From Massalongia carnosa (lineage: Eukaryota): a DNA stretch of 64,000 bases. The stretch spans positions 2,728,001-2,792,000 of the forward strand of contig OZ287068.1 of the NCBI GenBank assembly GCA_965645245.1. The letters are read 5' to 3'. This document shows, one piece after another, positions 1 to 64,000 of the stretch. Position 1 is the first letter of the stretch. Every line of letters starts with the position of its first letter. Position numbers and translations under genes: made by a program. Under the pieces are notes generated by a model that had not been told where the DNA came from, made no database searches, and saw nothing but the letters and a program-made list of their open reading frames with translations.

Positions 1-485
1 TTTGTGCAGAAGGATCAATTCTTAAAATACATCCTATATTTAATTGGTGGATACATGTAAAATTGGACTTCCGGAAGATTATGTAAGATTATATAATAAA
101 TTGTTTTTCATCATCGCATTTGTTGAATAGACATTATCGCCTAAACACGTATACAAATCTCATAGCTACCATTATCCTAGCCTACAGAGTACTTCTTAAC
201 ACTACTCCTCCCTTAACTCGGCCAGGCTGGCAAATGATGGCTTACCTCTTACCTTTCAAATGTTATCGACTTCTGTATGATGCTTTTTGCTTTCGATCGG
301 CCGTAAACTGAATGGTTCAGAGTCTGTGGCTAAACGTACGCCAAGTCTTGAGGGCGTCTAGGTATTACAATTCATTCACCTATTATATTGAACCTGCGTT
401 AGGGCGTTCGCTTTCTTTCCTCTTTTCCCCTCGTTCTGATACGTACAAGAATGTTATCAATCATGTTTAAAACGCAATCGGCATT

Positions 486-554
486 TGTCGCCCAGAAGTG
501 CTCGGTTTTTTGTACATCAACCCCAAGAAAAAACTCGAGCACTTCTGGGCGACA
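486..554. repeat. Hairpin / foldback micro-element (19-bp perfect stem)
   Basis: TGTCGCCCAGAAGTGCTCG (486-504) is the reverse complement of CGAGCACTTCTGGGCGACA (536-554); T-run/A-run extends the stem. Confidence 0.8.
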
Positions 555-2509
555 CGAGTAGATATTGTCTTGTTTCTGTCGCTGTATTCATGTTGCAGGT
601 CTGATTCCTACAGACATTCAAAACAAAGCAACAGTCGAGAATTCTAGTCAGCCCCTAAACCTCAACATGTCTCTGGCCAAGGATGGGCGTGTGCAAAAGC
701 CACATCATCTGGGCGAGCACACAGGTCGGGATTTCTTGGATAGAGTTGAGAGTCGACCATTGAAAACATTCTTAACGTATACTTGCCATTTCGGCTTTAC
801 GAGTTGATACCGTCCTAGCAACCGTTAAGATCACATAGCGATCTTCTACAGACCCATAACCTTTATAGGGTATTAGAGCTGGCTATAGATCATCTACAGT
901 CTGTCAAGATCTCTCATCTGCTGATGATTCTGGAGTATTATGGAGGACTTTGATTGCAGATACACATCATGATAAACCAGCTACCGATATTCCGGCCGGA
1001 TGTTTCACGACTGGCTAATGTCCTTATTATGAAAGACCTGCCACTAGGTTTCGGAATTTAATTCCCTTGAATTCATAAGATCGACCAAGAGAACAAGATC
1101 GTGAGCTCAAAATATTGGACAACAGCGGCTCGGGGCCTGACCCAGACATTATAGCCATGCCTTAAACAGTAAATCAGGTGGGACTTATCAAAATATTGTA
1201 CATAACAGCATGGAATACAAACATAACATGCACCAGGGGCACATCAAGCGGCGGCTGTTTTGAACGAGTAACTCCCTCTTAGGACTAGACTCCGAGTCAC
1301 TTCGCGTCGACGACAAAGTGGTTATTGCAACAGGCTCAGATGTGCCGCTGATTCTGAGATCGGTGGCCGGCAGACCCAATGCCTTTTAATTTCTTGGTCA
1401 AGCATACGTTCACGGGACCATGCACGGAGAGGCGCTGAAATTTTTTTTTTGAAATCCATTCATCTTTCGAAAACATTGCCCTTGTGTGGTTGAAATTAGT
1501 GAGTTTAGACAACAACCAGCTTCTTCCCCTATTTCCCCGGCCACCTGGCATAAGGCCATAAAAGCAAGAGCTTTACTAGCGATGGTCTGTTTGACAGTCA
1601 AATATTTGAAATCCACGAGCATTCTCAGACGTGCAGATATATCTCTCCCGACAACAGCCCAGGACGGGCGGAAACTATAACGTCTCGGGCACTCTTATCA
1701 CACCTACAGAGTAAGCACGTTACTCTATAGAGATACTTCGAAGTGCTCACTATCGGGGCGAGGCCTTTCTAGCTAAAAGATGGAAGGTGGGTGCCCTAGG
1801 ATCGGACGATCGTGCTTGCAGTAGCCACCTTATGCCCGAAAAGGCTTATTTAACAGACCCAAAGTGCTCGCCATGAGGGATATGTTGACTCTACCACCAT
1901 GTCACACGTCCACACCATTTCAGCGTTAATAAACTTAGTTGAGCCAGTGTCTCTGTCAGGGAAATGAGATAACGAGACGGTGGGTGCAATGACTAAACTT
2001 GAAAAGTAGCAGAATATAGAAACAGACAGTAAATGAGGAGTGAATAGGTTCTTTTGCTTTATAGCCCGAATGAGGGGAGCCGAACCCGAAGGGGCAAATA
2101 CCACAACTGTTTTTACGAACCGAACTGCGCATAAGCGTTGATGTTATAGAGACGTTAAAAGAACGTATGTGTTCAACGGATAAGAAACTTAAGAGTATAT
2201 TAGGCCTGATATGGGACACGCATAAAAGTTTCAATATATAGTTTTAAAACGCTAGCTCTCTTTTTCTCTCGATTCTACGAACACTTCCCTCACAATTATT
2301 GTATATAGACTCAGCAGGTCTCTATTATCAAAAATCCCTTGAAGGTAATAAATGTTCAAGATTTGAGACTGTTAAATAAACAGTTGACGGCATAATGTTG
2401 AAATTACTACGGAGGTGACTGCTTATAGCAGTCATGGCAGCCTGTAGGGCTAAGCTAGAACTAATGGGGCTAAGCGAGTATTCCAACAGAGACAACGGAG
2501 GATTTTAAG

Positions 2510-2835
2510 TCCCTCTCTTTTCCAGTCCCTACTCCCTTCCAATCCCTACTCCATTTTAGTCCCTACTCCCTCTCAGTCTCTATTCCCTTCTAGTTTCTAC
2601 TCCCTCTCAGTCCCTACTCCCTTTCAGTTCCTACTCCATTTTAGTCCCTACTCCCTCCCTGTCAGTCTATATTCCCTTTCAGTTCCTGCTCCCTCTCAGT
2701 CCCTACTCCCTTCCAGTCCCTACTTCATTTTAGTTCATACACTCCCTTTTAGTCCCTATGTTCTTTGAATTCTTACGCTGAATCCCTTCCCTATGCTCTT
2801 TTAGTCCCTACACTCTTGAAATTCCTGCTCCCTTT
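2510..2835. repeat. Degenerate ~17-18 bp minisatellite (AGTCCCTACTCCCTTYC-like)
   Basis: Repeated agtccctactcc.. units visible across ~320 bp. Confidence 0.85.
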
Positions 2836-3146
2836 CAGTCAGCTGATTTCAGTACCTGGCATCGGTTGCCCGTTTTAACGTGAGGATTAGTGACGAAATA
2901 TATTAATAACAAGTGCAGGCGCTAAACCAAATTCGACATGTTCGTGAGAGATGATGTTTTGACCAAGCCCATTTCCTAATCCGTCGCTGCTATTGTATTA
3001 TTCTGCGAATTGAATTAGAAAAAATATTTAAATACCCCGCTGAATTCAAGCTAAACCGTATTTGATTGAAAAGAGAAGAATTCTCTGTTGACAGCACAAC
3101 ACTAAATGCGGAGACACTTCGTAAAAGCCTTGCCCTACTAGAAATC

Positions 3147-3527
3147 TGTCACGGTTCAACCACATCTACCCAAGGCCAATCAAAGGAAAGTACGGCATCT
3201 GCCGGCGCACTAACCGCTTCCGTTACTCAACCCTTTTAGCAATCATAGGGGCAATCAACGGAGGTCTGAAAGGACTGAAAGGGACGCATCGGAACGACCT
3301 TCTAAAGCAAACACAAATGGATGAAAGGGACAAAGGGCAGAGAGACTGTTTGAGCAAACTGTTCACTTATTGATGAAGACACAAGCAGCTGGATCGGGCC
3401 AAGCGATTATCTATATAGACTCCTAGAGAGGGCACCCTTTGCTTGTTTCCTTTCTGCATCTTTGATATTTTCTAGTGCATAGCTTCCCAGTATATAGTCA
3501 ATTCCACATCCTGGTAGAACCGTCACA
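3147..3527. mobile_element. Solo LTR (Gypsy-type termini)
   Basis: Starts TGTCACGGTTC, ends GAACCGTCACA (imperfect inverted termini, TG...CA); 5-bp direct repeat AAATC at 3142-3146 and 3528-3532. Confidence 0.85.
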
Positions 3528-3570
3528 AAATCCTTCGTCTAATGTCACTAAACTAGCTCTTTCGAACTGA

Positions 3571-5177
3571 TGTGACAGAAGTTAAAGCGTGAATAGATTC
3601 AATTTGATACAGAAGAAACTGACCTGACTCAGCTTGTCTAATAGTAATCGCGAGAAATGCAAATACGAAAATAAATGCAAGTTCAATTACGAGTTCAAGC
3701 TCACGTTCGAAGCATCTTATCGCGAATCATGCTCATACTTAGAAACATCGAAGGATTGCCTCAAAGAATAACAGTGTAAAGTCTCGCGCGAAGCTGTAGC
3801 GAGTAAGAACGATGTCAACACAAAACAATCACAGTCTATCGCTAAATCAGGATCGCAGATCGAACTCGAAATCGAAATCGAAATCGAAATCGACTTTCAG
3901 AAGTTGATGTTTCTTATACTGAAGCAGAACGCGGTTTCAAGTTGTGAAGATTGAAAAGTTCTTCAAGATGACTTGAGAATTCATTAGCAAGATGCATACA
4001 GAAATTGAGCAACAGCTTATCAAGAAAGCTAGCAACTTTGAAAAAACTAGTCATGATCAAGATGAAAAGTTAAATGACGCTGAGTTAGAAATAAGGCTGC
4101 GTATCTTTAAGAATAGAACACTTCCCTTTATTCGAACCATTTCTCACTTGGACATCCTGTCGTCCTTGATTTTGGAGACGTCGCTCGGTATCATTTGTAC
4201 AGTTCTTTTTGTTGAGTTTCATGGCAGTGGATGTAACTTGGTGTGTGTCAGGAAAAAGAGGTGTGTGAGTGTTTTCGAGAGAAAGAAGAACAAAACATGA
4301 TTCGCCTTTTGTGAGCACTAAACCACATTATCTCGAGCTAGTTATATACTTTAACTGCTTTTATCAAAGAGATTGATAGTTAGCTGAATAACTAGGGTTA
4401 AGCTAGTAAATGATGTATACCGCCGTTACCGAAATTGCGGAGACGATTTTTAGACGTGTTTCGCGAGTTCGACGATGAAGAACTGAGGATCTAGTTTTTG
4501 AGGTCGAAGGCGGCCGATGAATAGCTTGATAAATGAGACAGTCCTGCTGTCATCTATCGATCATGAATCATTCATCATAAGTCACCTCAACAATCATTAT
4601 GATCATCCTTCATATCAGCATCATGGGTCATCCGCTGTGAGTCACTCATCATATCAGCGATCATTCGTCGTATCAGCAGCATGTTCACCTCAATCATCCT
4701 AGACCACTTGTTATGTCAGCATGAAGGTCATCTTGACGGTCATGTCATACTCACATTGCTTTCAAAAACGAACGACTAAAAACGGCAGGCAAAGGATCAC
4801 AATCAGCTCGGATCTAGGATCTTCACGTCATGTAGTAGTAATCACTAGATAGATTGGGCTTGACCTGCCATTGACGTAAGCTAATTCCAGACCCATCTTC
4901 AGCATCAACACCAGCTCCCCCAGCACCAGCTACCCCAGCATCAGCATCAACCGCTCCAATTCCAGTACCAGCTGCCCTAGCACTAGAGCGCGTGGGGCGC
5001 GATCCTCTTCATTTACTCTCGCATAGTCCTCTCTGATAGCTGGAGGCACATAACGGCTCTTGTTGTGTTCGTGGCCGAACGCTCGAACCGCGCGTTCAGT
5101 ATTATGTATGATGTTGCAAAAGAAAAATTGCCAGAGCCTCTTATTATACATTCTTGTTCTAAGTAGCAATTTCAACA
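3571..5177 (-). mobile_element. Degenerate, hypermutated TE relic (possibly Copia 5' LTR plus gag region)
   Basis: Minus strand begins TGTTGAAATT at 5177 with a possible CACAACA end near 5061; downstream sequence is stop-riddled and strongly CC/GG-depleted; no intact domain recognised. Confidence 0.35.
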
Positions 5178-5359
5178 CTAAACGCTGCTGATGATTTGAT
5201 ACCTTGAAAATCCATTAAGCCCGTATAGACTGAATCACTGTAAGGTAGAGGACGGCGAAACACCAATTCAATTTTCTCCTTCGCATGCTGTTGACTCTTT
5301 AATTAACTTTGATTAAAGGAGAAAGAAAGTTTAAAGATCCATAGTAGACCTTTCATGAC

Positions 5360-8300
5360 TTATCCAAGATGATCCGGTATGGACCTACTCTCAATCCCTG
5401 CCGCCTCGTCAACTTGCCCGTTTGCTTGATAAGCACCGGCGAGCTCATGCTGCGAAGCAAGCCAATCAGGATGATCTTCGGCCAGCTTTTCTTGAACCTT
5501 GACGACGTGCTCGAGCAGCTCGACGGCTTCATCAACTTGCCCGTTTGCTTGATAAGCACCGGCGAGCGCATGCTGCGAAGCAAGTCTGGAGGGATGATCT
5601 TCGGCCAGCTTTTTACGAACCTTGACGACGTGCTCGAGCAGCTCGACGGCTTCATCAACTTGCCCGTTTGCTTGATAAGCACCGGCGAGCTCATGCTGCG
5701 AAGCAAGTCGGGAGGGATGATCTTCGGCCAGCTTTTCTTGAACCTTGACGACGTGCTCGAGCAGCTCGACGGCTTCATCAACTTGCCCGTTTGCTTGATA
5801 AGCACCGGCGAGCTCATGCTGCGAAGCAAGTCGGGAGGGATGATCTTCGGCCAGCTTTTCTTCAACCTTGACGACGTGCTCGAGCAGCTCGACGGCTTCA
5901 TCAACTTGCCCGTTTGCTTGATAAGCACGAGCGAGCTCATGCTGCGAAGCAAGTCGGGAGGGATGATCTTCGGCCAGCTTTTCTTGAACCTTGACGACGT
6001 GCTCGAGCAGCTCGACGGCTTCATCAACTTGCCCGTTTGCTTGATAAGCACCGGCGAGCTCATGCTGCGAAGCAAGTCGGGAGGGATGATCTTCGGCCAG
6101 CTTTTCTTGAACCTTGACGACGTGCTCGAGCAGCTCGACGGCTTCATCAACTTGCCCGTTTGCTTGATAAGCACCGGCGAGCTCATGCTGCGAAGCAAGT
6201 CGGGAGGGATGATCTTCGGCCAGCTTTTCTTCAACCTTGACGACGTGCTCGAGCAGCTCGACGGCTTCATCAACTTGCCCGTTTGCTTGATAAGCACCGG
6301 CGAGCGCATGCTGCGAAGCAAGTCGGGAGGGATGATCTTCGGCCAGCTTTTCTTGAACCTTGACGACCTGCTCGAGCAGCTCGACGGCTTCATCAACTTG
6401 CCCGTTTGCTTGATAAGCACCGGCGAGCGTATGCTGCGAAGCAAGTCGGGAGGGATGATCTTCGGCCAGCTTTTTACGAACCTTGACGACGTGCTCGAGC
6501 AGCTCGACGGCTTCATCAACTTGCCCGTTTGCTTGATAAGCAGCGGCGAGCGCATGCTGCGAAGCAAGTCGGGAGGGATGATCTTCGGCCAGCTTTTTAC
6601 GAACCTTGACGACGTGCTCGAGCAGCTCGACGGCTTCATCAACTTGCCCGTTTGCTTGATAAGCACCGGCGAGCTCATGCTGCGAAGCAAGTCGGGAGGG
6701 ATGATCTTCGGCCAGCTTTTCTTGAACCTTGACGACGTGCTCGAGCAGCTCGACGGCTTCATCAACTTGCCCGTTTGCTTGATAAGCACCGGCGAGCGCA
6801 TGCTGCGAAGCAAGTCTGGAGGGATGATCTTCGGCCAGCTTTTTACGAACCTTGACGACGTGCTCGAGCAGCTCGACGGCTTCATCAACTTGCCCGTTTG
6901 CTTGATAAGCACCGGCGAGCGCATGCTGCGAAGCAAGTCGGGAGGGATGATCTTCGGCCAGCTTTTCTTGAACCTTGACGACGTGCTCGAGCAGCTCGAC
7001 GGCTTCATCAACTTGCCCGTTTGCTTGATAAGCACCGGCGAGCTCATGCTGCGAAGCAAGTCGGGAGGGATGATCTTCGGCCAGCTTTTCTTCAACCTTG
7101 ACGACGTGCTCGAGCAGCTCGACGGCTTCATCAACTTGCCCGTTTGCTTGATAAGCACCGGCGAGCTCATGCTGCGAAGCAAGTCGGTCAGGATGATCTT
7201 CGGCCAGCTTTTCTTCAACCTTGACGACGTGCTCGAGCAGCTCGACGGCTTCATCAACTTGCCCGTTTGCTTGATAAGCACCGGCGAGCTCATGCTGCGA
7301 AGCAAGTCGGGAGGGATGATCTTCGGCCAGCTTTTCTTCAACCTTGACGACGTGCTCGAGCAGCTCGACGGCTTCATCAACTTGCCCGTTTGCTTGATAA
7401 GCACCGGCGAGCTCATGCTGCGAAGCAAGTCGGGAGGGATGATCTTCGGCCAGCTTTTCTTCAACCTTGACGACGTGCTCGAGCAGCTCGACGGCTTCAT
7501 CAACTTGCCCGTTTGCTTGATAAGCACCGGCGAGCGCATGCTGCGAAGCAAGTCGGGAGGGATGATCTTCGGCCAGCTTTTTACGAACCTTGACGACGTG
7601 CTCGAGCAGCTCGACGGCTTCATCAACTTGCCCGTTTGCTTGATAAGCACCGGCGAGCTCATGCTGCGAAGCAAGCCTAGAGGAATTGTCTTCGGCCGAC
7701 GCTCGAGATCGACACTCGACAATGTTTCTGAAAACATTAACCGCCTCTTCATGTTTCCCCTGTTGCAATGATACTCGTCCAGCAAAAAGTTTGATTTGTA
7801 GTGCTACTTCCTGATCGGCTCTATATTTACTTTGCAGCCTCAAGCGGATGCGTTGAACAAGAAAAGCAAACGAGCTATCATTCATGGTATAGAGAACGTA
7901 CGCAAGTTGGAAAAGTATTTGAGCAGCTTCGATATCGGACATAGTCTGTGTGTATTCTTCGATTTCGTGGTTCACACAGGCTCGCACGTGAGGTAGGAGA
8001 AAGATAAAAAAAGGACAATAGGAGTACCATCCCTGACATGATAGCGCGACGATGGTCGCGGCTGACTGCCACGCTCTATATCGACTTTGATTGTCTTGCC
8101 GCTCTTTAGCCCATGCATGCACCAGAGAATGCGCGGTAATAGTGATAGAATCGTCATTCTCGTGCACGGTGATGATCGACAAAGATTCCAAGATTGTACA
8201 AGCTTTGCGCCATCGCAAGCGGTCTTGAAGCCTAGACCATCCCTGCTGAGCATATTCCGGCAGCCTCGCGACGTGACGCACGGATAAAGATAAGACTTCG

Positions 8301-10951
8301 TCGTCATTACTTGTCCCCGTCTCCTTGAGCTCGGAGGCATATTCAGAAGCTTTCCGAAATATCGTCTCAGAAATTCCACTGTTATGCATGAACGCAAGAG
8401 TATGAAGAAAGTTCAAAGAATTCAAATTCTCTGACAGTTTAGAGTTATGAAGATATTCTGCGGAAACCTCGAATGTCGTATACACATTGCGATACACTGA
8501 CAGGTTTTGCTTTGAGTGAAACTTCAGAAGCTGCCCTCTTTGCTGCTGAAAGATGATCGGATACTGCTCGAGAGTACACAACTTTTGCCTGATAAACGCG
8601 CCTGCTTGAATAATTGCAAGCGTATGTGATTCAAGGATTCTGACAACCGCCATAGCAGCTTTCTCTTTTTCCTTCCACCGAGTCTCTGTTATACAGCTAG
8701 CCCGGAGTAGGAGTTCCCGGGCAAGCTCAGGCTCGAGACCACTCAGCGTTTCACGTCCCACGGTGTTGTATGTAGCGCATTCTAGATTGCGTGTAGTGAG
8801 CAAGATATCGCCTCTCCTACTAGGTGGCATATATTCGGAGTAGTCAATTTCTAGATTATCAGCATTGTCGAGGATTAGAAGCCACCGTTGACTACTGCAG
8901 GCTAGCCATGACTTCACATTTTCAAGGGTCGGTTCAGTTACACCGCACCGTCGCCCTATCTCGATATATCCCTGCTCAGCCGTGGTGGTAGTCCTAACGT
9001 CAAGCCAGAAAACCCCCCAGTACCTAGCTTGTCAGCAGGATATCGGCAAGGCGTTTAATTTCACTTACTCGTCTCGATGATCTTCGGCAAACTTCAGACA
9101 GACTTCGCTCTTGCCTGTACCACCAATACCGATGATGACGAAAAGTCTTTGTTGTTTCGCAGGCTTCGAGACATCAAATGAAAGCACTTGAGCAAGGCGC
9201 TCCGCAATCTCTCCTCGTCCAGTATAGACACGGCTGGCGGAACGAGGCACCATCCATTGGCTGGCCGTTTTATAATCTGTGTACATTATATGGAGCTGTT
9301 AGGTGGTCACTGGTCTTGTAGTAAATCGAAGGTCTGCGTTCATAGCGGACAAGGGGGCTCAATATGTTATGAGATTACTGACCGGTGGAGTCTGACCACG
9401 CTGTTGTTTTGGGGTCTTGTAATGTGGGTCTCGGTTAGATTTGAAGCACGGTTAGCGGCGAGAGGACTGACTAAAGACTGCATTGTAGAAGTTTCCTTGG
9501 ACCACTTGGCTGGTCCGAGCATGACTGTCACCAAACTGATTCGAGACCTGCTCGGCCATCGTACCCGACGTCAGCCGTTTGCGGTCACCCATCTCGGTCC
9601 TTATGCCGGTCGAAGTATCTTCTCGCTGATCTATGACTTTATTCACCGCTGACAAAAACAAGAAGATCAGCTTTTGAGTATCTAAAAAACGAATTCAAGG
9701 CGAAGGAATCCTGAGCTCTCGACAACACCCACTAAAAGTGGTTGCGACGTCTTAAGTAAAATCACCGGGGGATATGAACAAAGACTCGAGCCTAACCTGA
9801 TTGTCGATCATTCCCCAATGTTCTGCGAACTGACTTTTCCCAGCGCTGAAGTTCACCTAGAATGGCGTCGTATCCGTGATCTTCTCGGTTTGAGAACTTT
9901 GTCATGTCCTATGATGATTAGCAAATAGAACAACCGATGACATCACCCGAATTACCATGTGATTTGCGTGAATGCCATAACAGCTATAGCCCCTAATCTC
10001 TGCCGAATGTAAAGGCACAATCTAGACGAATCAGGATCAACGTCTAGTGTGATTCATTGACATTCATACTTCTCCAACCCCTATAACACCAAGTTCTTCA
10101 TAGAAACATGTGATTGAGATCTCAGACCCTTCATCCTTCCTTAGTCTGAGGATGTTTTGAAATTCATTTCCCACCATGCGAAGCATTTCGGATCCTGGCT
10201 TCAATACTCCTACGATGTCTGAGTTTGAGCGTTTGAGGAGATTGATCATTCGTGTCCCGAAGCTTGCCCATGATGCTAAATCAGACCCACAATGCGGAAC
10301 TCCCAGAAAGACTATCCCAGCCGTGCAGCGCTCGATCTGACGAAGGAACTTATCTGCGGTATTCCTCGAATAGCCGAGAGCGTGCTCAATAACAAGTCCA
10401 CCCAGACTGTGAGCAATAAATAGAATCTTTCTGGCTTCTGAATTCGTTCTCTCTCGCTTTCGCACAAGATCGCCAACCATATTCTCAGCATGATTGCTCA
10501 GTCGACTGTTTGATGCTGGGTTCCAGAAATTGACGATATCTGCGTCATAGCCAAAGCTCAAAATGCGTGCATCCGGCAAGTCTTGTTTCAGAAGTTCGCT
10601 CGGCCAATGCATCCTTGTGCCCTTGTCCTTATGAAGCCAGGTGTTATACGCATTGCCCGTCAACCCGTGCACGAACACGATATCGACACTCGCCTCCACG
10701 CCACCATCGTACAGCACTTTGACGCCATAGTTCTGGCCTTCTCCGATGGGTGCTGGAGAAGCTTGTATATTTGTAGCAGTCGATGTCGGACCGATGATCG
10801 TCTGGGATAGTTGGACGGCTAGGTCTTGCGATTCGGCGGCTTGTGAGGAGGATCCGCAGGGCTGTTCAGGTATCGGCGGGGGAGGCGTCGGCAGTGATGA
10901 TTGCGACCTTGATTCTCTTGAGCGGAAAAGGCCTTTAAGCTTAAACGGCAT
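5360..10951 (-). CDS. Fungal NLR: SesB-like alpha/beta hydrolase + NB-ARC + TPR array (~1713 aa, 7 exons)
   Basis: Model 10951-10070, 10021-9956, 9908-9797, 9648-9472, 9415-9383, 9276-9069, 9023-5360 (all GT-AG, total 5142 nt, frame-consistent; exon 5 least certain). Hydrolase motifs FVHGLTG, AHSLGG, HANHMDMTKF; Walker A GIGGTGKS; WLLILDNAD; ILLTTRN; LAIIQAGAFI; HSLVHAW; 41-aa TPR repeats. Confidence 0.9.
5400..7680 (-). repeat. 123-bp tandem array encoding 18 full + 1 partial TPR units
   Basis: Unit SRLASQH[E/A/T]LAGAYQANGQVDEAVELLEHVVKV[RK/EE/QE]KLAEDHP; LASQH occurs 19 times. Confidence 0.97.
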
Positions 10952-12208
10952 CTCAATTCAAGACTTTGCGATCTTGTAGTTGGAAAAGTGTACGATCCAT
11001 CTAAGAAAAGAAATTCGCAGCTTTGTACTGCACCTTGGCGCAAGCAAGAAGAGGTAATACTCGTCTGATTGGCTAGACAAATCGATCAATAGCGCTTCAT
11101 TTATTCAACTATTGGCTCGAGACGTCTAAAAGGAGCTGACTCATCACGACAGTCATGGTAGCCTGCAGGGCTGAGCTAGAGCTAATGGGGTTAAGCGATT
11201 ATTCCAAGCATACGAAGGAGTTGAAAATGGTTTCCGCTATTGCTTTCGAAAGCTAGGCACAGATTTTGATCGAATACCATGCTCTGTGTGACACATCTTC
11301 ATAGACCGTTTTTTTGTTCTTCTCCTTTCTTTCTCCTTTCTCCTTTCTCCTTTCTCCTAATCTTTCTTCAATCCGGCGACTTCTTAATTCCCGGCTCTGT
11401 TCTTAACTCACCTATATTCCTCTCTAATTGCTCTTCTCAATATTATAAATGTGGTCGACGATTTATCTCTCTCATGAGCCAACATTATATGGAATACCGC
11501 GGTAACGGCTTCTATATCGAGAAAAGAGAGTGGATCAAAATTCCAGTGCATTGTTGCGATTGCATTTAGAAGAACTTATCCTCTTTGACAAGGAATTCCA
11601 GAAGGACTACAACGACGCCAGTCAGATAGAGATCATCAACTCCTACGCATATATATTTGGAAGGGGCTAGTGTCACTTGCAGTGATCGTTGTTTTGAGAT
11701 CAAGTTCCGTGAGCTACGACCCATATGGATGGTTGGAGGAAGCTAATTCAACAGCGGTAGGTGCCGAGGCAGCTGATGTAAAGTATCAGAAAGGGTCTAT
11801 GAACTAATTTGTCGATAATTATTTCTACGGGAGGAGCATTACTTGGCTTGTAGAGATTTTTCTTTGTCTCCTGAAATAGCTACTCCTAGACGCGGATTTA
11901 GTCTTATCACCATAGGGGATGGAAGTTTCGGATAAGGTGAACATATAAAATTCTCTATATTGTGTCAGAACGTTTCTCTGCTTGGGTTAGAATATATTTG
12001 CGGGACGGTAAGTGGACGAGAGAGAAGACGAGAGGGTGAACGAGAAGGAGGAGATATAGGTCTTCGTGGTGATGTTGGTGGTATTATACGATGCTGATGC
12101 GGGCGATGAGGGTGGCGGGTCAGAACATGAGACACGTGAAGTCGCTTAGCAATATTTAATCTAAGTGATCAGACATTTTCGAGCGGTTGCCCGATCGCAG
12201 CGACATCA
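9264..12208 (-). repeat. Left arm of large inverted duplication (matches 58639-64000)
   Basis: Identical 295-aa and 69-aa ORFs on opposite strands; left = 73264 - right across the coding part; homology ends at TGATGTCGCTG (12208 / 58639). Confidence 0.97.
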
Positions 12209-12785
12209 GCTATCTCTTGCACCATCGGAACTATCGAAAAATGAAGGCATGAAACTAGGGATGGCGAGGGCATGGAAGGAGACAAAGATTGGTTGCGTTC
12301 TTTGTACAAAGGGGGCCTACTGCTTTTGATGTAGATTAAACGTATAATAGAAGCTGAAACAACAGGCAGTCATCATAATGGATTATTTAGCTGATTCATT
12401 AAAATCGTGTCAGTATCCGTCAAGCAAGGCTGCACAACATGCACAACATGCACAAAATTTGTTTGGCATACAAGATGGCATCACTTCATTGAGCAAACCA
12501 ACACGGCGCTCTTCGCTCAAGAAAGCTGCCCGCAGTTATTGATCCTTCATGTTAACGACTTGTTGATATGATCGCGAAGGGCTATCGCAATGTCAGGAAT
12601 CTTTCGAGGACGGCCTCGGCGTTTCAACATCGCAAACTATCATTTCTTGATAGCCTTTTTAGGCTTTCCTCTGCCTCTTTTAATTAGAATCGAAGACGCT
12701 TCCGCGGGCATCGCAGAATGGGAAGATATTGAAGTCAACTGACGTTCATAAATCTTTGACAAGATTTTTGATCTTGATCATGACA

Positions 12786-12898
12786 GATGCAGGCTTTCAT
12801 TCATCGAATTCAGATTCATAATCCTTCCAGCATATGAGATACCATGTGTCTTCAATAGAAAACACCTGTTTATCGACAATGCATTTCAATTCGTAAAA
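12786..12898 (-). pseudogene. Degenerate chromodomain fragment (possible chromovirus/Gypsy relic)
   Basis: Minus frame reads FYELKCIVDKQVFSIEDTWYLICWKDYESEFDE*KPAS, matching the chromodomain pattern YE..IVD..YL..WKGY..D.W with a stop. Confidence 0.6.
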
Positions 12899-13144
12899 CT
12901 TACTTGGTTATGATTCACGCCGCTTGACTCGAATAACGATTGTGAAAGAATTGTCATGACTTGATCAAAGCGGACTGATCATAAAAAGAAACTTATGAGA
13001 AAGATTTAAAAAAAAAAATTTAAGAAGTAACTTGATTGATCTTCGATAATTATGCGCTTGAGAAATTCTTAAAAGAATCATTCTCCAAACTGTAACAGGG
13101 GTGGTAATAAGTCACCTAAGCCACTGAGCCAAAAGGCTACTATG

Positions 13145-14471
13145 CACGCGGGTGACAAAATAAATTGCAACGTGTAAGCGAATTTACCCCTGAATGCCCC
13201 ATCAAAACACCCTCCTTTCTTTCAACTTTTTATCTCATCATCAATGTCTCGACCCAAAAAGCCTCATTATGATACTCCCACAAAGGCCAAAGTTCAAGGA
13301 GCTTATCAATTTCTCATCTCACATGCAATTCCATTCGATCCACGGGCCATTTTTCAGGAATTTGGCGTGGCCGAGCGCGCGGGCTATAACATCATCAAAA
13401 GCGGAGCTTCTTCTCGCACACGTCACAATTCTTCTCTCGTTGAGACTCGGGGTCGAAAGCGAAAGATTAGTGATGATCAGCTGAAGGAGGCAGATCACAT
13501 TCTGCAGGATCAAGATCTACAATTGGAAGGAAAACGCTACACATGGGATGCTTTAGCACAGGAGATTGGGGCCGACGTGATGGGACGTACAATGAAGAGA
13601 ACTCTTAGAGCCGCCTTGAATTATCACAAATGTCTAGCCTGTGTCAAAGGGTGGCTGGCAATGGCATCAGAAGAAAGAAGAGAAGAATTTGCTACAGTTA
13701 TGTTAAATAAATATCCTCGGTCCGAAGACTGGCATCGCGTACGATTCAGCGATGAGATTCATTTTGGCTACGGGCCTGAAGGACAGTTACGAATCATTCG
13801 TAAGCCCGGAACAAGATATCGTTGGGATTGTATTCAGCATCGTGATGCACCACCTGAGAAAGATCGTAAAAGAAAGCACTGCTGGGCAGCAGTTGGTTAC
13901 AATTTCAAGTCGGATATCTACTTCTACGATGTGCCCAGCAATAGCAATGGAAAAATGACTCATCAGGTGTATATTGACGCTATTCTTGATCCCGTCGTCA
14001 AGCCCTGGTTGGAGCGTGGAGATGACTTCGTACTTGAAGAAGATGGAGACTCTGGTCATGGCACGGGCAAGAGACGAAACGCGGTCAAAAAGTGGAAGTT
14101 AGATCACGATTTAGAGCACTATTTCAATTGTTCTTCATCTCCTGATCTAGCTCCCATTGAAAATTGCTGGCAGCCCGCAAAGCAGCATGTTCGTAAATTT
14201 CCTCATTGGGACGATGCAAGTTTGGAGCAGCTGATTAGGGAGGGATGGGCTCGAGTCAGTCAGGAATTTATCAATGAAAGGGTGTTATCCATGCCCAAAA
14301 GATTGAAAGAGGTGAAAGATGCAAAGGGGGCGATGACTGGTTATTGATCTCATGTAATTTAGATGAATTTTATCAGCTATGCAGATGATGGTTGATGATG
14401 AGATGAAAATTTGAATAAAAAAGGGGGGGTAAATTCGCTTACACGTTGCAATTTATTTTGTCACCCGCGTG
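13145..14471 (+). mobile_element. IS630-Tc1-mariner-like DNA transposon (DD38E), intact, 46-bp TIRs, CTATG flanks
   Basis: TIR CACGCGGGTGACAAAATAAATTGCAACGTGTAAGCGAATTTACCCC at 13145-13190 and inverted at 14426-14471; CTATG at 13140-13144 and 14472-14476. Confidence 0.92.
13244..14347 (+). CDS. Tc1-like DDE transposase (367 aa)
   Basis: VRFSDE, CWAAVG, EEDGDSGHG, SPDLAPIENCW; 38 residues between second D and E. Confidence 0.92.
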   Translation: MSRPKKPHYDTPTKAKVQGAYQFLISHAIPFDPRAIFQEFGVAERAGYNIIKSGASSRTRHNSSLVETRGRKRKISDDQLKEADHILQDQDLQLEGKRYTWDALAQEIGADVMGRTMKRTLRAALNYHKCLACVKGWLAMASEERREEFATVMLNKYPRSEDWHRVRFSDEIHFGYGPEGQLRIIRKPGTRYRWDCIQHRDAPPEKDRKRKHCWAAVGYNFKSDIYFYDVPSNSNGKMTHQVYIDAILDPVVKPWLERGDDFVLEEDGDSGHGTGKRRNAVKKWKLDHDLEHYFNCSSSPDLAPIENCWQPAKQHVRKFPHWDDASLEQLIREGWARVSQEFINERVLSMPKRLKEVKDAKGAMTGY

Positions 14472-15411
14472 CTATGGTAGTTCTCCTATGGAGACACTAC
14501 CGCTTATTACACCACATAGGTGCCCCGCTCCCGGTACGTCACCGTACCTACTTAGGCGCTCATGTATTGCGCCTGCTGGCTAGCAGTACTGAGTGCCGCT
14601 GTAACACATGTGTCTTTCCTCGAAAGTTTGAACTATTCGCCGAGAAGCTGGCGGAACGGCGACTGATTTACTGATAATGACCACGGTCTGAGATGATTGT
14701 TCGTAAAATTGCATAGAGTTCATATTAACAAAAGGCATTATAGCTTCGTAAATGAAGAGGTAGTTGAGAATCGTAAGAGTTAAATAGAATATCAGGTAGA
14801 GAGAAGACTGCATGAAGTATTATAAACTGCCTAGCGCGCCAAGGCTCGCAGGGCTGCGCTACACCTATAAAGGGGGTGGAGGATAATTTACTTTCTTTCT
14901 CGAATGAGGAAATGTAAAAATATCAAGAAAACAGTGTACAACAAATCCTCAAAATATGATGATCCTTCAACGCTACAATTATCGTATTATCAATTAATTC
15001 TCCGACTTCTCTAAAGTGTGAACAACTACTCAACCTAAGCCTTGCTTAAGTTATTTAATGGTAGCCGCTAACAAGTACCGACTTCCGTCTCATGAAGCTT
15101 GTCTCTAGCTTTCAGTCGTGTGCGTTCTTCCCTTAGCAGGTGCGACTATGTGGCTTCAAGGTGAATATAGCATGAAGTCCTTCGAAGCTGGCGATAATGT
15201 GCTGGTTAGCACTTATCCTCTATTCGGAATCCTCGGCTTGTTGCATAACCACCCAATCTGTGACTCTGGTCGGGCGATTTTATAAAAAGGCTAGTACTTT
15301 CCCAACTTCTCTCAAGCTCTTACTATCTCTGAAAAATATCTATTTCTCCTCAATCTGATCCAGATACTTTTGCCCCCCAAACAGTTGCTCCAGGTTTCTC
15401 CGCTTCGCAGC

Positions 15412-17067
15412 ATGGTCTCAGCCACGGACGTTATTACCTATGTGGGTGTTCCTCTCGCTGTTCTCGGAGTGATGCCAATCTTATATACATTTATTTCGGC
15501 GCTCTACACAAGGAAGTATATTCGGCATGTTCTGCACAAGAATAATCTTGAAGCCCAAGTAAGAGCCAGGCTCATGACAGGGGTCGTCGAGGTGGATCTG
15601 CCAGTTTTTGAACTTGAGCCACTCCCTCGAGATGAGCCTCGTTATTGGACGCAGCCAGAACTCCCAATGTCGATTGAAGGAGCATCGTGGAGCCATTTTA
15701 ATTGGTTCACGAGGGAGATTGGCTGTATCTGCTTCCGCTTTCAACGCTCGGATAAAGTAAGGCTTCCAGAGAGTAAGATAGAATTTGAAAAGCTAGTTGT
15801 ATTTCTTCTAGATCGTGGCGCTTCTCCATGCTTGAAAGGGTTTTACGCGCTTCGCAATCGAGGCCAACAAACCACAGTTGGAACGGCATTGATGGAGGTC
15901 ATACTAGACTTTCAAGCAACTGCTATCCCAGTCCTAACTGTCGCTAAACCTGGTGACCGCCATGACTCGATTTCATTGCGGCTGCATTGGTCCAATGGGC
16001 TGGGCAAGAGAGACAACAGCTCTTTGCCTTTGTTTTGGATTCGTATCCCCGCATTGCGACCAGCCGCAGACAATACACAGAGTGATCTCAATGCACCCGC
16101 AAACAATAATCTTTCTATTCAGGAACAGGACTTTTATGTCCATATCGGAGTCAATGGAGTTGAAAACATCAGACCGAAAGCTAAAATAGGAAGTGATGCT
16201 TACGCGGAGTTGCACCCTGATCACCTTAAGCTATTTAAGCTCGCTGACACACACTGGGACGCCTGGCTCGCATGTGCAGCTGTCGCTGTATTTGGATTTA
16301 AAGAGAAGAGTATTTTTCGGTTCAAGCCGAGTTCGAAAGTTCTATTCTTCGGTCGAGAAGGTGAAATCCTAGTATGTGCCGCATATTATCTTGGTCTAGT
16401 TGATCGATTGAATAAAAAAGGAGAGTCGTCGCTTCCCAGCATGTATAGCCAGGAGGACATTCAGCCAACCGACGATTTTGGCCAACGAATCCTCATACAA
16501 CTTCAAGAGCACACAGAAAAACCTCCAAGAGACAGGATTAGCCACAAAGAGTTGTGGAAGCTATCCAAATGGTCAGCAGCCAAGGCACAGGGCAAAGTGC
16601 GATCTAACGTTGTTATGCGCTTTAAAGAATGTCCTGATGTGCCTGGTCTGATGAGTAAATATATCTCGATGCCGGAACTATTGAAGCTCTGTCTGCTGTT
16701 TCTTGGATCCCACCCTGTCACCCTCGGCTCACACCCTGTCATCTCTCTACCGTCGAAGCATTGGGAAGTTGATTGGTTTTCTCAAAAAGCTGCGGAAGCT
16801 ATCATTTGCGCGATGATCCTTGACCATGATTTTGCCAAAACTATATACTCCGAGCTCGATAACGTAATGGCTATATTTTTGGGGAAACGCGAGATTATAT
16901 GGGAGCAGTCTGGTTCATTCCTGGAGCGATCTGATGTGAAACGGTCAGGTAACTTCTGCTGTGCCATTGTCCTCCTTGCTCTCATCGGAAAACGTGCTGC
17001 ATACCTGCTGTCGGGAGAAGATATCGAGAGTTGTGAAAGGGAGTGGAGACTCGTTTACCTTTCGTGA
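15412..17067 (+). CDS. Hypothetical protein with N-terminal hydrophobic segment
   Basis: Long single ORF; likely ATG at 15412 (MVSATDVITYVGVPLAVLGVMPILY); no function recognised. Confidence 0.75.
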   Translation: MVSATDVITYVGVPLAVLGVMPILYTFISALYTRKYIRHVLHKNNLEAQVRARLMTGVVEVDLPVFELEPLPRDEPRYWTQPELPMSIEGASWSHFNWFTREIGCICFRFQRSDKVRLPESKIEFEKLVVFLLDRGASPCLKGFYALRNRGQQTTVGTALMEVILDFQATAIPVLTVAKPGDRHDSISLRLHWSNGLGKRDNSSLPLFWIRIPALRPAADNTQSDLNAPANNNLSIQEQDFYVHIGVNGVENIRPKAKIGSDAYAELHPDHLKLFKLADTHWDAWLACAAVAVFGFKEKSIFRFKPSSKVLFFGREGEILVCAAYYLGLVDRLNKKGESSLPSMYSQEDIQPTDDFGQRILIQLQEHTEKPPRDRISHKELWKLSKWSAAKAQGKVRSNVVMRFKECPDVPGLMSKYISMPELLKLCLLFLGSHPVTLGSHPVISLPSKHWEVDWFSQKAAEAIICAMILDHDFAKTIYSELDNVMAIFLGKREIIWEQSGSFLERSDVKRSGNFCCAIVLLALIGKRAAYLLSGEDIESCEREWRLVYLS

Positions 17068-18233
17068 TTACAAGAGATTGGAATGAGGGGAGATGTCTAC
17101 TCAAATGCTACTTGCGGAAATTTTTGACTTAATTACATTGTCTAGGAGGGTTCAACTTGATGAAGAAGAAAACTCATCCGAGTTTCAAACGTAGAGGTTA
17201 TCCGTTATCAGTCTCGAGTATCCACTATCGATATGTCTATACTCAGAGCTTTGATCTTGATGAGTACTTGTATTGTCTACTCGTGGAAAGAGCTGCGAGG
17301 ACCAATATGCAAGTCCCAGCTGTCGAATGTCCTATTCTACCCAAACAGAAGATCTTAGGAGCCAAATAACCTAGATCACAGGATGTGGTTTTGTCCCAAA
17401 CCAACTTCTAAAATTCATCCCTTTAAAACCATCAAATTTGGCCTCAAGCACAAGATAGCCACAAGTGTAAATAAAACCATCAATTTATTTAGGTAGAGAG
17501 CTGATCAAAAGCGTTACCACAATGACAAGTAAAACTGATAACCTATCTAGATCTTCAACCTAACACATTTCTCCACCAACCCCCCAGGAACTACCTACCT
17601 TTTCAAGTTTCCAGCAGGGCACTCACCACGCTCAAAAAGTAGAGTAGTGGTAAAACCTGCACTTACGCTGAATGAGAGTGGGATAGTTATCGAAATTGAG
17701 GAAAGCACAGTGACCTTCTAGGTATTTCAATCGCTCAAACTTGGGAACCTCAGTCTACTCTCTTATAGATCATAACTTAACATAATCTAGCGAGTAATGA
17801 AAACGAGAAAGACTTCTTTCCCCCCTTCTATCGCCGTAATAGAGGAGAGATTGAATAGAGTGAGTTAGTGAAAAACCTCTCATTGTGCTGTCCCTTTATT
17901 TATCCTTACTTAAAAGGCTTCCTAGAGTCTCTAGGGCTTATTTTTTTTTTTCATAACTCTATTCATATTGTGTAAATTATGTGTGTTCAGTAAGCAAAAC
18001 AAGAGCCATGAACTTCGTTCTCATTCAGTATAATTTAAATCAATTCCGCCGAAAAGAGAAAGAAAGTAAACAGAACTCGTCATTTCCTCATTTAGGATCA
18101 CCTCGTCTGTCGACACACCAGCCACTCGTTTCCCCTTACTATATTTCCTCCTGCACCCCTGTCATATTATTTCCCTCTTACAGCTAGGCACACTGGACTG
18201 AGTCGAGGATCAGTCTGTCATGTATAGGCTTCA

Positions 18234-18988
18234 TTATGCATTAAAGACAGAGGCAGAATGACTAGCGGAATAAGCTGACCGCCAACGACTTGTACGAAAG
18301 GGCCTAAAACGTCTAAGGCGTCGACGTTCAGCTCTTGGCTCCCCTGAGGTTGCGGTTGTTTTATCTCGGTAGTGACTCAAGAGTAGGATGGCTGCGAACA
18401 CCAAAACCATGATTCCAGCTACAACTCCGACAGAAATGTAACAGATGTCGGATTGAGGATGGGGATGAGAGGAAGCAATGGTTGGTGGTGTGCCTGCTAA
18501 CCTAGCTGAGGCGGAGGTTAGTGGATTAGAGATTGAAGGGGTTATCGTAATGCCTTCGGGTGGAACTGTAGCGTTGGGACCGGGAGTGATTATGGCGGAA
18601 GCCGTACGGGATGAGAGTGTTGCCAAAGAGGATGCCCTCAAGGGTGAGAACGGCGCTACTAAGTACGGATTCGACAACAGTAGGCCAGCGGTCAAACCAC
18701 CAATAGGACATCCACCATTGCACGGATCGGACTTGCAGCAGCCCATAAAGGGCGGCCTAGTAGCCGCACACATATACCAACGACTGCCAGATGACATTTC
18801 TGATCCGGAAACCTTCCATGATAGCTTGAGTCGAAGCTGGCGGGCTCAAGGTTACCGTATGTACAGCCACTGTTGCAGGCCTCGGAGGTGCAGCATCCCA
18901 CGAACTGGGACCCGGTGTTACAAACGTAGAACTCGCCTCCCAATGGGCATGAAGGAATGAAATCTTGACGCCGCAGAGGGGAGGACAT
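18234..18988 (-). pseudogene. Cys-rich two-repeat surface/membrane protein, frameshifted
   Basis: Two similar modules (CP.GG.FYVC...FVGCC..AC..GC and WYMC...FMGCC..PC..GC) in different frames joined by a 1-nt deletion near 18797; S/T-rich stalk and a TM helix follow. Confidence 0.6.
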
Positions 18989-20048
18989 GGCTATCTCTTA
19001 GTTAGGTGATGATGAGAGACCAAGGAAGCTATTGATGCTGAAGATGGAATCAGGGAATAAGAACCAGCGAAGAATATGAGATATACGATTCGGGCAGTCC
19101 ATAAGGGACAAAGCGGTTGAGACCCCGAAATCGATACAACGAAATCATCACAGCAGAGAATGCCTATACCCGCTAGCATTTGATTCTTGCAAATCTCAGA
19201 AGCTTGAAGCGTCTTCTGATGCCTTCTCAAGCCAAACTGTAGGTACAGATTGAAATTTTATTCGTCAGCCTTCTAGTTGTCTCGTTTACAGGATCAGGGA
19301 GTCTCGGATGGCAGCTTTCGCCATGCACGAGCTGCAGATGGTTCGGAGGGCCTTGTTCCTTCTTGTCACCAATACTATATTTGCAGAGAAGATGTTTGAA
19401 TTCACACCTATGGATGCATGATGGCGTCTTCTTGTTTTTCTTCTCTGTTGAATAAGTGTACAGCGTGGCTAAACATCGGCCCGTTCTATATGGCTTGTGA
19501 CTTGCGGCTAGAGTAGCACAGTAGTTAACTATCGAGTCACGTGTGAGCTCTTGAATTATTGGGGACTTCGCCTCCTTCACCTGCTCAATTACCACAAGCA
19601 TGCTTTAATGTTATGGACTTACTCAACGGCTCTTGATTTAGGACACGTGCATCAAAAGCAAGCCGAATCAAATGATTTGATTGGACGCGGAACACCACGA
19701 TATAACTCAAGCCTTGGGTGCGGTAGAAGGAGCTTTCTTACATTACGTTTTGATCAGACAAGGCTTTTATAATCGTTAATTTGCACTAACTTAGATCTCG
19801 AGTCACTTTCAAAAGAATGCTTAATGGTATGTAGAGGCTTCCCGCAAGCCGGTGTCCTTTTTTTTCTGGAATTTACAAAGAGCCAAGCTGCACTCCATTA
19901 CCATTGGCATCAACCAGCAAATACTTGATACTGACATATTGAGTATGGAAAAGTTATGGAGTTACCCCCCTGACTTTCTTCGGTACAGTTGAAGGAATGT
20001 TAACTTTGATGATGATCAATAAAGTATACGTTAATACTAACAAGAAAC

Positions 20049-21172
20049 GACGAGTCAACTATTCCATTGACCGACGAGGACGCCCCAAGAATTCATTAGG
20101 AGAGCGATTATCGCAAAATGTCTTCCTCTTCTCGCGCCATGCAGCAAGTGGAACTCTCATAACCCATAAAAGGAGGCCAAAGATTGCCCCCATGGCAGCA
20201 GCTGTTTCACGTTCACAGGGTACATAATCTGCTATCCAATCAAGTCAGCATTAAAGTGCCCCACAACCAGCCTTCCAATATGAGACGATGAGACGTACAA
20301 TAATTATCAGCAATCCTTACAAAAGTGTATCCTGCCAAGGCATCGAAACCGATGGACGAAAGGGTGAATAAGCTGGCTATTTTTTGACAAGACACGTCTG
20401 AGCAAGAGATATCAAAGACGGAACGGGAGGCTCACGTCGCGCTTCCTGCCAATAGTTTTCGACAAGGAGAGGAGCTGCGGCAGCCGTTGAAGCAATTATA
20501 TACTCAGCCGGCACTGCGCTTGTCGTTAGCAGCATGTTATTTAAATAAAATGACCGCCTACCCTCTTCAAGCACCATTGCCAACAGAGCCACAGTTGTAA
20601 CAATAGTTGATACAAAAGTGGCAGTTATGGCCGCGATCAATAACAATAGTTGATTTCCTGTCCATGTTCTTGCAAGTACTATCAAGCAGTTAAAGAGGCT
20701 TGACTTTATGATGCCTCCTGCAGCACCAACAACGGTAGCATGCCCAAATAAGTCCCTGTCGCCGTTCATAAGCCTGCCTATAAGTCCTATGGAGGCACCG
20801 GCAATGGCGTTGATCCCGATATCAATAAGCAATATGTGAAAATGCTGACATAGATAAACTAGCTTTTCAGCTTCAGGCCAACCAAACAGTACGAGTCGAC
20901 CGACCTCTTGGCAGCGTCGAAGCTAAGGGGATTAGCCGTTCACTTTTTTTCCTTTCCGAGATTTAATTTCCTGACTTACTGTTTTCTTGTTCTCCTACTA
21001 TGCTTCCAGGCAAAGAGGCTAATATGTCCAGCCACTTAGTCGAGGCAGGGCTCCGTGCTGGAGCTGGATTTTCCACGTCCGTAGTTTCGTGGAGCCGAAA
21101 AGGAGGGAATACAGCTTTGTGCAATGTTTGAGAACAGCTCCGTAAGAAATGCTGTATGGATTGGGGATTCAT
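20049..21172 (-). CDS. Multi-exon hypothetical membrane protein
   Basis: ORF pieces 21172-20963 and 20832-20377 (hydrophobic, G/A-rich helices) with intron-like breaks; boundaries approximate. Confidence 0.5.
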
Positions 21173-23328
21173 GTTGGGCGGATTTGAGTCGAGTATTTTA
21201 ACACGAACTGGAAACGAAAGATTGTGAGATGCAAATGATATCGGCGTGATCCTTGATTAGATATTTCATCACCGGATGAGCAAAGAGGGAGGAGTACAAG
21301 ATGCAGAAGCCATACGACGAGCAACAGTGGTACCATGAGTGGTCAGCTCTTACTTGGGAAGGAACGACCAGGTGACTCTTCCTAATCGAAATCCCTAAAG
21401 CTCCTCCAAACCCATGTTGATGCATATATAGTTTGTACGAGCTCTTCGTGTCTCAATCTCGTGCGAATAGGAGAGAATGGATAAGAAATATGTTGTGTTG
21501 ATATTCACCACCCTCCTAAGTTCTTTTTCAGTGATTTCTCTGACTAACACAAGGGTTTGAAACAACAGCAGGAGGTTTATATTAATAACTCAGTATCCAG
21601 ATGTACGAGCCTGCCAAGGGCGTAGTACATAGAAGCATCTCTCCCTAAAATGGCATTTTGTAATGATACAGAGTATTTTCTACCCCTGTTCCCCGCGCTC
21701 AACCTATTTATCTTTCATTTATTCTCCGTTTCTTATCTCTTAACATTATCCCCATGAAACTATCTCATCCCATAAGTCGGGCCCTTTTCTTGTACGTTTT
21801 CTCACTGAAATTCCCATAGAAACGCATTCGCTCTCAATATGCCGAGGCCTTACCAGGTTTATACTCCCAACCATTGCGGTTTCTCATGTTTAATTTACGT
21901 TGAGCAATCTGATCGCATAAAGTAGTCTTAAGCCTTAAGGCTCTCTCTCGAAAAAAAGAGGCGCCGTTAAACGCGTTTTACAGAAGCAGAACCAACCTGG
22001 ACAACGGTGCTGATGTAAGCCGAGAATGGGAAAAAAGCTAGAAGGCAGTTTTACCCACGGATAAGAGGCGATGCTACGAATTGCTGAAACCCACACCGAG
22101 GATCCAGGAAAAGAGCCCGAGAGCAGGAACTGAATATCTGCCACACCTACACCCCGGGACTCGGACAACTCCAGAGAGCCTATACCAGGAAAACAAATCC
22201 AAAAAAATCTCTGCCAGGGTTTGGGTTTGGGCTCCGACACGGAAAAGACCTAGGGGGGGAGGGAGGGGGGGAGAAAGGACGTTTGTTAGTGGAAGCGAAT
22301 GGAAAACTGAGCAGGCGCAGGGCTGTTTGTGCGTGCGAGCGGGAAGGACTGGGTTTGGCACAGGAACAGCAGTGTTTTGTGAAAGGATTGATCTGGATAT
22401 AGGTATGTTTATATTTTAGCCGAAAAGCCACATCTTATCATTGAAATCCAACAGATCCAGATCCAGATTAAGACCCATCATCTTTCTAATCCCACCCCCC
22501 CCCCCCAAACATCCCCCTTTTAAACCCCCCCCCCCCCCAGCTGCCCCCGTAACTAGAAATGTAATTTACATACAATGTGTGTTCCGAGCAAGCGGGACAT
22601 AAAACATGAAAAAAAAACCGGTTATTTATTTTATTTTATCTACCTATCTATCTAGCTATATATCAACCAGACGCGTAAGGGAACCCTTTCCTCAGCTTCC
22701 CCTTCGCTGTCGTTGTTTGGCTGATTTGATTTGAGTAGTAGGTGCTACGTTAGCTTAGATGTAGTTGCGGTCCCTTTCTTTTTTACGGTTTCTCTTTCCC
22801 TCTATTTCATTCCTTTTATGTATCTATTCCATTCCAGCTAATCCATCCATCCATCTAACTAAACCCCCAACACCTAACCAACCAAGTAAGAATATGAACA
22901 GGCGAATAGGTCGGTATCGATATCGATACCTATCCGCAAGGATCGCATATGGATATGGAAATAGAAATTGATATGAATAATGATAGAAGAAGAGAGGAAG
23001 AGGATAGAGATACGAGGCGGGTTGGACTAGTTGATTGGTTTAAATGGTTGATTGCTTGATAACTCGGTGGATGTGATGGACGGAAATGGGAAATGTAGGG
23101 TGAGATTGTGAGGTAGGGTGGGGAAGGGACGGGATGGGTTGGGATGAGATAGATAGGAGAGGGGTTTTCGTAAGAAGGGGAGGATCGATGTTGCTGGAAC
23201 TTGAGAAAACTAGGTATGTATATGCAGGCAAACCGTCAAAGCCATGAAAGATTCACAAAGAGCGAATGTCACCTACACACTACTTATCCCACTTTCTTCT
23301 CCCCTCCTTTCCCTCCCTCCCCCAAAAA

Positions 23329-26300
23329 TCAACCAGCAGGAAACTCATCCTCCAGCCCCAACCGCGCGCTAATATTCATGCTCCACAGCTCCTGAATCAA
23401 CAGCTTGGCCGCGTACGGAATCACCATGCGCGCCATGCCGCCGGACATCTTGCAGCTCTGACACCAGCCCTGATAGCCCATAAGGCCGCAGCGGCCGCAG
23501 ACGTCGACAGCGTGCGCGTCGCTACTCAGCATGAGGCGCTCCAGCAGCAGCTGCGATGCCCCATACGCGATCAGGCAGTCCCGCTCCATCTCGCCGAGGC
23601 GCAGGCCTCCGTCGCGCGAGCGGCCTTCGGTCGGTTGGCGCGTGAGGGTGGCGCGCGGGCCGCGCGCGCGAGAGTGCATCTTGTCTTGCACCATATGCTT
23701 GAGTTTTTGGTAGTAGATGGGCCCGGTGAAGATGTAGGCGGGGAGGCATTCGCCCGTGATGCCGCTTGTCAAGGGATCCTTGCCCGAGTAGGAGAATCCA
23801 TGGCGAACGAGCAGGTCGCTCATGTCTTGCACGGGGCTGCCGCCGAAGGCGGTGCCGTACTGCAGCTCGCCGTCCAACACGCCCGCTTTGCCTGCCACCA
23901 GCTCGAGCATTTTGCCGACGGTCATGCGCGAGGGGAAGCCGTGCGGGTTCATGATGATGTCGGGAACGATGCCCTCGTCGGAGAATGGCATGTCGACTTG
24001 CTCGGCCACAATCCCCACGACGCCCTTTTGCCCGTGGCGCGAGGAGAACTTGTCGCCGACCTCGGGGCGGCGCGTTTGGCGCGTTTGCACTTTAATCAGC
24101 CGCGCTTCAGCTTCGTTGACGGTGACCATTACTTTGTCGATGTAGCTGGGGTCGGGGAGTCGGTATGTCATGGGCGCGTCGCGGAACTCCACCGTAGCGC
24201 CACCTTGAAGGTCGGAGCTTAAGCCAGCGGCGTTAGCATTGAGAGGGGTTTGCTTCATGATGTATACCTCCCCCGCGCTGACTTTTTCTCCGACGGCGGC
24301 TAGGCCGTGCTCGTCCAAGAGCGCGTGTTTTTTGATCGGCACGCCGTTTTCAATCACCCGGTCGCCGACCCGGTCTTCGGTGCCGTTTGGGTATTTTCGC
24401 AGGGCGGCGGTGTAGCGGCGGAAGACCTGGCACCGGCCGAAGCCGCGGTCGCAGGAGGCTTTGTTGAGGACGAGGGCGTCTTCGATGTCGTAGCCCGAAT
24501 AGCTCATCACCGCCACAGTGGCATTTTGCCCCGCGGGTAGCTGGTCGTATTTGATCAGCTCAATAGCACGAGTCTTGACCATGGGCTTTTGCGGGTAAAC
24601 CATCAGGTAAAGAATGCTGTCGATTCGGAGGAATTGGTTGTGAGCAATTGCACCGATGGCTTGCTTGCCCATGGCGCACTGATAAGTATTTCGGGGGGAT
24701 TGGTTGTGATGAGGATAAGGGATTAGACCCGCAACGGCACCCAAGATAGTAAACGGTTCAATCTCAAGGTGGGTGGTGGTGTCGTTGATGTCGGTTTCAT
24801 ACATAGCGATATTCGAGTCGTTTTCTTCATTGACGTCCAGGTATTCCACAAGCCCCCGGGATATAAAACCATCAAAGTCTAGTTTACCGTTTCGAAGCGA
24901 TTTTAGATGCCTTGCTGTGACTTTCGACTTGCTCTTTTCCACGATGATCAAGGGCCGGCAGATGCGCCCTTCGTCAGTGGCGATGTGGACTGCACCATGA
25001 TGATGATTGATGAAAATGCTGATAAACTCAGATATGCGGCCTATCCGGCGGAGTTTCCGAAAGCTATTCAGGAATTGCTTCGGCAGGCGAGTTAAGGCCA
25101 CAGGAGTGCCGTTGACAAAAATTATGTACGCCCCATCCGCATAAAGGTCCTTTCCGTTCACGGCAGCAATATCCTCGGCACCGAGTACAAGTATCAATCG
25201 CATCACCGGATCTTCCTCATCGTCGGTGGTAATGTGCGTCATCAGAGCTAGATTCTTAACCAAACCACAAGCCTCTCCTTCGGGAGTATCAGAAGGGCAG
25301 AGCATTCCAAATTGGGAAGGCTGAAGAGCTCGGGGACCGCTGATTTTCCGCGTCTTCTCAAACTGGCTGGTAATCCTGGTCATCATGCCCAAGGCGCTGA
25401 TGTAACTTAGTCGACTTAACACGTGGGTTACGCCAGCTCTCTTCATCCGGAAGCGCTTAAGGTCCCAGTTTCCGGTCGAGATGGCTCGGTTCATACCGGC
25501 GGTGATGTGGTTGGCATGTACCTGCATCACGGTCAAGGCATCAAACTCCTCCGTTCGAGCGGGTTTCTTCAGAACTTTGTCAATGGTAATCTTGATGTCG
25601 TGGTTGAATTTCTTAAAAAGGTCTTCGAACAGCAATGACAGAAGCTGGCCAGCCAACTCCAAGCGCTTGTTTCCCACGTAATCCCGATCGTCCACTAATT
25701 TCTTATCGTGATTCGCCATTAAAACCCTCCTTACCATGTACGCTACGTAAAGACACTTGGGGCGAAAATTCATGGCGTGGACGGGTACATGCGTGATGAT
25801 GACAGAAATCAAGGCCTCCAAAGCTTCTTGTACCCAATCTCTTCGGGGGTTACCAAAAGCCACTTTACGGGCAATCTTGATGCGTCCGCCAATGTATGAC
25901 AGGGCTTCTGTTTGAGTGAAGATCCCTAGCTTTGCACATTCCTCGAAGTTGCCTGAGAACAGGTCTTGATAGATTGCATCCCGGCCGGCAACCAGCAGCA
26001 GGATCTCATGATCGGAATGAATCCCCATGGCTTTGAACAACAGAACAATTGGAATATCCTCGCTCACGACGTTATGCTTCATGTAGACCCGGTCGTTTTT
26101 CATGATAATGTATGTTTTTGACTTTCGCGCGTGCGTCGAACTGTATGATTTAGCGGGTTCTTCCCTTGATAGGCGTTCTCTTACCTCGTTACCGACGCTT
26201 GCACGGTGTTTTTCTTATACTCTTGCTCCACAATCACTCGATTCTTGCTTAGCTGTTCCTGAACTAGGATCACCTTTTCCGTTCCGTTAACGATAAAGTA

Positions 26301-27273
26301 GCCGCCAGGATCCAAGGGACATTCATGCACCGCAGACATCTCCTTCTCACTTTTACTCGAGAGAATGCATTTGGCGCTTCGTAGCATCATCGGGAGGCGA
26401 CCTATCGGAATACCTTTTCGACGAATTTCGCGATTCCCTCGCCAATAGGCAATATTGACGAGGATGGGTGCCGCGTAGGTTGCATCGCGTAAACGACATT
26501 CATTCGGGGTCACGGTCGACTCGAAGCGCGAATGCTCAGAGACTTCTTCATCCAATCGGGTTGGTTTCCCCACGTAAATGTCGGTATAATGCAGATAGAA
26601 TTTCGGCTCGACATCGCTCAAGATGGTCCGATTTGCTTTAACAATCTTTCTCAGCTCTACTTCGATGAAAAAGTTGAAGGAGTCGATATGCTGCTTGACC
26701 AGCCCTTTCACTTTTAGAAACGCTGGAAGTAAGTTCCATTTATCCTACAGCATGTTTAACACCATGCCAGAAGCCCTTCGACGACATTTACCAGCCTACC
26801 TTGGCAGTATCAATGGGTTCGGTTAAAGATTTCCCCTGATAAAAAGGTTCCAGCAGCGCGCCGAAGCCCTAACCGCACATTAGCAATCGAGGGGTTTTCA
26901 CAAGAGTAGCAGATATACGGAATACTCACATCGTCGGGAACATGTTGCTTTGACTTCGATCGTCGCTCGGGAAGCGATTTTTCCGCTTCATTCTGGTTGC
27001 TTGCTGGCTTCGTTTTGTCTATCTCCGGTCTCTTGGCTGCAGCTTGCTTTGTTCTTGGTTTCGTGGACTTGGTGGCTGGCTAAGCGGATAGTAGTCAGCT
27101 CAGCGACATAAGAGCAAGGTTCACGTCTTATGGCTTATATGTTTGTAGTTTATGTGTTTTTTTTTCTTTTTTCTTTTTGGATTTTAAGGAGAGTGTTATC
27201 ATATTCTTACCTTCTCCGTGGCGGGCTGCTTCGTCGTCGCTGCTATACCAGTAGGTGAGGCAGGCGGAGTCAT
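23329..27273 (-). CDS. RPC2: RNA polymerase III second-largest subunit
   Basis: [65 protein letters not shown]-terminal Zn finger; N-terminal exons spliced by eye from ATG 27273. Confidence 0.93.
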
Positions 27274-29008
27274 TTTCTCAAACTATTCTAATCGGGCATA
27301 ACCCGCTTAACATTAAGGCCACAACGAGATCTACCTGGCGCCTCGGCAGTTCAAACTTGTGCACCACGGGCCTGGGACGAGTCTCGATGCGGTTAGCGTC
27401 ACTCTCACCGCCTGAGCTTATTTCATCCGTGTGGAATTCGGCTGTGCCTTCACAATTAATTCCATCAATTCCACCCAATTTGATAGGAGCAAAATCAAAA
27501 ATACTTTAGATAATTGTCCCTCCCCCCCAACGTTATTCCCAAACCGAGTCTTTGATGCGCCTGTCGATCCACCCCCCCAGGAGCCAGCGATGCATGTGAT
27601 AAATCTAATTCTTTTCGTCCCGGAATACTCTGAGCTTATGTTGCTGCTCCGACTGAGTCTTATCCAGTAGACACCCACGCCCTCGGTCGCGCTATGTATG
27701 ATAAGGTCTTAACATCATCCAGAGACTTTTCTCCCTTCTATCGGCCCCACGTTGTCCTCAATCATCAGCAGGGACCTGTGTGGTAATGCGGGGAAGGTGG
27801 CAGGAATCACAAAGCACCAAGCCTCATTGGCATGACTGCCCTGGACTCATACATATCAGGATTCGTACCTGGATGGACCAAGCCTGGTACTACAACCCAT
27901 CAACCTATCCGATGAAGCACGCAATTCCTTTAAGTTTTCGGGCTTTTTAATGGTACAAAGCGATACACAATTGAGAGTTTCCCTTATCCAATCCAGCATG
28001 CTGTGTGATATTGATGGCCAGATCATGAATTTGCCAACATTCAAGGAAACCCCGTCAACACTCAGCTCCTCTAGTCGGTGCATGGTAACTCATGCACACA
28101 ATAGGTGTATCTGTGTTTTAGACCCCCAAAGCAGGCCGTTGTTGTAACCACCTGAAGAAAGAAGCTCAGCAGCTGCCGCTCGTCAAATCGGATTGATGGG
28201 CGATGTGATTGATGGTGACTGGCAAGTGAACAACTGTCGAGGCCGCAAGGTTGAGTGATGATGAGCCCAGGACCCAGGGGGGAAAGAGAGAGAGGCGGCC
28301 GAATGAGGTTAAACCACTCGCCTCTAAATGCACTAGCCGCATGGCAGACAATTAATTCACTTGACACTTAAACGTGTTAGTGAAGCTACGAGAACGCTAC
28401 TTTCGTCTGTACCTACAACCTACACTGCACACTACACCCCCCCGTGAAACTCTTTCTCACTAGAACTTCACATCCCACTCTTCATCTTCCAACCCCCCTC
28501 CCCAAATCTCACTCGGCTTCTGCTTACGCTGCTTGCCCCCCCCATTGAACCGTTTGCTTGTAATTGTACGATGGATGTCATGAACTGACTGTTTCCGTTC
28601 TCTTGGGACTCTGCACCAATCCCAGCAACCCGCAACACCGCATGGCCGCCGGCGACCCATGCGGTACAATACCAAACACCCCAATCCCCCATCTCTTCGC
28701 GGTGATACGAAAGAGAGGCAAGGGATTGAGCGTTCACATCCTCCGATCCTATTCAAGGTGAAGTGAATAATCACCTCACCTTACTTTCACGCTGATTCAC
28801 TGTAAGTTCTCAAAAGGCCACCTGATGGTTCACTTTGCACCTCAAATACCTCGTCGATCTTCTTCGTCCTCGTCTTCTTCCTTCTGCTCCACATCCTTCC
28901 TTTATCCTTCTTTCCTCCACACCGCTGAATTGCTTCATCATCCTACCTTCTGTTGGCACCATCTGCGCTTTTACCTTGCTGTGACTGATCGGATTACCCA
29001 TAGCAAAA

Positions 29009-32000
29009 ATGGCTTTCAACAACAACTCGTTGACCAGCCGCCTGGAAGACCTACGCTCTCGAAACCCCCAGTCAACCGGAAGCGAGAGTTCTACCGGCTA
29101 CACACCCCCCTCAAGATACAGTGGAAGCTTTATGGCTACGCATTCCCATCCCTCCAACGAGGTACGAGCGAGCCTTCAACGCCGCTTCACCACCGATCTA
29201 AGCAAGATGCCAACCCTCACACCCATTGGGCAACAGCCAAGCCAAGTGGTGGAACCGGTGGATATCTCTTCCACAGTATGTGAAATCTCTTGAACTGGCT
29301 ATCTTGTCATGTTAGGTGGTTAGGCCGATGATGGTCAACCTGAAACTTCACTTCCCATTCGATAGCCTATCTTCACTAGTTGCTGCTAACAATCAATTCT
29401 CATAGACTCTTCATAAGGTTCAGCTAGTAAGCCAACCCGCTCCTTTACTCTCCACAACCACCCCTTGCTTCGATTAGAACGGTTGACTAAAGGCCTTTTA
29501 GCTGGAAAAGAAGCGTTTAGAGTATGAAATGCTACGAGAGCAGCGACGACGATTTGAAGCAGAATTGGACTTGTTTAACCTGCAGCAAGCTCGCGAAAAA
29601 CAAGAGTTGGACCAAATGGCGCAGGATCTCAGCCGGGTCAACCTGTCCGCCGGACACCAGAGTGAACCAACCACTCCCCCAGAATACCGAGACCATGTCT
29701 TTCCCTCGGTGTTTTCTCGCACCAATCGATATTCTGCTTCGAGTTTGGCCTCACCGCCTGGGCTGAATAATCGCAGCAGCCGTTCTGGCTCTCAGCTAAC
29801 GTCGCCTCCCTCCGAGCTGGCTCAGACGTTGCATAATCATATCAATTCTGATACGTTGCCTTCTAAATCGGTTCCGGGTTCCAGACGCGGATCCAATGAC
29901 AGAGTTTCGGCGTATATCCCAGAGATGAATGGTACCAGCCAACGTAGCTCTGGATCGTAAGTGTTTACTTCTCGTGCTAGTCTCATTCCTTGCATTTGGT
30001 TCGATTCCGTTTCTAGTCACTTCTCTATGGGTTTGAATGTGCCTTTACGTAACGTTGTTGAGTTGTCGCTTCGCGTTGATTGCAGAAATCTCAAACCAAC
30101 GATATGTAAGGTGCAGCGGAGGGCGAAGCAGCATAGCCCTTGGAGCACCTGGTGTTCAAACGATTTGCGTTTTTTAAAACTTTGCTTTGGTAATTCCAAG
30201 ATTCTTTGGGTATTGATCTAATGTAATCATAGGACAAACCGGTATTCGATGCCAGTCACCGGATCAAGGAAACGACATTCTGAACTCGGATCGGACTTCT
30301 CTTCGGTTCTCGGTTTGGGACATATCAATACCACTGGCTTTTTGTTTGGTGATGACGACGAAAAGTCCTCGGGAAAGAAAGAATCCGCTACATCTCCGGA
30401 TGTAAAGAGCTACCTTCAAATGAACGCAACTGATGATAAATTTCCAATTCTAGTGCGTCGTGAAGACTATCCTGGTTTGGTGAGCAATTCTTGGCTCCAG
30501 ATTGGTCTTGACCGCTAACGGCTTGTTGCAGCTTTCTGCGTCCTCGGCTGCTCTGGATCTTGCGCTCTCGCAATCGCCTGGTCCAGAATCGCAGCCCAAT
30601 GGATGGACACCGTTTGCTCGTCACCGCCATTCGCAGCATAGTCTTCCTCAAAACATTTTTAACCCGCAGCAGAATGGCCAGCTTAACAATAGCACGTCTA
30701 CCGCCGTCGCTCAGCAATCCCCAGAAGCAATTGGCAACCCTCGGCAACTTAACCGACATTCCATGGAGGCGACATTTTCATTCAGTCAAGCGAATCTTCC
30801 CAGCCAGGCGACATCTAACGAAATCACGAGACCTACTCTTGCAAACATTCAGTCGTCATACTCCACCAATGACATACCCACGATAAAGAGCACAAATGGG
30901 CTCGGAGGAATCGTGACGCCTACCAAAACCCAAGCGCAACAGCATTTCCATAATCACAATGCCAGTCTAGGTCGTATTCCGTTGCATGCGGTAAACAATC
31001 GTCAGAGCCGCGAATTGCCTGCCCCAGAGGTTCGACGTGAAGAGCCGAGCAATGCCTATCAGCCTTTTCCCTCCGTTTTGCAAGCTAGCGCCGCTCCCTT
31101 CGGGCCCTCTACACCCGCAGCGTTAGCCACGGATTTAACCCCTAACGGAGTTATTCAGATGAACTCGGGCCTACAATACGCCACGCCAGCCTTTTATGGT
31201 GGTTACGGAATGCAATTGGCGAACATGAATATGACGCCTATACAGATGGGTAACGCTATGGCTTTCAATAATCAAATGCAGACTTTTCAAACTCAAAACG
31301 CTTTCCCGCAGTTTCAATCCTTTCCCCAACCGCCTCGATTTGCAGACAGCCAGGCTCGAGTAATCCAACAGAGACGCTTACAAAATGGTGAAGGTCTGCT
31401 CGCTCGATCTAGGCAATCATTAACAACTAACACGGCAACAGATAACGCCCGTTTTATCAATGTAAAATTAGAGCATTTGCAGGGCGAAATTTATGGTCTG
31501 TGCAAGGACCAACACGGCTGTCGTTACCTACAGAAGAAGTTGGAGGAACGCAACCCCGAATATGTGCATATTATCTTCTTAGAAACGAACCAGCATGTGG
31601 TAGAGCTAATGACAGGTATGTGTGTCCATTGTATCTATTTGCAGCTTTCTAACCTCTGAAGATCCTTTCGGCAATTACCTTTGCCAAAAGTTGCTTGAAT
31701 TCTCGAATGATGATCAGCGCACCGTCTTGATCAATAATGCGGCACCCCAGATGGTCAAGATTGCCCTCAACCAGCATGGCACCCGCGCCCTGCAAAAAAT
31801 GATAGAGTTTATTTCCACTCGCGAACAGGTATGCAAATTCCTTCGGTACTATCAAACCATACTCATCATTTTACAGATTCAAACAATCATTCATGCTCTA
31901 CAAGATAGGGTTGTGGAGCTAATTCAGGACTTGAACGGCAATCATGTTATACAAAAGTGTCTCAATCGACTTACGCCTGAGGATGCTCAGGTAGGTCACG

Positions 32001-32946
32001 TTGTACCCTTTCTCCCTCCCTACAAGCTAAAAATGCTCAGTTCATCTTCGACGGTGTTGGGAATAACTGTATAGTTGTTGGAACACATCGCCATGGATGC
32101 TGTGTACTGCAACGATGTATCGACCATGCCTCTGGTCTTCAAAAGGCCCAGCTTATCAGCCAAATCACCGCGAACGCTTTCTCTCTTGTTCAGGATCCCT
32201 TTGGAAATTATGTCGTACAGTACATTGTTGATCTGGCCGAGCCAGCTTTTACGGATCCGCTTTGCTACAGCTTTCAAGGCAGTATTCCACTTTTATCGAA
32301 GCAAAAGTTCAGCTCGAATGTAATAGAGAAGTGTTTACGTGGAGCGCAATCGAGCGTGACGAGAATGATGATTGAAGAGATGTTGAACGCAAACGAACTC
32401 GAGAAGATGCTTAGCGACTCATTCGCCAACTATGTTGTTCAAACCGCCTTGGACTATGCCGATCCTGAGACAAAGACTAAGCTTATCGATGCTATTCGTC
32501 CCATATTGCCGGCAATACGTCAAACCCCGTATGGGCGTCGGATTCAGAGCAAAATCATCGGTAATGAAGGGCAAGGCCGAGGGCGCCTAAGCGGTGGTCC
32601 TGCAACACCAAATGACGTATCTTCAGGCCAAATCCCAATCGCAAAGTCCATACACCCAGTCGCGTCGGCTACTCAGTACGGGACTTCTACCATCAATGGA
32701 TACCAAGGCCTTAACAACGCGTACATCACCGCTGTACCAACAGCATACCAGACCAATGGCAACGTTACCCACGTTGGCCCATACGCTCCATCCAATTCGT
32801 CGAGTTCTACAGCTCACTCTCAGACTTTTAGCAATGGATCTTCTAATTACACTCACTTCAGTTCAGATGACAGCCAACCCTCTGTACAACAGCCCGCACC
32901 ATCCTACTCTCGTGCTCCTCAAGTCAATGGCTTTAACTACTTTTGA
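29009..32946 (+). CDS. Pumilio/PUF RNA-binding protein (Puf4/Mpt5-like), ~9 exons
   Basis: PUF repeats CKDQHGCRYLQK, DPFGNYLCQK, NQHGTRALQK, DLNGNHVIQK, DSFANYVVQ after a long low-complexity N-terminus. Confidence 0.9.
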
Positions 32947-34655
32947 GAAGGCTCCACCTACCGACAGGTAAAATACGCTGTACCAGAACGACTGAACGAC
33001 TTTCATGCACATACAACCGAATTACGACTTGCCATTTATCCGAACGACAGGATTTGTCAATTTCCATGCTACCTCAACGATACGGGCTACCTGCACATAT
33101 GATCACTTTTCGGCTTTCCTGTAGGGTCACCGACTTCTTGAAGCAGCAGGATATGTCCTGGCACTTTTGCCCGCATGGAACACATTAGCCTGCTTCACGG
33201 AAGATTTGTGTCAGAACCGCTTCTCCGCCCGCTGTCCACGATATCCTTGCAAAATGGTAGCCAGCAGAAGTGCCGTAATCAGTTTCATTTTGTAACCATA
33301 CTGGTAGATGATGAAATTTTGTTCTCCCATTCACCCTGTTTTTTTTTGTTTTTTTACACCTTTATGCACAGCACGATTTCTTTTTTTAATGAAACCCAGC
33401 GAGCGACTGCTTTTACCTCGAACAAGATCTTCCCCTTAATGGGCAGAGATCCGTACCCAGCACTTTCTACAGCATTGATGGCCATATACCATTTTCAGAC
33501 TTTGTCGTCGATGGACCTCTACGCAGGTGTTCATCCTTTTCTTCAGAGTCTTCTACTGGCTCGAAGCAGCGCTAGTCCTGCAGCGAGAGCAATGATTGCT
33601 GTCGAAGCCACCACTCGGTTTTCGTGGGCTTGGCGGTGGTTTGAAAGCGGATTGTGGACGCCTTCGGTTTTATTATGTAGATGCAGCCACTTCTGATAGG
33701 AAGAAATGCTACCAGGGTTACTACTATCGTCGCTTGAGGTTCGCATTAGATTGAAGTAATTTGCAAATATTGGCCCGCGCAGATTTTGAATCGGGTGATT
33801 TGTCCAAGAAGGAACCCATCACAACCTTTTCCAGCATCCTATCTGTCTATACCTTACGCCCCTGAAGACGAAGACGAAAACTCAAAAACCCACAAGAGTC
33901 CCGGCCCTTGATCCCTATTAGATTCTCCCTCCCTCTATCAATCCCCATTTCCCCCCTCTCCTCCCTCCTTCAAGAGTTCGAAATCTCGCCTAAGCACATT
34001 AGAAAATCCTCCCCAACTGCACTCTACAACCTCCCCCCTACTTCAATAAACCAAGCGCCGGAATGAGGGTTGGAGGAGGAGGAGGGAGACATGTCGAGTC
34101 AACGGGCTATCCGTCATCCGTCCTGATTCTCGACATATATCTACTTGTCATGTATGGTTAAGTACTCCTCTTCCCTCGTTCCTTTTATCCCTCAAAACTC
34201 GCATTCCTCTCTCTCTCTCTCTCTCCCTCTAACTAGTTATCCGCACTCCTTCCTACCATGACACATAGCTAATAAACACGGATGTACGAAGGGGAAGGGA
34301 GGAATATCATAGCCAGCAAACCGCTCTCGAAGAAATTAAATTTTTTTGGATTTTTTTGGGTAGATTATTTCGCTTGACAAAAACAACAGTACACTCACCT
34401 TAAATCTATCTAGCTACTGACTGACTGACCGTAAATCAAGCCCCGACAGCTGTGATTGAGCTAGAAAATTTTCTAATTTCAGCAGAACAAACAAACAGGG
34501 CCTCGAAAAATTATCTCTAGCTTTGCGCTCGTGCCGTTCCATCTCTCTCCGTCACTGTTGCTTTTAGCTCGAAGAAGCCAAGAGGGTCAAGGCTGCCTTC
34601 ATCGCAAAACCCCCTCCTAATCGTCTCAATTCCCTCGCCATTAACCCTTGGCAGT

Positions 34656-36468
34656 CTAAAAAGCGGCCCCGGTCACTGCCCCATCTCCCGTAATACGATC
34701 CAAATGCCCTTCCGCCAAATCACTCTTTAATCCTTCCCTCCTACTCTCCCTCTCCGCCTTATCCCACTCTTTAAGCCCCTGCCTCTTCGCCTTCTGCTTC
34801 TCCTCGATCGCCTCAAGCAACTTCTTCTTGTCCTCTTCTAGCTGAGCGAGACGTTTTTCAGCCGCAGGGTCCATGCCTGTAGGCTCCAATTTGCCTCCAG
34901 GGACGATGGCCGGGACGCTGGCGAGGTGATTGAAAAAGCGCTGGGTACGCGGATAGGTGGTGGAGGAGCTGTTATTTGTGCGGAAAGGCGCGCGGGATGA
35001 ATCGAATGAAGGAGGGCCATGGTTATTGGGACGGTGTGGATGCGGGCCACGCGGGCCATCAGGAGGGCCGTCACCGCCGGAACGCGAGTCATAGTTCTGG
35101 TGACGATGAGAACCATGGTATGGGGACTGGGAAGGATGGCCACGGCGGGGTGGATGCCCGCCATAAGGACCATCGCGGGTGCTCTCTCTGCCAAAGGATG
35201 AACCCCCTCGAGGACGGGTCGGTGCAGAGAGGAGCGATGCGCTACTTGGGCGATTGTGAGCCGACATGGAGATTGGAGCGGAAGGCGGACCAGTAGGTGA
35301 ACCGCGGGGATAGGATCCATTGTAGTGAGGAGCACCGGGGCCGCTGGGAGGACCGCGAGAATCTCCATTTTCATACCCGGAACCTTGAGGCCCACCCATT
35401 TGAGTATTTGACCATGTGTTAGAGTTAGACCCGTTGCGAAACTCGTTTCTCCCACGTCCAGGTGGGGATTCACGTCGACGTGGAGGAGGAGGCGGCGAAC
35501 GCTGACGGTAGGGAATTGAGTCACGTGGCGGGGAAATTGGCGCTGGAGGCGTATAACCTCGGCGAATTGGCGATCTGTCCCGGTAGCCTCCGGATGACTG
35601 AATAAGCTGTTGGCGAGGATTGCGAAGGGCAGGTGAATGCGTGCCAGAGCCAGCGAGTGCCATCCTATCAGGGTGAATCTGGGGCGAAGAGCGCCGAGAA
35701 GAGATAGGGGACGCAACGTGAGACACATGCTCAGAACGCCGAATTGGGGAACGGGTGCGTTCTCTTAGAGCGGGACGATAATCTCGCGTAAATTTTGGCC
35801 CGTTGTCTCGAGGCGGGGAGTATACGCGTCTCTCAAACCTCTCGCGTGGTGGGGAAGCAAACCTCTCTCTCTTAGCAAACGGAGGTGACCGTTGTCGGCG
35901 ATCATCGATCGGTGATGGCTCCCGACCTCGTTTGATCGGAAAAGGTGAGCGCGGCCGGATTCCTCCTCCGTTTACGGGCGACCGTGAATATCGTCTGGGT
36001 CGCGGAGGGGGTGATGCTATAGGTGCATCTCTTCGAGGCGGATAGCCACGTGGGGGAGATCTTGGCCGTCCTCGGTAATTGCCTCCACCGCCTCTACCTC
36101 TAAAAGTTGGGCTTCTAGAGCGACGTCTGTTAGATCGGCTTCGAGGTCGCTCAGGTCTACGATTCTCAGGCGGAGGGTATGGATTGGAGTATGGTGGTGG
36201 AGTCCGACCCCGTCGAGGTGATCGATTTCCACGATAAAGATTGTTTCGTGGAGGAGAATTTGCATATCGTTCAGATGTTCGATATGTTTCTCCATCTGGG
36301 TTATGTTCACTTTCATGATACCTAAGAGACGATAATTTTAGACACGGCTTTACTATGAATAGCGCTTCTGAAGATACATAGCGAGCCGACTCAAGGTCTT
36401 CAAGTCAAGTAACGAGCAGAGCAGATCAAGCCTGGAGACACTAACCTTCGATCACGACCTCTATCCAT
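34656..36468 (-). CDS. Arg/Ser/Pro-rich protein with C-terminal coiled coil (SR-matrix-like)
   Basis: Exon 1 MDRGRDRR (36468-36446), intron, then an open frame 36321-34656 rich in RSP/RSRSP. Confidence 0.75.
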
Positions 36469-37072
36469 CTTGTGCAAAGGCCGCAGCGTAAGTGTTGCTA
36501 CGCACGTAACAGTTTTTCAATATCGATGAGTAGAGTAGATACGAAAGGTAAGAGTCACAACCTCACAGCCTCAGTGATAGATGCAAATCATATGTAGATG
36601 GCGGTGAATACAGGCAGGTAGGTGGTTGATGCGACGTGAATTAGTTGATGTTGTGGTGCTTGGCTGCTCAGAAAAGATTTCCGTTTTCTTTCGCATTTTC
36701 GCACTAGCCAAAAAGGGGGTAAGGCTGGGGTTCCCTCCTTTTCCGCACATACACAAATTAAAGAGCTAAGGCCAGTCAAACGCCAGCGCTCAACAGAAGA
36801 TGGATAAGATTCATCGTAAATGCTTTTTTCTTGTTTAGCCCCACTAGTAGTATGACCCATTGCCATAGGTCGCATTTCTTGTACTAAAGCCCAGCTCCAA
36901 TGGGTGTGTTCTATACAGACATCTAGGACTGGAGGCGACAGTGGTAGGCCCGCACCGCTTAGGTATGCAGGGAATCTTATCAAATTATTAGTCACATAGG
37001 CTGTATGACAAGTTCAATCTTGTCATGTCCTCTTCATTCCTTCCAATATGTAAATGCTTGGATTTCTTCACT

Positions 37073-38812
37073 CTAGCGTTTGGCTCTTCGTTCATCATCC
37101 CTCTTCTGCCTCTTTCGACTTTCACTAGCTATCATATCACTCAGATCTTCCTGGAACCCCCACTGGCCTTGCTCCTGCTGCTTCTGCGCTTCATACAATC
37201 TCTTCATGTCCTCCTTATCCATCCCGTCCTTGGCCTGCAAGGTATCGGGATCTATGGCTACCTCAACGTCACCCGGCTTCTTACGTTTCCTCAGCGAATC
37301 CTCTTGTCCAAGTACCGGCAAACTGCTTTGCGCCGCTTTGAGATCGTACGTACGGTCTCCCCCAAAGAACCCTTGCACTTTAGCTTGCTGTTCAGGAATT
37401 ATCTGGTAGGCAGCACGGGGGTGCGTGGACTCTTCCGTCTCGGTACCGCGCCTCTGCTTGCGTAGATCAAATTCACCAGCTACGCTTTCCGCTCCTCCGT
37501 ATTCTGATGGAATCGTAGATGCTAGCCCACCAGGTGTTTCAAAGCCGCTTGGAGTCTGCAAGCCTGCCCCGACGTCTTCGGCGTCTCCATCCTCGTCTTC
37601 CTCATCGCTCTCCTCATCATCTGACTCCTCTTCAGGCTCTTGTAACTCACCCCATAAGGTTTTTTCTACGGGCTCCCCTAATTGAGCGTTTTGCTGTGGC
37701 TGTAAAACACCGAATATATCACCCCCGTACAAAGGTCGATTGAATTCATCCACAGGAGGTTTGCCATAACCTCCGGGGTGAAATCCCCATTGACCACCTG
37801 GTGGTGGTGGAGCGTTAAGTCCAGGGATCTTAAGCGCAGGATATGATGGTGGAGGACCGAAGCGCTGCTGATTGATCAGCCATGGCGGCGGGGCGCCAGG
37901 TGGAATGTTAAGAGCTTCTTTCAACTCTTCGCTAAGCTCACCAGGTCGAAGATGCTTGAGATTGGTCTCATACTCCTTACCCTCATAGTAAACCTCCCCG
38001 TAACGTGTAAGTTCTGGTTTTGTTTGAAATCTAAAAAAGGCTTCGTAGAGTTTCTGGTAATCGATATCTAATTTCCCCATCTTCGGCTGCACTCTTTCTC
38101 GCTGCTTCTGCTTCAGACTTGCCTGGTCCTGCTTTTCCAATACAGCGTCTCGCATCTCCGCAATACCAGTCTCTTGTATGAATTTTGGAAGCGCGAAGGG
38201 AGGTTTTTCAACACCTCGTTTCGAGGAAAGATACTCGCGTTTAAGGGACCAATGGGTAGGCACAGGTACAACATTACGATATGCTTTGATATGGACAAGT
38301 AAACGTGGATCTGATGCTGATGTATCTGTCCAGTCAACTGTTTCAGGCTTTTGGACCAAAGCTTTCAGTTCCGCGACTGAAAGCTTGCTTTGTTCCTTGC
38401 GCTTCTTCTTAGAAATCTTAGGTTCACCTTTTTCCTCTTCCTCGTCAGGTATCTCATCATCCTCATCATAGTAGATCTCAGGTTTCTCCAACTCCTTCGT
38501 TGCCGGATCCTCCTTATCGTCTTGTTCAAATTTGCCCATGATTTCCCTATACATTTCGTAGAGCGGATCAGCGACATCCATGACGCCCACATCATCCTCC
38601 TCCTCGGGCGTAGCGATACGTTTCGCTATATAAGTAGGATTTGGTTCTAGTTCTTTGGTAGGCTCAGGAGTTAACGCTGTGATATCCTATAAGTCACAAT
38701 CAGCTCCCATCTATAGAAAGTAAATGCGACCAAGATTTACATCTGATTGCTTTGCGGCCTTCTTCTTCGCCCGCCTCATCTGATTTTTCGAGGGTTTTGT
38801 AGCTGACGGCAT
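37073..38812 (-). CDS. SF3B2: Splicing factor 3B subunit 2 (SAP145/Cus1)
   Basis: VPVPTHWSLKREYL, QPKMGKLDIDYQKL, PPPWLINQQRFGPPPSYP (DUF382/PSP); one 5' intron. Confidence 0.92.
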
Positions 38813-39419
38813 TGTGACGGTGAGCTGCTTAGTTTGCGCAGAAAATAGGAAAGATGACGGCTGATTTGGCAGTCACTGAATGTACAGGAAAATGTATCAA
38901 TTGCATGTGGTGAACCATTCGGTTGAAGGAGGTTGATTTTATGTTGGGCAAAGTACACAAGCTGTCAAGGTTCAAGTGATTATTGTAATTTCCGTTTTCT
39001 ATACAGGTAGTTACTGATATTTGATACATAAAAAAACACACTAGTGGATTAATGAAGATTTCGGCATTTTGAATTGCAGGTATCTGTTAATCATGGGCAT
39101 AAATAAAGTCAATAAGGTAAACAGTCTCTGCACTCGTAAGGGAAGAGTGATGGCTATCTCTCAAGCCTCCACAAATGGATACCTCAAGAAGACTATATAT
39201 CTCAAACAACATCTGTAGCGAGGATTTCAGGGTGGCCTCTCATGCAATGACCGGCCCAGCTGTGTGCATCATTAATGGGTCTCTGATCCTCAAAATCTCT
39301 CACACCTTACGGGAAAGGTCCGTTCCACCTCTTACTATGATGGACCGCTGAGAGTGCAACGAGTACAATCTCATGCCAAACCGTTCTCCAAGTTAATCCA
39401 ACGAAATAGAATATTTCAA

Positions 39420-39948
39420 TCAGCTCATAGCTGCCGTGTCATCATTCGCGACAGGAGCCAACTTCTTCCTCTTCTTATATTTCTTCGAGTCTACATGAAT
39501 CGCAGTTAGACATGTGATGTTCAAATCTGCCCAGAAACTCCACTTACCCTCCTTAGTTTTCTTCTTCTTAGGCGCTCCCTTGCCTCTTTGTTTTGCTCTA
39601 GTACAAACCGGTTAGCTAATTTTCCTAGTACATTGAGAGTATGGAGTTCCATACTGCGCAATGTGCTCAAGTCGGTCTTCTTCAAAATCATCCCAAGTCT
39701 CCAAATGAGGATATAGCTTTCTCAAGTCTCTCAAAGTCGGACCTCGTCTAGGATAGTATGCTGCCATTGCAGGTCCTTTCAGCCTCTCGCGCAAGATTTT
39801 GTTCCCAGTTCTTATCCGCTCCGGATTGTAGGTCATTGAGAATACGCGGCATTGCACCTATGAGAATTTAGATATGGACGGAGACATTCAAGCACTTATG
39901 GTATTCTACCTTTAATAACTCCAGAATGCGAGACTTTGCGACCGACAT
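39420..39948 (-). CDS. RSM27: Mitochondrial small-subunit ribosomal protein S27 (mS33)
   Basis: MSVAKSRILELLK / VQCRVFSMTYNPERIRTGNKILRERLKGPAMAAYYP / RGKGAPKKKK; 4 exons. Confidence 0.85.
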
Positions 39949-40200
39949 GGCTTATGGCAAATTGAGCACGAAGATCGTTAAACTGCAAGTAGTTACCGGT
40001 ACTCTGTACGGAGTATCTTAACTTGCTTTATAATACAAATATTTCCGTATCAAAGTAATCATTACAAGCAAGTGCCCCCTTTGCCCCCCAAAAACTTAAA
40101 AGACCCCGTTGCATAACAACTCAAGATTGGATCTGTCCACAAATTACAACGCGTGATAAGTCAACAATTCATCGCTTAAGAACCGCTATCAAGCATCATC

Positions 40201-41181
40201 ATGAATAGGAAGAGAAGTGTAGATGCTGCTTCACTCGATGATGGAAAGGCGCAGAAGAAGAAAAAATCCGATCTGAATGTCGCTCTTCCGGCCGTTGCAT
40301 TGGATTTTCCATCACCGTCAGACCCTCCCGGAACAGTTGGTTCATTGCAGCTCTTGACTTACAACAATAATCGGGACACGCTTCCAAAGCTACCAGAAAT
40401 TCTTGACAAGTCACTATCACTTATCCCTTTCACCCACCAGGGTACCCTTAGTGGGACTACAGCAGAAATGGCGCGTATGAGCTATGAACGTTTAGAGTTT
40501 CTTGGCGATGCTTATATAGAACTCATTGCCTCTCAAGTTATCTTCCCTCTATTCCCTCATTTTCCTGCAGGAAAACTTTCTCAGAAGCGACAGTCGATGG
40601 TGAATAATGAAACGTTAGCCGATTTCTCAGTAGCCTACGGGTTTGACAAAAGAGCACGTTTGCCCAAAACTCTTCAAGTGGCTCAGGGTATGGAATCAAC
40701 GAAAACTCGAACCAAAATTTTAGGCGATATTTTCGAGGCTTATGTTGCCGCCGTCATTCTATCCGATCCAGGTAGTGGCTATCAAAGGGTAAAAGCATGG
40801 TTGACTGAACTTTGGGCTCCTGCACTATCTACTGGTAATGATGCAGCAGTCAATATGAAATCAAAGGTACAATTAGCCTCGAAGATCTCGGGAAGAGGCA
40901 TCAAAATAGCTTATCAAGATGAAGCGCAGCCTGGAGTTTTCAGGAAGGAGGGAAAGATTTTATTTCAAGTCGGCGTTTACCTTTCAGGATGGGGGTGTGA
41001 AAACACGCATCTAGGTTCAGGTAAGGGATGGAGCAAGAGCGAGGCAGGTAACAGAGCAGCGATGCAAGCATTGTCGAACCCCTCGATAGCAAAGATCGTT
41101 GCTCTCAAGCATGAATTTGACCTCAAGCCAACCCAGGCGAAGAACAAGGGAGAGAGTCTTGGTGTGGGTGGTAAGAGCTGA
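40201..41181 (+). CDS. Ribonuclease III domain protein with C-terminal dsRBD-like region
   Basis: Signature ERLEFLGDA and GDIFEAYVAA; G.G.SK..A..AA..AL at the C-terminus. Confidence 0.9.
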   Translation: MNRKRSVDAASLDDGKAQKKKKSDLNVALPAVALDFPSPSDPPGTVGSLQLLTYNNNRDTLPKLPEILDKSLSLIPFTHQGTLSGTTAEMARMSYERLEFLGDAYIELIASQVIFPLFPHFPAGKLSQKRQSMVNNETLADFSVAYGFDKRARLPKTLQVAQGMESTKTRTKILGDIFEAYVAAVILSDPGSGYQRVKAWLTELWAPALSTGNDAAVNMKSKVQLASKISGRGIKIAYQDEAQPGVFRKEGKILFQVGVYLSGWGCENTHLGSGKGWSKSEAGNRAAMQALSNPSIAKIVALKHEFDLKPTQAKNKGESLGVGGKS

Positions 41182-41287
41182 TAAATGTGGGTTGAATGGC
41201 ACACTTTCTTTATTGAAATCTAGTTACACGTTTCGCTAAATGCACGCATACCTTTGACCGTTTATACCCATAAGATTCTAACAAAAC

Positions 41288-42457
41288 TTAGAAGTTTGTA
41301 CCATCCCCATAGCTATGGTTCCACTTTCGCACAGCCTTATCGTGTTCCCAACGCTTATTTTGTAAGTCAGAATCACTAACTTCCCCCAATACATTAACGA
41401 TTAGCTCACCTGTTTAGGGTCGGAGAGCACGTCTGCAGCCTGACCAACTTTGGCAGCCCTCTCATTGATTTTCGCCTTTTCTCCGTCTGACATCCATTCC
41501 TTCTTCAGCCTGTCAGGATGTGTTCTGATGCGCATCTTCTTCGCTGCGTTTACAACCCTGGGATTTTATTAGTAAACTGCCCTGCCTTCAGGGATGGTTT
41601 GATTACTCAAGTCTTGTGCAGCCAGGTAGGAGGCCTAAGGTGGTATAGTGAGCTAGAGGCGGCGAAGGGGCGATTTGGGGGGGTTCAGGTTCAGGGCCAT
41701 ACCTTTGGTGTCGAGAAGATTCATGGCCGTTGCGTCTCCGATCACTTGTTTGTGGCCGCTGGGAACGCCGGCTGGAAAACCCATGACCATCACCACTCTG
41801 TCTAGCATTATAAAGTCCATTTTCGCCACGATCGCAGTAGCGACAGTCATCATAATAGTCATGTCGACGGGACTGACTTTCCTGATGCTGTTGCTGATCA
41901 AAGCGAAATGAGTGAGGCTCAACAGTGGATGGCTGTCTCATTTCGCAGGGCCGTTCTCTGTCAAACAGGTCCTGCCGCCTTGTTTCGTGCAGACGCTCTC
42001 TGTCAAGTGGTTCTTGTTGCCTGATTCGGTGGAGCATCTCTCTGTCGTATGCTTCTATGTCGTCGTACACGTCGTTTTCGCTGAAACAATCAAGCGTGAT
42101 AGGGTCCCAGTCATGGCCATAGTGCCGGTGTCTTGAGGATCCAGCTCCGCCTCTCAGTTCTAATTCCGGCTCCTCGGTCGAAGTCGACACATCTGAGGGG
42201 ACTGTTCGTGCGCTTTCAAGTCCACTTAAATCCTCTTCAGCCTCCTCGGGCTTTGGTCCATTTAGCTTCGCTCTCTGGCCATCCCGCCCCCATATTGTCT
42301 CACCACCCCTTGTCTCCGCCCTATCCCCATCCCCCCTTTTACTCGTCAGACCATCCCCCCCTTCCCATTTCAATCGCCTTCGTTCCTCTTCAGCATCATA
42401 CCATTCCATCTGTATTCGCGCGTATGGACCCTCTCGTCCATCAAGGATCTCGGTCAT
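41288..42457 (-). CDS. Protein with C-terminal DnaJ (J) domain
   Basis: HYTTLGL..., then after an intron KMRIRTHPDRLK...AADVLSDP (HPD motif); start uncertain. Confidence 0.7.
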
Positions 42458-43731
42458 GTCCTCGCCAACAGGCTTCCTAACAATATTTTCGAGATAAGCG
42501 AAGGGATTAGGGATGTCGCGATGTTGTTGATGAGGTTTTGGTAGGGGTTGGATGTATTGGATTTATGGAAGACCTGGGTCTATCTATGATAGGACGGGAT
42601 GTCTGTTTTGCTGTGTTGTACTTTTTGCTGCCGATTTGCCAGAAAATATGCCGAATTTTTTTAAATTGCGACGATAGAATGAAGTTGATGCTATGAAGCG
42701 GAAAAAAGGCAGAACTGGTCGTTTCCGGGCTTAAAGATACTTATAGCAAAACAAAGAGAAAGAAAGAAGGATTTTCTTAGACCTTTATATTTAAATATTC
42801 CCTCCTTTGCGTTTTTCTCTTAGACTCACTCACCCCTCCCCCTTTCTGACTCCCCGTTACCCCGTCCTGTTCATATCCACGCTCGTCCACGCTGTCAAAG
42901 ACTCCTCCCAAACAAAACTTGCCTAGAAAGTTCTGACTCTATGACTTTTCTCATAAAGCAGTAGGTACTGTGTCTATCTAGATCTGTCATCTATAAACCT
43001 TCGTGAAAATGAAATCCCTATCGTGAGGATATAGGGTTAGCCCCAGGCCCAGGTTCAGGCCCAGATTTTAGGTTATGTATGAACTGGTTGATTCATTGAT
43101 TGATCGATTGATCGATTTATAGTTTGCAGGGCATTGTTTGTATAGATGTATGCATCATGCGTTACTAGATTTGAGTGAAGTCAAGAGAGAGGGGGGGGAA
43201 GAGATGATGATGATATCTCGTATTTAGCTTGACGGAGAAAGTGAAACGGAAAAGGTAGAACAGGATAAAACAAAAAGAAGTGGGAAAGGAATAGGGGGGA
43301 TGAAATTTTTCCATACGCAGGGTTAGGGGTGAGTGGGAGAGGGAGGGGTTGGGGGGGGGGGGGGGGGGGTGAATGGGTATTTATTGAGCAGCTAGAAACG
43401 AGAACTGGGAAAGGGAAACGTATGAGTAGGTAGGAGATGTAGATAATAAGAGATTGGTTATGAAACAGCCATAGGGAATGGGAATATGGGGGGGTATGAG
43501 TAAGGATAGATGAGTACTAAACAAGTCATTTTTATCGCCTACTGTAAGTTGTGCTGGGGAGTATATGTGTATCAAACAGGTACAGCTAATCGCTGATGAT
43601 GATGATGATGATGATGATGATGGTCGCAAGCTGCGAATGTCAGCGATCTCCTAGTGATAGTTATATGCGTGCGTGTTCGTCATAGATTCGTATGTATGGA
43701 TCTGTCATGTTTGCTGTTTGCTGTTTGCTGT

Positions 43732-44091
<360 letters not shown>

Positions 44092-45203
44092 GCTTGTTTG
44101 TTTGTTCGTCTGTCTGTCTCTTTATCAGGCAGGGAGGAAGAGAGGAAGGGAGGAAAGCAAAACGACGATTGCCGTCGCAAGCACTTGGATCCTCGTTTTC
44201 CTTCTCCTTTTTTCCTCCAGCTTTTTCTTTCTCCATCCCCTCCTCCATTTTTCTTCTCCCTCCCTCCCTCCCTGTCTTGCTAAGGCCATACATAGCCTCC
44301 CATTCCGTTTTGCCCTAACATTTCTCTCTTTCTTGCTCCTGGCACACCGAATCACGGCTTGAGCGGGATGAACATTTGGAGAAGTACATAACGAAATGAA
44401 GGAAGACGTGAACTTTCAAGTTTGAGTTTTTTTAAAAGAAAAGAAAAGAAAAGAAAATATGCAGCTAACTGATAAAATGAAAACAACAACGATCAGAAAG
44501 GGAGAGTTGTTTAGTAAGGTACTTGGTTGGTGATTTTAGGAGAGGGGGTGATGATAGTAGTATAAAGTACCTCGTACCAATGAATGCTACCGGTAGCAGT
44601 AGGTGAGGGAGACCCTAATGCCTAAAGGGGAAATAATGAGCCGAAGAAGAAAGAGAGAATACCAAAGTGAAAAGAAAAGATAAGAAGCCCCCCACAAGAA
44701 ACCACAAGAACCAACAAGGACCAATAGTAAGAACAGCAAGAATAGAGCTATCACAGAGAACGAAAAAAAAAACGTGAAAATCCCCCCTCCCTATATCATT
44801 CCCCCTTCCAAAGCCCGGAACTAGCCCCATAGAATTTTATCTTTCGACGCTTCTTGTGAACTACCCTTTCTTGCTCGCCTCTTCGGCAAGTACGTGCATA
44901 GCACAGATAGGTTTATGTTCTTCGGCTCAAGAAGAAATTGTATAAGAGAAAAAGGAAAGAGGAAGAGAGTCTTTTTGAGGGGAGGGAGGAGATTAGGGGG
45001 TTGGGAGGGGGCCGCAATGCTTTCTTTGGAAAAACTTGAAACGACCCATCTGAATAGTTTCGATGCAACATAGCTAGAACTCGCTCAAACGCAGGAAACT
45101 CACCGCCGAAGGACTTGAATGCCACAACCATAGCCTCAAAGGACACTTCCCAGCCCATGATCCTTCAACGACTGTGCTCTTGCTCAGTTCCCCCAAGACC
45201 TAC

Positions 45204-46475
45204 TTACGCCCTCTCTTCTCCCCCGCCCTTCCACCCAACCCTCCTAACCTTCTGCCTCAGTATCCTTGACAGAATCGCCACTGCACGCCCAGCTCGCTCG
45301 TCTCGCTTTCCAACCCACAACGCCAACAAGCCCAGCACCACAGCATCGATCAGCAGATGCCTCACAGCTGCGACCGCGACCGAAACTACCCAAACCCACA
45401 ACCCACGAGCCCTGTTCAGACTCAGGGTTCTAGTCGGCACGCCATGAAATTCTAGCTGCTCCCGCAACGCCGCGATTTCCGTCGTCATTTGGACGAGGGT
45501 GCGCTCGATGCGTTCCCGCCACTTACGGTTACGCACGTCGTAGTCGCTGCTTCCAAGGGGGTCGGCGCCGGCGGGAACAGGAAGGTCGTTCTCGTCTGCA
45601 GAGTGGGAATCGAAGGAGCGGCGCCTTCGAGCGACACTGGAATCAGGGGACTCATCAACTAGGGAGTGTCCATCGCCATCACTAACAGGCCTAAGGATCC
45701 GCATCTCCCCGCCATCACCGCTAGGATCCTCGCGTACGCGTCCGGGGCCAATGCTCGCGTAGCTAGGGTGAGGGCGTTGCTGCGGGTGTCGGGCTTGGGA
45801 AAAGTGCGGGGCTAGCCGTGATGATGATAGCGAGGGGCCCTGCTGTTGTTGGTTCAGCGAGGAGGAAGTGATGCTGGAAGCGGACTGTGATTTGATTTGG
45901 TCCCAGACGAACTCGAGTTCGGCGACCAATTCGCGGGCTTCGGGCGTGGTGGAGGCGTACTTGTGCATGGTTTCGATAAGAGTGCTGACGTACCGCCGTT
46001 TGGCTTCGGTGCGGCTGCAGCCATGTTGGGCGGACCAGGCGTCCCTTAGGAGTGCCGAGGGGAAGGTTAGCAGAGGTGAAGAGGGCGAGGCGTTGATTGG
46101 AGGCCCATAAGTCTTCGGAATGGTTCGTTTATTTTTTTGGTTCGAAAGGATTCAGTCACAATAGCGAAACCCATAGCGTACCACTTCTCCTGCTCAGCCA
46201 TCTCCTCCATGCTCTGCCCCTCAGGTCTCTTCATCACGCCGAGTACATCACCCTCCATACTCTGCTTGTACAAGCCATATAGCTTGAGCCGATCAGACGG
46301 CGGAGGACGAGCGGAACCGGTGCGAGGAATCCGCTTGACTGTGTTGAGAGCATGAACGAACACCCGGTCTGTAGAAAGCTTTAGCTGATCCTTAAGCTTT
46401 GCCTCCTGAGTCGGGGGATGGTTGTTGAGATTTGCGTTAAAAAGACGAGATGGACTTACCCACAGAATCCGACAT
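45204..46475 (-). CDS. Acyl-CoA-binding domain protein with C-terminal TM segment
   Basis: MSDSV/DRVFVHALNTVK...RLKLYGLYKQSMEGD...KW/DAW...EAKRRY; hydrophobic C-terminus; exact 3' end may include a further intron. Confidence 0.85.
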
Positions 46476-47218
46476 GCTGGTGCCTTTGCAATAGAGTGGA
46501 TGAGAGTATGTATGGCCCCTGCGTAAACTCTTGACGGCGACGGAACAAATGAGTGGCGCTTAAGTCAATCTGATAGCCGAAAAAGATCCCTGCTCATCGG
46601 CTAAATCTCGAACGATTTCGTCATCATTCGCCGGCACTTGCCTATCTCCTAAACCTACTCTGTGTCCGAATCAGATATGATTGGCCATCATACTCGTAAT
46701 ACGAGGACGTTTATGTCATTGCCTACCCCACCATTCCATCTCAACAATCATACAGAGTATTCGGACTAGCCGACGATTAGTAATAACTAACAAAGCCTTT
46801 CATTCATCTCATCGCCTTCACCCGCCTTCAAAATCAGGCCCGATTGTCCTTGTGAAAAACAGTGAAACAAAACCTTCGGTTCACCACTCCGACTGGCTGT
46901 TTCGAGTGATTGATATTTAGGGAGTCGCTGATGGTACAACGGCGAGGATGGGGCGAAGGCCTTTGTTTTCCTTATAGGTAGCGGGGCACGCGGGGCCAAA
47001 AAAAGTTCCCACACCAAAATTTCACCCACCCTAAAAATCCTTCTTTACCCAACTCCCTCATCATGAATAATCACTATTATACACGACTATATGCAACAAA
47101 AATCGCTCAATGTCCTGTCATTTTACCCTCTCCATCTAGCACATCATGCATGCGTTGTGGCATTTGTTCTACTAACGAATTGATCCATTCCTGGGGAACG
47201 TGATCCCTCCACTCTGTA

Positions 47219-49407
47219 CGGGATTTCCCGGTGAAACGCCGAACCCGGTGAGAACGCCGAAATTTCTAAATTTCGGCACTTTGCTATTTTTTGCTACCAT
47301 GCGACAACCACCACGATTGATACACTGAAGCTTTGGTAAATTGTACATAGAAGGTGTCCAATTTGATGTATAGAAGAAAAATTCTATTCGCCAAAATGAT
47401 TTGGCTTTCGCACCTCTCTCCCCCTAGATGTACGAGAAATTATCATTTCCACTCCACCAACCACCTCGACATCATCACTTTGCTCCTGGGACTGCTTTCG
47501 ACACTTTGGCACCTGCTTTGGCCCTGTAGATGTCGATTTCAACCTCAGCGATAATTCAGAAGGCTTAGTACTTGCGTTTTTCAATTCTTTTTGGGCCTGC
47601 TTTTCGACCGCTTTAGACTGCCTCGCCTCCTCGATCAATCGTTTTTTTTCTATAGCAACTAGGGCCCGTTCTTGCTTTTCTTTTTCCTTCAGCGACTTGT
47701 TAAAAACTAATTGTGCCCGTTTTTCAGCGAGATCCTGTTGCCGTCGTGTCTTTTCGTCATCTTTTGAAGCCTGATAGGCTCTGGCCGCTGCCACCCTACC
47801 CGGACTGAAAAATTGAGGCCCAGAATCTTCTTCACCTAGCAAATTCAGGCGTTTACCACGTTTTCGTCGTTTCTTTTCCTCTTTAAGTGCCTCACATAGG
47901 CCCCTAATTACGTGTTGATCAATAGAACGATTAGCTGCGAGACGCTCATTTGCAGCAAATATCTTGGACAACAAAACTCTATTTGGCTCTTTTACGTAGG
48001 TTTTTTGTATGCGACGAACCGCCCGTCCCGTCATAGGTGTCTTGGGTGCTTGTGTGACGTTAGGTATCTCCTCTGGTGAAGGCGATTTGGTGATTTTATC
48101 TAGTAGGATGTTTGGATTGTACGGCCATATGCCTGTCTTCTCAAACCCAGAGTTTATGTTCTTTTCATTGAAGGCCTTCTGCCAGGCAGGCCAAAAAACA
48201 CCCCAGAAGACTCTTTTTGATATGTTCACTGTGCCCAATGAGTTAAACATCATATCATTGAGGCCATTCGTATAATACCGGGCCAGGGGGGCAAACAATG
48301 AAACATCTAGGGGTTGCAACCGGTGCGTAGTATGCGATGGTAGAATCATCAATAGAATTCGTAGTTCATCGCATTTATTGATGAATTTCATATTGACGTG
48401 GCTAGAATGACCATCCACCACCAGCAACCGCCTTCTATGCCCCATTTGCTTCGTACATCGTTCAAAAACACGCTCAAGCCAGTTCAGACCAAGCAGGTCA
48501 CAACTCCATCCATTGGAAGAGACCGCGAAGAAAGCTTGCTGATCTACACTCCAATCTTCTAACCATGTATCTTGAAGTGTCTTTGAATCGCCTCTATAGA
48601 TCAGCGCGGGTGGTAAAGCGGTACCGTTTGCGCATATGCAAGCCAGTAGACTGATGAATTCACGACTTCCATCTTGACTCGCATGGGTTATGCGCCCCGA
48701 TTCTAGAGCTTCAAGAGTCATTATTCGCTTTACGGCAGAGGCCATGCCAATTAAAAAGCCCTTTTCGTCCCAATTATAGACGTTATCTGCTGTGATGTTA
48801 TATTTTTCGATGCCCGCGATCAACTAGAAGAAATGTTGACTATTAGGCACAAATGCGACGCAATTAGGGGCAGTTATATTGTCAAAACTACGGACCTGAT
48901 CATAGAATTGTTTGAATGTAGGTGCATACTCAGACTTTATGCGTAGACTGTCCATGTTGCGTAAATATAGACTTTTAAGTCTATCTTGATTTCGCTTAGT
49001 GAATTCTCCCGCCCAGTTCCTACCTACTGACGACTGGATCATTTCTTCTGCCAAATTGCGCACAATTGTAGGGGTAGGAGGTATTCCTCTGTCGGTTAAT
49101 CGATTGATTTGTGAGATTAGAGCCTCTTCTTGGACCGTTGTGAGGCGTTGCTTATGTGTGGATGAAGCCTCCCGTCGGGAGACCGATTGGCCTTTCCATC
49201 GCCGCCGAAGAGTACTTTCGACTAGGCCAAATTTCTTAGCAGTTGCAAGTATATTTGGTCGCTCTTGCGATTCTAAATTAGCAATTGCTTGGTCAATTGG
49301 CGCGGTGGTAGTAGTGTTATTCATGGTTGAAGAGGGTAAGGTGGTGCGGAGTAATTTTCTAAAATTCGGCGTTGTCACCGGGTTCGGCGTTTCACCGGGA
49401 AATCCCG
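47219..49407 (-). mobile_element. Fot1/pogo-family DNA transposon, TA TSD
   Basis: TIR CGGGATTTCCCGGTGAAACGCCGAACCCGGTGA at both ends; TA at 47217-18 and 49408-09. Confidence 0.92.
47384..49324 (-). CDS. pogo/Fot1 transposase (HTH + DDE_1), one intron
   Basis: HTH region, VYNWDEKGF, LLVVDGHSSH, HRLQPLDV; intron ~48896-48824. Confidence 0.88.
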
Positions 49408-50231
49408 TACGAATTGCATCTAAAGTGGTCTCATCGTCCCAATGATCCGATTTTTGATAACCACTGCTTGACGGGCTGCCAGCAGTTTTCAATGATGGAC
49501 AAATCGGGAGATTTTGGGGCGTTGAAGTAGTACTTTAACCCGTTTTCTTCCTTCCATTTCCGTACGATGTTGTTATTGTTGGCTGAACCATGCCCCGAAT
49601 CACCATCTTCCTCCAAAACAAATCGTTCACTCATCTCGAGACACGGCTTTACAATAGGCTCCAAAATGGAGTCTATATAGACTCTTTGACTCATCTTTCC
49701 ATTGGTGTTTCCAGGAACCTCGTAAAAAATCAGATCTGATTTGTAATTCCATCCCACCCACGCCCAGCAATGAAAACGCTTTTGTACTCTTTCTTCGGGC
49801 TCTTTCCCCTCCTGCATGCAGTCAAAACAATATCTTTGACCCGGTCGACGTATAATGCGCAATCGGCGTTGAGGACCAAGCCCGAAATGAACTTCATCGC
49901 TGAAACGAACCAACTTCCAGTCCTCCAATGTCCAAGTGGTGATTTTATCTCGTGCAAAAGTACGTCTTAAAGCACGAAGATGAGGAGCAATCCAGGTCCT
50001 CGTACAAGCGATGCATTTGTGATATTCCAAGTCCTGCATAGTATTTCTGATGGTGTGCCAATGCACTCGATTACTGCCCACGAGGCCTACTTCTTTGGCC
50101 AGTTGATGCCAGGACATAGCTCGAGCTTGAATACCTCCATTTTCAATTATTTCCTCCAGTCTCTTGTACGCCGCGGAATGGGTTGGGTTGGGTTGGGTTG
50201 GGTTATCGTTGGGTTACCCAACAGAAAAAGG

Positions 50232-50300
50232 TACTGATATATGGACACCCCATCCGCTACCTAGACTCTAGGTAGCGGATAGGGTGTCCATATATCAGTA
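50232..50300. mobile_element. TIR-only hairpin micro-element inside the hAT end
   Basis: TACTGATATATGGACACCC.ATCCGCTACCTAGA-C-TCTAGGTAGCGGAT.GGGTGTCCATATATCAGTA near-perfect palindrome. Confidence 0.7.
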
Positions 50301-50783
50301 CCCACAGAAAAAATATGTGATGACTACTAGCATGGCTACCACAAAACACGAATGCAATATTTATCACATGAGTTAGGATTTTCAATCATTGTAGATTTAT
50401 TTTAATGACTATCACAAAGTAAAATGTAGATTATAGATAAAACATTTATTTCGTTGACGTCGAACTACCATAAAGACTATCACAAATTCATATGCTATCT
50501 TCTATCGAATATCGAAGTATGTCGCCCATTCATCGCTTCCTATTCAAAACTCGTAAAGAAAGTCTCTCGCCATCTCTTCCTTTACTCTCCACCTTCTTGT
50601 CACCCCCACCCTCTCCACCCCCCTCCTCTACCTCATCCTCCACCACACCCTCCTCCTCCTCCTCCTCTACCTCATCCTCCACCACACCCTCCTCCTCCTC
50701 CTCCTCCACCTCATCCACTATACCCTCGTCCTCCTCCTCCTCCTCCACCTCATCCACCACACCATCCTCTATCATACCCTCCT

Positions 50784-53496
50784 TCACCTCCTCGCTTGAT
50801 GGAAGCCTACCCCTTCTTGTGCGCGTTGCAATCCTCTTATTCCTATCGCGTTGCTCGGAAATGGAGTTTCTGTTATTGTAAGTTCGTTTCTTACTTTTCT
50901 GTAGAATAATTAGCTCAAGAAGACACGAAAGTAAGTGACTCGATGCTTACATCTCGCGCTGAGACCTGCTCAACCTGCGATGACCCGATCTGCGTTAACT
51001 GGTCCTCGTCATTGTTATCGTCTTCTTCATCACTAATGTAGACCTTCTGAAAAACCTGTGTTAGGTCTTCATGTCGCCTTTGCATCTCATTAGTCAAATC
51101 CTCAAGACTCATGCTTTCTTCTTCTTCCAAATCTACGTGTAAACTTGCATCTGCATTCTCCTTCTGATCGTAGAAACGAACCATCATCATCGCGGAGAAT
51201 GTATCCGGATAAAAATTCTTGCGATGATCGTAAAGGGCTCCCGCAACGCTAAAAACGCGCTCACATCCAACGCCAGCGGCTGGTACAGCAAGGATGTCCC
51301 TGGCAACCATACTCATTTGTGGAAATTCCGGCTCGAGATCTTTCCACTGTTGTAGAATAGGACCCGAACGATCATGCATCGCTGTGTATTGTAAATAAGT
51401 TGAACACAATGAGAACAGATCTGATTTATTGTATCAGTTAACCTACATCGCTGACGATAGCAGTTGAACTCGTCATCTAGAGCGAGCGGAGTAGCATTAT
51501 TCGTACTCAGAAGAAGATCCAGATTATTCAAGTCTCGAATGACCGCGACATTACGCCCGCGTACTTGTGAGGTTTGAGAATTCTCGTAGATATCGAATTC
51601 CGCTTCCAGAGATTGCCAATATTGATCTTCCCATCGACTTTCCCTATAGGGCGCATCCCAATTGGGACCCTTGAAAATTAGGTCCTTCTTATTGGGAGAT
51701 AGCAATGCCGCCTTTCCATATAGATAACCTAATGACCCCTGAGTTTTAGAATAGTATTGACGTAATTTCGTTGCAGCCGCCTCGATGCCATTCAATAGCG
51801 CACGTTTCCACGATACTCGCTTACGAGATAATCTTGCGCGAGCTTGATCCAGATGATCGAACAGCTTATTGTAGATCTCGAACACCTGATGAATGGTCGG
51901 TTGCTTTGATTGACCAATCATCTTTGTGAAGACGCAGAATAGCTTCGTTAAATCGATAAGATATTCTATCTGTGACCATTCCACGTCGAGCAATCTCAAA
52001 TACTCGGCTTCATGTTTATCATGATATCTATTCAGCGCTTGTCGCAACTTGAGCGCTCGAATTAACATGTGACATGTGGAGTCCCATCGAGTATTTACAT
52101 CTTGAAAAAGGTTAAGTACTGTACCGCTGACCGAGTTTCCAGTGCGTCTCTCTTCGTCATTCAATGCTCGTTGAACAGCGTAGAAGTTCTCCTTACGTAA
52201 ATTGCTACTGTTAATGTAAACAGCTAATGCTCGAACCTAATCGAAATTTAGAACGACTACCACAACGACTACCACAAAATAAATCTTGCCTTAGCTAGCG
52301 TAAGGGGAACTCCAGGTGTCGGGTTTTCGAAATCCCGTCTATCTTGCTTATCATCCCAGCTAGTTTTGAAATCGGCATTTTTGGGATTAATGTGAATACA
52401 CCCAAGTAGCTGTTTCACGGCAAGTTGAATTACATGCGATAAACAAGGCACTCGCTGTATCTCATTAGCATCAGTGTGTAGAAGTGCCAAGGCTCGATTG
52501 CTTCGTATCATTCGTCGCAACTCATCTACCATCGTTGTGTTATTAGATGCACTGTCCGTGGTTAATGCCAAAACACGATCTTCAATAGAATGTCTAATTA
52601 AAACGCTGTCCAATACTTCAGCAAGTTTTATTCCCGTGTGTGAGCCTTCAACGTGTTCGAAGGCAAGAAGCACTTCGTGATAATTCCATTTATCGTCAAT
52701 GAAGTAAGCATTGATGGCCAGATAACCTTGACGATTAAATGACGACCAACAATCCAAAGCCAGAGAGACCTTTGAACTACCCCTAGGTAGCCTCTCGAGC
52801 AAAAGCGGAATAATCTCTTGACTTCGGGTCATCAAGCGATTCTTGATTGTCGATGGTGAAGGAAACTGTACATTATCGAGCAGACAGTTGAACGCTCTTT
52901 GCAATTCGACATTGGCGACACTTCGTAACGGTAGCCCAAGAGCAACAATCATACGAAGCATTTGAGGCGTGAAATCATCCTTTTTTAGTCTACGCCCATT
53001 GAGAGTTAAGGCCTCTTGTCTTTTTGCTTCAATCTAATATTGATTAGCAAAGCACGTAATGTGGTAGTCATTGTGGTAGTCATACTTCGGCACGATATCC
53101 AACCTTTAAGGAAAGTTGCTTCATTCCTTTCAATGTCGACGTCTTTTTACAGGACTCGGAATTTATGTGATTAGTCATGCAGTTATTTCCGGAGCCCAGT
53201 GAGGGATGATTCAAGACCAGGGAGCATCGCGAGCAGATTATTTTGGGATTACCATCGCCCACAGTGGCGCCTTCCTGAAACTCTTTCCATTCCGCCGCCT
53301 TTCTTTTGGTCGATCCCCAATCGATCTTCTTCATCGCCTTTCTACTCTTCTCTTCATTAGCAAAATGCCATCTCGTACTTCGCCACCATTCCATAAACTC
53401 CTCGCTCTTCTCGGCCACATATGCGTAGCATCTGGTGGGTTTGCCCACAACTTGAAGATCGTATATCTCTGAATCTATCATCTGCGAGCTGCTCAT
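50784..53496 (-). CDS. hAT transposase (BED-like Zn finger, DDE core, dimerisation domain), multi-exon
   Basis: CSRC...H, LALDCWSS, TTDSASNN, CLSHVIQL, TRWDST, ILAVPAAGVGCERVFS. Confidence 0.88.
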
Positions 53497-54650
53497 TGTT
53501 GCGAATGACGAGGATTGTATATATAGGAATGTATATATAGGATGTAACAGTAGGAATGTAGCTGTAGGAATGTAACTTCATTGACTAGATTATGCTGCGA
53601 TAAAGCATTAATAACTACGTTTACGTTCTAAACACTCAGTCAAATCCAACGCATGCATACATATTCCACCTAAACTAGCCAACCAAACCTAGTCATACTG
53701 AACCTAACCATACCCAACCTAACCTAGTTGCCACGCGCGACCACTGATAACCTGTTTGCTTTTAGATATGGCACCGAAGACTCCGCGCAAGCGTACGCGC
53801 AAACCTGCGCGAATTCCAAACCGAACACTCGATAGAATACCCAGACCAGGTGCCAGAACTGGTGCGATAAGAAAACCAACCACCAGGAAGAGTATGCCTG
53901 GTGGTAAGTAGATGGTATAGTTGAGAATACATAAGATACTAACGCCGATCGCCACGTTGATAAGTCAAGGTCCATTACTAAGCATGTGATTTGGGTAACC
54001 CAATGAAAACCCAACCCGAACCCAACCCAACCCAACAATAACCCAACCCGAACCCAACCCATCATTGGGTTGGGTTCTTTACGTGAGAACCCAACCTAAC
54101 CCATCCCATTCCGCGGCGTAGTCTCTTGAGAGTCTCCCAATCAATCGCTTTTTTTCTACCTCGAGTCTCTGGCCAGACCGAAGTTGTGATGAAATCGACG
54201 AGATGATTCGCCCCGAAGCATGGCATAACCGCTCGTTCGTTCCACGCCGAAATGACGAAAAACGTCTTCTTTAAAATAGAGAATTTTATGAGCATCATTA
54301 AATTCAACAACAGCTTGAACTTTAGCTTTTATGGGCGTAGAATACTCCTGATTACAGTTATGATCATCAAAATCAGGTGTACTAGAACGATTAATTGATG
54401 ATTGATTATTCATAATGAGGGAGTTGGGTAAAAGAAGGATTTTTAGGGTGGGTGAAATTTTTGGTGTGGGAACTTTTTTTGGCCCCGCGTGCGGGGTAGG
54501 TAAACAATGGCATAAAAGTCCCGGTTTTCTACTCTGTACGGAGTACGGAGGTTGACACGAAAAGTCCTTGGTAGCGTGCATTAGTGCTGTTTTAGCGTCA
54601 TGCAGAAAGAACGCTAACAATTCAATAGGGGTTTCTTATACACTTTGACC

Positions 54651-54739
54651 TAACCGTGCGACCGAGGTAAATCCGATGGACCGCACCTGGAGCGTAGCTC
54701 CGGGTGCGGTCCATCGGATTTACCTCGGTCGCACGGTTA
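54651..54739. mobile_element. TIR-only hairpin micro-element in the Tc1 5' region
   Basis: TAACCGTGCGACCGAGGTAAATCCGATGGACCGCACC...GGTGCGGTCCATCGGATTTACCTCGGTCGCACGGTTA near-perfect palindrome. Confidence 0.75.
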
Positions 54740-54784
54740 TGCAGCATCTTTTATTTATCAAATATCATCAAGTAAAATTTTATA

Positions 54785-56154
54785 TGCTTCAAATCATGAC
54801 ATCACGAACTCAGAACAATAGTCTGACCATTGGTCAAAAGTTACAAGCATTATCTTTGATTGAACATGGCATAACAGCCAAAGTCGTTCAAGCAGTCACC
54901 GGAGTCTCCATTCAGTCTATCAGCTATCTCAAACGCAAGGCACGAGATCGAGGATATGATCCCACTGTTTCGCGAATACTGAAGGTAGAATACGTGCAAG
55001 ATGCACCTCGTTCAGGACGTCCTCTCAAAGTGACGCCTGAGATAGAACAGGCCATTTTAAATAACGTTCGTCATGATCGAAATAGTAGAAAAAAATCTTC
55101 AGCCGTTTTGGGATATAAACACGGAGTTTCATCTGCAACTATTCTCAATGTTCTTCGACGCAATAATTTTCGTTCCTGCAAAACTACCATAAAACCGGGC
55201 CTTGATTCAGCAATGAAAGAAGCTCGATTGCAATTTTGTTTGCGCTATCGTCACTGGACTCTCGATGATTGGAAGAATGTTATATGGAGCGATGAAACCA
55301 GTGTCGTGTTGGGCTCTCGACGAGGACGAAGATTTCAATGGCGAACTCCAAACGAAAAATATGCTCAAACGTGCATCCGAAGTATATGGAAAGGATGTTC
55401 CGAGTTCATGTTTTGGGGTTGTTTTTCGTATGAAAAGAAAGGTCCTTTTCATATATGGAAGCCGGAGACAGCAGCAGAAAAACACGCCGCTCAAAAAGAA
55501 ATTGACAAAATCAATGAGGCACTGGAGCCTCTAGCGAAAGAAAATTGGGAATTGGAAACGGGGATGAAACGAATGAGACTGCGTACCAAAGGAGGCCGAA
55601 AACCAGCCTGGAGATGGGACGAAAAGCATGGAAAAGTGGTCCGAAAAGGCAAAAGAGGCATCGCCTGGTATTATTATCAAAAGATCATTCTTCTTTCCAA
55701 ACTTCTACCGTTTGCCAAAGAATGTATGAAGGATCGTCCCGATACTATTATACAGGAGGACAAGGCTCCCAGTCATGCTTCTAAACATCAAGACCTCGTC
55801 TTTATGGATGCAGGAGTCTTGCGTTTATTGTGGCCGGGTAATTCTCCCGATTTGAACATGATCGAGCAATGTTGGTCCTGGATGAAAAGAAAAACCACAC
55901 GAAAAGGAGCACCTCGAAATCGCATAACGGCTACCAAAACATGGACTCAGTGTTGGACACAAAGTCTGAAACAAAAACAGATTCAGCACTGGATAGAACG
56001 AATTCCACGACATATAGAGGAAGTCATCGCTTTGGATGGAGGAAATGAGTATCGAGAGGGTCGAGACAATGGTGTGATTCGACCATATAATACCGAAGAT
56101 CGTCGCATTCGTTATTGTAAAGACATTATATCTGATGACAGTGATGTAGATTGA
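54785..56154 (+). CDS. Tc1-like transposase DD34E
   Basis: IWSDETS, MFWGCF, QEDKAPSH, WPGNSPDLNMIE; true start probably at ~54785-54797 rather than inside the hairpin. Confidence 0.88.
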
Positions 56155-56618
56155 TGATGTCATAAGTTTGTATGTAGGCCAGATTTTTAATGCATTATAT
56201 CGTTTGAAAATGAGGTTGATGTAGAAAATAGAGACGATAAATCATATAGAAAAGGGGCAGTGGCGCTACGCTTAATCCTTAGTGTCATTATTAGCGCATC
56301 CAAGGACTTTTCGTGTCAACCTCCGTATGGCATGTCTGTAACTAGCATCATCGTCGATCGGGTTGTTCGGATAAGATGTTGGCCACCAAAAAGGGATGCT
56401 AGAGAGAGGGATGTTATATGAGAGAGAGATATATATACACTCAACACCTCTCAAATACTCTAGGTAGTGTCATGTAGATGATTGGTGCATTGACTTGCGA
56501 TCTCTATTCTTTGGCCCGGAAAAATCCAATTCGCTTTACACGTCCCAAAGTCGAGGGCTTTCCCTCGGAACCTGGTACATCATCGTGCAACCTTTCAAAA
56601 CCCTTGCCTTTCAAGACC

Positions 56619-57074
56619 ATGTCCCACACTCCCTCCACCCTTTCCCCAATCGCCCCCTACCTCCTCGCCTCTGTCCGCATCAACCAGCTCACCCCTCCCG
56701 CCACTGCCTGGCTCGCTCGCGTCCTCACTGCCCTTGATGCCAAGGACATAGACGCCTATACCTCCTTCATAACCCCCACCTGCAAGATCACCTTCAACAA
56801 CGGCACCCCGACCCTCCAGGGCCTCGACGACATACGGACTGGTCTTTCAGGATTCTGGGCCACGTTCGGCACATTACGGCACGAGGAGCTGAACATATAT
56901 GGCACGGATCATAATTTCGTCCACGAGGCTTTGAATTATTATACGACATTGGATGGGAGGGAGGTGGTGTTGAGGGCGGTGGCGTTTGTTGATCGGGATG
57001 AGGAGGGCAAGATGGAGGCGGCGAGGATCTATAGTGATCAAAGCCCCCTGTGGGGGGAGGGCGTCGTGGGGTGA
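56619..57074 (+). CDS. SnoaL-like / NTF2-fold protein
   Basis: ALDAKDIDAY..F......F.NG.PT.QG.D.IR.....F; RIY.D..P C-terminus; ~150 aa. Confidence 0.75.
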   Translation: MSHTPSTLSPIAPYLLASVRINQLTPPATAWLARVLTALDAKDIDAYTSFITPTCKITFNNGTPTLQGLDDIRTGLSGFWATFGTLRHEELNIYGTDHNFVHEALNYYTTLDGREVVLRAVAFVDRDEEGKMEAARIYSDQSPLWGEGVVG

Positions 57075-57199
57075 GTAGGTTGAAATACTCGGTGAAAGAG
57101 TCGTGGTGTTGGGAACAAGGTTGCCAAAATGTCAGGCTAGCGTGAGCGGAAAGGATTATCGTTTTCATGCAGGCGATGCTAGACGTATCCTGCTGCTTC

Positions 57200-58171
57200 T
57201 CATTCTCCTCCGCTCTCCTCAGCCTCTTTCTGTCGCCTCCTTCTCTCCTCGGCCGCCTTCGCCATCACTTCCCTTCTGTCCAACCCTCCTCCGGCACCAC
57301 CCTGGCCCCGCCCCCCGAGCACAAATTCTCCACCCGTCCACCCCCCGCCATCTACATCCTCTTCCCCCGGTTCGTAGAAAACCTCCTTCGTCAACGCCCT
57401 CCCTCCACCTTTCCAATCTCCTCTCTCCACCTCCTCCTCAATCTCCCTCGTCAGGTCCCAGAACCGCCGATCATGGTCCCCGAACACGTTGTGCGCCAGT
57501 TCATGGCACAGCGTCTTCCGAATGATCTTGTAGTCGCGATAGCCATCGTAGGCGTCCGTGCGCAGCCGTAGCTCGATGACTTCGCCCCGGTTGCGGTTGA
57601 GCCCCAGCGTACGGCTCTCGTGCGTGGTGTGCGCAGCGGGATCCATCTCCGTCAGCACGCCAACACTGAACTTATGGTGTGCCATGGCTGATTGAACACC
57701 CGGATCCGCACGCAGGCGCTCAAGGTAGGCGAGGGAGCGAGCCGGGTTGGGGAGGTAGGGCAGGGGAAGCAGCGTGTGGAACGTGTAGGATGCGCGGTCT
57801 TTAATCTTTTGGTGATCGAGATGCCGGGATGGGACTGCGGGTTTTTTGGACGAGGGTCGCACGGGGGGAGGGGCGATGCTGATAAGGTCTTTGGGGGTGG
57901 GCGCTAGGAGCAGGATTTTCTTGGTGAGCAGGGTTGAAAGGGGAAGGGGAGGAAATGGGGATTTGAGGAGGCCGGTTTGAGGGGTTATGAGGAGTTTTTG
58001 GTTGGCGGGGGGGATGGAAAGGGTGCTGCTAATGGAGAGGGAAAGGTCAGCTAAAGTGGAGGTGGAGGGGAGGATGAATGTATGAGGGGTGCCGTGGTGA
58101 GTGAGGGTGATGCTAATGATAGAGTCGGAGGGGATGGGCGTGGGTAGGGGGGATTGCTCGAGTTCCGCCAT
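57200..58171 (-). CDS. Ubiquitin-like + WLM (Wss1-like) metalloprotease
   Basis: N-terminal UBL-like region (IPPANQKLL), LGLNRNRG..I.LRLR, HELAH zinc motif, H...FW. Confidence 0.88.
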   Translation of the reverse strand: MAELEQSPLPTPIPSDSIISITLTHHGTPHTFILPSTSTLADLSLSISSTLSIPPANQKLLITPQTGLLKSPFPPLPLSTLLTKKILLLAPTPKDLISIAPPPVRPSSKKPAVPSRHLDHQKIKDRASYTFHTLLPLPYLPNPARSLAYLERLRADPGVQSAMAHHKFSVGVLTEMDPAAHTTHESRTLGLNRNRGEVIELRLRTDAYDGYRDYKIIRKTLCHELAHNVFGDHDRRFWDLTREIEEEVERGDWKGGGRALTKEVFYEPGEEDVDGGGWTGGEFVLGGRGQGGAGGGLDRREVMAKAAEERRRRQKEAEESGGE

Positions 58172-59492
58172 GTTGAAGGAGTTTGGGGAGGATGACGGGG
58201 AAGGGAAAAGAGTCCATACAAAGGGTCATGAAGTTATAAGCCACGATAGTGATTTGTCACTTTCTACGGCGAACTGTTGAACGAATAGTCATATATTTGG
58301 AATCCTCATCACAACCTTTGTACTAGAAAGGTTCGCCTCCTGCAACGGATTTCTTTGAAGCTCTCTCCTGCCACTTTGACTCCTACCTCAGGATACAGTA
58401 AGCGCAGAGGCCTTCCTAAAGACTAATGTATTTTACTCTAAGACGCCTGCCTCCCAACAAGGGAGGTCAATCATTTGTTCGCAACGAACAAAATTAACGC
58501 AAGTCAATAATTCTAAACCTACATTCTCTTCGTTCATTTTACTTGGATGCTGCTTGTGGGTCATGAAAAGCCTGCCAGGGATGGCTGCTCAACTCCCAGA
58601 GTTGAGCAGCGAATCCATGGGAAACGCGGGTATCCTCATGATGTCGCTGAGATCGGGCAACCGCTCGAAAATGTCTGATCACTTAGATCAAATACTGCTA
58701 AGCGACTTCACATGTCTCATGTTCTGACCCGCCACCCTCATCGCCCGCATCAGCATCGTACCACCAACATCACCACGAAGACCTATATCTCCTCCTTCTC
58801 GTTCACCCTCTCGTCTTCCCTCTCGTCCACTTACCGTCCCGCAAATATACTCTAACCCAAGCAGAGAAACGTTCTGACACAATATAGAGAATTATATATG
58901 TTCACCTTATCCGAAACTTCCATCCCCTATGGTGATACGACTAAATCCGCGTCTAGGAGTAGCTATTTCAGGAGACAAAGAAAAATCTCTGCAAGCCAAG
59001 TAATGCTCCTCCCGTAGAAATAATTATCGACAAATTAGTTCATAGACCCTTTCTGATACTTTACATCAGCTGCCTCGGCACCTACCGCTGTTAAATTAGC
59101 TTCGTCCAACCATCTCATATGGGTACGGAACTTGATCTCAAAACAACGATCACTGCAAGTGACACTAGTCCCTTCCAAATATATATGCGTAGGAGTTGAT
59201 GACCTCTATCTGACTAGCGTCGTTGTAGTCCTTCTGCAATTCCTTGTCAAAGAGGATAAGTTCTTCTAAATGCAATCGCAACAATGCACTGGAATTTTGA
59301 TCCACTCTCTTTTCTCGATATAGAAGCCGTAACCGCGGTATTCCATATAATTTTGGCTCATGAGAGAGATAAATCGTGGACCACATTTTATAATATTGAG
59401 AAGAGCAATTAGAGAGGAATATAGGTGTTGAATATCCAATTCCTACTACAGTACAATGAACATACGGCTGCCCTAGATGGACAGATCATCTA

Positions 59493-61712
59493 CAGAGGCG
59501 AATCTCAAAAGTAATGATAATACGCTAAAAGCTAGTGCCGTAATTTAAATTTTCCGTACCGAGCAAATTTTCCCCTTTTCTTTCCCCTTTTCTCATCCCA
59601 AATCATTTACGAACCAACATTTGATCAAATCATCATCATGGTCAATAAATCAGCTGATATTTCTTTGCGGGCTCAGGTCTTGACGTTGTCTTATTGCACC
59701 CCGGCCTCAATTGAATTTATTGCAGCTACTACAGGATATTCTGTCCCCAACATTTATCGTATTCGTCGCATTGCCAGGGATCGAGGATTTGATCCCGCCA
59801 TTTCTTTGCAGGTGCTTGATAAATACGCCCGTCATGAAGAAAAATCTGGTCGACCGAGAAAGGCTACTACTGAGAAAGAAGATGAAGTCATTGATCTAGT
59901 CATAAAAGACAGATACGCCCGTGAAAAAACCAGTGCCCAGTTGGCAAGAGAAGTTGGACTGTCCAGATGCACCGTGTGGAGAATCCTGAAACAAAGAGGC
60001 TATAAAAAAGTCAAACCGTCGTATAGACCAAGGCTTAGTCCTGAAACGAAAGCGGCTAGACTGGCTTTTTGTCTCCTGTATAAAGACTGGACCGTGGAGG
60101 ATTGGAAGCGGATTATTTGGTCAGATGAAACAGCAATAGTGCTTGGTCACCGTCGCGGAGCTGTCAAAATTTGGCGTACAACCAAGGAAGGAAGGAGACC
60201 AGTCAAATCCACCGTACGTGCCAGGTGGCATGGGGCTCATGAATTCATGTTTTGGGGATGCTTTTCCTACGATTGGAAGGGGCCATGTCATTGCTGGAAA
60301 CCGGAGACAAAAGCGGAAAAAGCGGAAGCCAAAACCAAGCTTGACGAGATGAATGCTGCATTGGAAGCCAGTGAGAGATTAAATTGGGAGCTGACCAATG
60401 GAATGAGACGTCTTTCAACTCGCAATTTACCAGGAAAAAAGCCGCAATGGAAATGGGATGAGGAACATGGAAAGATGATCAGAAAAGAAGGTAAAGGAGG
60501 CATTGATTGGTGGCGGTATCAAAACGTCATACTTCTGCCAAAACTGATTCCTTTTGCTCAGCAATGCAATGCAAAAAGAAGAGAAGCCGGATTGTCTGAA
60601 ATGATCGTACAGGAAGATAAGGCTCCGTCTCATGCTTCCAAGCATCAGATTCCCATCTTCTCTCGTCATGGCATCGAGCGTCTTTTATGGCCCGGAAATT
60701 CTCCTGATCTCAACATGATTGAACCCTGCTGGCCCTGGATGAAGCGACGTACAACTGCCAAAGGTCCTCCTAGTTCTCGGTTAATTGCTGAATCTATGTG
60801 GCATCGCACTTGGGACGATCTACCTCAGGAGAATATTCAGGCATGGATTGAAAGAATTCCACGTCACATTGCAAAAGTCATTGAATTGGAAGGTGGAAAT
60901 GAGTATTGCGAAGGACGTTTTTTTTTACATATTGAATTGTTTATTCAATTGTTGTTTAATTTAAACCATTTGGACGTTGATGGACGGACCAAAGAAGGAA
61001 AAATGCGACTTCAACAGCTGAGGGAAGAATTGCTCAGTAATACAGCAAAACCAGCTTCTTCTTCTTCTTCTTCTTCTTCTTCTTCTGTGGCGTCAACGAG
61101 ACCATCATCTAGACAATCTGTCAAATGTCAGCTATACTGGCATTAACCAACATTGGTCAACGGGCCCGTCACATGCCCGTCACATGACATTGCCACCGCG
61201 GCACAGGTAAAAATTCTTCATCCCCCACATTCTTTCTTCCTTCGGAGACATCTCTTGATCTATCCCCTGGCGGCATACCTAGCTAGAAAATCATCTATAG
61301 ATCAATGCCATTCATTTCACCTCATCTGGTCAAGACGTAAATCATCTCAACTGATCATCAGGGCAAAAAGCCTCAGACAATCAAATGATGATACACCCAG
61401 CCCGTTGAATGTCAGGGCAGTTACCCCTGAGCCCGTTGAATATCAGGGCAGTTACCCCTGAGCCCCCTACACAGAAGCCATTGACACCCCCCTTATTGAG
61501 AAAAAGAGCCGTTTTATCTCCGAAAAATCACCTTCCCCCACGCATTCAAAAGGTGGTTCGTACTGCAGCCAGTTTCAGACCAAAAAGACGTTGATTAGAT
61601 GGTTAGTAATGGCATTTGTAGATAGTTGGTAGAATTTCAGGCTCGGTATGGAAAATCTAAATTACGGCGCTAGTCTTTAGCGTATTATCATTACTTTTGA
61701 GATTCGCCTCCG
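59493..61712 (+). mobile_element. Tc1-like (DD34E) transposon, ~72-bp imperfect TIRs, TA TSD
   Basis: CAGAGGCGAATCTCAAAAGTAATGATAATACGCTAAA... versus ...TTTAGCGTATTATCATTACTTTTGAGATTCGCCTCCG; TA flanks. Confidence 0.92.
59638..61146 (+). CDS. Tc1-like transposase DD34E (502 aa)
   Basis: IWSDET, MFWGCF, QEDKAPSH, WPGNSPDLNMIE; related to the 54785 transposase. Confidence 0.9.
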   Translation: MVNKSADISLRAQVLTLSYCTPASIEFIAATTGYSVPNIYRIRRIARDRGFDPAISLQVLDKYARHEEKSGRPRKATTEKEDEVIDLVIKDRYAREKTSAQLAREVGLSRCTVWRILKQRGYKKVKPSYRPRLSPETKAARLAFCLLYKDWTVEDWKRIIWSDETAIVLGHRRGAVKIWRTTKEGRRPVKSTVRARWHGAHEFMFWGCFSYDWKGPCHCWKPETKAEKAEAKTKLDEMNAALEASERLNWELTNGMRRLSTRNLPGKKPQWKWDEEHGKMIRKEGKGGIDWWRYQNVILLPKLIPFAQQCNAKRREAGLSEMIVQEDKAPSHASKHQIPIFSRHGIERLLWPGNSPDLNMIEPCWPWMKRRTTAKGPPSSRLIAESMWHRTWDDLPQENIQAWIERIPRHIAKVIELEGGNEYCEGRFFLHIELFIQLLFNLNHLDVDGRTKEGKMRLQQLREELLSNTAKPASSSSSSSSSSVASTRPSSRQSVKCQLYWH

Positions 61713-62312
61713 TACGGAAACCGTAGATGCCGCATTAGGCTTAGTCCCAAGATAATATAAGATCGCCTCGCTTAGAAGGGGTGACCAGTAATAGGAAAAG
61801 ATTGCTGCCTAGCAACTCTACCTTTATTATTACATAGCCATATAGCCATAGTCATATACCTATTTCAACAATAGGTGAGTTAAGAACAGAGCCGGGAATT
61901 AAGAAGTCGCCGGATTGAAGAAAGATTAGGAGAAAGGAGAAAGAAAGGAGAAGAACAAAAAAACGGTCTATGAAGATGTGTCACACAGAGCATGGTATTC
62001 GAGCAAAATCTGTGCCTAGCTTTCGAAAGCAATAGCTTTTCAACTCCTTCGTATGCTTGGAATAATCGCTTAACCCCATTAGCTCTAGCTCAGCCCTGCA
62101 GGCTACCATGACTGTCGTGATGAGTCAGCTCCTTTTAGACGTCTCGAGCCAATAGTTGAATAAATGAAGCGCTATTGATCGATTTGTCTAGCCAATCAGA
62201 CGAGTATTACCTCTTCTTGCTTGCGCCAAGGTGCAGTACAAAGCTGCGAATTTCTTTTCTTAGATGGATCGTACACTTTTCCAACTACAAGATCGCAAAG
62301 TCTTGAATTGAG

Positions 62313-64000
62313 ATGCCGTTTAAGCTTAAAGGCCTTTTCCGCTCAAGAGAATCAAGGTCGCAATCATCACTGCCGACGCCTCCCCCGCCGATACCTGAAC
62401 AGCCCTGCGGATCCTCCTCACAAGCCGCCGAATCGCAAGACCTAGCCGTCCAACTATCCCAGACGATCATCGGTCCGACATCGACTGCTACAAATATACA
62501 AGCTTCTCCAGCACCCATCGGAGAAGGCCAGAACTATGGCGTCAAAGTGCTGTACGATGGTGGCGTGGAGGCGAGTGTCGATATCGTGTTCGTGCACGGG
62601 TTGACGGGCAATGCGTATAACACCTGGCTTCATAAGGACAAGGGCACAAGGATGCATTGGCCGAGCGAACTTCTGAAACAAGACTTGCCGGATGCACGCA
62701 TTTTGAGCTTTGGCTATGACGCAGATATCGTCAATTTCTGGAACCCAGCATCAAACAGTCGACTGAGCAATCATGCTGAGAATATGGTTGGCGATCTTGT
62801 GCGAAAGCGAGAGAGAACGAATTCAGAAGCCAGAAAGATTCTATTTATTGCTCACAGTCTGGGTGGACTTGTTATTGAGCACGCTCTCGGCTATTCGAGG
62901 AATACCGCAGATAAGTTCCTTCGTCAGATCGAGCGCTGCACGGCTGGGATAGTCTTTCTGGGAGTTCCGCATTGTGGGTCTGATTTAGCATCATGGGCAA
63001 GCTTCGGGACACGAATGATCAATCTCCTCAAACGCTCAAACTCAGACATCGTAGGAGTATTGAAGCCAGGATCCGAAATGCTTCGCATGGTGGGAAATGA
63101 ATTTCAAAACATCCTCAGACTAAGGAAGGATGAAGGGTCTGAGATCTCAATCACATGTTTCTATGAAGAACTTGGTGTTATAGGGGTTGGAGAAGTATGA
63201 ATGTCAATGAATCACACTAGACGTTGATCCTGATTCGTCTAGATTGTGCCTTTACATTCGGCAGAGATTAGGGGTTATAGCTGTTATGGCATTCACGCAA
63301 ATCACATGGTAATTCGGGTGATGTCATCGGTTGTTCTATTTGCTAATCATCATAGGACATGACAAAGTTCTCAAACCGAGAAGATCACGGATACGACGCC
63401 ATTCTAGGTGAACTTCAGCGCTGGGAAAAGTCAGTTCGCAGAGCATTGGGGAATGATCGACAATCAGGTCAGGCTCGAGTCTTTGTTCATATCCCCCGGT
63501 GATTTTACTTAAGACGTCGCAACCACTTTTAGTGGGTGTTGTCGAGAGCTCAGGATTCCTTCGCCTTGAATTCGTTTTTTAGATACTCAAAAGCTGATCT
63601 TCTTGTTTTTGTCAGCGGTGAATAAAGTCATAGATCAGCGAGAAGATACTTCGACCGGCATAAGGACCGAGATGGGTGACCGCAAACGGCTGACGTCGGG
63701 TACGATGGCCGAGCAGGTCTCGAATCAGTTTGGTGACAGTCATGCTCGGACCAGCCAAGTGGTCCAAGGAAACTTCTACAATGCAGTCTTTAGTCAGTCC
63801 TCTCGCCGCTAACGGTGCTTCAAATCTAACCGAGACCCACATTACAAGACCCCAAAACAACAGCGTGGTCAGACTCCACCGGTCAGTAATCTCATAACAT
63901 ATTGAGCCCCCTTGTCCGCTATGAACGCAGACCTTCGATTTACTACAAGACCAGTGACCACCTAACAGCTCCATATAATGTACACAGATTATAAAACGGC
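62313..64000 (+). CDS. Second copy of SesB-NB-ARC(-TPR?) NLR, truncated by the window end
   Basis: Exons 62313-63194, 63243-63308, 63356-63467, 63616-63792, 63849-63881, 63988-; exon 1 protein is identical to the left copy. Confidence 0.88.

Follow-up and report, generated by a model that had tools for sequence, protein, structure and literature searches.

Two near-identical, outward-facing NLR gene copies in inverted orientation around a 46-kb gene block of the lichen-forming fungus Massalongia carnosa

Fungal NLR proteins whose repeats are near-identical are believed to diversify through shuffling of these repeats, both within a gene and between paralogues. The first-pass annotation of the locus described here drew on this idea, correctly according to PMC4986451. 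The nearest parallels to the present gene are the HNWD/nwd WD40 genes of Podospora and the sesB-like/NB-ARC/TPR genes such as Pa_2_10340, the latter with conserved, length-polymorphic repeats whose usual unit length is 42 aa; internal conservation is considered high when units are >85% identical across at least 100 aa (PMC4986451). Repeat number varies among relatives, and the genes are associated with transposons and include near-identical paralogues (PMC4986451, PMC13449251). Transposons are found close to NLRs of high internal conservation and may be a vehicle of their duplication, and such NLRs exchange repeats (PMC13449251). The chromosomal layouts that permit repeat shuffling are poorly described and the NLRs of lichen-forming fungi have hardly been studied; among the papers listed by a literature search for the present combination of topics, none contained the term ‘lichen-forming fungi’.

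Several described layouts invite comparison. In plants, head-to-head pairs of sensor and helper NLR genes are adjacent, have a common promoter and are highly diverged. The arms of the ampliconic palindromes of the human Y chromosome are kept alike by arm-to-arm gene conversion. NLR clusters of Sordariales, defined as genes less than 40 kb and fewer than eight other genes apart, contain paralogous copies in 16 of 272 instances (PMC12258605). Flip/flop regions are found in the budding yeasts Ogataea polymorpha, Komagataella phaffii (138 kb) and Ascoidea rubescens (44 kb; inverted repeats of 2 kb), recombination between the repeats inverting the segment (PMC6692504).

Here we describe two NLR gene copies in a 64,000-nt stretch of Massalongia carnosa DNA (positions 2,728,001 to 2,792,000 of contig OZ287068.1, assembly GCA_965645245.1; hereafter the window), the features of which are collected in Table 1. 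The explanation that we prefer, and hold to be reasonably probable, is a recent transposon-associated inverted segmental duplication of an NLR gene, later homogenised in its gene part and probably belonging to a family of at least three copies.

Table 1. Features of the window, with positions counted from its first letter
Feature	Position	Strand	Remarks
Left NLR gene	5360-10951	-	Start codon 10951-10949, stop 5362-5360; ORFs, Pfam matches
TPR array	5409-7697	-	18 full 41-aa (123-nt) units and one partial
Left arm of inverted repeat	9264-12208		Limited to the part whose partner lies within the window
High-copy repeat fragment	11150-11207		58 nt; present inside both arms
Spacer (core)	12209-58638		46,430 nt; also holds several ORFs with no Pfam match
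Tc1/pogo transposase ORFs	13178-14347, 47384-50213, 54649-56154		In spacer
RPC2	23329-26744	-	Spacer gene
PUF	30484-32946	+	Spacer gene
SF3B2	37073-38686	-	DUF382 and PSP
RSM27	39615-39857	-	MRP-S33
RNase III	40180-41181	+	Spacer gene
SnoaL	56478-57074	+	Spacer gene
WLM	57200-58225	-	Spacer gene
Right arm of inverted repeat	58639-64000		Ends at window edge
Right-arm insertion	59428-61877	+	2450 nt; Tc1/mariner-type, DDE_3 and HTH_Tnp_Tc3_2
Right NLR copy, 5' part	62313-64000	+	Start codon 62313-62315; ORF 62307-63200, Pfam matches as left copy

Judged from its sequence, the left gene is an intact NLR of DUF676/SesB-like, NB-ARC-type and TPR composition with highly conserved repeats, the class originally proposed for it; the assignment rests on Pfam matches to DUF676 and TPR models, collinearity with a reference protein and repeat statistics. 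On our own reading of the exon borders, several short introns lie between 9031 and 10069. DUF676 (PF05057) is matched in both copies (E = 1.3e-9, 38.3 bits against a cut-off of 20.3) and the left-copy ORF contains a GxSxG-type motif, AHSLGG; sesB and alpha/beta-hydrolase annotations are merged in PMC4986451. For the central region we used as reference the protein P0018, itself validated with Pfam (NB-ARC at residues 333-550, 33.3 bits against a cut-off of 23.5). The Walker A exon at 9065-9298 (GIGGTGKS) is 43% identical to residues 306-366 of P0018 and the long ORF 38% identical to residues 368-753, including LLILDNAD and LLTTRN, so that exon and ORF are collinear with residues 306-753 and both Walker A and Walker B motifs are present. 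An intron interrupts the domain, and on the unspliced pieces of the left gene the NB-ARC Pfam model gave no match at threshold, and AAA_16 (18.4 against 32.6) and DUF7779 (17 against 27) also scored below theirs. The C-terminal repeats match TPR_12 with 530.5 bits over 17 stretches and TPR_10 with 462.5 bits over 18. Characterised fungal NLRs suggest how the parts would work, with ligand sensing by the TPR array, oligomerisation by the NOD and effector action by the hydrolase domain; a receptor function is likewise presumed. A protein database search with the left NLR returned no identical protein; the top matches were an ENA protein (86%) and one from Stereocaulon virgatum (74%).

Tandem Repeats Finder (TRF) describes the array with a period of 123, 18.6 copies and 96% matches. 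In a comparison of 17 full units, nucleotide identity between pairs averages 97.2% (minimum 92.7%), above the >85% across at least 100 aa that defines high internal conservation; there are 10 distinct protein units, and 11 of the 14 variable nucleotide sites are non-synonymous, concentrated in codons 6, 31 and 32. The three-part architecture is common to this gene and those of Podospora, and variation is concentrated on few codons here as in other fungal NLRs of high internal conservation, the units being 97% identical where >85% is the rule and 41 rather than 42 aa long. Related metagenome loci (86% protein identity), which belong to relatives and not to this species, carry 41-aa arrays too, and their open-frame lengths from a common anchor (538, 702 and 784 aa) differ in steps that are multiples of 41 aa, although short-read assemblies can collapse such arrays. 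What distinguishes the present locus from Podospora-type NLRs is its lichen-forming host, the wide palindrome of two copies around essential genes and the fact that it is known from sequence alone.

Repeat search and arm alignment within the window both return 9264-12208 as the reverse complement of 58639-64000, reproducing the coordinates of the first-pass annotation. The gene-side part, 9264-11227, pairs with 64000-62037 over 1964 nt with four mismatches, at 9450, 9794, 9821 and 9989 (about 99.8% identity, rounded to 100% by the repeat search). The upstream part, 11228-12208, pairs with 62036-58639 and shows 19 mismatches and six small indels in about 950 nt (about 97% identity, indels included); within it lies the insertion at 59428-61877, found in the right arm only. 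In total the arms differ by 23 substitutions, six small indels and this one transposon. Their homology ends at 12208/58639 on the inner side and, as the repeat reaches the window end at 64000, the outer limit of the arms lies beyond view. The insertion contains a transposase ORF (59536-61146) and 74-nt inverted termini (59491-59564 and 61641-61714); the direct duplication ATAGG(TG) at both its ends is a target-site duplication, and the left arm has a single clean empty site. It lies about 440 nt upstream of the right NLR start codon and, since the other arm lacks it, one may conjecture that a swap could matter.

Both NLR genes face away from the core, the left on the minus and the right on the plus strand, with start codons 51 kb apart. 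The first 1.7 kb of the right copy, visible in the window, extends from the DUF676 exon through short exons into the beginning of the Walker A exon, and its reading frames are open wherever those of the left copy are; of the four differences between the copies, we read one as non-synonymous, one as synonymous and two as intronic. The right copy is presumably full length, a NOD and TPR array being suggested by multi-copy signals that are not assignable to that locus. Of the proposed pair of near-identical outward genes, orientation and near-identity stand; the number of copies is probably greater than two, as contig depth and a third haplotype (see below) hint.

The divergence between the arms changes abruptly, from 4 mismatches in 1964 nt (0.2%) on the gene side to 19 in 946 nt (2.0%) upstream (Fisher p = 9.8e-7), and the difference holds when the gene part is limited to estimated intron and UTR sites (2 in 640; p = 0.003). 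With 13 transitions against 10 transversions, the substitutions are not RIP-like and RIP is rejected as their origin. The sharp drop at 11228 fits gene conversion between the arms, for which it is indirect support; a more strongly constrained gene part could also explain it. An older duplication lacking exchange between copies, in which purifying selection alone kept the gene part alike, would accord with the few differences also seen there in a second strain (X5, below; 5 in 623 nt and 8 in 1279 nt), and the judgement does rest on just four differences between the arms. We nevertheless regard it as rather unlikely, since conservation in the introns and in 270 nt of 5' flank equals that of the exons, a stretch of 1238 nt contains no difference where about 25 would be expected at 2% divergence, and the step itself is abrupt.

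Evidence from public reads comes from the short-read Logan contigs of four runs (X1, X3, X4 and X5; four samples from three studies, X5 being the second strain). These contigs drop minor variants, and the letters that they do contain may reflect graph cleaning; none of the aligned pieces spans an arm. Right-arm-only variants occur in them beside left-arm ones: the right-arm letters at 9794 and 9821 in X1, X3 and X5, the 8-nt deletion at 11228 in X3, and the extra A at 11446, whose depth is about that of a single copy in X1 (377.7 of 1672.1) and X3 (823.8 of 3644.4). A 27-kb single-copy contig of X1 (which has no differences to the window over the 12.8 kb compared) has a depth of 323.7, whereas single contigs over the gene reach 921-1156 in that run; in X3 the gene stands at 2114.7 against about 850; Logan contig depth is not a copy number, apparently unique flanks ranging from about 0.8 to 1.4 times baseline in the same run, and the gene contigs exceed the single-copy level in all four runs. 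There is also a third haplotype, unlike either arm (10992 A>G and a 1-nt deletion at 11006), again at about single-copy depth (X1, 422.6 of 1272.6; X3, 786.9 of 2175.8). At 17 listed sites of the NOD region (7749-8990), the only contigs that cover the site in X1 have a letter other than that of the left copy. Contig depth and the third haplotype hint that the 5' half of the NLR gene is present in at least three genomic copies, and suggest a small, recently expanded, transposon-associated family rather than a dedicated two-arm device. X5 differs from the window by 0.4-0.8% in the gene part and by about 1.2-2.2% in non-coding parts of the core. Its contigs are a mosaic of left-type and right-type letters, and at 11851-12158 all letters are of the left type in X1 and of the right type in X3; both patterns could be due to real conversion or to bubble removal during contig building.

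The same contigs bear on whether the palindrome exists in the chromosome at all. Assemblers can produce inverted repeats that are near-identical and reach the edge of the visible sequence, as in a DISCOVAR case (PMC6692504), and a single NLR locus, or an allele or collapsed paralogue, placed twice would leave such a picture; moreover, read support for the junctions covers the left boundary, while the visible sequence stops at 64000. Against such an artefact, the arms differ by their substitutions, indels and a transposon with its target-site duplication, contigs of one and the same strain contain both arm haplotypes, a contig of X1 and X3 (12167-13118) crosses the left junction and gene contig depth is above single-copy in all four. 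We accordingly give an assembly error very little credence. A fold-back artefact in particular is unlikely, the 46 kb of unique sequence between the arms meaning that the repeat does not fold back on itself. It is about as improbable, in our estimation, that the locus is, as the first-pass annotation proposed, an invertible diversification cassette in which arm recombination recurrently flips the core and creates chimeric TPR sensors, the layout being kept by selection. Inverted arms that are 97-99.8% identical over at least 2.9 kb, a divergence signal that fits inter-arm exchange, yeast segments of 19-138 kb flipped by inverted repeats of about 2 kb (PMC6692504) and paralogous NLRs that exchange repeats in Podospora (PMC12222747, PMC13449251) would all be compatible with it. 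On the other hand, no chimeric array was seen, a third copy elsewhere, if the hints of it are right, would place the pair within an expanding family, an inverted layout is not needed for exchange between paralogues, a crossover in the near-identical 5' part would merely exchange promoters, and the 24 related loci lack both a second copy within 10 kb and the flanking genes. That the arms recombine in nature, with both core orientations among strains or nuclei and crossovers in the TPR arrays producing chimeric receptors with no gene loss, is correspondingly a long shot; if true, a flip/flop-like layout would have been recruited for immune-receptor diversification rather than mating-type switching.

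The duplication that we prefer would have put two outward NLR copies around the 46-kb core, in a transposon-rich stretch of a lichen-forming ascomycete. Gene conversion or later re-copying most likely homogenised the gene part after the original duplication, the transposon would have entered one arm after that, and there are probably three or more near-identical copies in the family to which the pair belongs. The copies being inverted, a crossover between them inverts the spacer rather than deleting it, a topological argument of the first-pass annotation that is sound; inversion of the core is possible and would be a passive consequence of the layout. On this account the locus is what transposon-associated segmental duplication ordinarily yields, in a gene class already known. 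The core genes are mostly single-copy and include essential ones; the early assignments of RPC2, SF3B2 and RSM27 were borne out, the latter two by the domains given in Table 1.

The core-block neighbourhood is common to none of the related metagenome loci: no core-block gene lies within 10 kb of the related NLR in any of the 24, nor does a second NLR copy, although a partner 46 kb away would escape detection. The layout is therefore not known to be conserved. Nucleotide homology of the related loci to the window stops at 5100 and 11146 and, with no shared neighbourhood, neither junction can be assigned as ancestral.

Of the described layouts, the yeast regions resemble the locus in that kilobase inverted repeats containing the 5' parts of genes flank tens of kb of ordinary genes. 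There, both orientations are documented and MAT genes are moved between an expressed and a silenced site, whereas here we have a single assembled orientation. It resembles plant NLR pairs and Sordariales clusters in having two divergently oriented NLR genes on the same stretch of chromosome, but start codons 51 kb apart and 99.8% identity over the visible gene part set it apart from a plant-type pair; compared with the Sordariales clusters, the two genes are 46 kb apart, near-identical and separated by more intervening genes. Like the human Y palindromes, it combines very high identity of the gene-bearing arm part with inverted orientation, yet its spacer is 46 kb with essential single-copy genes, its arms measure at least 3 kb and conversion is inferred from the divergence step. 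The locus offers a clean test case, with young paralogues that have escaped RIP-like mutation and are inverted around genes that cannot be lost, and the arm-specific markers (the transposon and about 20 variants) make inversion and conversion scorable by long reads.

A joint between 11207 and 14547 on opposite strands was considered as a third NLR copy with a transposon and rejected, its shorter side being just 30-32 nt and 11150-11207 being a high-copy repeat fragment. Another copy of this fragment is found at 2429-2486, and the depth bin that spans it (11035-11701) stands at about 45 times single-copy depth in the X1 Logan contigs. The fragment sits just ahead of 11228, where the divergence between the arms jumps.

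The locus is of a known kind: an inverted duplication, young and associated with transposons, of an NLR with high internal conservation. The inverted repeat reported by the first-pass annotation was recovered by a repeat search as five collinear inverted segments, which self-BLAST merges into two blocks (9264-11415 with 64000-61871, and 11409-12208 with 59427-58639). Global alignment of the arms gives four mismatches over 9264-11227 (1964 nt), at 9450, 9794, 9821 and 9989, and 19 mismatches, six indels of 1-14 nt and a single 2450-nt insertion over 11228-12208; it finds no arm homology inward of 12208/58639, leaving a spacer of 46,430 nt. The repeat extends up to the window end at 64000, and its length as given is that of the visible part. 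The housekeeping genes previously named in the core are borne out: the best solved relative of RPC2 is yeast Pol III RPC2 (1431.9 bits, against 681 for RPB2), SF3B2 has DUF382 and PSP matches in Pfam, and RSM27 matches MRP-S33. PUF, RNase III, SnoaL and WLM genes are also present, along with several ORFs without a Pfam match.

Coordinates of features in and around the inverted repeat
Feature	Position	Strand	Basis
Left arm	9264-12208		Repeat search
Right arm, visible part	58639-64000		Repeat search
Left NLR copy	start codon 10951-10949, stop 5362-5360	minus	ORFs and sequence reading
Insertion, right arm only	59428-61877		Global arm alignment
Tc1 and pogo transposase ORFs in core	13178-14347, 47384-50213, 54649-56154		Pfam
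Tc1/mariner element around the first of these ORFs	13091-14877		
Transposon-dense stretch of core	46986-56154		
pogo-type DDE_1 + HTH_Tnp_Tc5 ORF	47384-49534		
DDE_3 ORF	49431-50213		
90-nt inverted matches	46986-47073, 54403-54492		
Short perfect-like hairpins	50230-50302, 54651-54739		
MRP-S33 match of RSM27	39615-39857		
(TTGCTG) x 63 array	43711-44091		
ORF over the (TTGCTG) array	43661-44314	minus	
58-nt fragment of high-copy repeat	11150-11207, 2429-2486		
17-nt tandem array	2504-2758		

The left copy has short introns between about 9031 and 10069, the exon borders being our own reading of the sequence. Its first exon matches DUF676 in Pfam (38.3 bits, cut-off 20.3), an alpha/beta-hydrolase family that takes in sesB-like domains, and its 3' ORF contains a TPR_10/TPR_12 array. 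The NOD is predicted to be of NB-ARC type by homology rather than by direct model match, since the unspliced pieces of the gene gave no match to the Pfam NB-ARC model, yet the Walker A exon, with its GIGGTGKS motif, and the next 388 residues are collinear with residues 306-753 of protein P0018 from the lichen fungus Endocarpon pusillum (43% and 38% identity), whose own NB-ARC match at residues 333-550 is above the Pfam threshold (33.3 against 23.5 bits). The TPR array consists of 18 complete 41-aa units plus a partial one, with a mean pairwise nucleotide identity of 97.2%; 11 of its 14 variable nucleotide positions are non-synonymous, and the variation is clustered in codons 6, 31 and 32. This fits the picture of fungal NLRs with highly conserved repeats given by Dyrka et al. 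(PMC4986451), who also list a Podospora sesB-like/NB-ARC/TPR gene with repeat-number polymorphism. The closest database proteins are from lichen-forming fungi (Stereocaulon virgatum, 74%; an ENA protein, 86%), and the protein database search found none identical.

What the window shows of the right copy extends from the promoter through the DUF676 exon and the small exons into the opening bases of the Walker A exon, and this visible part is open everywhere the left copy is open. By our reading, the four differences in the gene part are a non-synonymous Thr to Ala change at 9821, a synonymous one at 9989 and two intronic ones at 9450 and 9794. The 2450-nt insertion lies on the upstream side of the right start codon, some 440 nt away, and contains a Tc1/mariner-type transposase ORF and 74-nt inverted termini. 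It is bordered by a direct duplication, ATAGG(TG), of which the left arm has a single clean copy, and the insertion therefore postdates the arm duplication. It reaches beyond the Tc1-type termini by 63 nt (59428-59490) and 163 nt (61715-61877), and its outer ends permit a solo-LTR-like reading, TG...CA with a duplication of 5 bp; the whole may represent a Tc1 element that sits inside a short older insertion.

Eleven public runs are listed as Logan contigs, and 7700-27699 was compared with four of them (X1, X3, X4 and X5; four samples, three studies). One 27-kb contig of X1 spans 14851-27699 and is identical to the window throughout the 12.8 kb compared, which makes X1 the same strain or one nearly identical to it; X5 is a second strain. 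A fold-back or double-placement artefact of assembly is unlikely, because the arms differ structurally and because read-set contigs carry right-arm variants and bridge the left inner boundary (contig 12167-13118 in X1 and X3). These variants are the letters at 9794 and 9821 (X1, X3 and X5), the 8-nt deletion at 11228 (X3) and the extra A at 11446, at about single-copy depth (377.7 of 1672.1 in X1, 823.8 of 3644.4 in X3).

The NLR gene is present in more than one copy, probably three. Mean word depth of contigs over the gene is 921, 1041 and 1156 in X1 (single-copy contig, 323.7), 2114.7 in X3 (about 850), about 65 in X5 (26-44) and 11-14 in X4 (about 2-9), which we read only as more than one copy, probably three, because contig depth is not copy number and seemingly unique flanks range over 0.8-1.4x baseline. 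In support of this reading, X1 and X3 both contain, at close to single-copy depth, a haplotype unlike either arm, marked by 10992 A>G and the loss of 1 nt at 11006. So does the NOD region (7749-8990): at 17 listed sites X1 is covered solely by contigs with a letter other than that of the left copy, at about three times single-copy depth; other copies of this region, about 1.5% off the left one, are therefore present in the genome. In X3, 2 nt are missing at 8128 in sequence of single-copy depth, so that one copy may be broken. None of these signals (depth, third haplotype, NOD sites and the 8128 deletion) is attributable to the right locus.

The signs that gene conversion has acted between the arms are indirect. 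The arms differ by 0.2% over 9264-11227 and by 2.0% over 11228-12208 (Fisher p = 9.8e-7; p = 0.003 with the gene part limited to intron and 5'-flank sites, by our estimate 2 in 640), and 9990-11227, a stretch of 1238 nt that takes in an intron and 270 nt ahead of the start codon, holds no arm difference. Such a step is consistent with a conversion tract, or later re-copying, whose end lies near 11228, and a fragment of a high-copy repeat lies beside it. Stronger constraint or another process could also have produced the step, given that X5 too is unusually near the window sequence in the gene part (0.4-0.8%, against about 1.2-2.2% in the non-coding core). With 13 transitions and 10 transversions, the arm substitutions are not RIP-like. 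At six arm-diagnostic sites of 11851-12158 the sole X1 contig has left-arm letters, the sole X3 contig right-arm letters, and X5 is a mosaic; this reflects either contig construction or true between-sample differences in arm homogenisation.

The first-pass annotation read the arrangement as an invertible cassette for receptor diversification; its observation is confirmed and its interpretation partly supported. The topology is sound, as a crossover between inverted copies would flip the spacer without deleting it, and in budding yeasts kilobase-scale inverted repeats flip 19-138-kb segments with ordinary genes (PMC6692504). A recurrently invertible cassette is nevertheless of low probability: more than two NLR copies probably make up the family, and exchange of repeats between paralogues, described in Podospora (PMC12222747 and PMC13449251), needs no inverted layout. 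By the Sordariales yardstick a near-identical pair 46 kb apart is unusual, since PMC12258605 takes NLR genes as clustered when they are separated by under 40 kb and by fewer than eight genes, and reports paralogous copies in only 16 of 272 clusters; Sordariales are, however, a different order, with RIP.

A scan of metagenome contigs yielded 24 loci with NLR relatives. In the closest of these (L001-L004 and L020) the similarity is confined to window 5100-11146, where nucleotide identity is about 88%. Within 10 kb of the NLR, none of the 24 has core-block genes or a second NLR copy. The neighbourhood of the gene therefore differs among relatives, as expected of a mobile, transposon-associated NLR; neither junction can be called ancestral. 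The relatives' arrays have the same 41-aa unit, with open-frame lengths varying by multiples of 41 aa. In the five closest loci (about 13275-14646) NLR array length varies across metagenome samples; in L001 and L004 the open frame ends after two units, perhaps a sign that short-read assembly has left these arrays collapsed or broken.

Young DNA transposons seem abundant in this genome, and marks of RIP few. The Tc1/mariner element near the left arm has roughly 50-100x single-copy contig depth in X1, and contigs skip it or link its two ends. In the transposon-dense stretch the pogo-type ORF adjoins the DDE_3 ORF, and another Tc1-type ORF, inverted matches and two hairpins are found. The outer flank of the left NLR (1-5100) has no ORF longer than 107 aa, shows no similarity to the 24 related loci and is lower in G+C (0.41-0.46); it holds the 17-nt tandem array and a copy of the 58-nt fragment. 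The ORF over the (TTGCTG) array has no Pfam match; the array itself, a perfect hexanucleotide repeat (99% matches), has all six frames open and on the minus strand would encode about 126 glutamines in a row.

Follow-up and report, generated by a model that had tools for sequence, protein, structure and literature searches.

A clade of Tc1-like transposons in ascomycete fungi with 5-bp target site duplications in place of TA

The window, that is, the whole 64,000-nucleotide stretch of Massalongia carnosa DNA analysed here, is rich in transposable elements and belongs to a fungal genome assembly of 52 Mb in 25 contigs. It contains a Tc1-like transposon of 1,327 bp (positions 13145-14471) whose ends start CACGCGGG. 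The left terminal inverted repeat (TIR), 46 bp long and starting CACGCGGGTGACAAAA, lies at 13145-13190 on the forward strand, and the right TIR, also of 46 bp and perfect, at 14426-14471 on the reverse strand. Between them, an intact forward-strand ORF (13244-14347) encodes a Tc1-like transposase of 367 aa with D170, D267 and E306 as catalytic triad. The element thereby has the single ORF between TIRs and a length within the 1.3-2.4 kb typical of IS630/Tc1/mariner (ITm) elements, and its transposase matches Pfam DDE_3. On the forward strand, CTATG can be read on both sides (13140-13144 and 14472-14476) as a 5-bp target site duplication, with no TA at the junction, as an earlier note made from the sequence alone had claimed. 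The perfect inverted repeat around the element spans 47 nt (13144-13190 and 14426-14472); the TIR is nevertheless 46 bp and not 47, because the outermost G/C pair is part of the duplicated target. The neighbouring DNA is present in one sequencing run labelled lichen metagenome.

Another family of the clade, F4, is represented on the reverse strand at 46987-54491 by an element of ~1,350 bp, split by two nested elements. The earlier note had described it as a relative with the same termini and CGGGG flanks, and indeed its ends are CACGCGGG and CGGGG is found on both sides (46982-46986 and 54492-54496). Its three pieces share 99% identity with an intact copy elsewhere in the genome, and its transposase fragment is 52% identical to the focal transposase over 223 aa. 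One of the nested elements, of pogo type (47219-49407, reverse strand, Pfam DDE_1), has TA on both sides and serves as an internal control. The other (50167-54120, reverse strand) has TIRs and an 8-bp duplication; judged by the duplication length, it is a putative hAT element. Besides the two clade members, the window has three Tc1/pogo elements, and these have TA at both boundaries, again as previously claimed. The window also holds a long inverted duplication (9264-12208 and 58639-64000), 97-100% identical, which carries a gene for an alpha/beta-hydrolase-like N-terminus. Next to its left copy is a long ORF with TPR repeats (5360-8830), giving an NLR-like layout recognised by eye, and its right copy is broken by a Tc1 element at 59491-61714. 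Hairpins, both near-perfect, lie at 54651-54739 (43 bp) and 50230-50302 (36 bp), the former overlapping the start of a Tc1 ORF.

A DNA search of the own genome, in which 40 of 249 candidates were scored, retrieved at least 37 near-full-length copies of the focal element with 97-100% identity. Protein and DNA searches, followed by fetching of the matching stretches, yielded a first set of 83 end pairs, which a 90% cut-off sorts into eight families. A perfect 5-bp duplication was present in 65 of the 83 (26/32 in F1, 20/20 in F2, 6/10 in F3, 6/8 in F4, 3/7 in F5, where one row is a mis-pairing, 1/3 in F6, 2/2 in F7 and 1/1 in F8). When the flank partners of these 83 elements were shuffled 1,000 times, five-base matches averaged 1.1 and reached 6 at most, so the 65 observed duplications cannot be attributed to chance. 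Exact matches to the TIR pattern number 390 in the genome, compared with 1 for the reversed control, and 16 extra loci picked from such matches provided ten more perfect duplications, two of which belong to the two MITEs examined, of 256 and 262 bp. In the own genome, at least eight families plus MITEs carry the clade's ends.

Once the mis-paired F5 row and one duplicate were left out, the final set comprised 97 distinct elements, which are a sample and not all copies. Perfect 5-bp duplications flank 74 of them, five have one mismatch and 18 fall into neither category. The earlier note had proposed tabulating the flanks of other copies: they are duplicated, and TA is duplicated in none of the 97. 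Flank matches of 3 and 4 bp were found in one and two elements, respectively, and matches of 6-9 bp in none. F1 copies have a median divergence of 0.45% from the family majority sequence and 17 out of 32 retain an open frame of at least 360 aa, indicating that activity is recent. Three copies (L004, L005 and L006; G000 C14:223967, C13:577095 and C13:562704) lack a duplication of their own and have flanks in common: the right flank of L004 is shared with the left of L005, and the right 5-mer of L005 with the left of L006, which suggests rearrangements or composite transposition between copies. Another locus (L317, G000 C4:228464-232709) spans 4,246 bp, with the clade's ends, a 665-codon open frame and flanks that match over 4 bp only. 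At L249 (1157-5967), a third Tc1 copy lies between two in inverted orientation; the whole unit measures 4.8 kb and its arms 1.3 kb.

The focal element is inserted into a 187-bp multicopy host repeat with TGT...ACA ends (13091-14607 including the insertion, forward strand), which we read as a solo LTR. Fourteen uninterrupted copies of this repeat contain the 5-mer once, as CTATG in 12 and as CTATA in two. In contigs of the public runs X1, X4 and X5, position 13139 is joined directly to 14472, skipping 1,332 bases, that is, 1,327 plus 5, with 5 ambiguous letters, and the same joint is present in run X2 with 4 ambiguous letters. Given that the target is a multicopy repeat, these joints do not amount to an orthologous empty allele; the coverage of the focal element in run X1 is only patchy and carries no evidential weight. 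For 15 of the 65 insertions, the fetched loci included an uninterrupted paralogous site, with no more than 2 mismatches over 29 bases, in which the 5-mer occurs once; it was doubled in none. As copies of repeats, these empty sites are paralogous, and none is proven to be an orthologous allele. Solo copies of the 187-bp repeat are flanked by 5-bp duplications. The repeat is also found in pairs, within TRIM-like units of ~590 bp built as LTR - 218 bp - LTR, which have a 5-bp duplication of their own (L220 1041-1633 and L223 1040-1632, both on the minus strand).

The 65 perfect duplications represent 56 different 5-mers with a GC content of 64%. The commonest first base is C, the commonest last base is G, and the symmetrised centre is S C W G S. 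Outside the duplication, T at -3 or A at +3 was observed in 85 of 128 half-sites (background ~0.28, p 1e-19) and A at -2 or T at +2 in 78 of 128 (background ~0.28, p 6e-15). The dinucleotide TA occupies -3/-2 or +2/+3 in 42 out of 64 distinct sites, and both in seven, although these sites are not fully independent because a few insertions share one repeat target. TA is therefore favoured nearby, yet outside the duplicated part. As read from the insertion sites, the target preference is palindromic, a loose 11-bp quasi-palindrome of the form TA-N-[S C W G S]-N-TA.

Two geometries had been put forward in the earlier note, a 5-bp CNNNG duplication and a 3-bp duplication with GCACGCGG termini. The latter, similar to the geometry of Zator or Tc4, fits both copies in the window, each with G before and C after the element. 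Among the 65 insertions, however, only 42% have G immediately before CACGCGG and 54% have C immediately after the element, and the five bases are all duplicated regardless of their identity, as in copies such as L007 (CCAGT), L011 (AGAGC) and L115 (CCCGA), which contradict a 3-bp duplication. A 3-bp match without offset, the duplication length of Zator, was found in 1 of the 97 elements, compared with 74 for 5 bp, and we consider the chance that this geometry is correct to be practically nil. As for the 5-bp alternative, the length holds and the fixed CNNNG target does not. Even though C and G are the commonest outer bases, CNNNG fits only 13 of the 65 duplications; a fixed target of this kind is very improbable and survives only as part of the loose preference described above.

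The focal protein is a DDE/D transposase of IS630/Tc1/mariner type, in agreement with the earlier claim of an intact Tc1-type transposase. A profile search against solved structures returned Sleeping Beauty (SB) as the sole sequence match (E=1.3e-19), and the best fold matches of its AlphaFold model (pLDDT 77) were Mos1 and SB. An NCBIfam IS630 match (E=7.8e-17) was below that model's cut-off. Catalytic-region trees were computed from own-genome and homologue rows, without named references, one with 54 rows (nine short rows dropped) and one with 31 (long and redundant rows dropped). The 5-bp-duplicating elements form a single clade, with support of 100/99 in the two trees, which lies among own-genome elements of DD34E type that duplicate TA. 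Eighteen other Tc1-like elements of this genome, selected through their TIR pattern, all duplicate TA, and the TIRs of the clade are in register with those of the TA-type Tc1 elements (A-run, positions 13-16). The earlier suggestion of a distinct lineage with a different cut geometry is supported. Its DD38E label, in contrast, holds for the focal copy and does not define the lineage: in the 132 homologues with both motifs, the D-to-E spacing is 37 in 65, 38 in 44 and between 36 and 46 in the rest, rather than the 34 residues of Tc1 (DD34E).

The sister of the clade is an own-genome family (L278-L295, TIR CAAGGTTGGGTGAC), with support of 98/93 and 99/96, at a node where long branches meet. It resembles the clade in its related TIR core, an insertion after the second aspartate and a spacing of 41. 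Unlike the clade, it retains the WPP motif, and its ten distinct two-ended copies comprise five with TA, two with TT and three assigned to neither, with a 5-mer in none. TT is duplicated instead of TA in copies L279 and L281. Loci L226-L238 are multi-copy DDE_3 elements, two of which were placed in a tree group with a cyanobacterial IS630-like protein; an inverted-repeat search at these loci did not find the ends of most of them.

Within the clade, FNC precedes SPDL in 99 of the 132 homologues, and WPxxSPD was found in 2 of 278 fetched proteins; WP before SPDL is retained in the TA controls and in the sister family. Loss of WP before SPDL appears to be the cleanest correlate of the duplication change, and it is a correlation only. 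The SB stretch containing P247 and K248 aligns to S270 and G271, followed by a glycine-rich insertion of 3-7 residues. This insertion after the second aspartate was rejected as a sufficient cause, given that the sister family with 2-bp duplications has it too, and so was serine at D+3, which is also found in one TA family.

The clade extends beyond the own genome. We retrieved 333 homologues of the focal protein at E<=0.001 among 1,835 candidates, and those with names come from Pyrenophora, Bimuria, Clathrospora, Ophiobolus, Botrytis and Orbilia, as protein matches. Relatives are multi-copy in Pyrenophora tritici-repentis and Botrytis deweyae. In one cluster (P0065), P. tritici-repentis members of the clade are annotated as 'HMG box protein'. 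A profile search of 50%-identity clusters returned 455 representatives at E<=1e-30, a count that is not limited to the clade. From metagenomes, the best 80 of 367 related stretches were kept, giving 30 distinct loci with rule-called ends and both flanks. A perfect 5-mer was present in 17 and TA in none; at the other 13, the called ends are not flanked by a perfect 5-mer, and two of these match at 6 and 7 bp. The 5-mer was seen by eye at two further loci (L136 and L138). Metagenomic ends read CACGCGG, CAAGCGG, CAAGTGG or CTCGCGG, with the A-run near positions 13-16 in all. Two divergent single-copy metagenome relatives (L161 and L153), with ends CAAGGCC and CTCCATC, have flank matches of 7 bp and 6 bp, which could be further length shifts or chance. 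A metagenome scan using a single protein found no relative, whereas one using an alignment did. No relative was found in the viral contigs searched, and the prokaryote genomes searched contained 12 loci with a best-segment identity of 23-39%, none belonging to the clade. Some of these look like eukaryotic contamination of MAGs.

We consider it highly probable that the focal element is an autonomous, recently active cut-and-paste transposon from a widespread ascomycete clade in the Tc1 branch, in which the 2-nt stagger at TA has become a 5-nt stagger. The sequences themselves display the 5-bp duplication, the single 5-mer at empty sites and the target preference, in a monophyletic group with a Tc1/mariner fold; under established DDE chemistry, the two strand transfers would fall 5 nt apart. 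The transposase would bind the short Tc1-like TIRs and excise the element, with a presumed donor nick in the non-transferred strand, probably 2 nt inside the end as in Tc1. The two 3' ends would be joined to target phosphates 5 nt apart, instead of 2 nt across TA, and gap repair of the stagger would produce the 5-bp duplication with no need for a fixed dinucleotide. The enzyme prefers targets whose centre, S C W G S, is rich in G and C, with TA one base outside on either side.

Tc1 excision leaves 2 nt of the element end in the donor flanks. In four of the 18 imperfect cases, the 5-mer is accompanied by exactly CA on the left or TG on the right, which are also the bases that end the element, and a fifth case fits; shuffles yielded 0.76 offset matches of any kind. 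Two copies (L059 and L305) read 5-mer + CA + element + 5-mer, another two (L008 and L318) read 5-mer + element + TG + 5-mer, and L310 fits with TG(A). These bases hint that donor flanks keep 2 nt after excision, followed by templated refilling, and that donor cutting is Tc1-like. The best candidate for the determinant of the shift may be the change from WP(P/S)xSPDL to FNCxxSPDL, together with the glycine-rich segment after the second aspartate. According to the available portions of the corresponding papers, Mos1 reads TA via flipped adenines in sharply bent target DNA (PMC5481204), and SB target choice is shaped by H187, P247 and K248 (PMC8934666).

TA duplication is given as one defining trait of the ITm group in the available part of PMC7325037. 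The sections available of other papers state that ITm elements in general duplicate TA and Zator 3 bp (PMC10045372), that Fot and Fot-like pogo elements duplicate TAA or TAAA (PMC7386202), and that fungal Tc1/mariner tools use TA (PMC13728883, 2026). A 5-bp group is not mentioned in the portions available of PMC7325037, PMC5630946, PMC5751038 and PMC11544213. The clade motifs had no match in six supplements of PMC7325037, which exclude its sequence files, and matched only unrelated papers in literature text. In papers on fission yeast, Pyrenophora teres, Mycosphaerella and REPCLASS, the passages available mention 5 bp in connection with LTR elements or with repeats that have no assignment. Two MITE families in the Mycosphaerella rows, which are given there without TIR sequences, have duplications of 5-6 bp and no transposase assigned to them. 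The literature searched, from which most subscription journals, Repbase Reports and Dfam were outside scope, contained in its accessible parts no description of a 5-bp-duplicating Tc1-like family. The clade may nonetheless sit in published trees or catalogues, labelled or unlabelled.

These elements might instead constitute a separate ITm superfamily, or be kin of 5-bp duplicators such as Transib, with no shift inside Tc1. Their CAC termini and GC-rich 5-bp duplications may resemble those of Transib, and the stem branch of the clade is long in trees built without named references. Arguing for Tc1 are the DDE_3 match, SB as the only solved-structure sequence match, Mos1 and SB as top folds, the position of the clade among TA-duplicating DD34E-type elements next to a sister with 2-bp duplications, and TIRs in register with the TA-type Tc1 elements of the same genome. 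No RAG1 family appeared in the Pfam scan and neither RAG nor Transib among the fold matches listed, and Transib is reported absent from fungi (available part of PMC5751038). An origin outside Tc1 is improbable. A stagger shift within Tc1 could also belong to a family already catalogued in Repbase, Dfam or a genome paper, which concerns novelty and not mechanism. In favour of this, relatives are multi-copy in sequenced fungi, P. tritici-repentis and B. deweyae among them, and hAT5 and hAT6 were named in Repbase Reports on similar evidence, according to the available part of PMC12730594. On the other hand, the literature searched held no description, and reviews up to 2026 give, in the sections available, TA for Tc1/mariner, with TAA/TAAA pogo and 3-bp Zator as exceptions. 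Prior cataloguing is a real possibility that we hold to be short of probable. On balance, we lean towards an undescribed, widespread ascomycete family derived from Tc1, which lost TA recognition and passed from a 2-nt to a 5-nt stagger in one tree step, keeping Tc1-type ends and donor cleavage.

If this is true, the clade and its sister, with 2-bp duplications that are TT in places, would provide a pair for mapping by swaps the residues that govern stagger length and TA specificity, and a natural before-and-after pair for the evolution of duplication length. A whole clade with a 5-bp stagger at GC-rich sites would imply that the Tc1 fold can be re-geared. Annotation filters requiring TA will mis-bound or miss its elements and MITEs. 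Being compact, fungal and loose in its choice of GC-leaning targets, such an element could also complement TA-limited mutagenesis tools in laboratory fungi.

The element is real and works like a Tc1 transposon, and it falls outside the family as delimited by TA and DD34E. Like the Tc1 family (DD34E, SB), the clade has a single ORF of ~360 aa in ~1.3 kb, short TIRs with an initial C, the motifs FSDE and SPDLxPIE, and the same fold. It differs in its variable 5-bp duplication as opposed to TA, its spacing of 37-41, EEDGDSGHG in place of the QHDNDPKH of Tc1/SB, and FNCxxSPDL in place of WPSQSPDL. Impala, a fungal Tc1 element of similar size, duplicates TA. Its DD37E signature, according to the available part of PMC7325037, corresponds to the commonest spacing in the clade. 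The Intruder family (DD38E/IT) shares the spacing of 38 with the focal copy; in the portion available of PMC7731502, it is restricted to animals and follows the TA rule, whereas the clade is fungal, with variable spacing and a 5-bp duplication, so by the spacing trait the clade is not the animal DD38E Intruder family. Zator and the Fot and Fot-like pogo elements (TAA/TAAA) are likewise ITm elements with non-TA duplications (PMC10045372 and PMC7386202, in the parts available), but theirs are AT-rich, of 3-4 bp and associated with DDE_1, in contrast to variable duplications of 5 bp with 64% GC and DDE_3. Finally, hAT5, hAT6 and hAT7 offer a precedent, also for naming, of a sub-clade that changes duplication length within a superfamily (available part of PMC12730594), although their transposase is unrelated and hAT elements had no fixed dinucleotide to lose.
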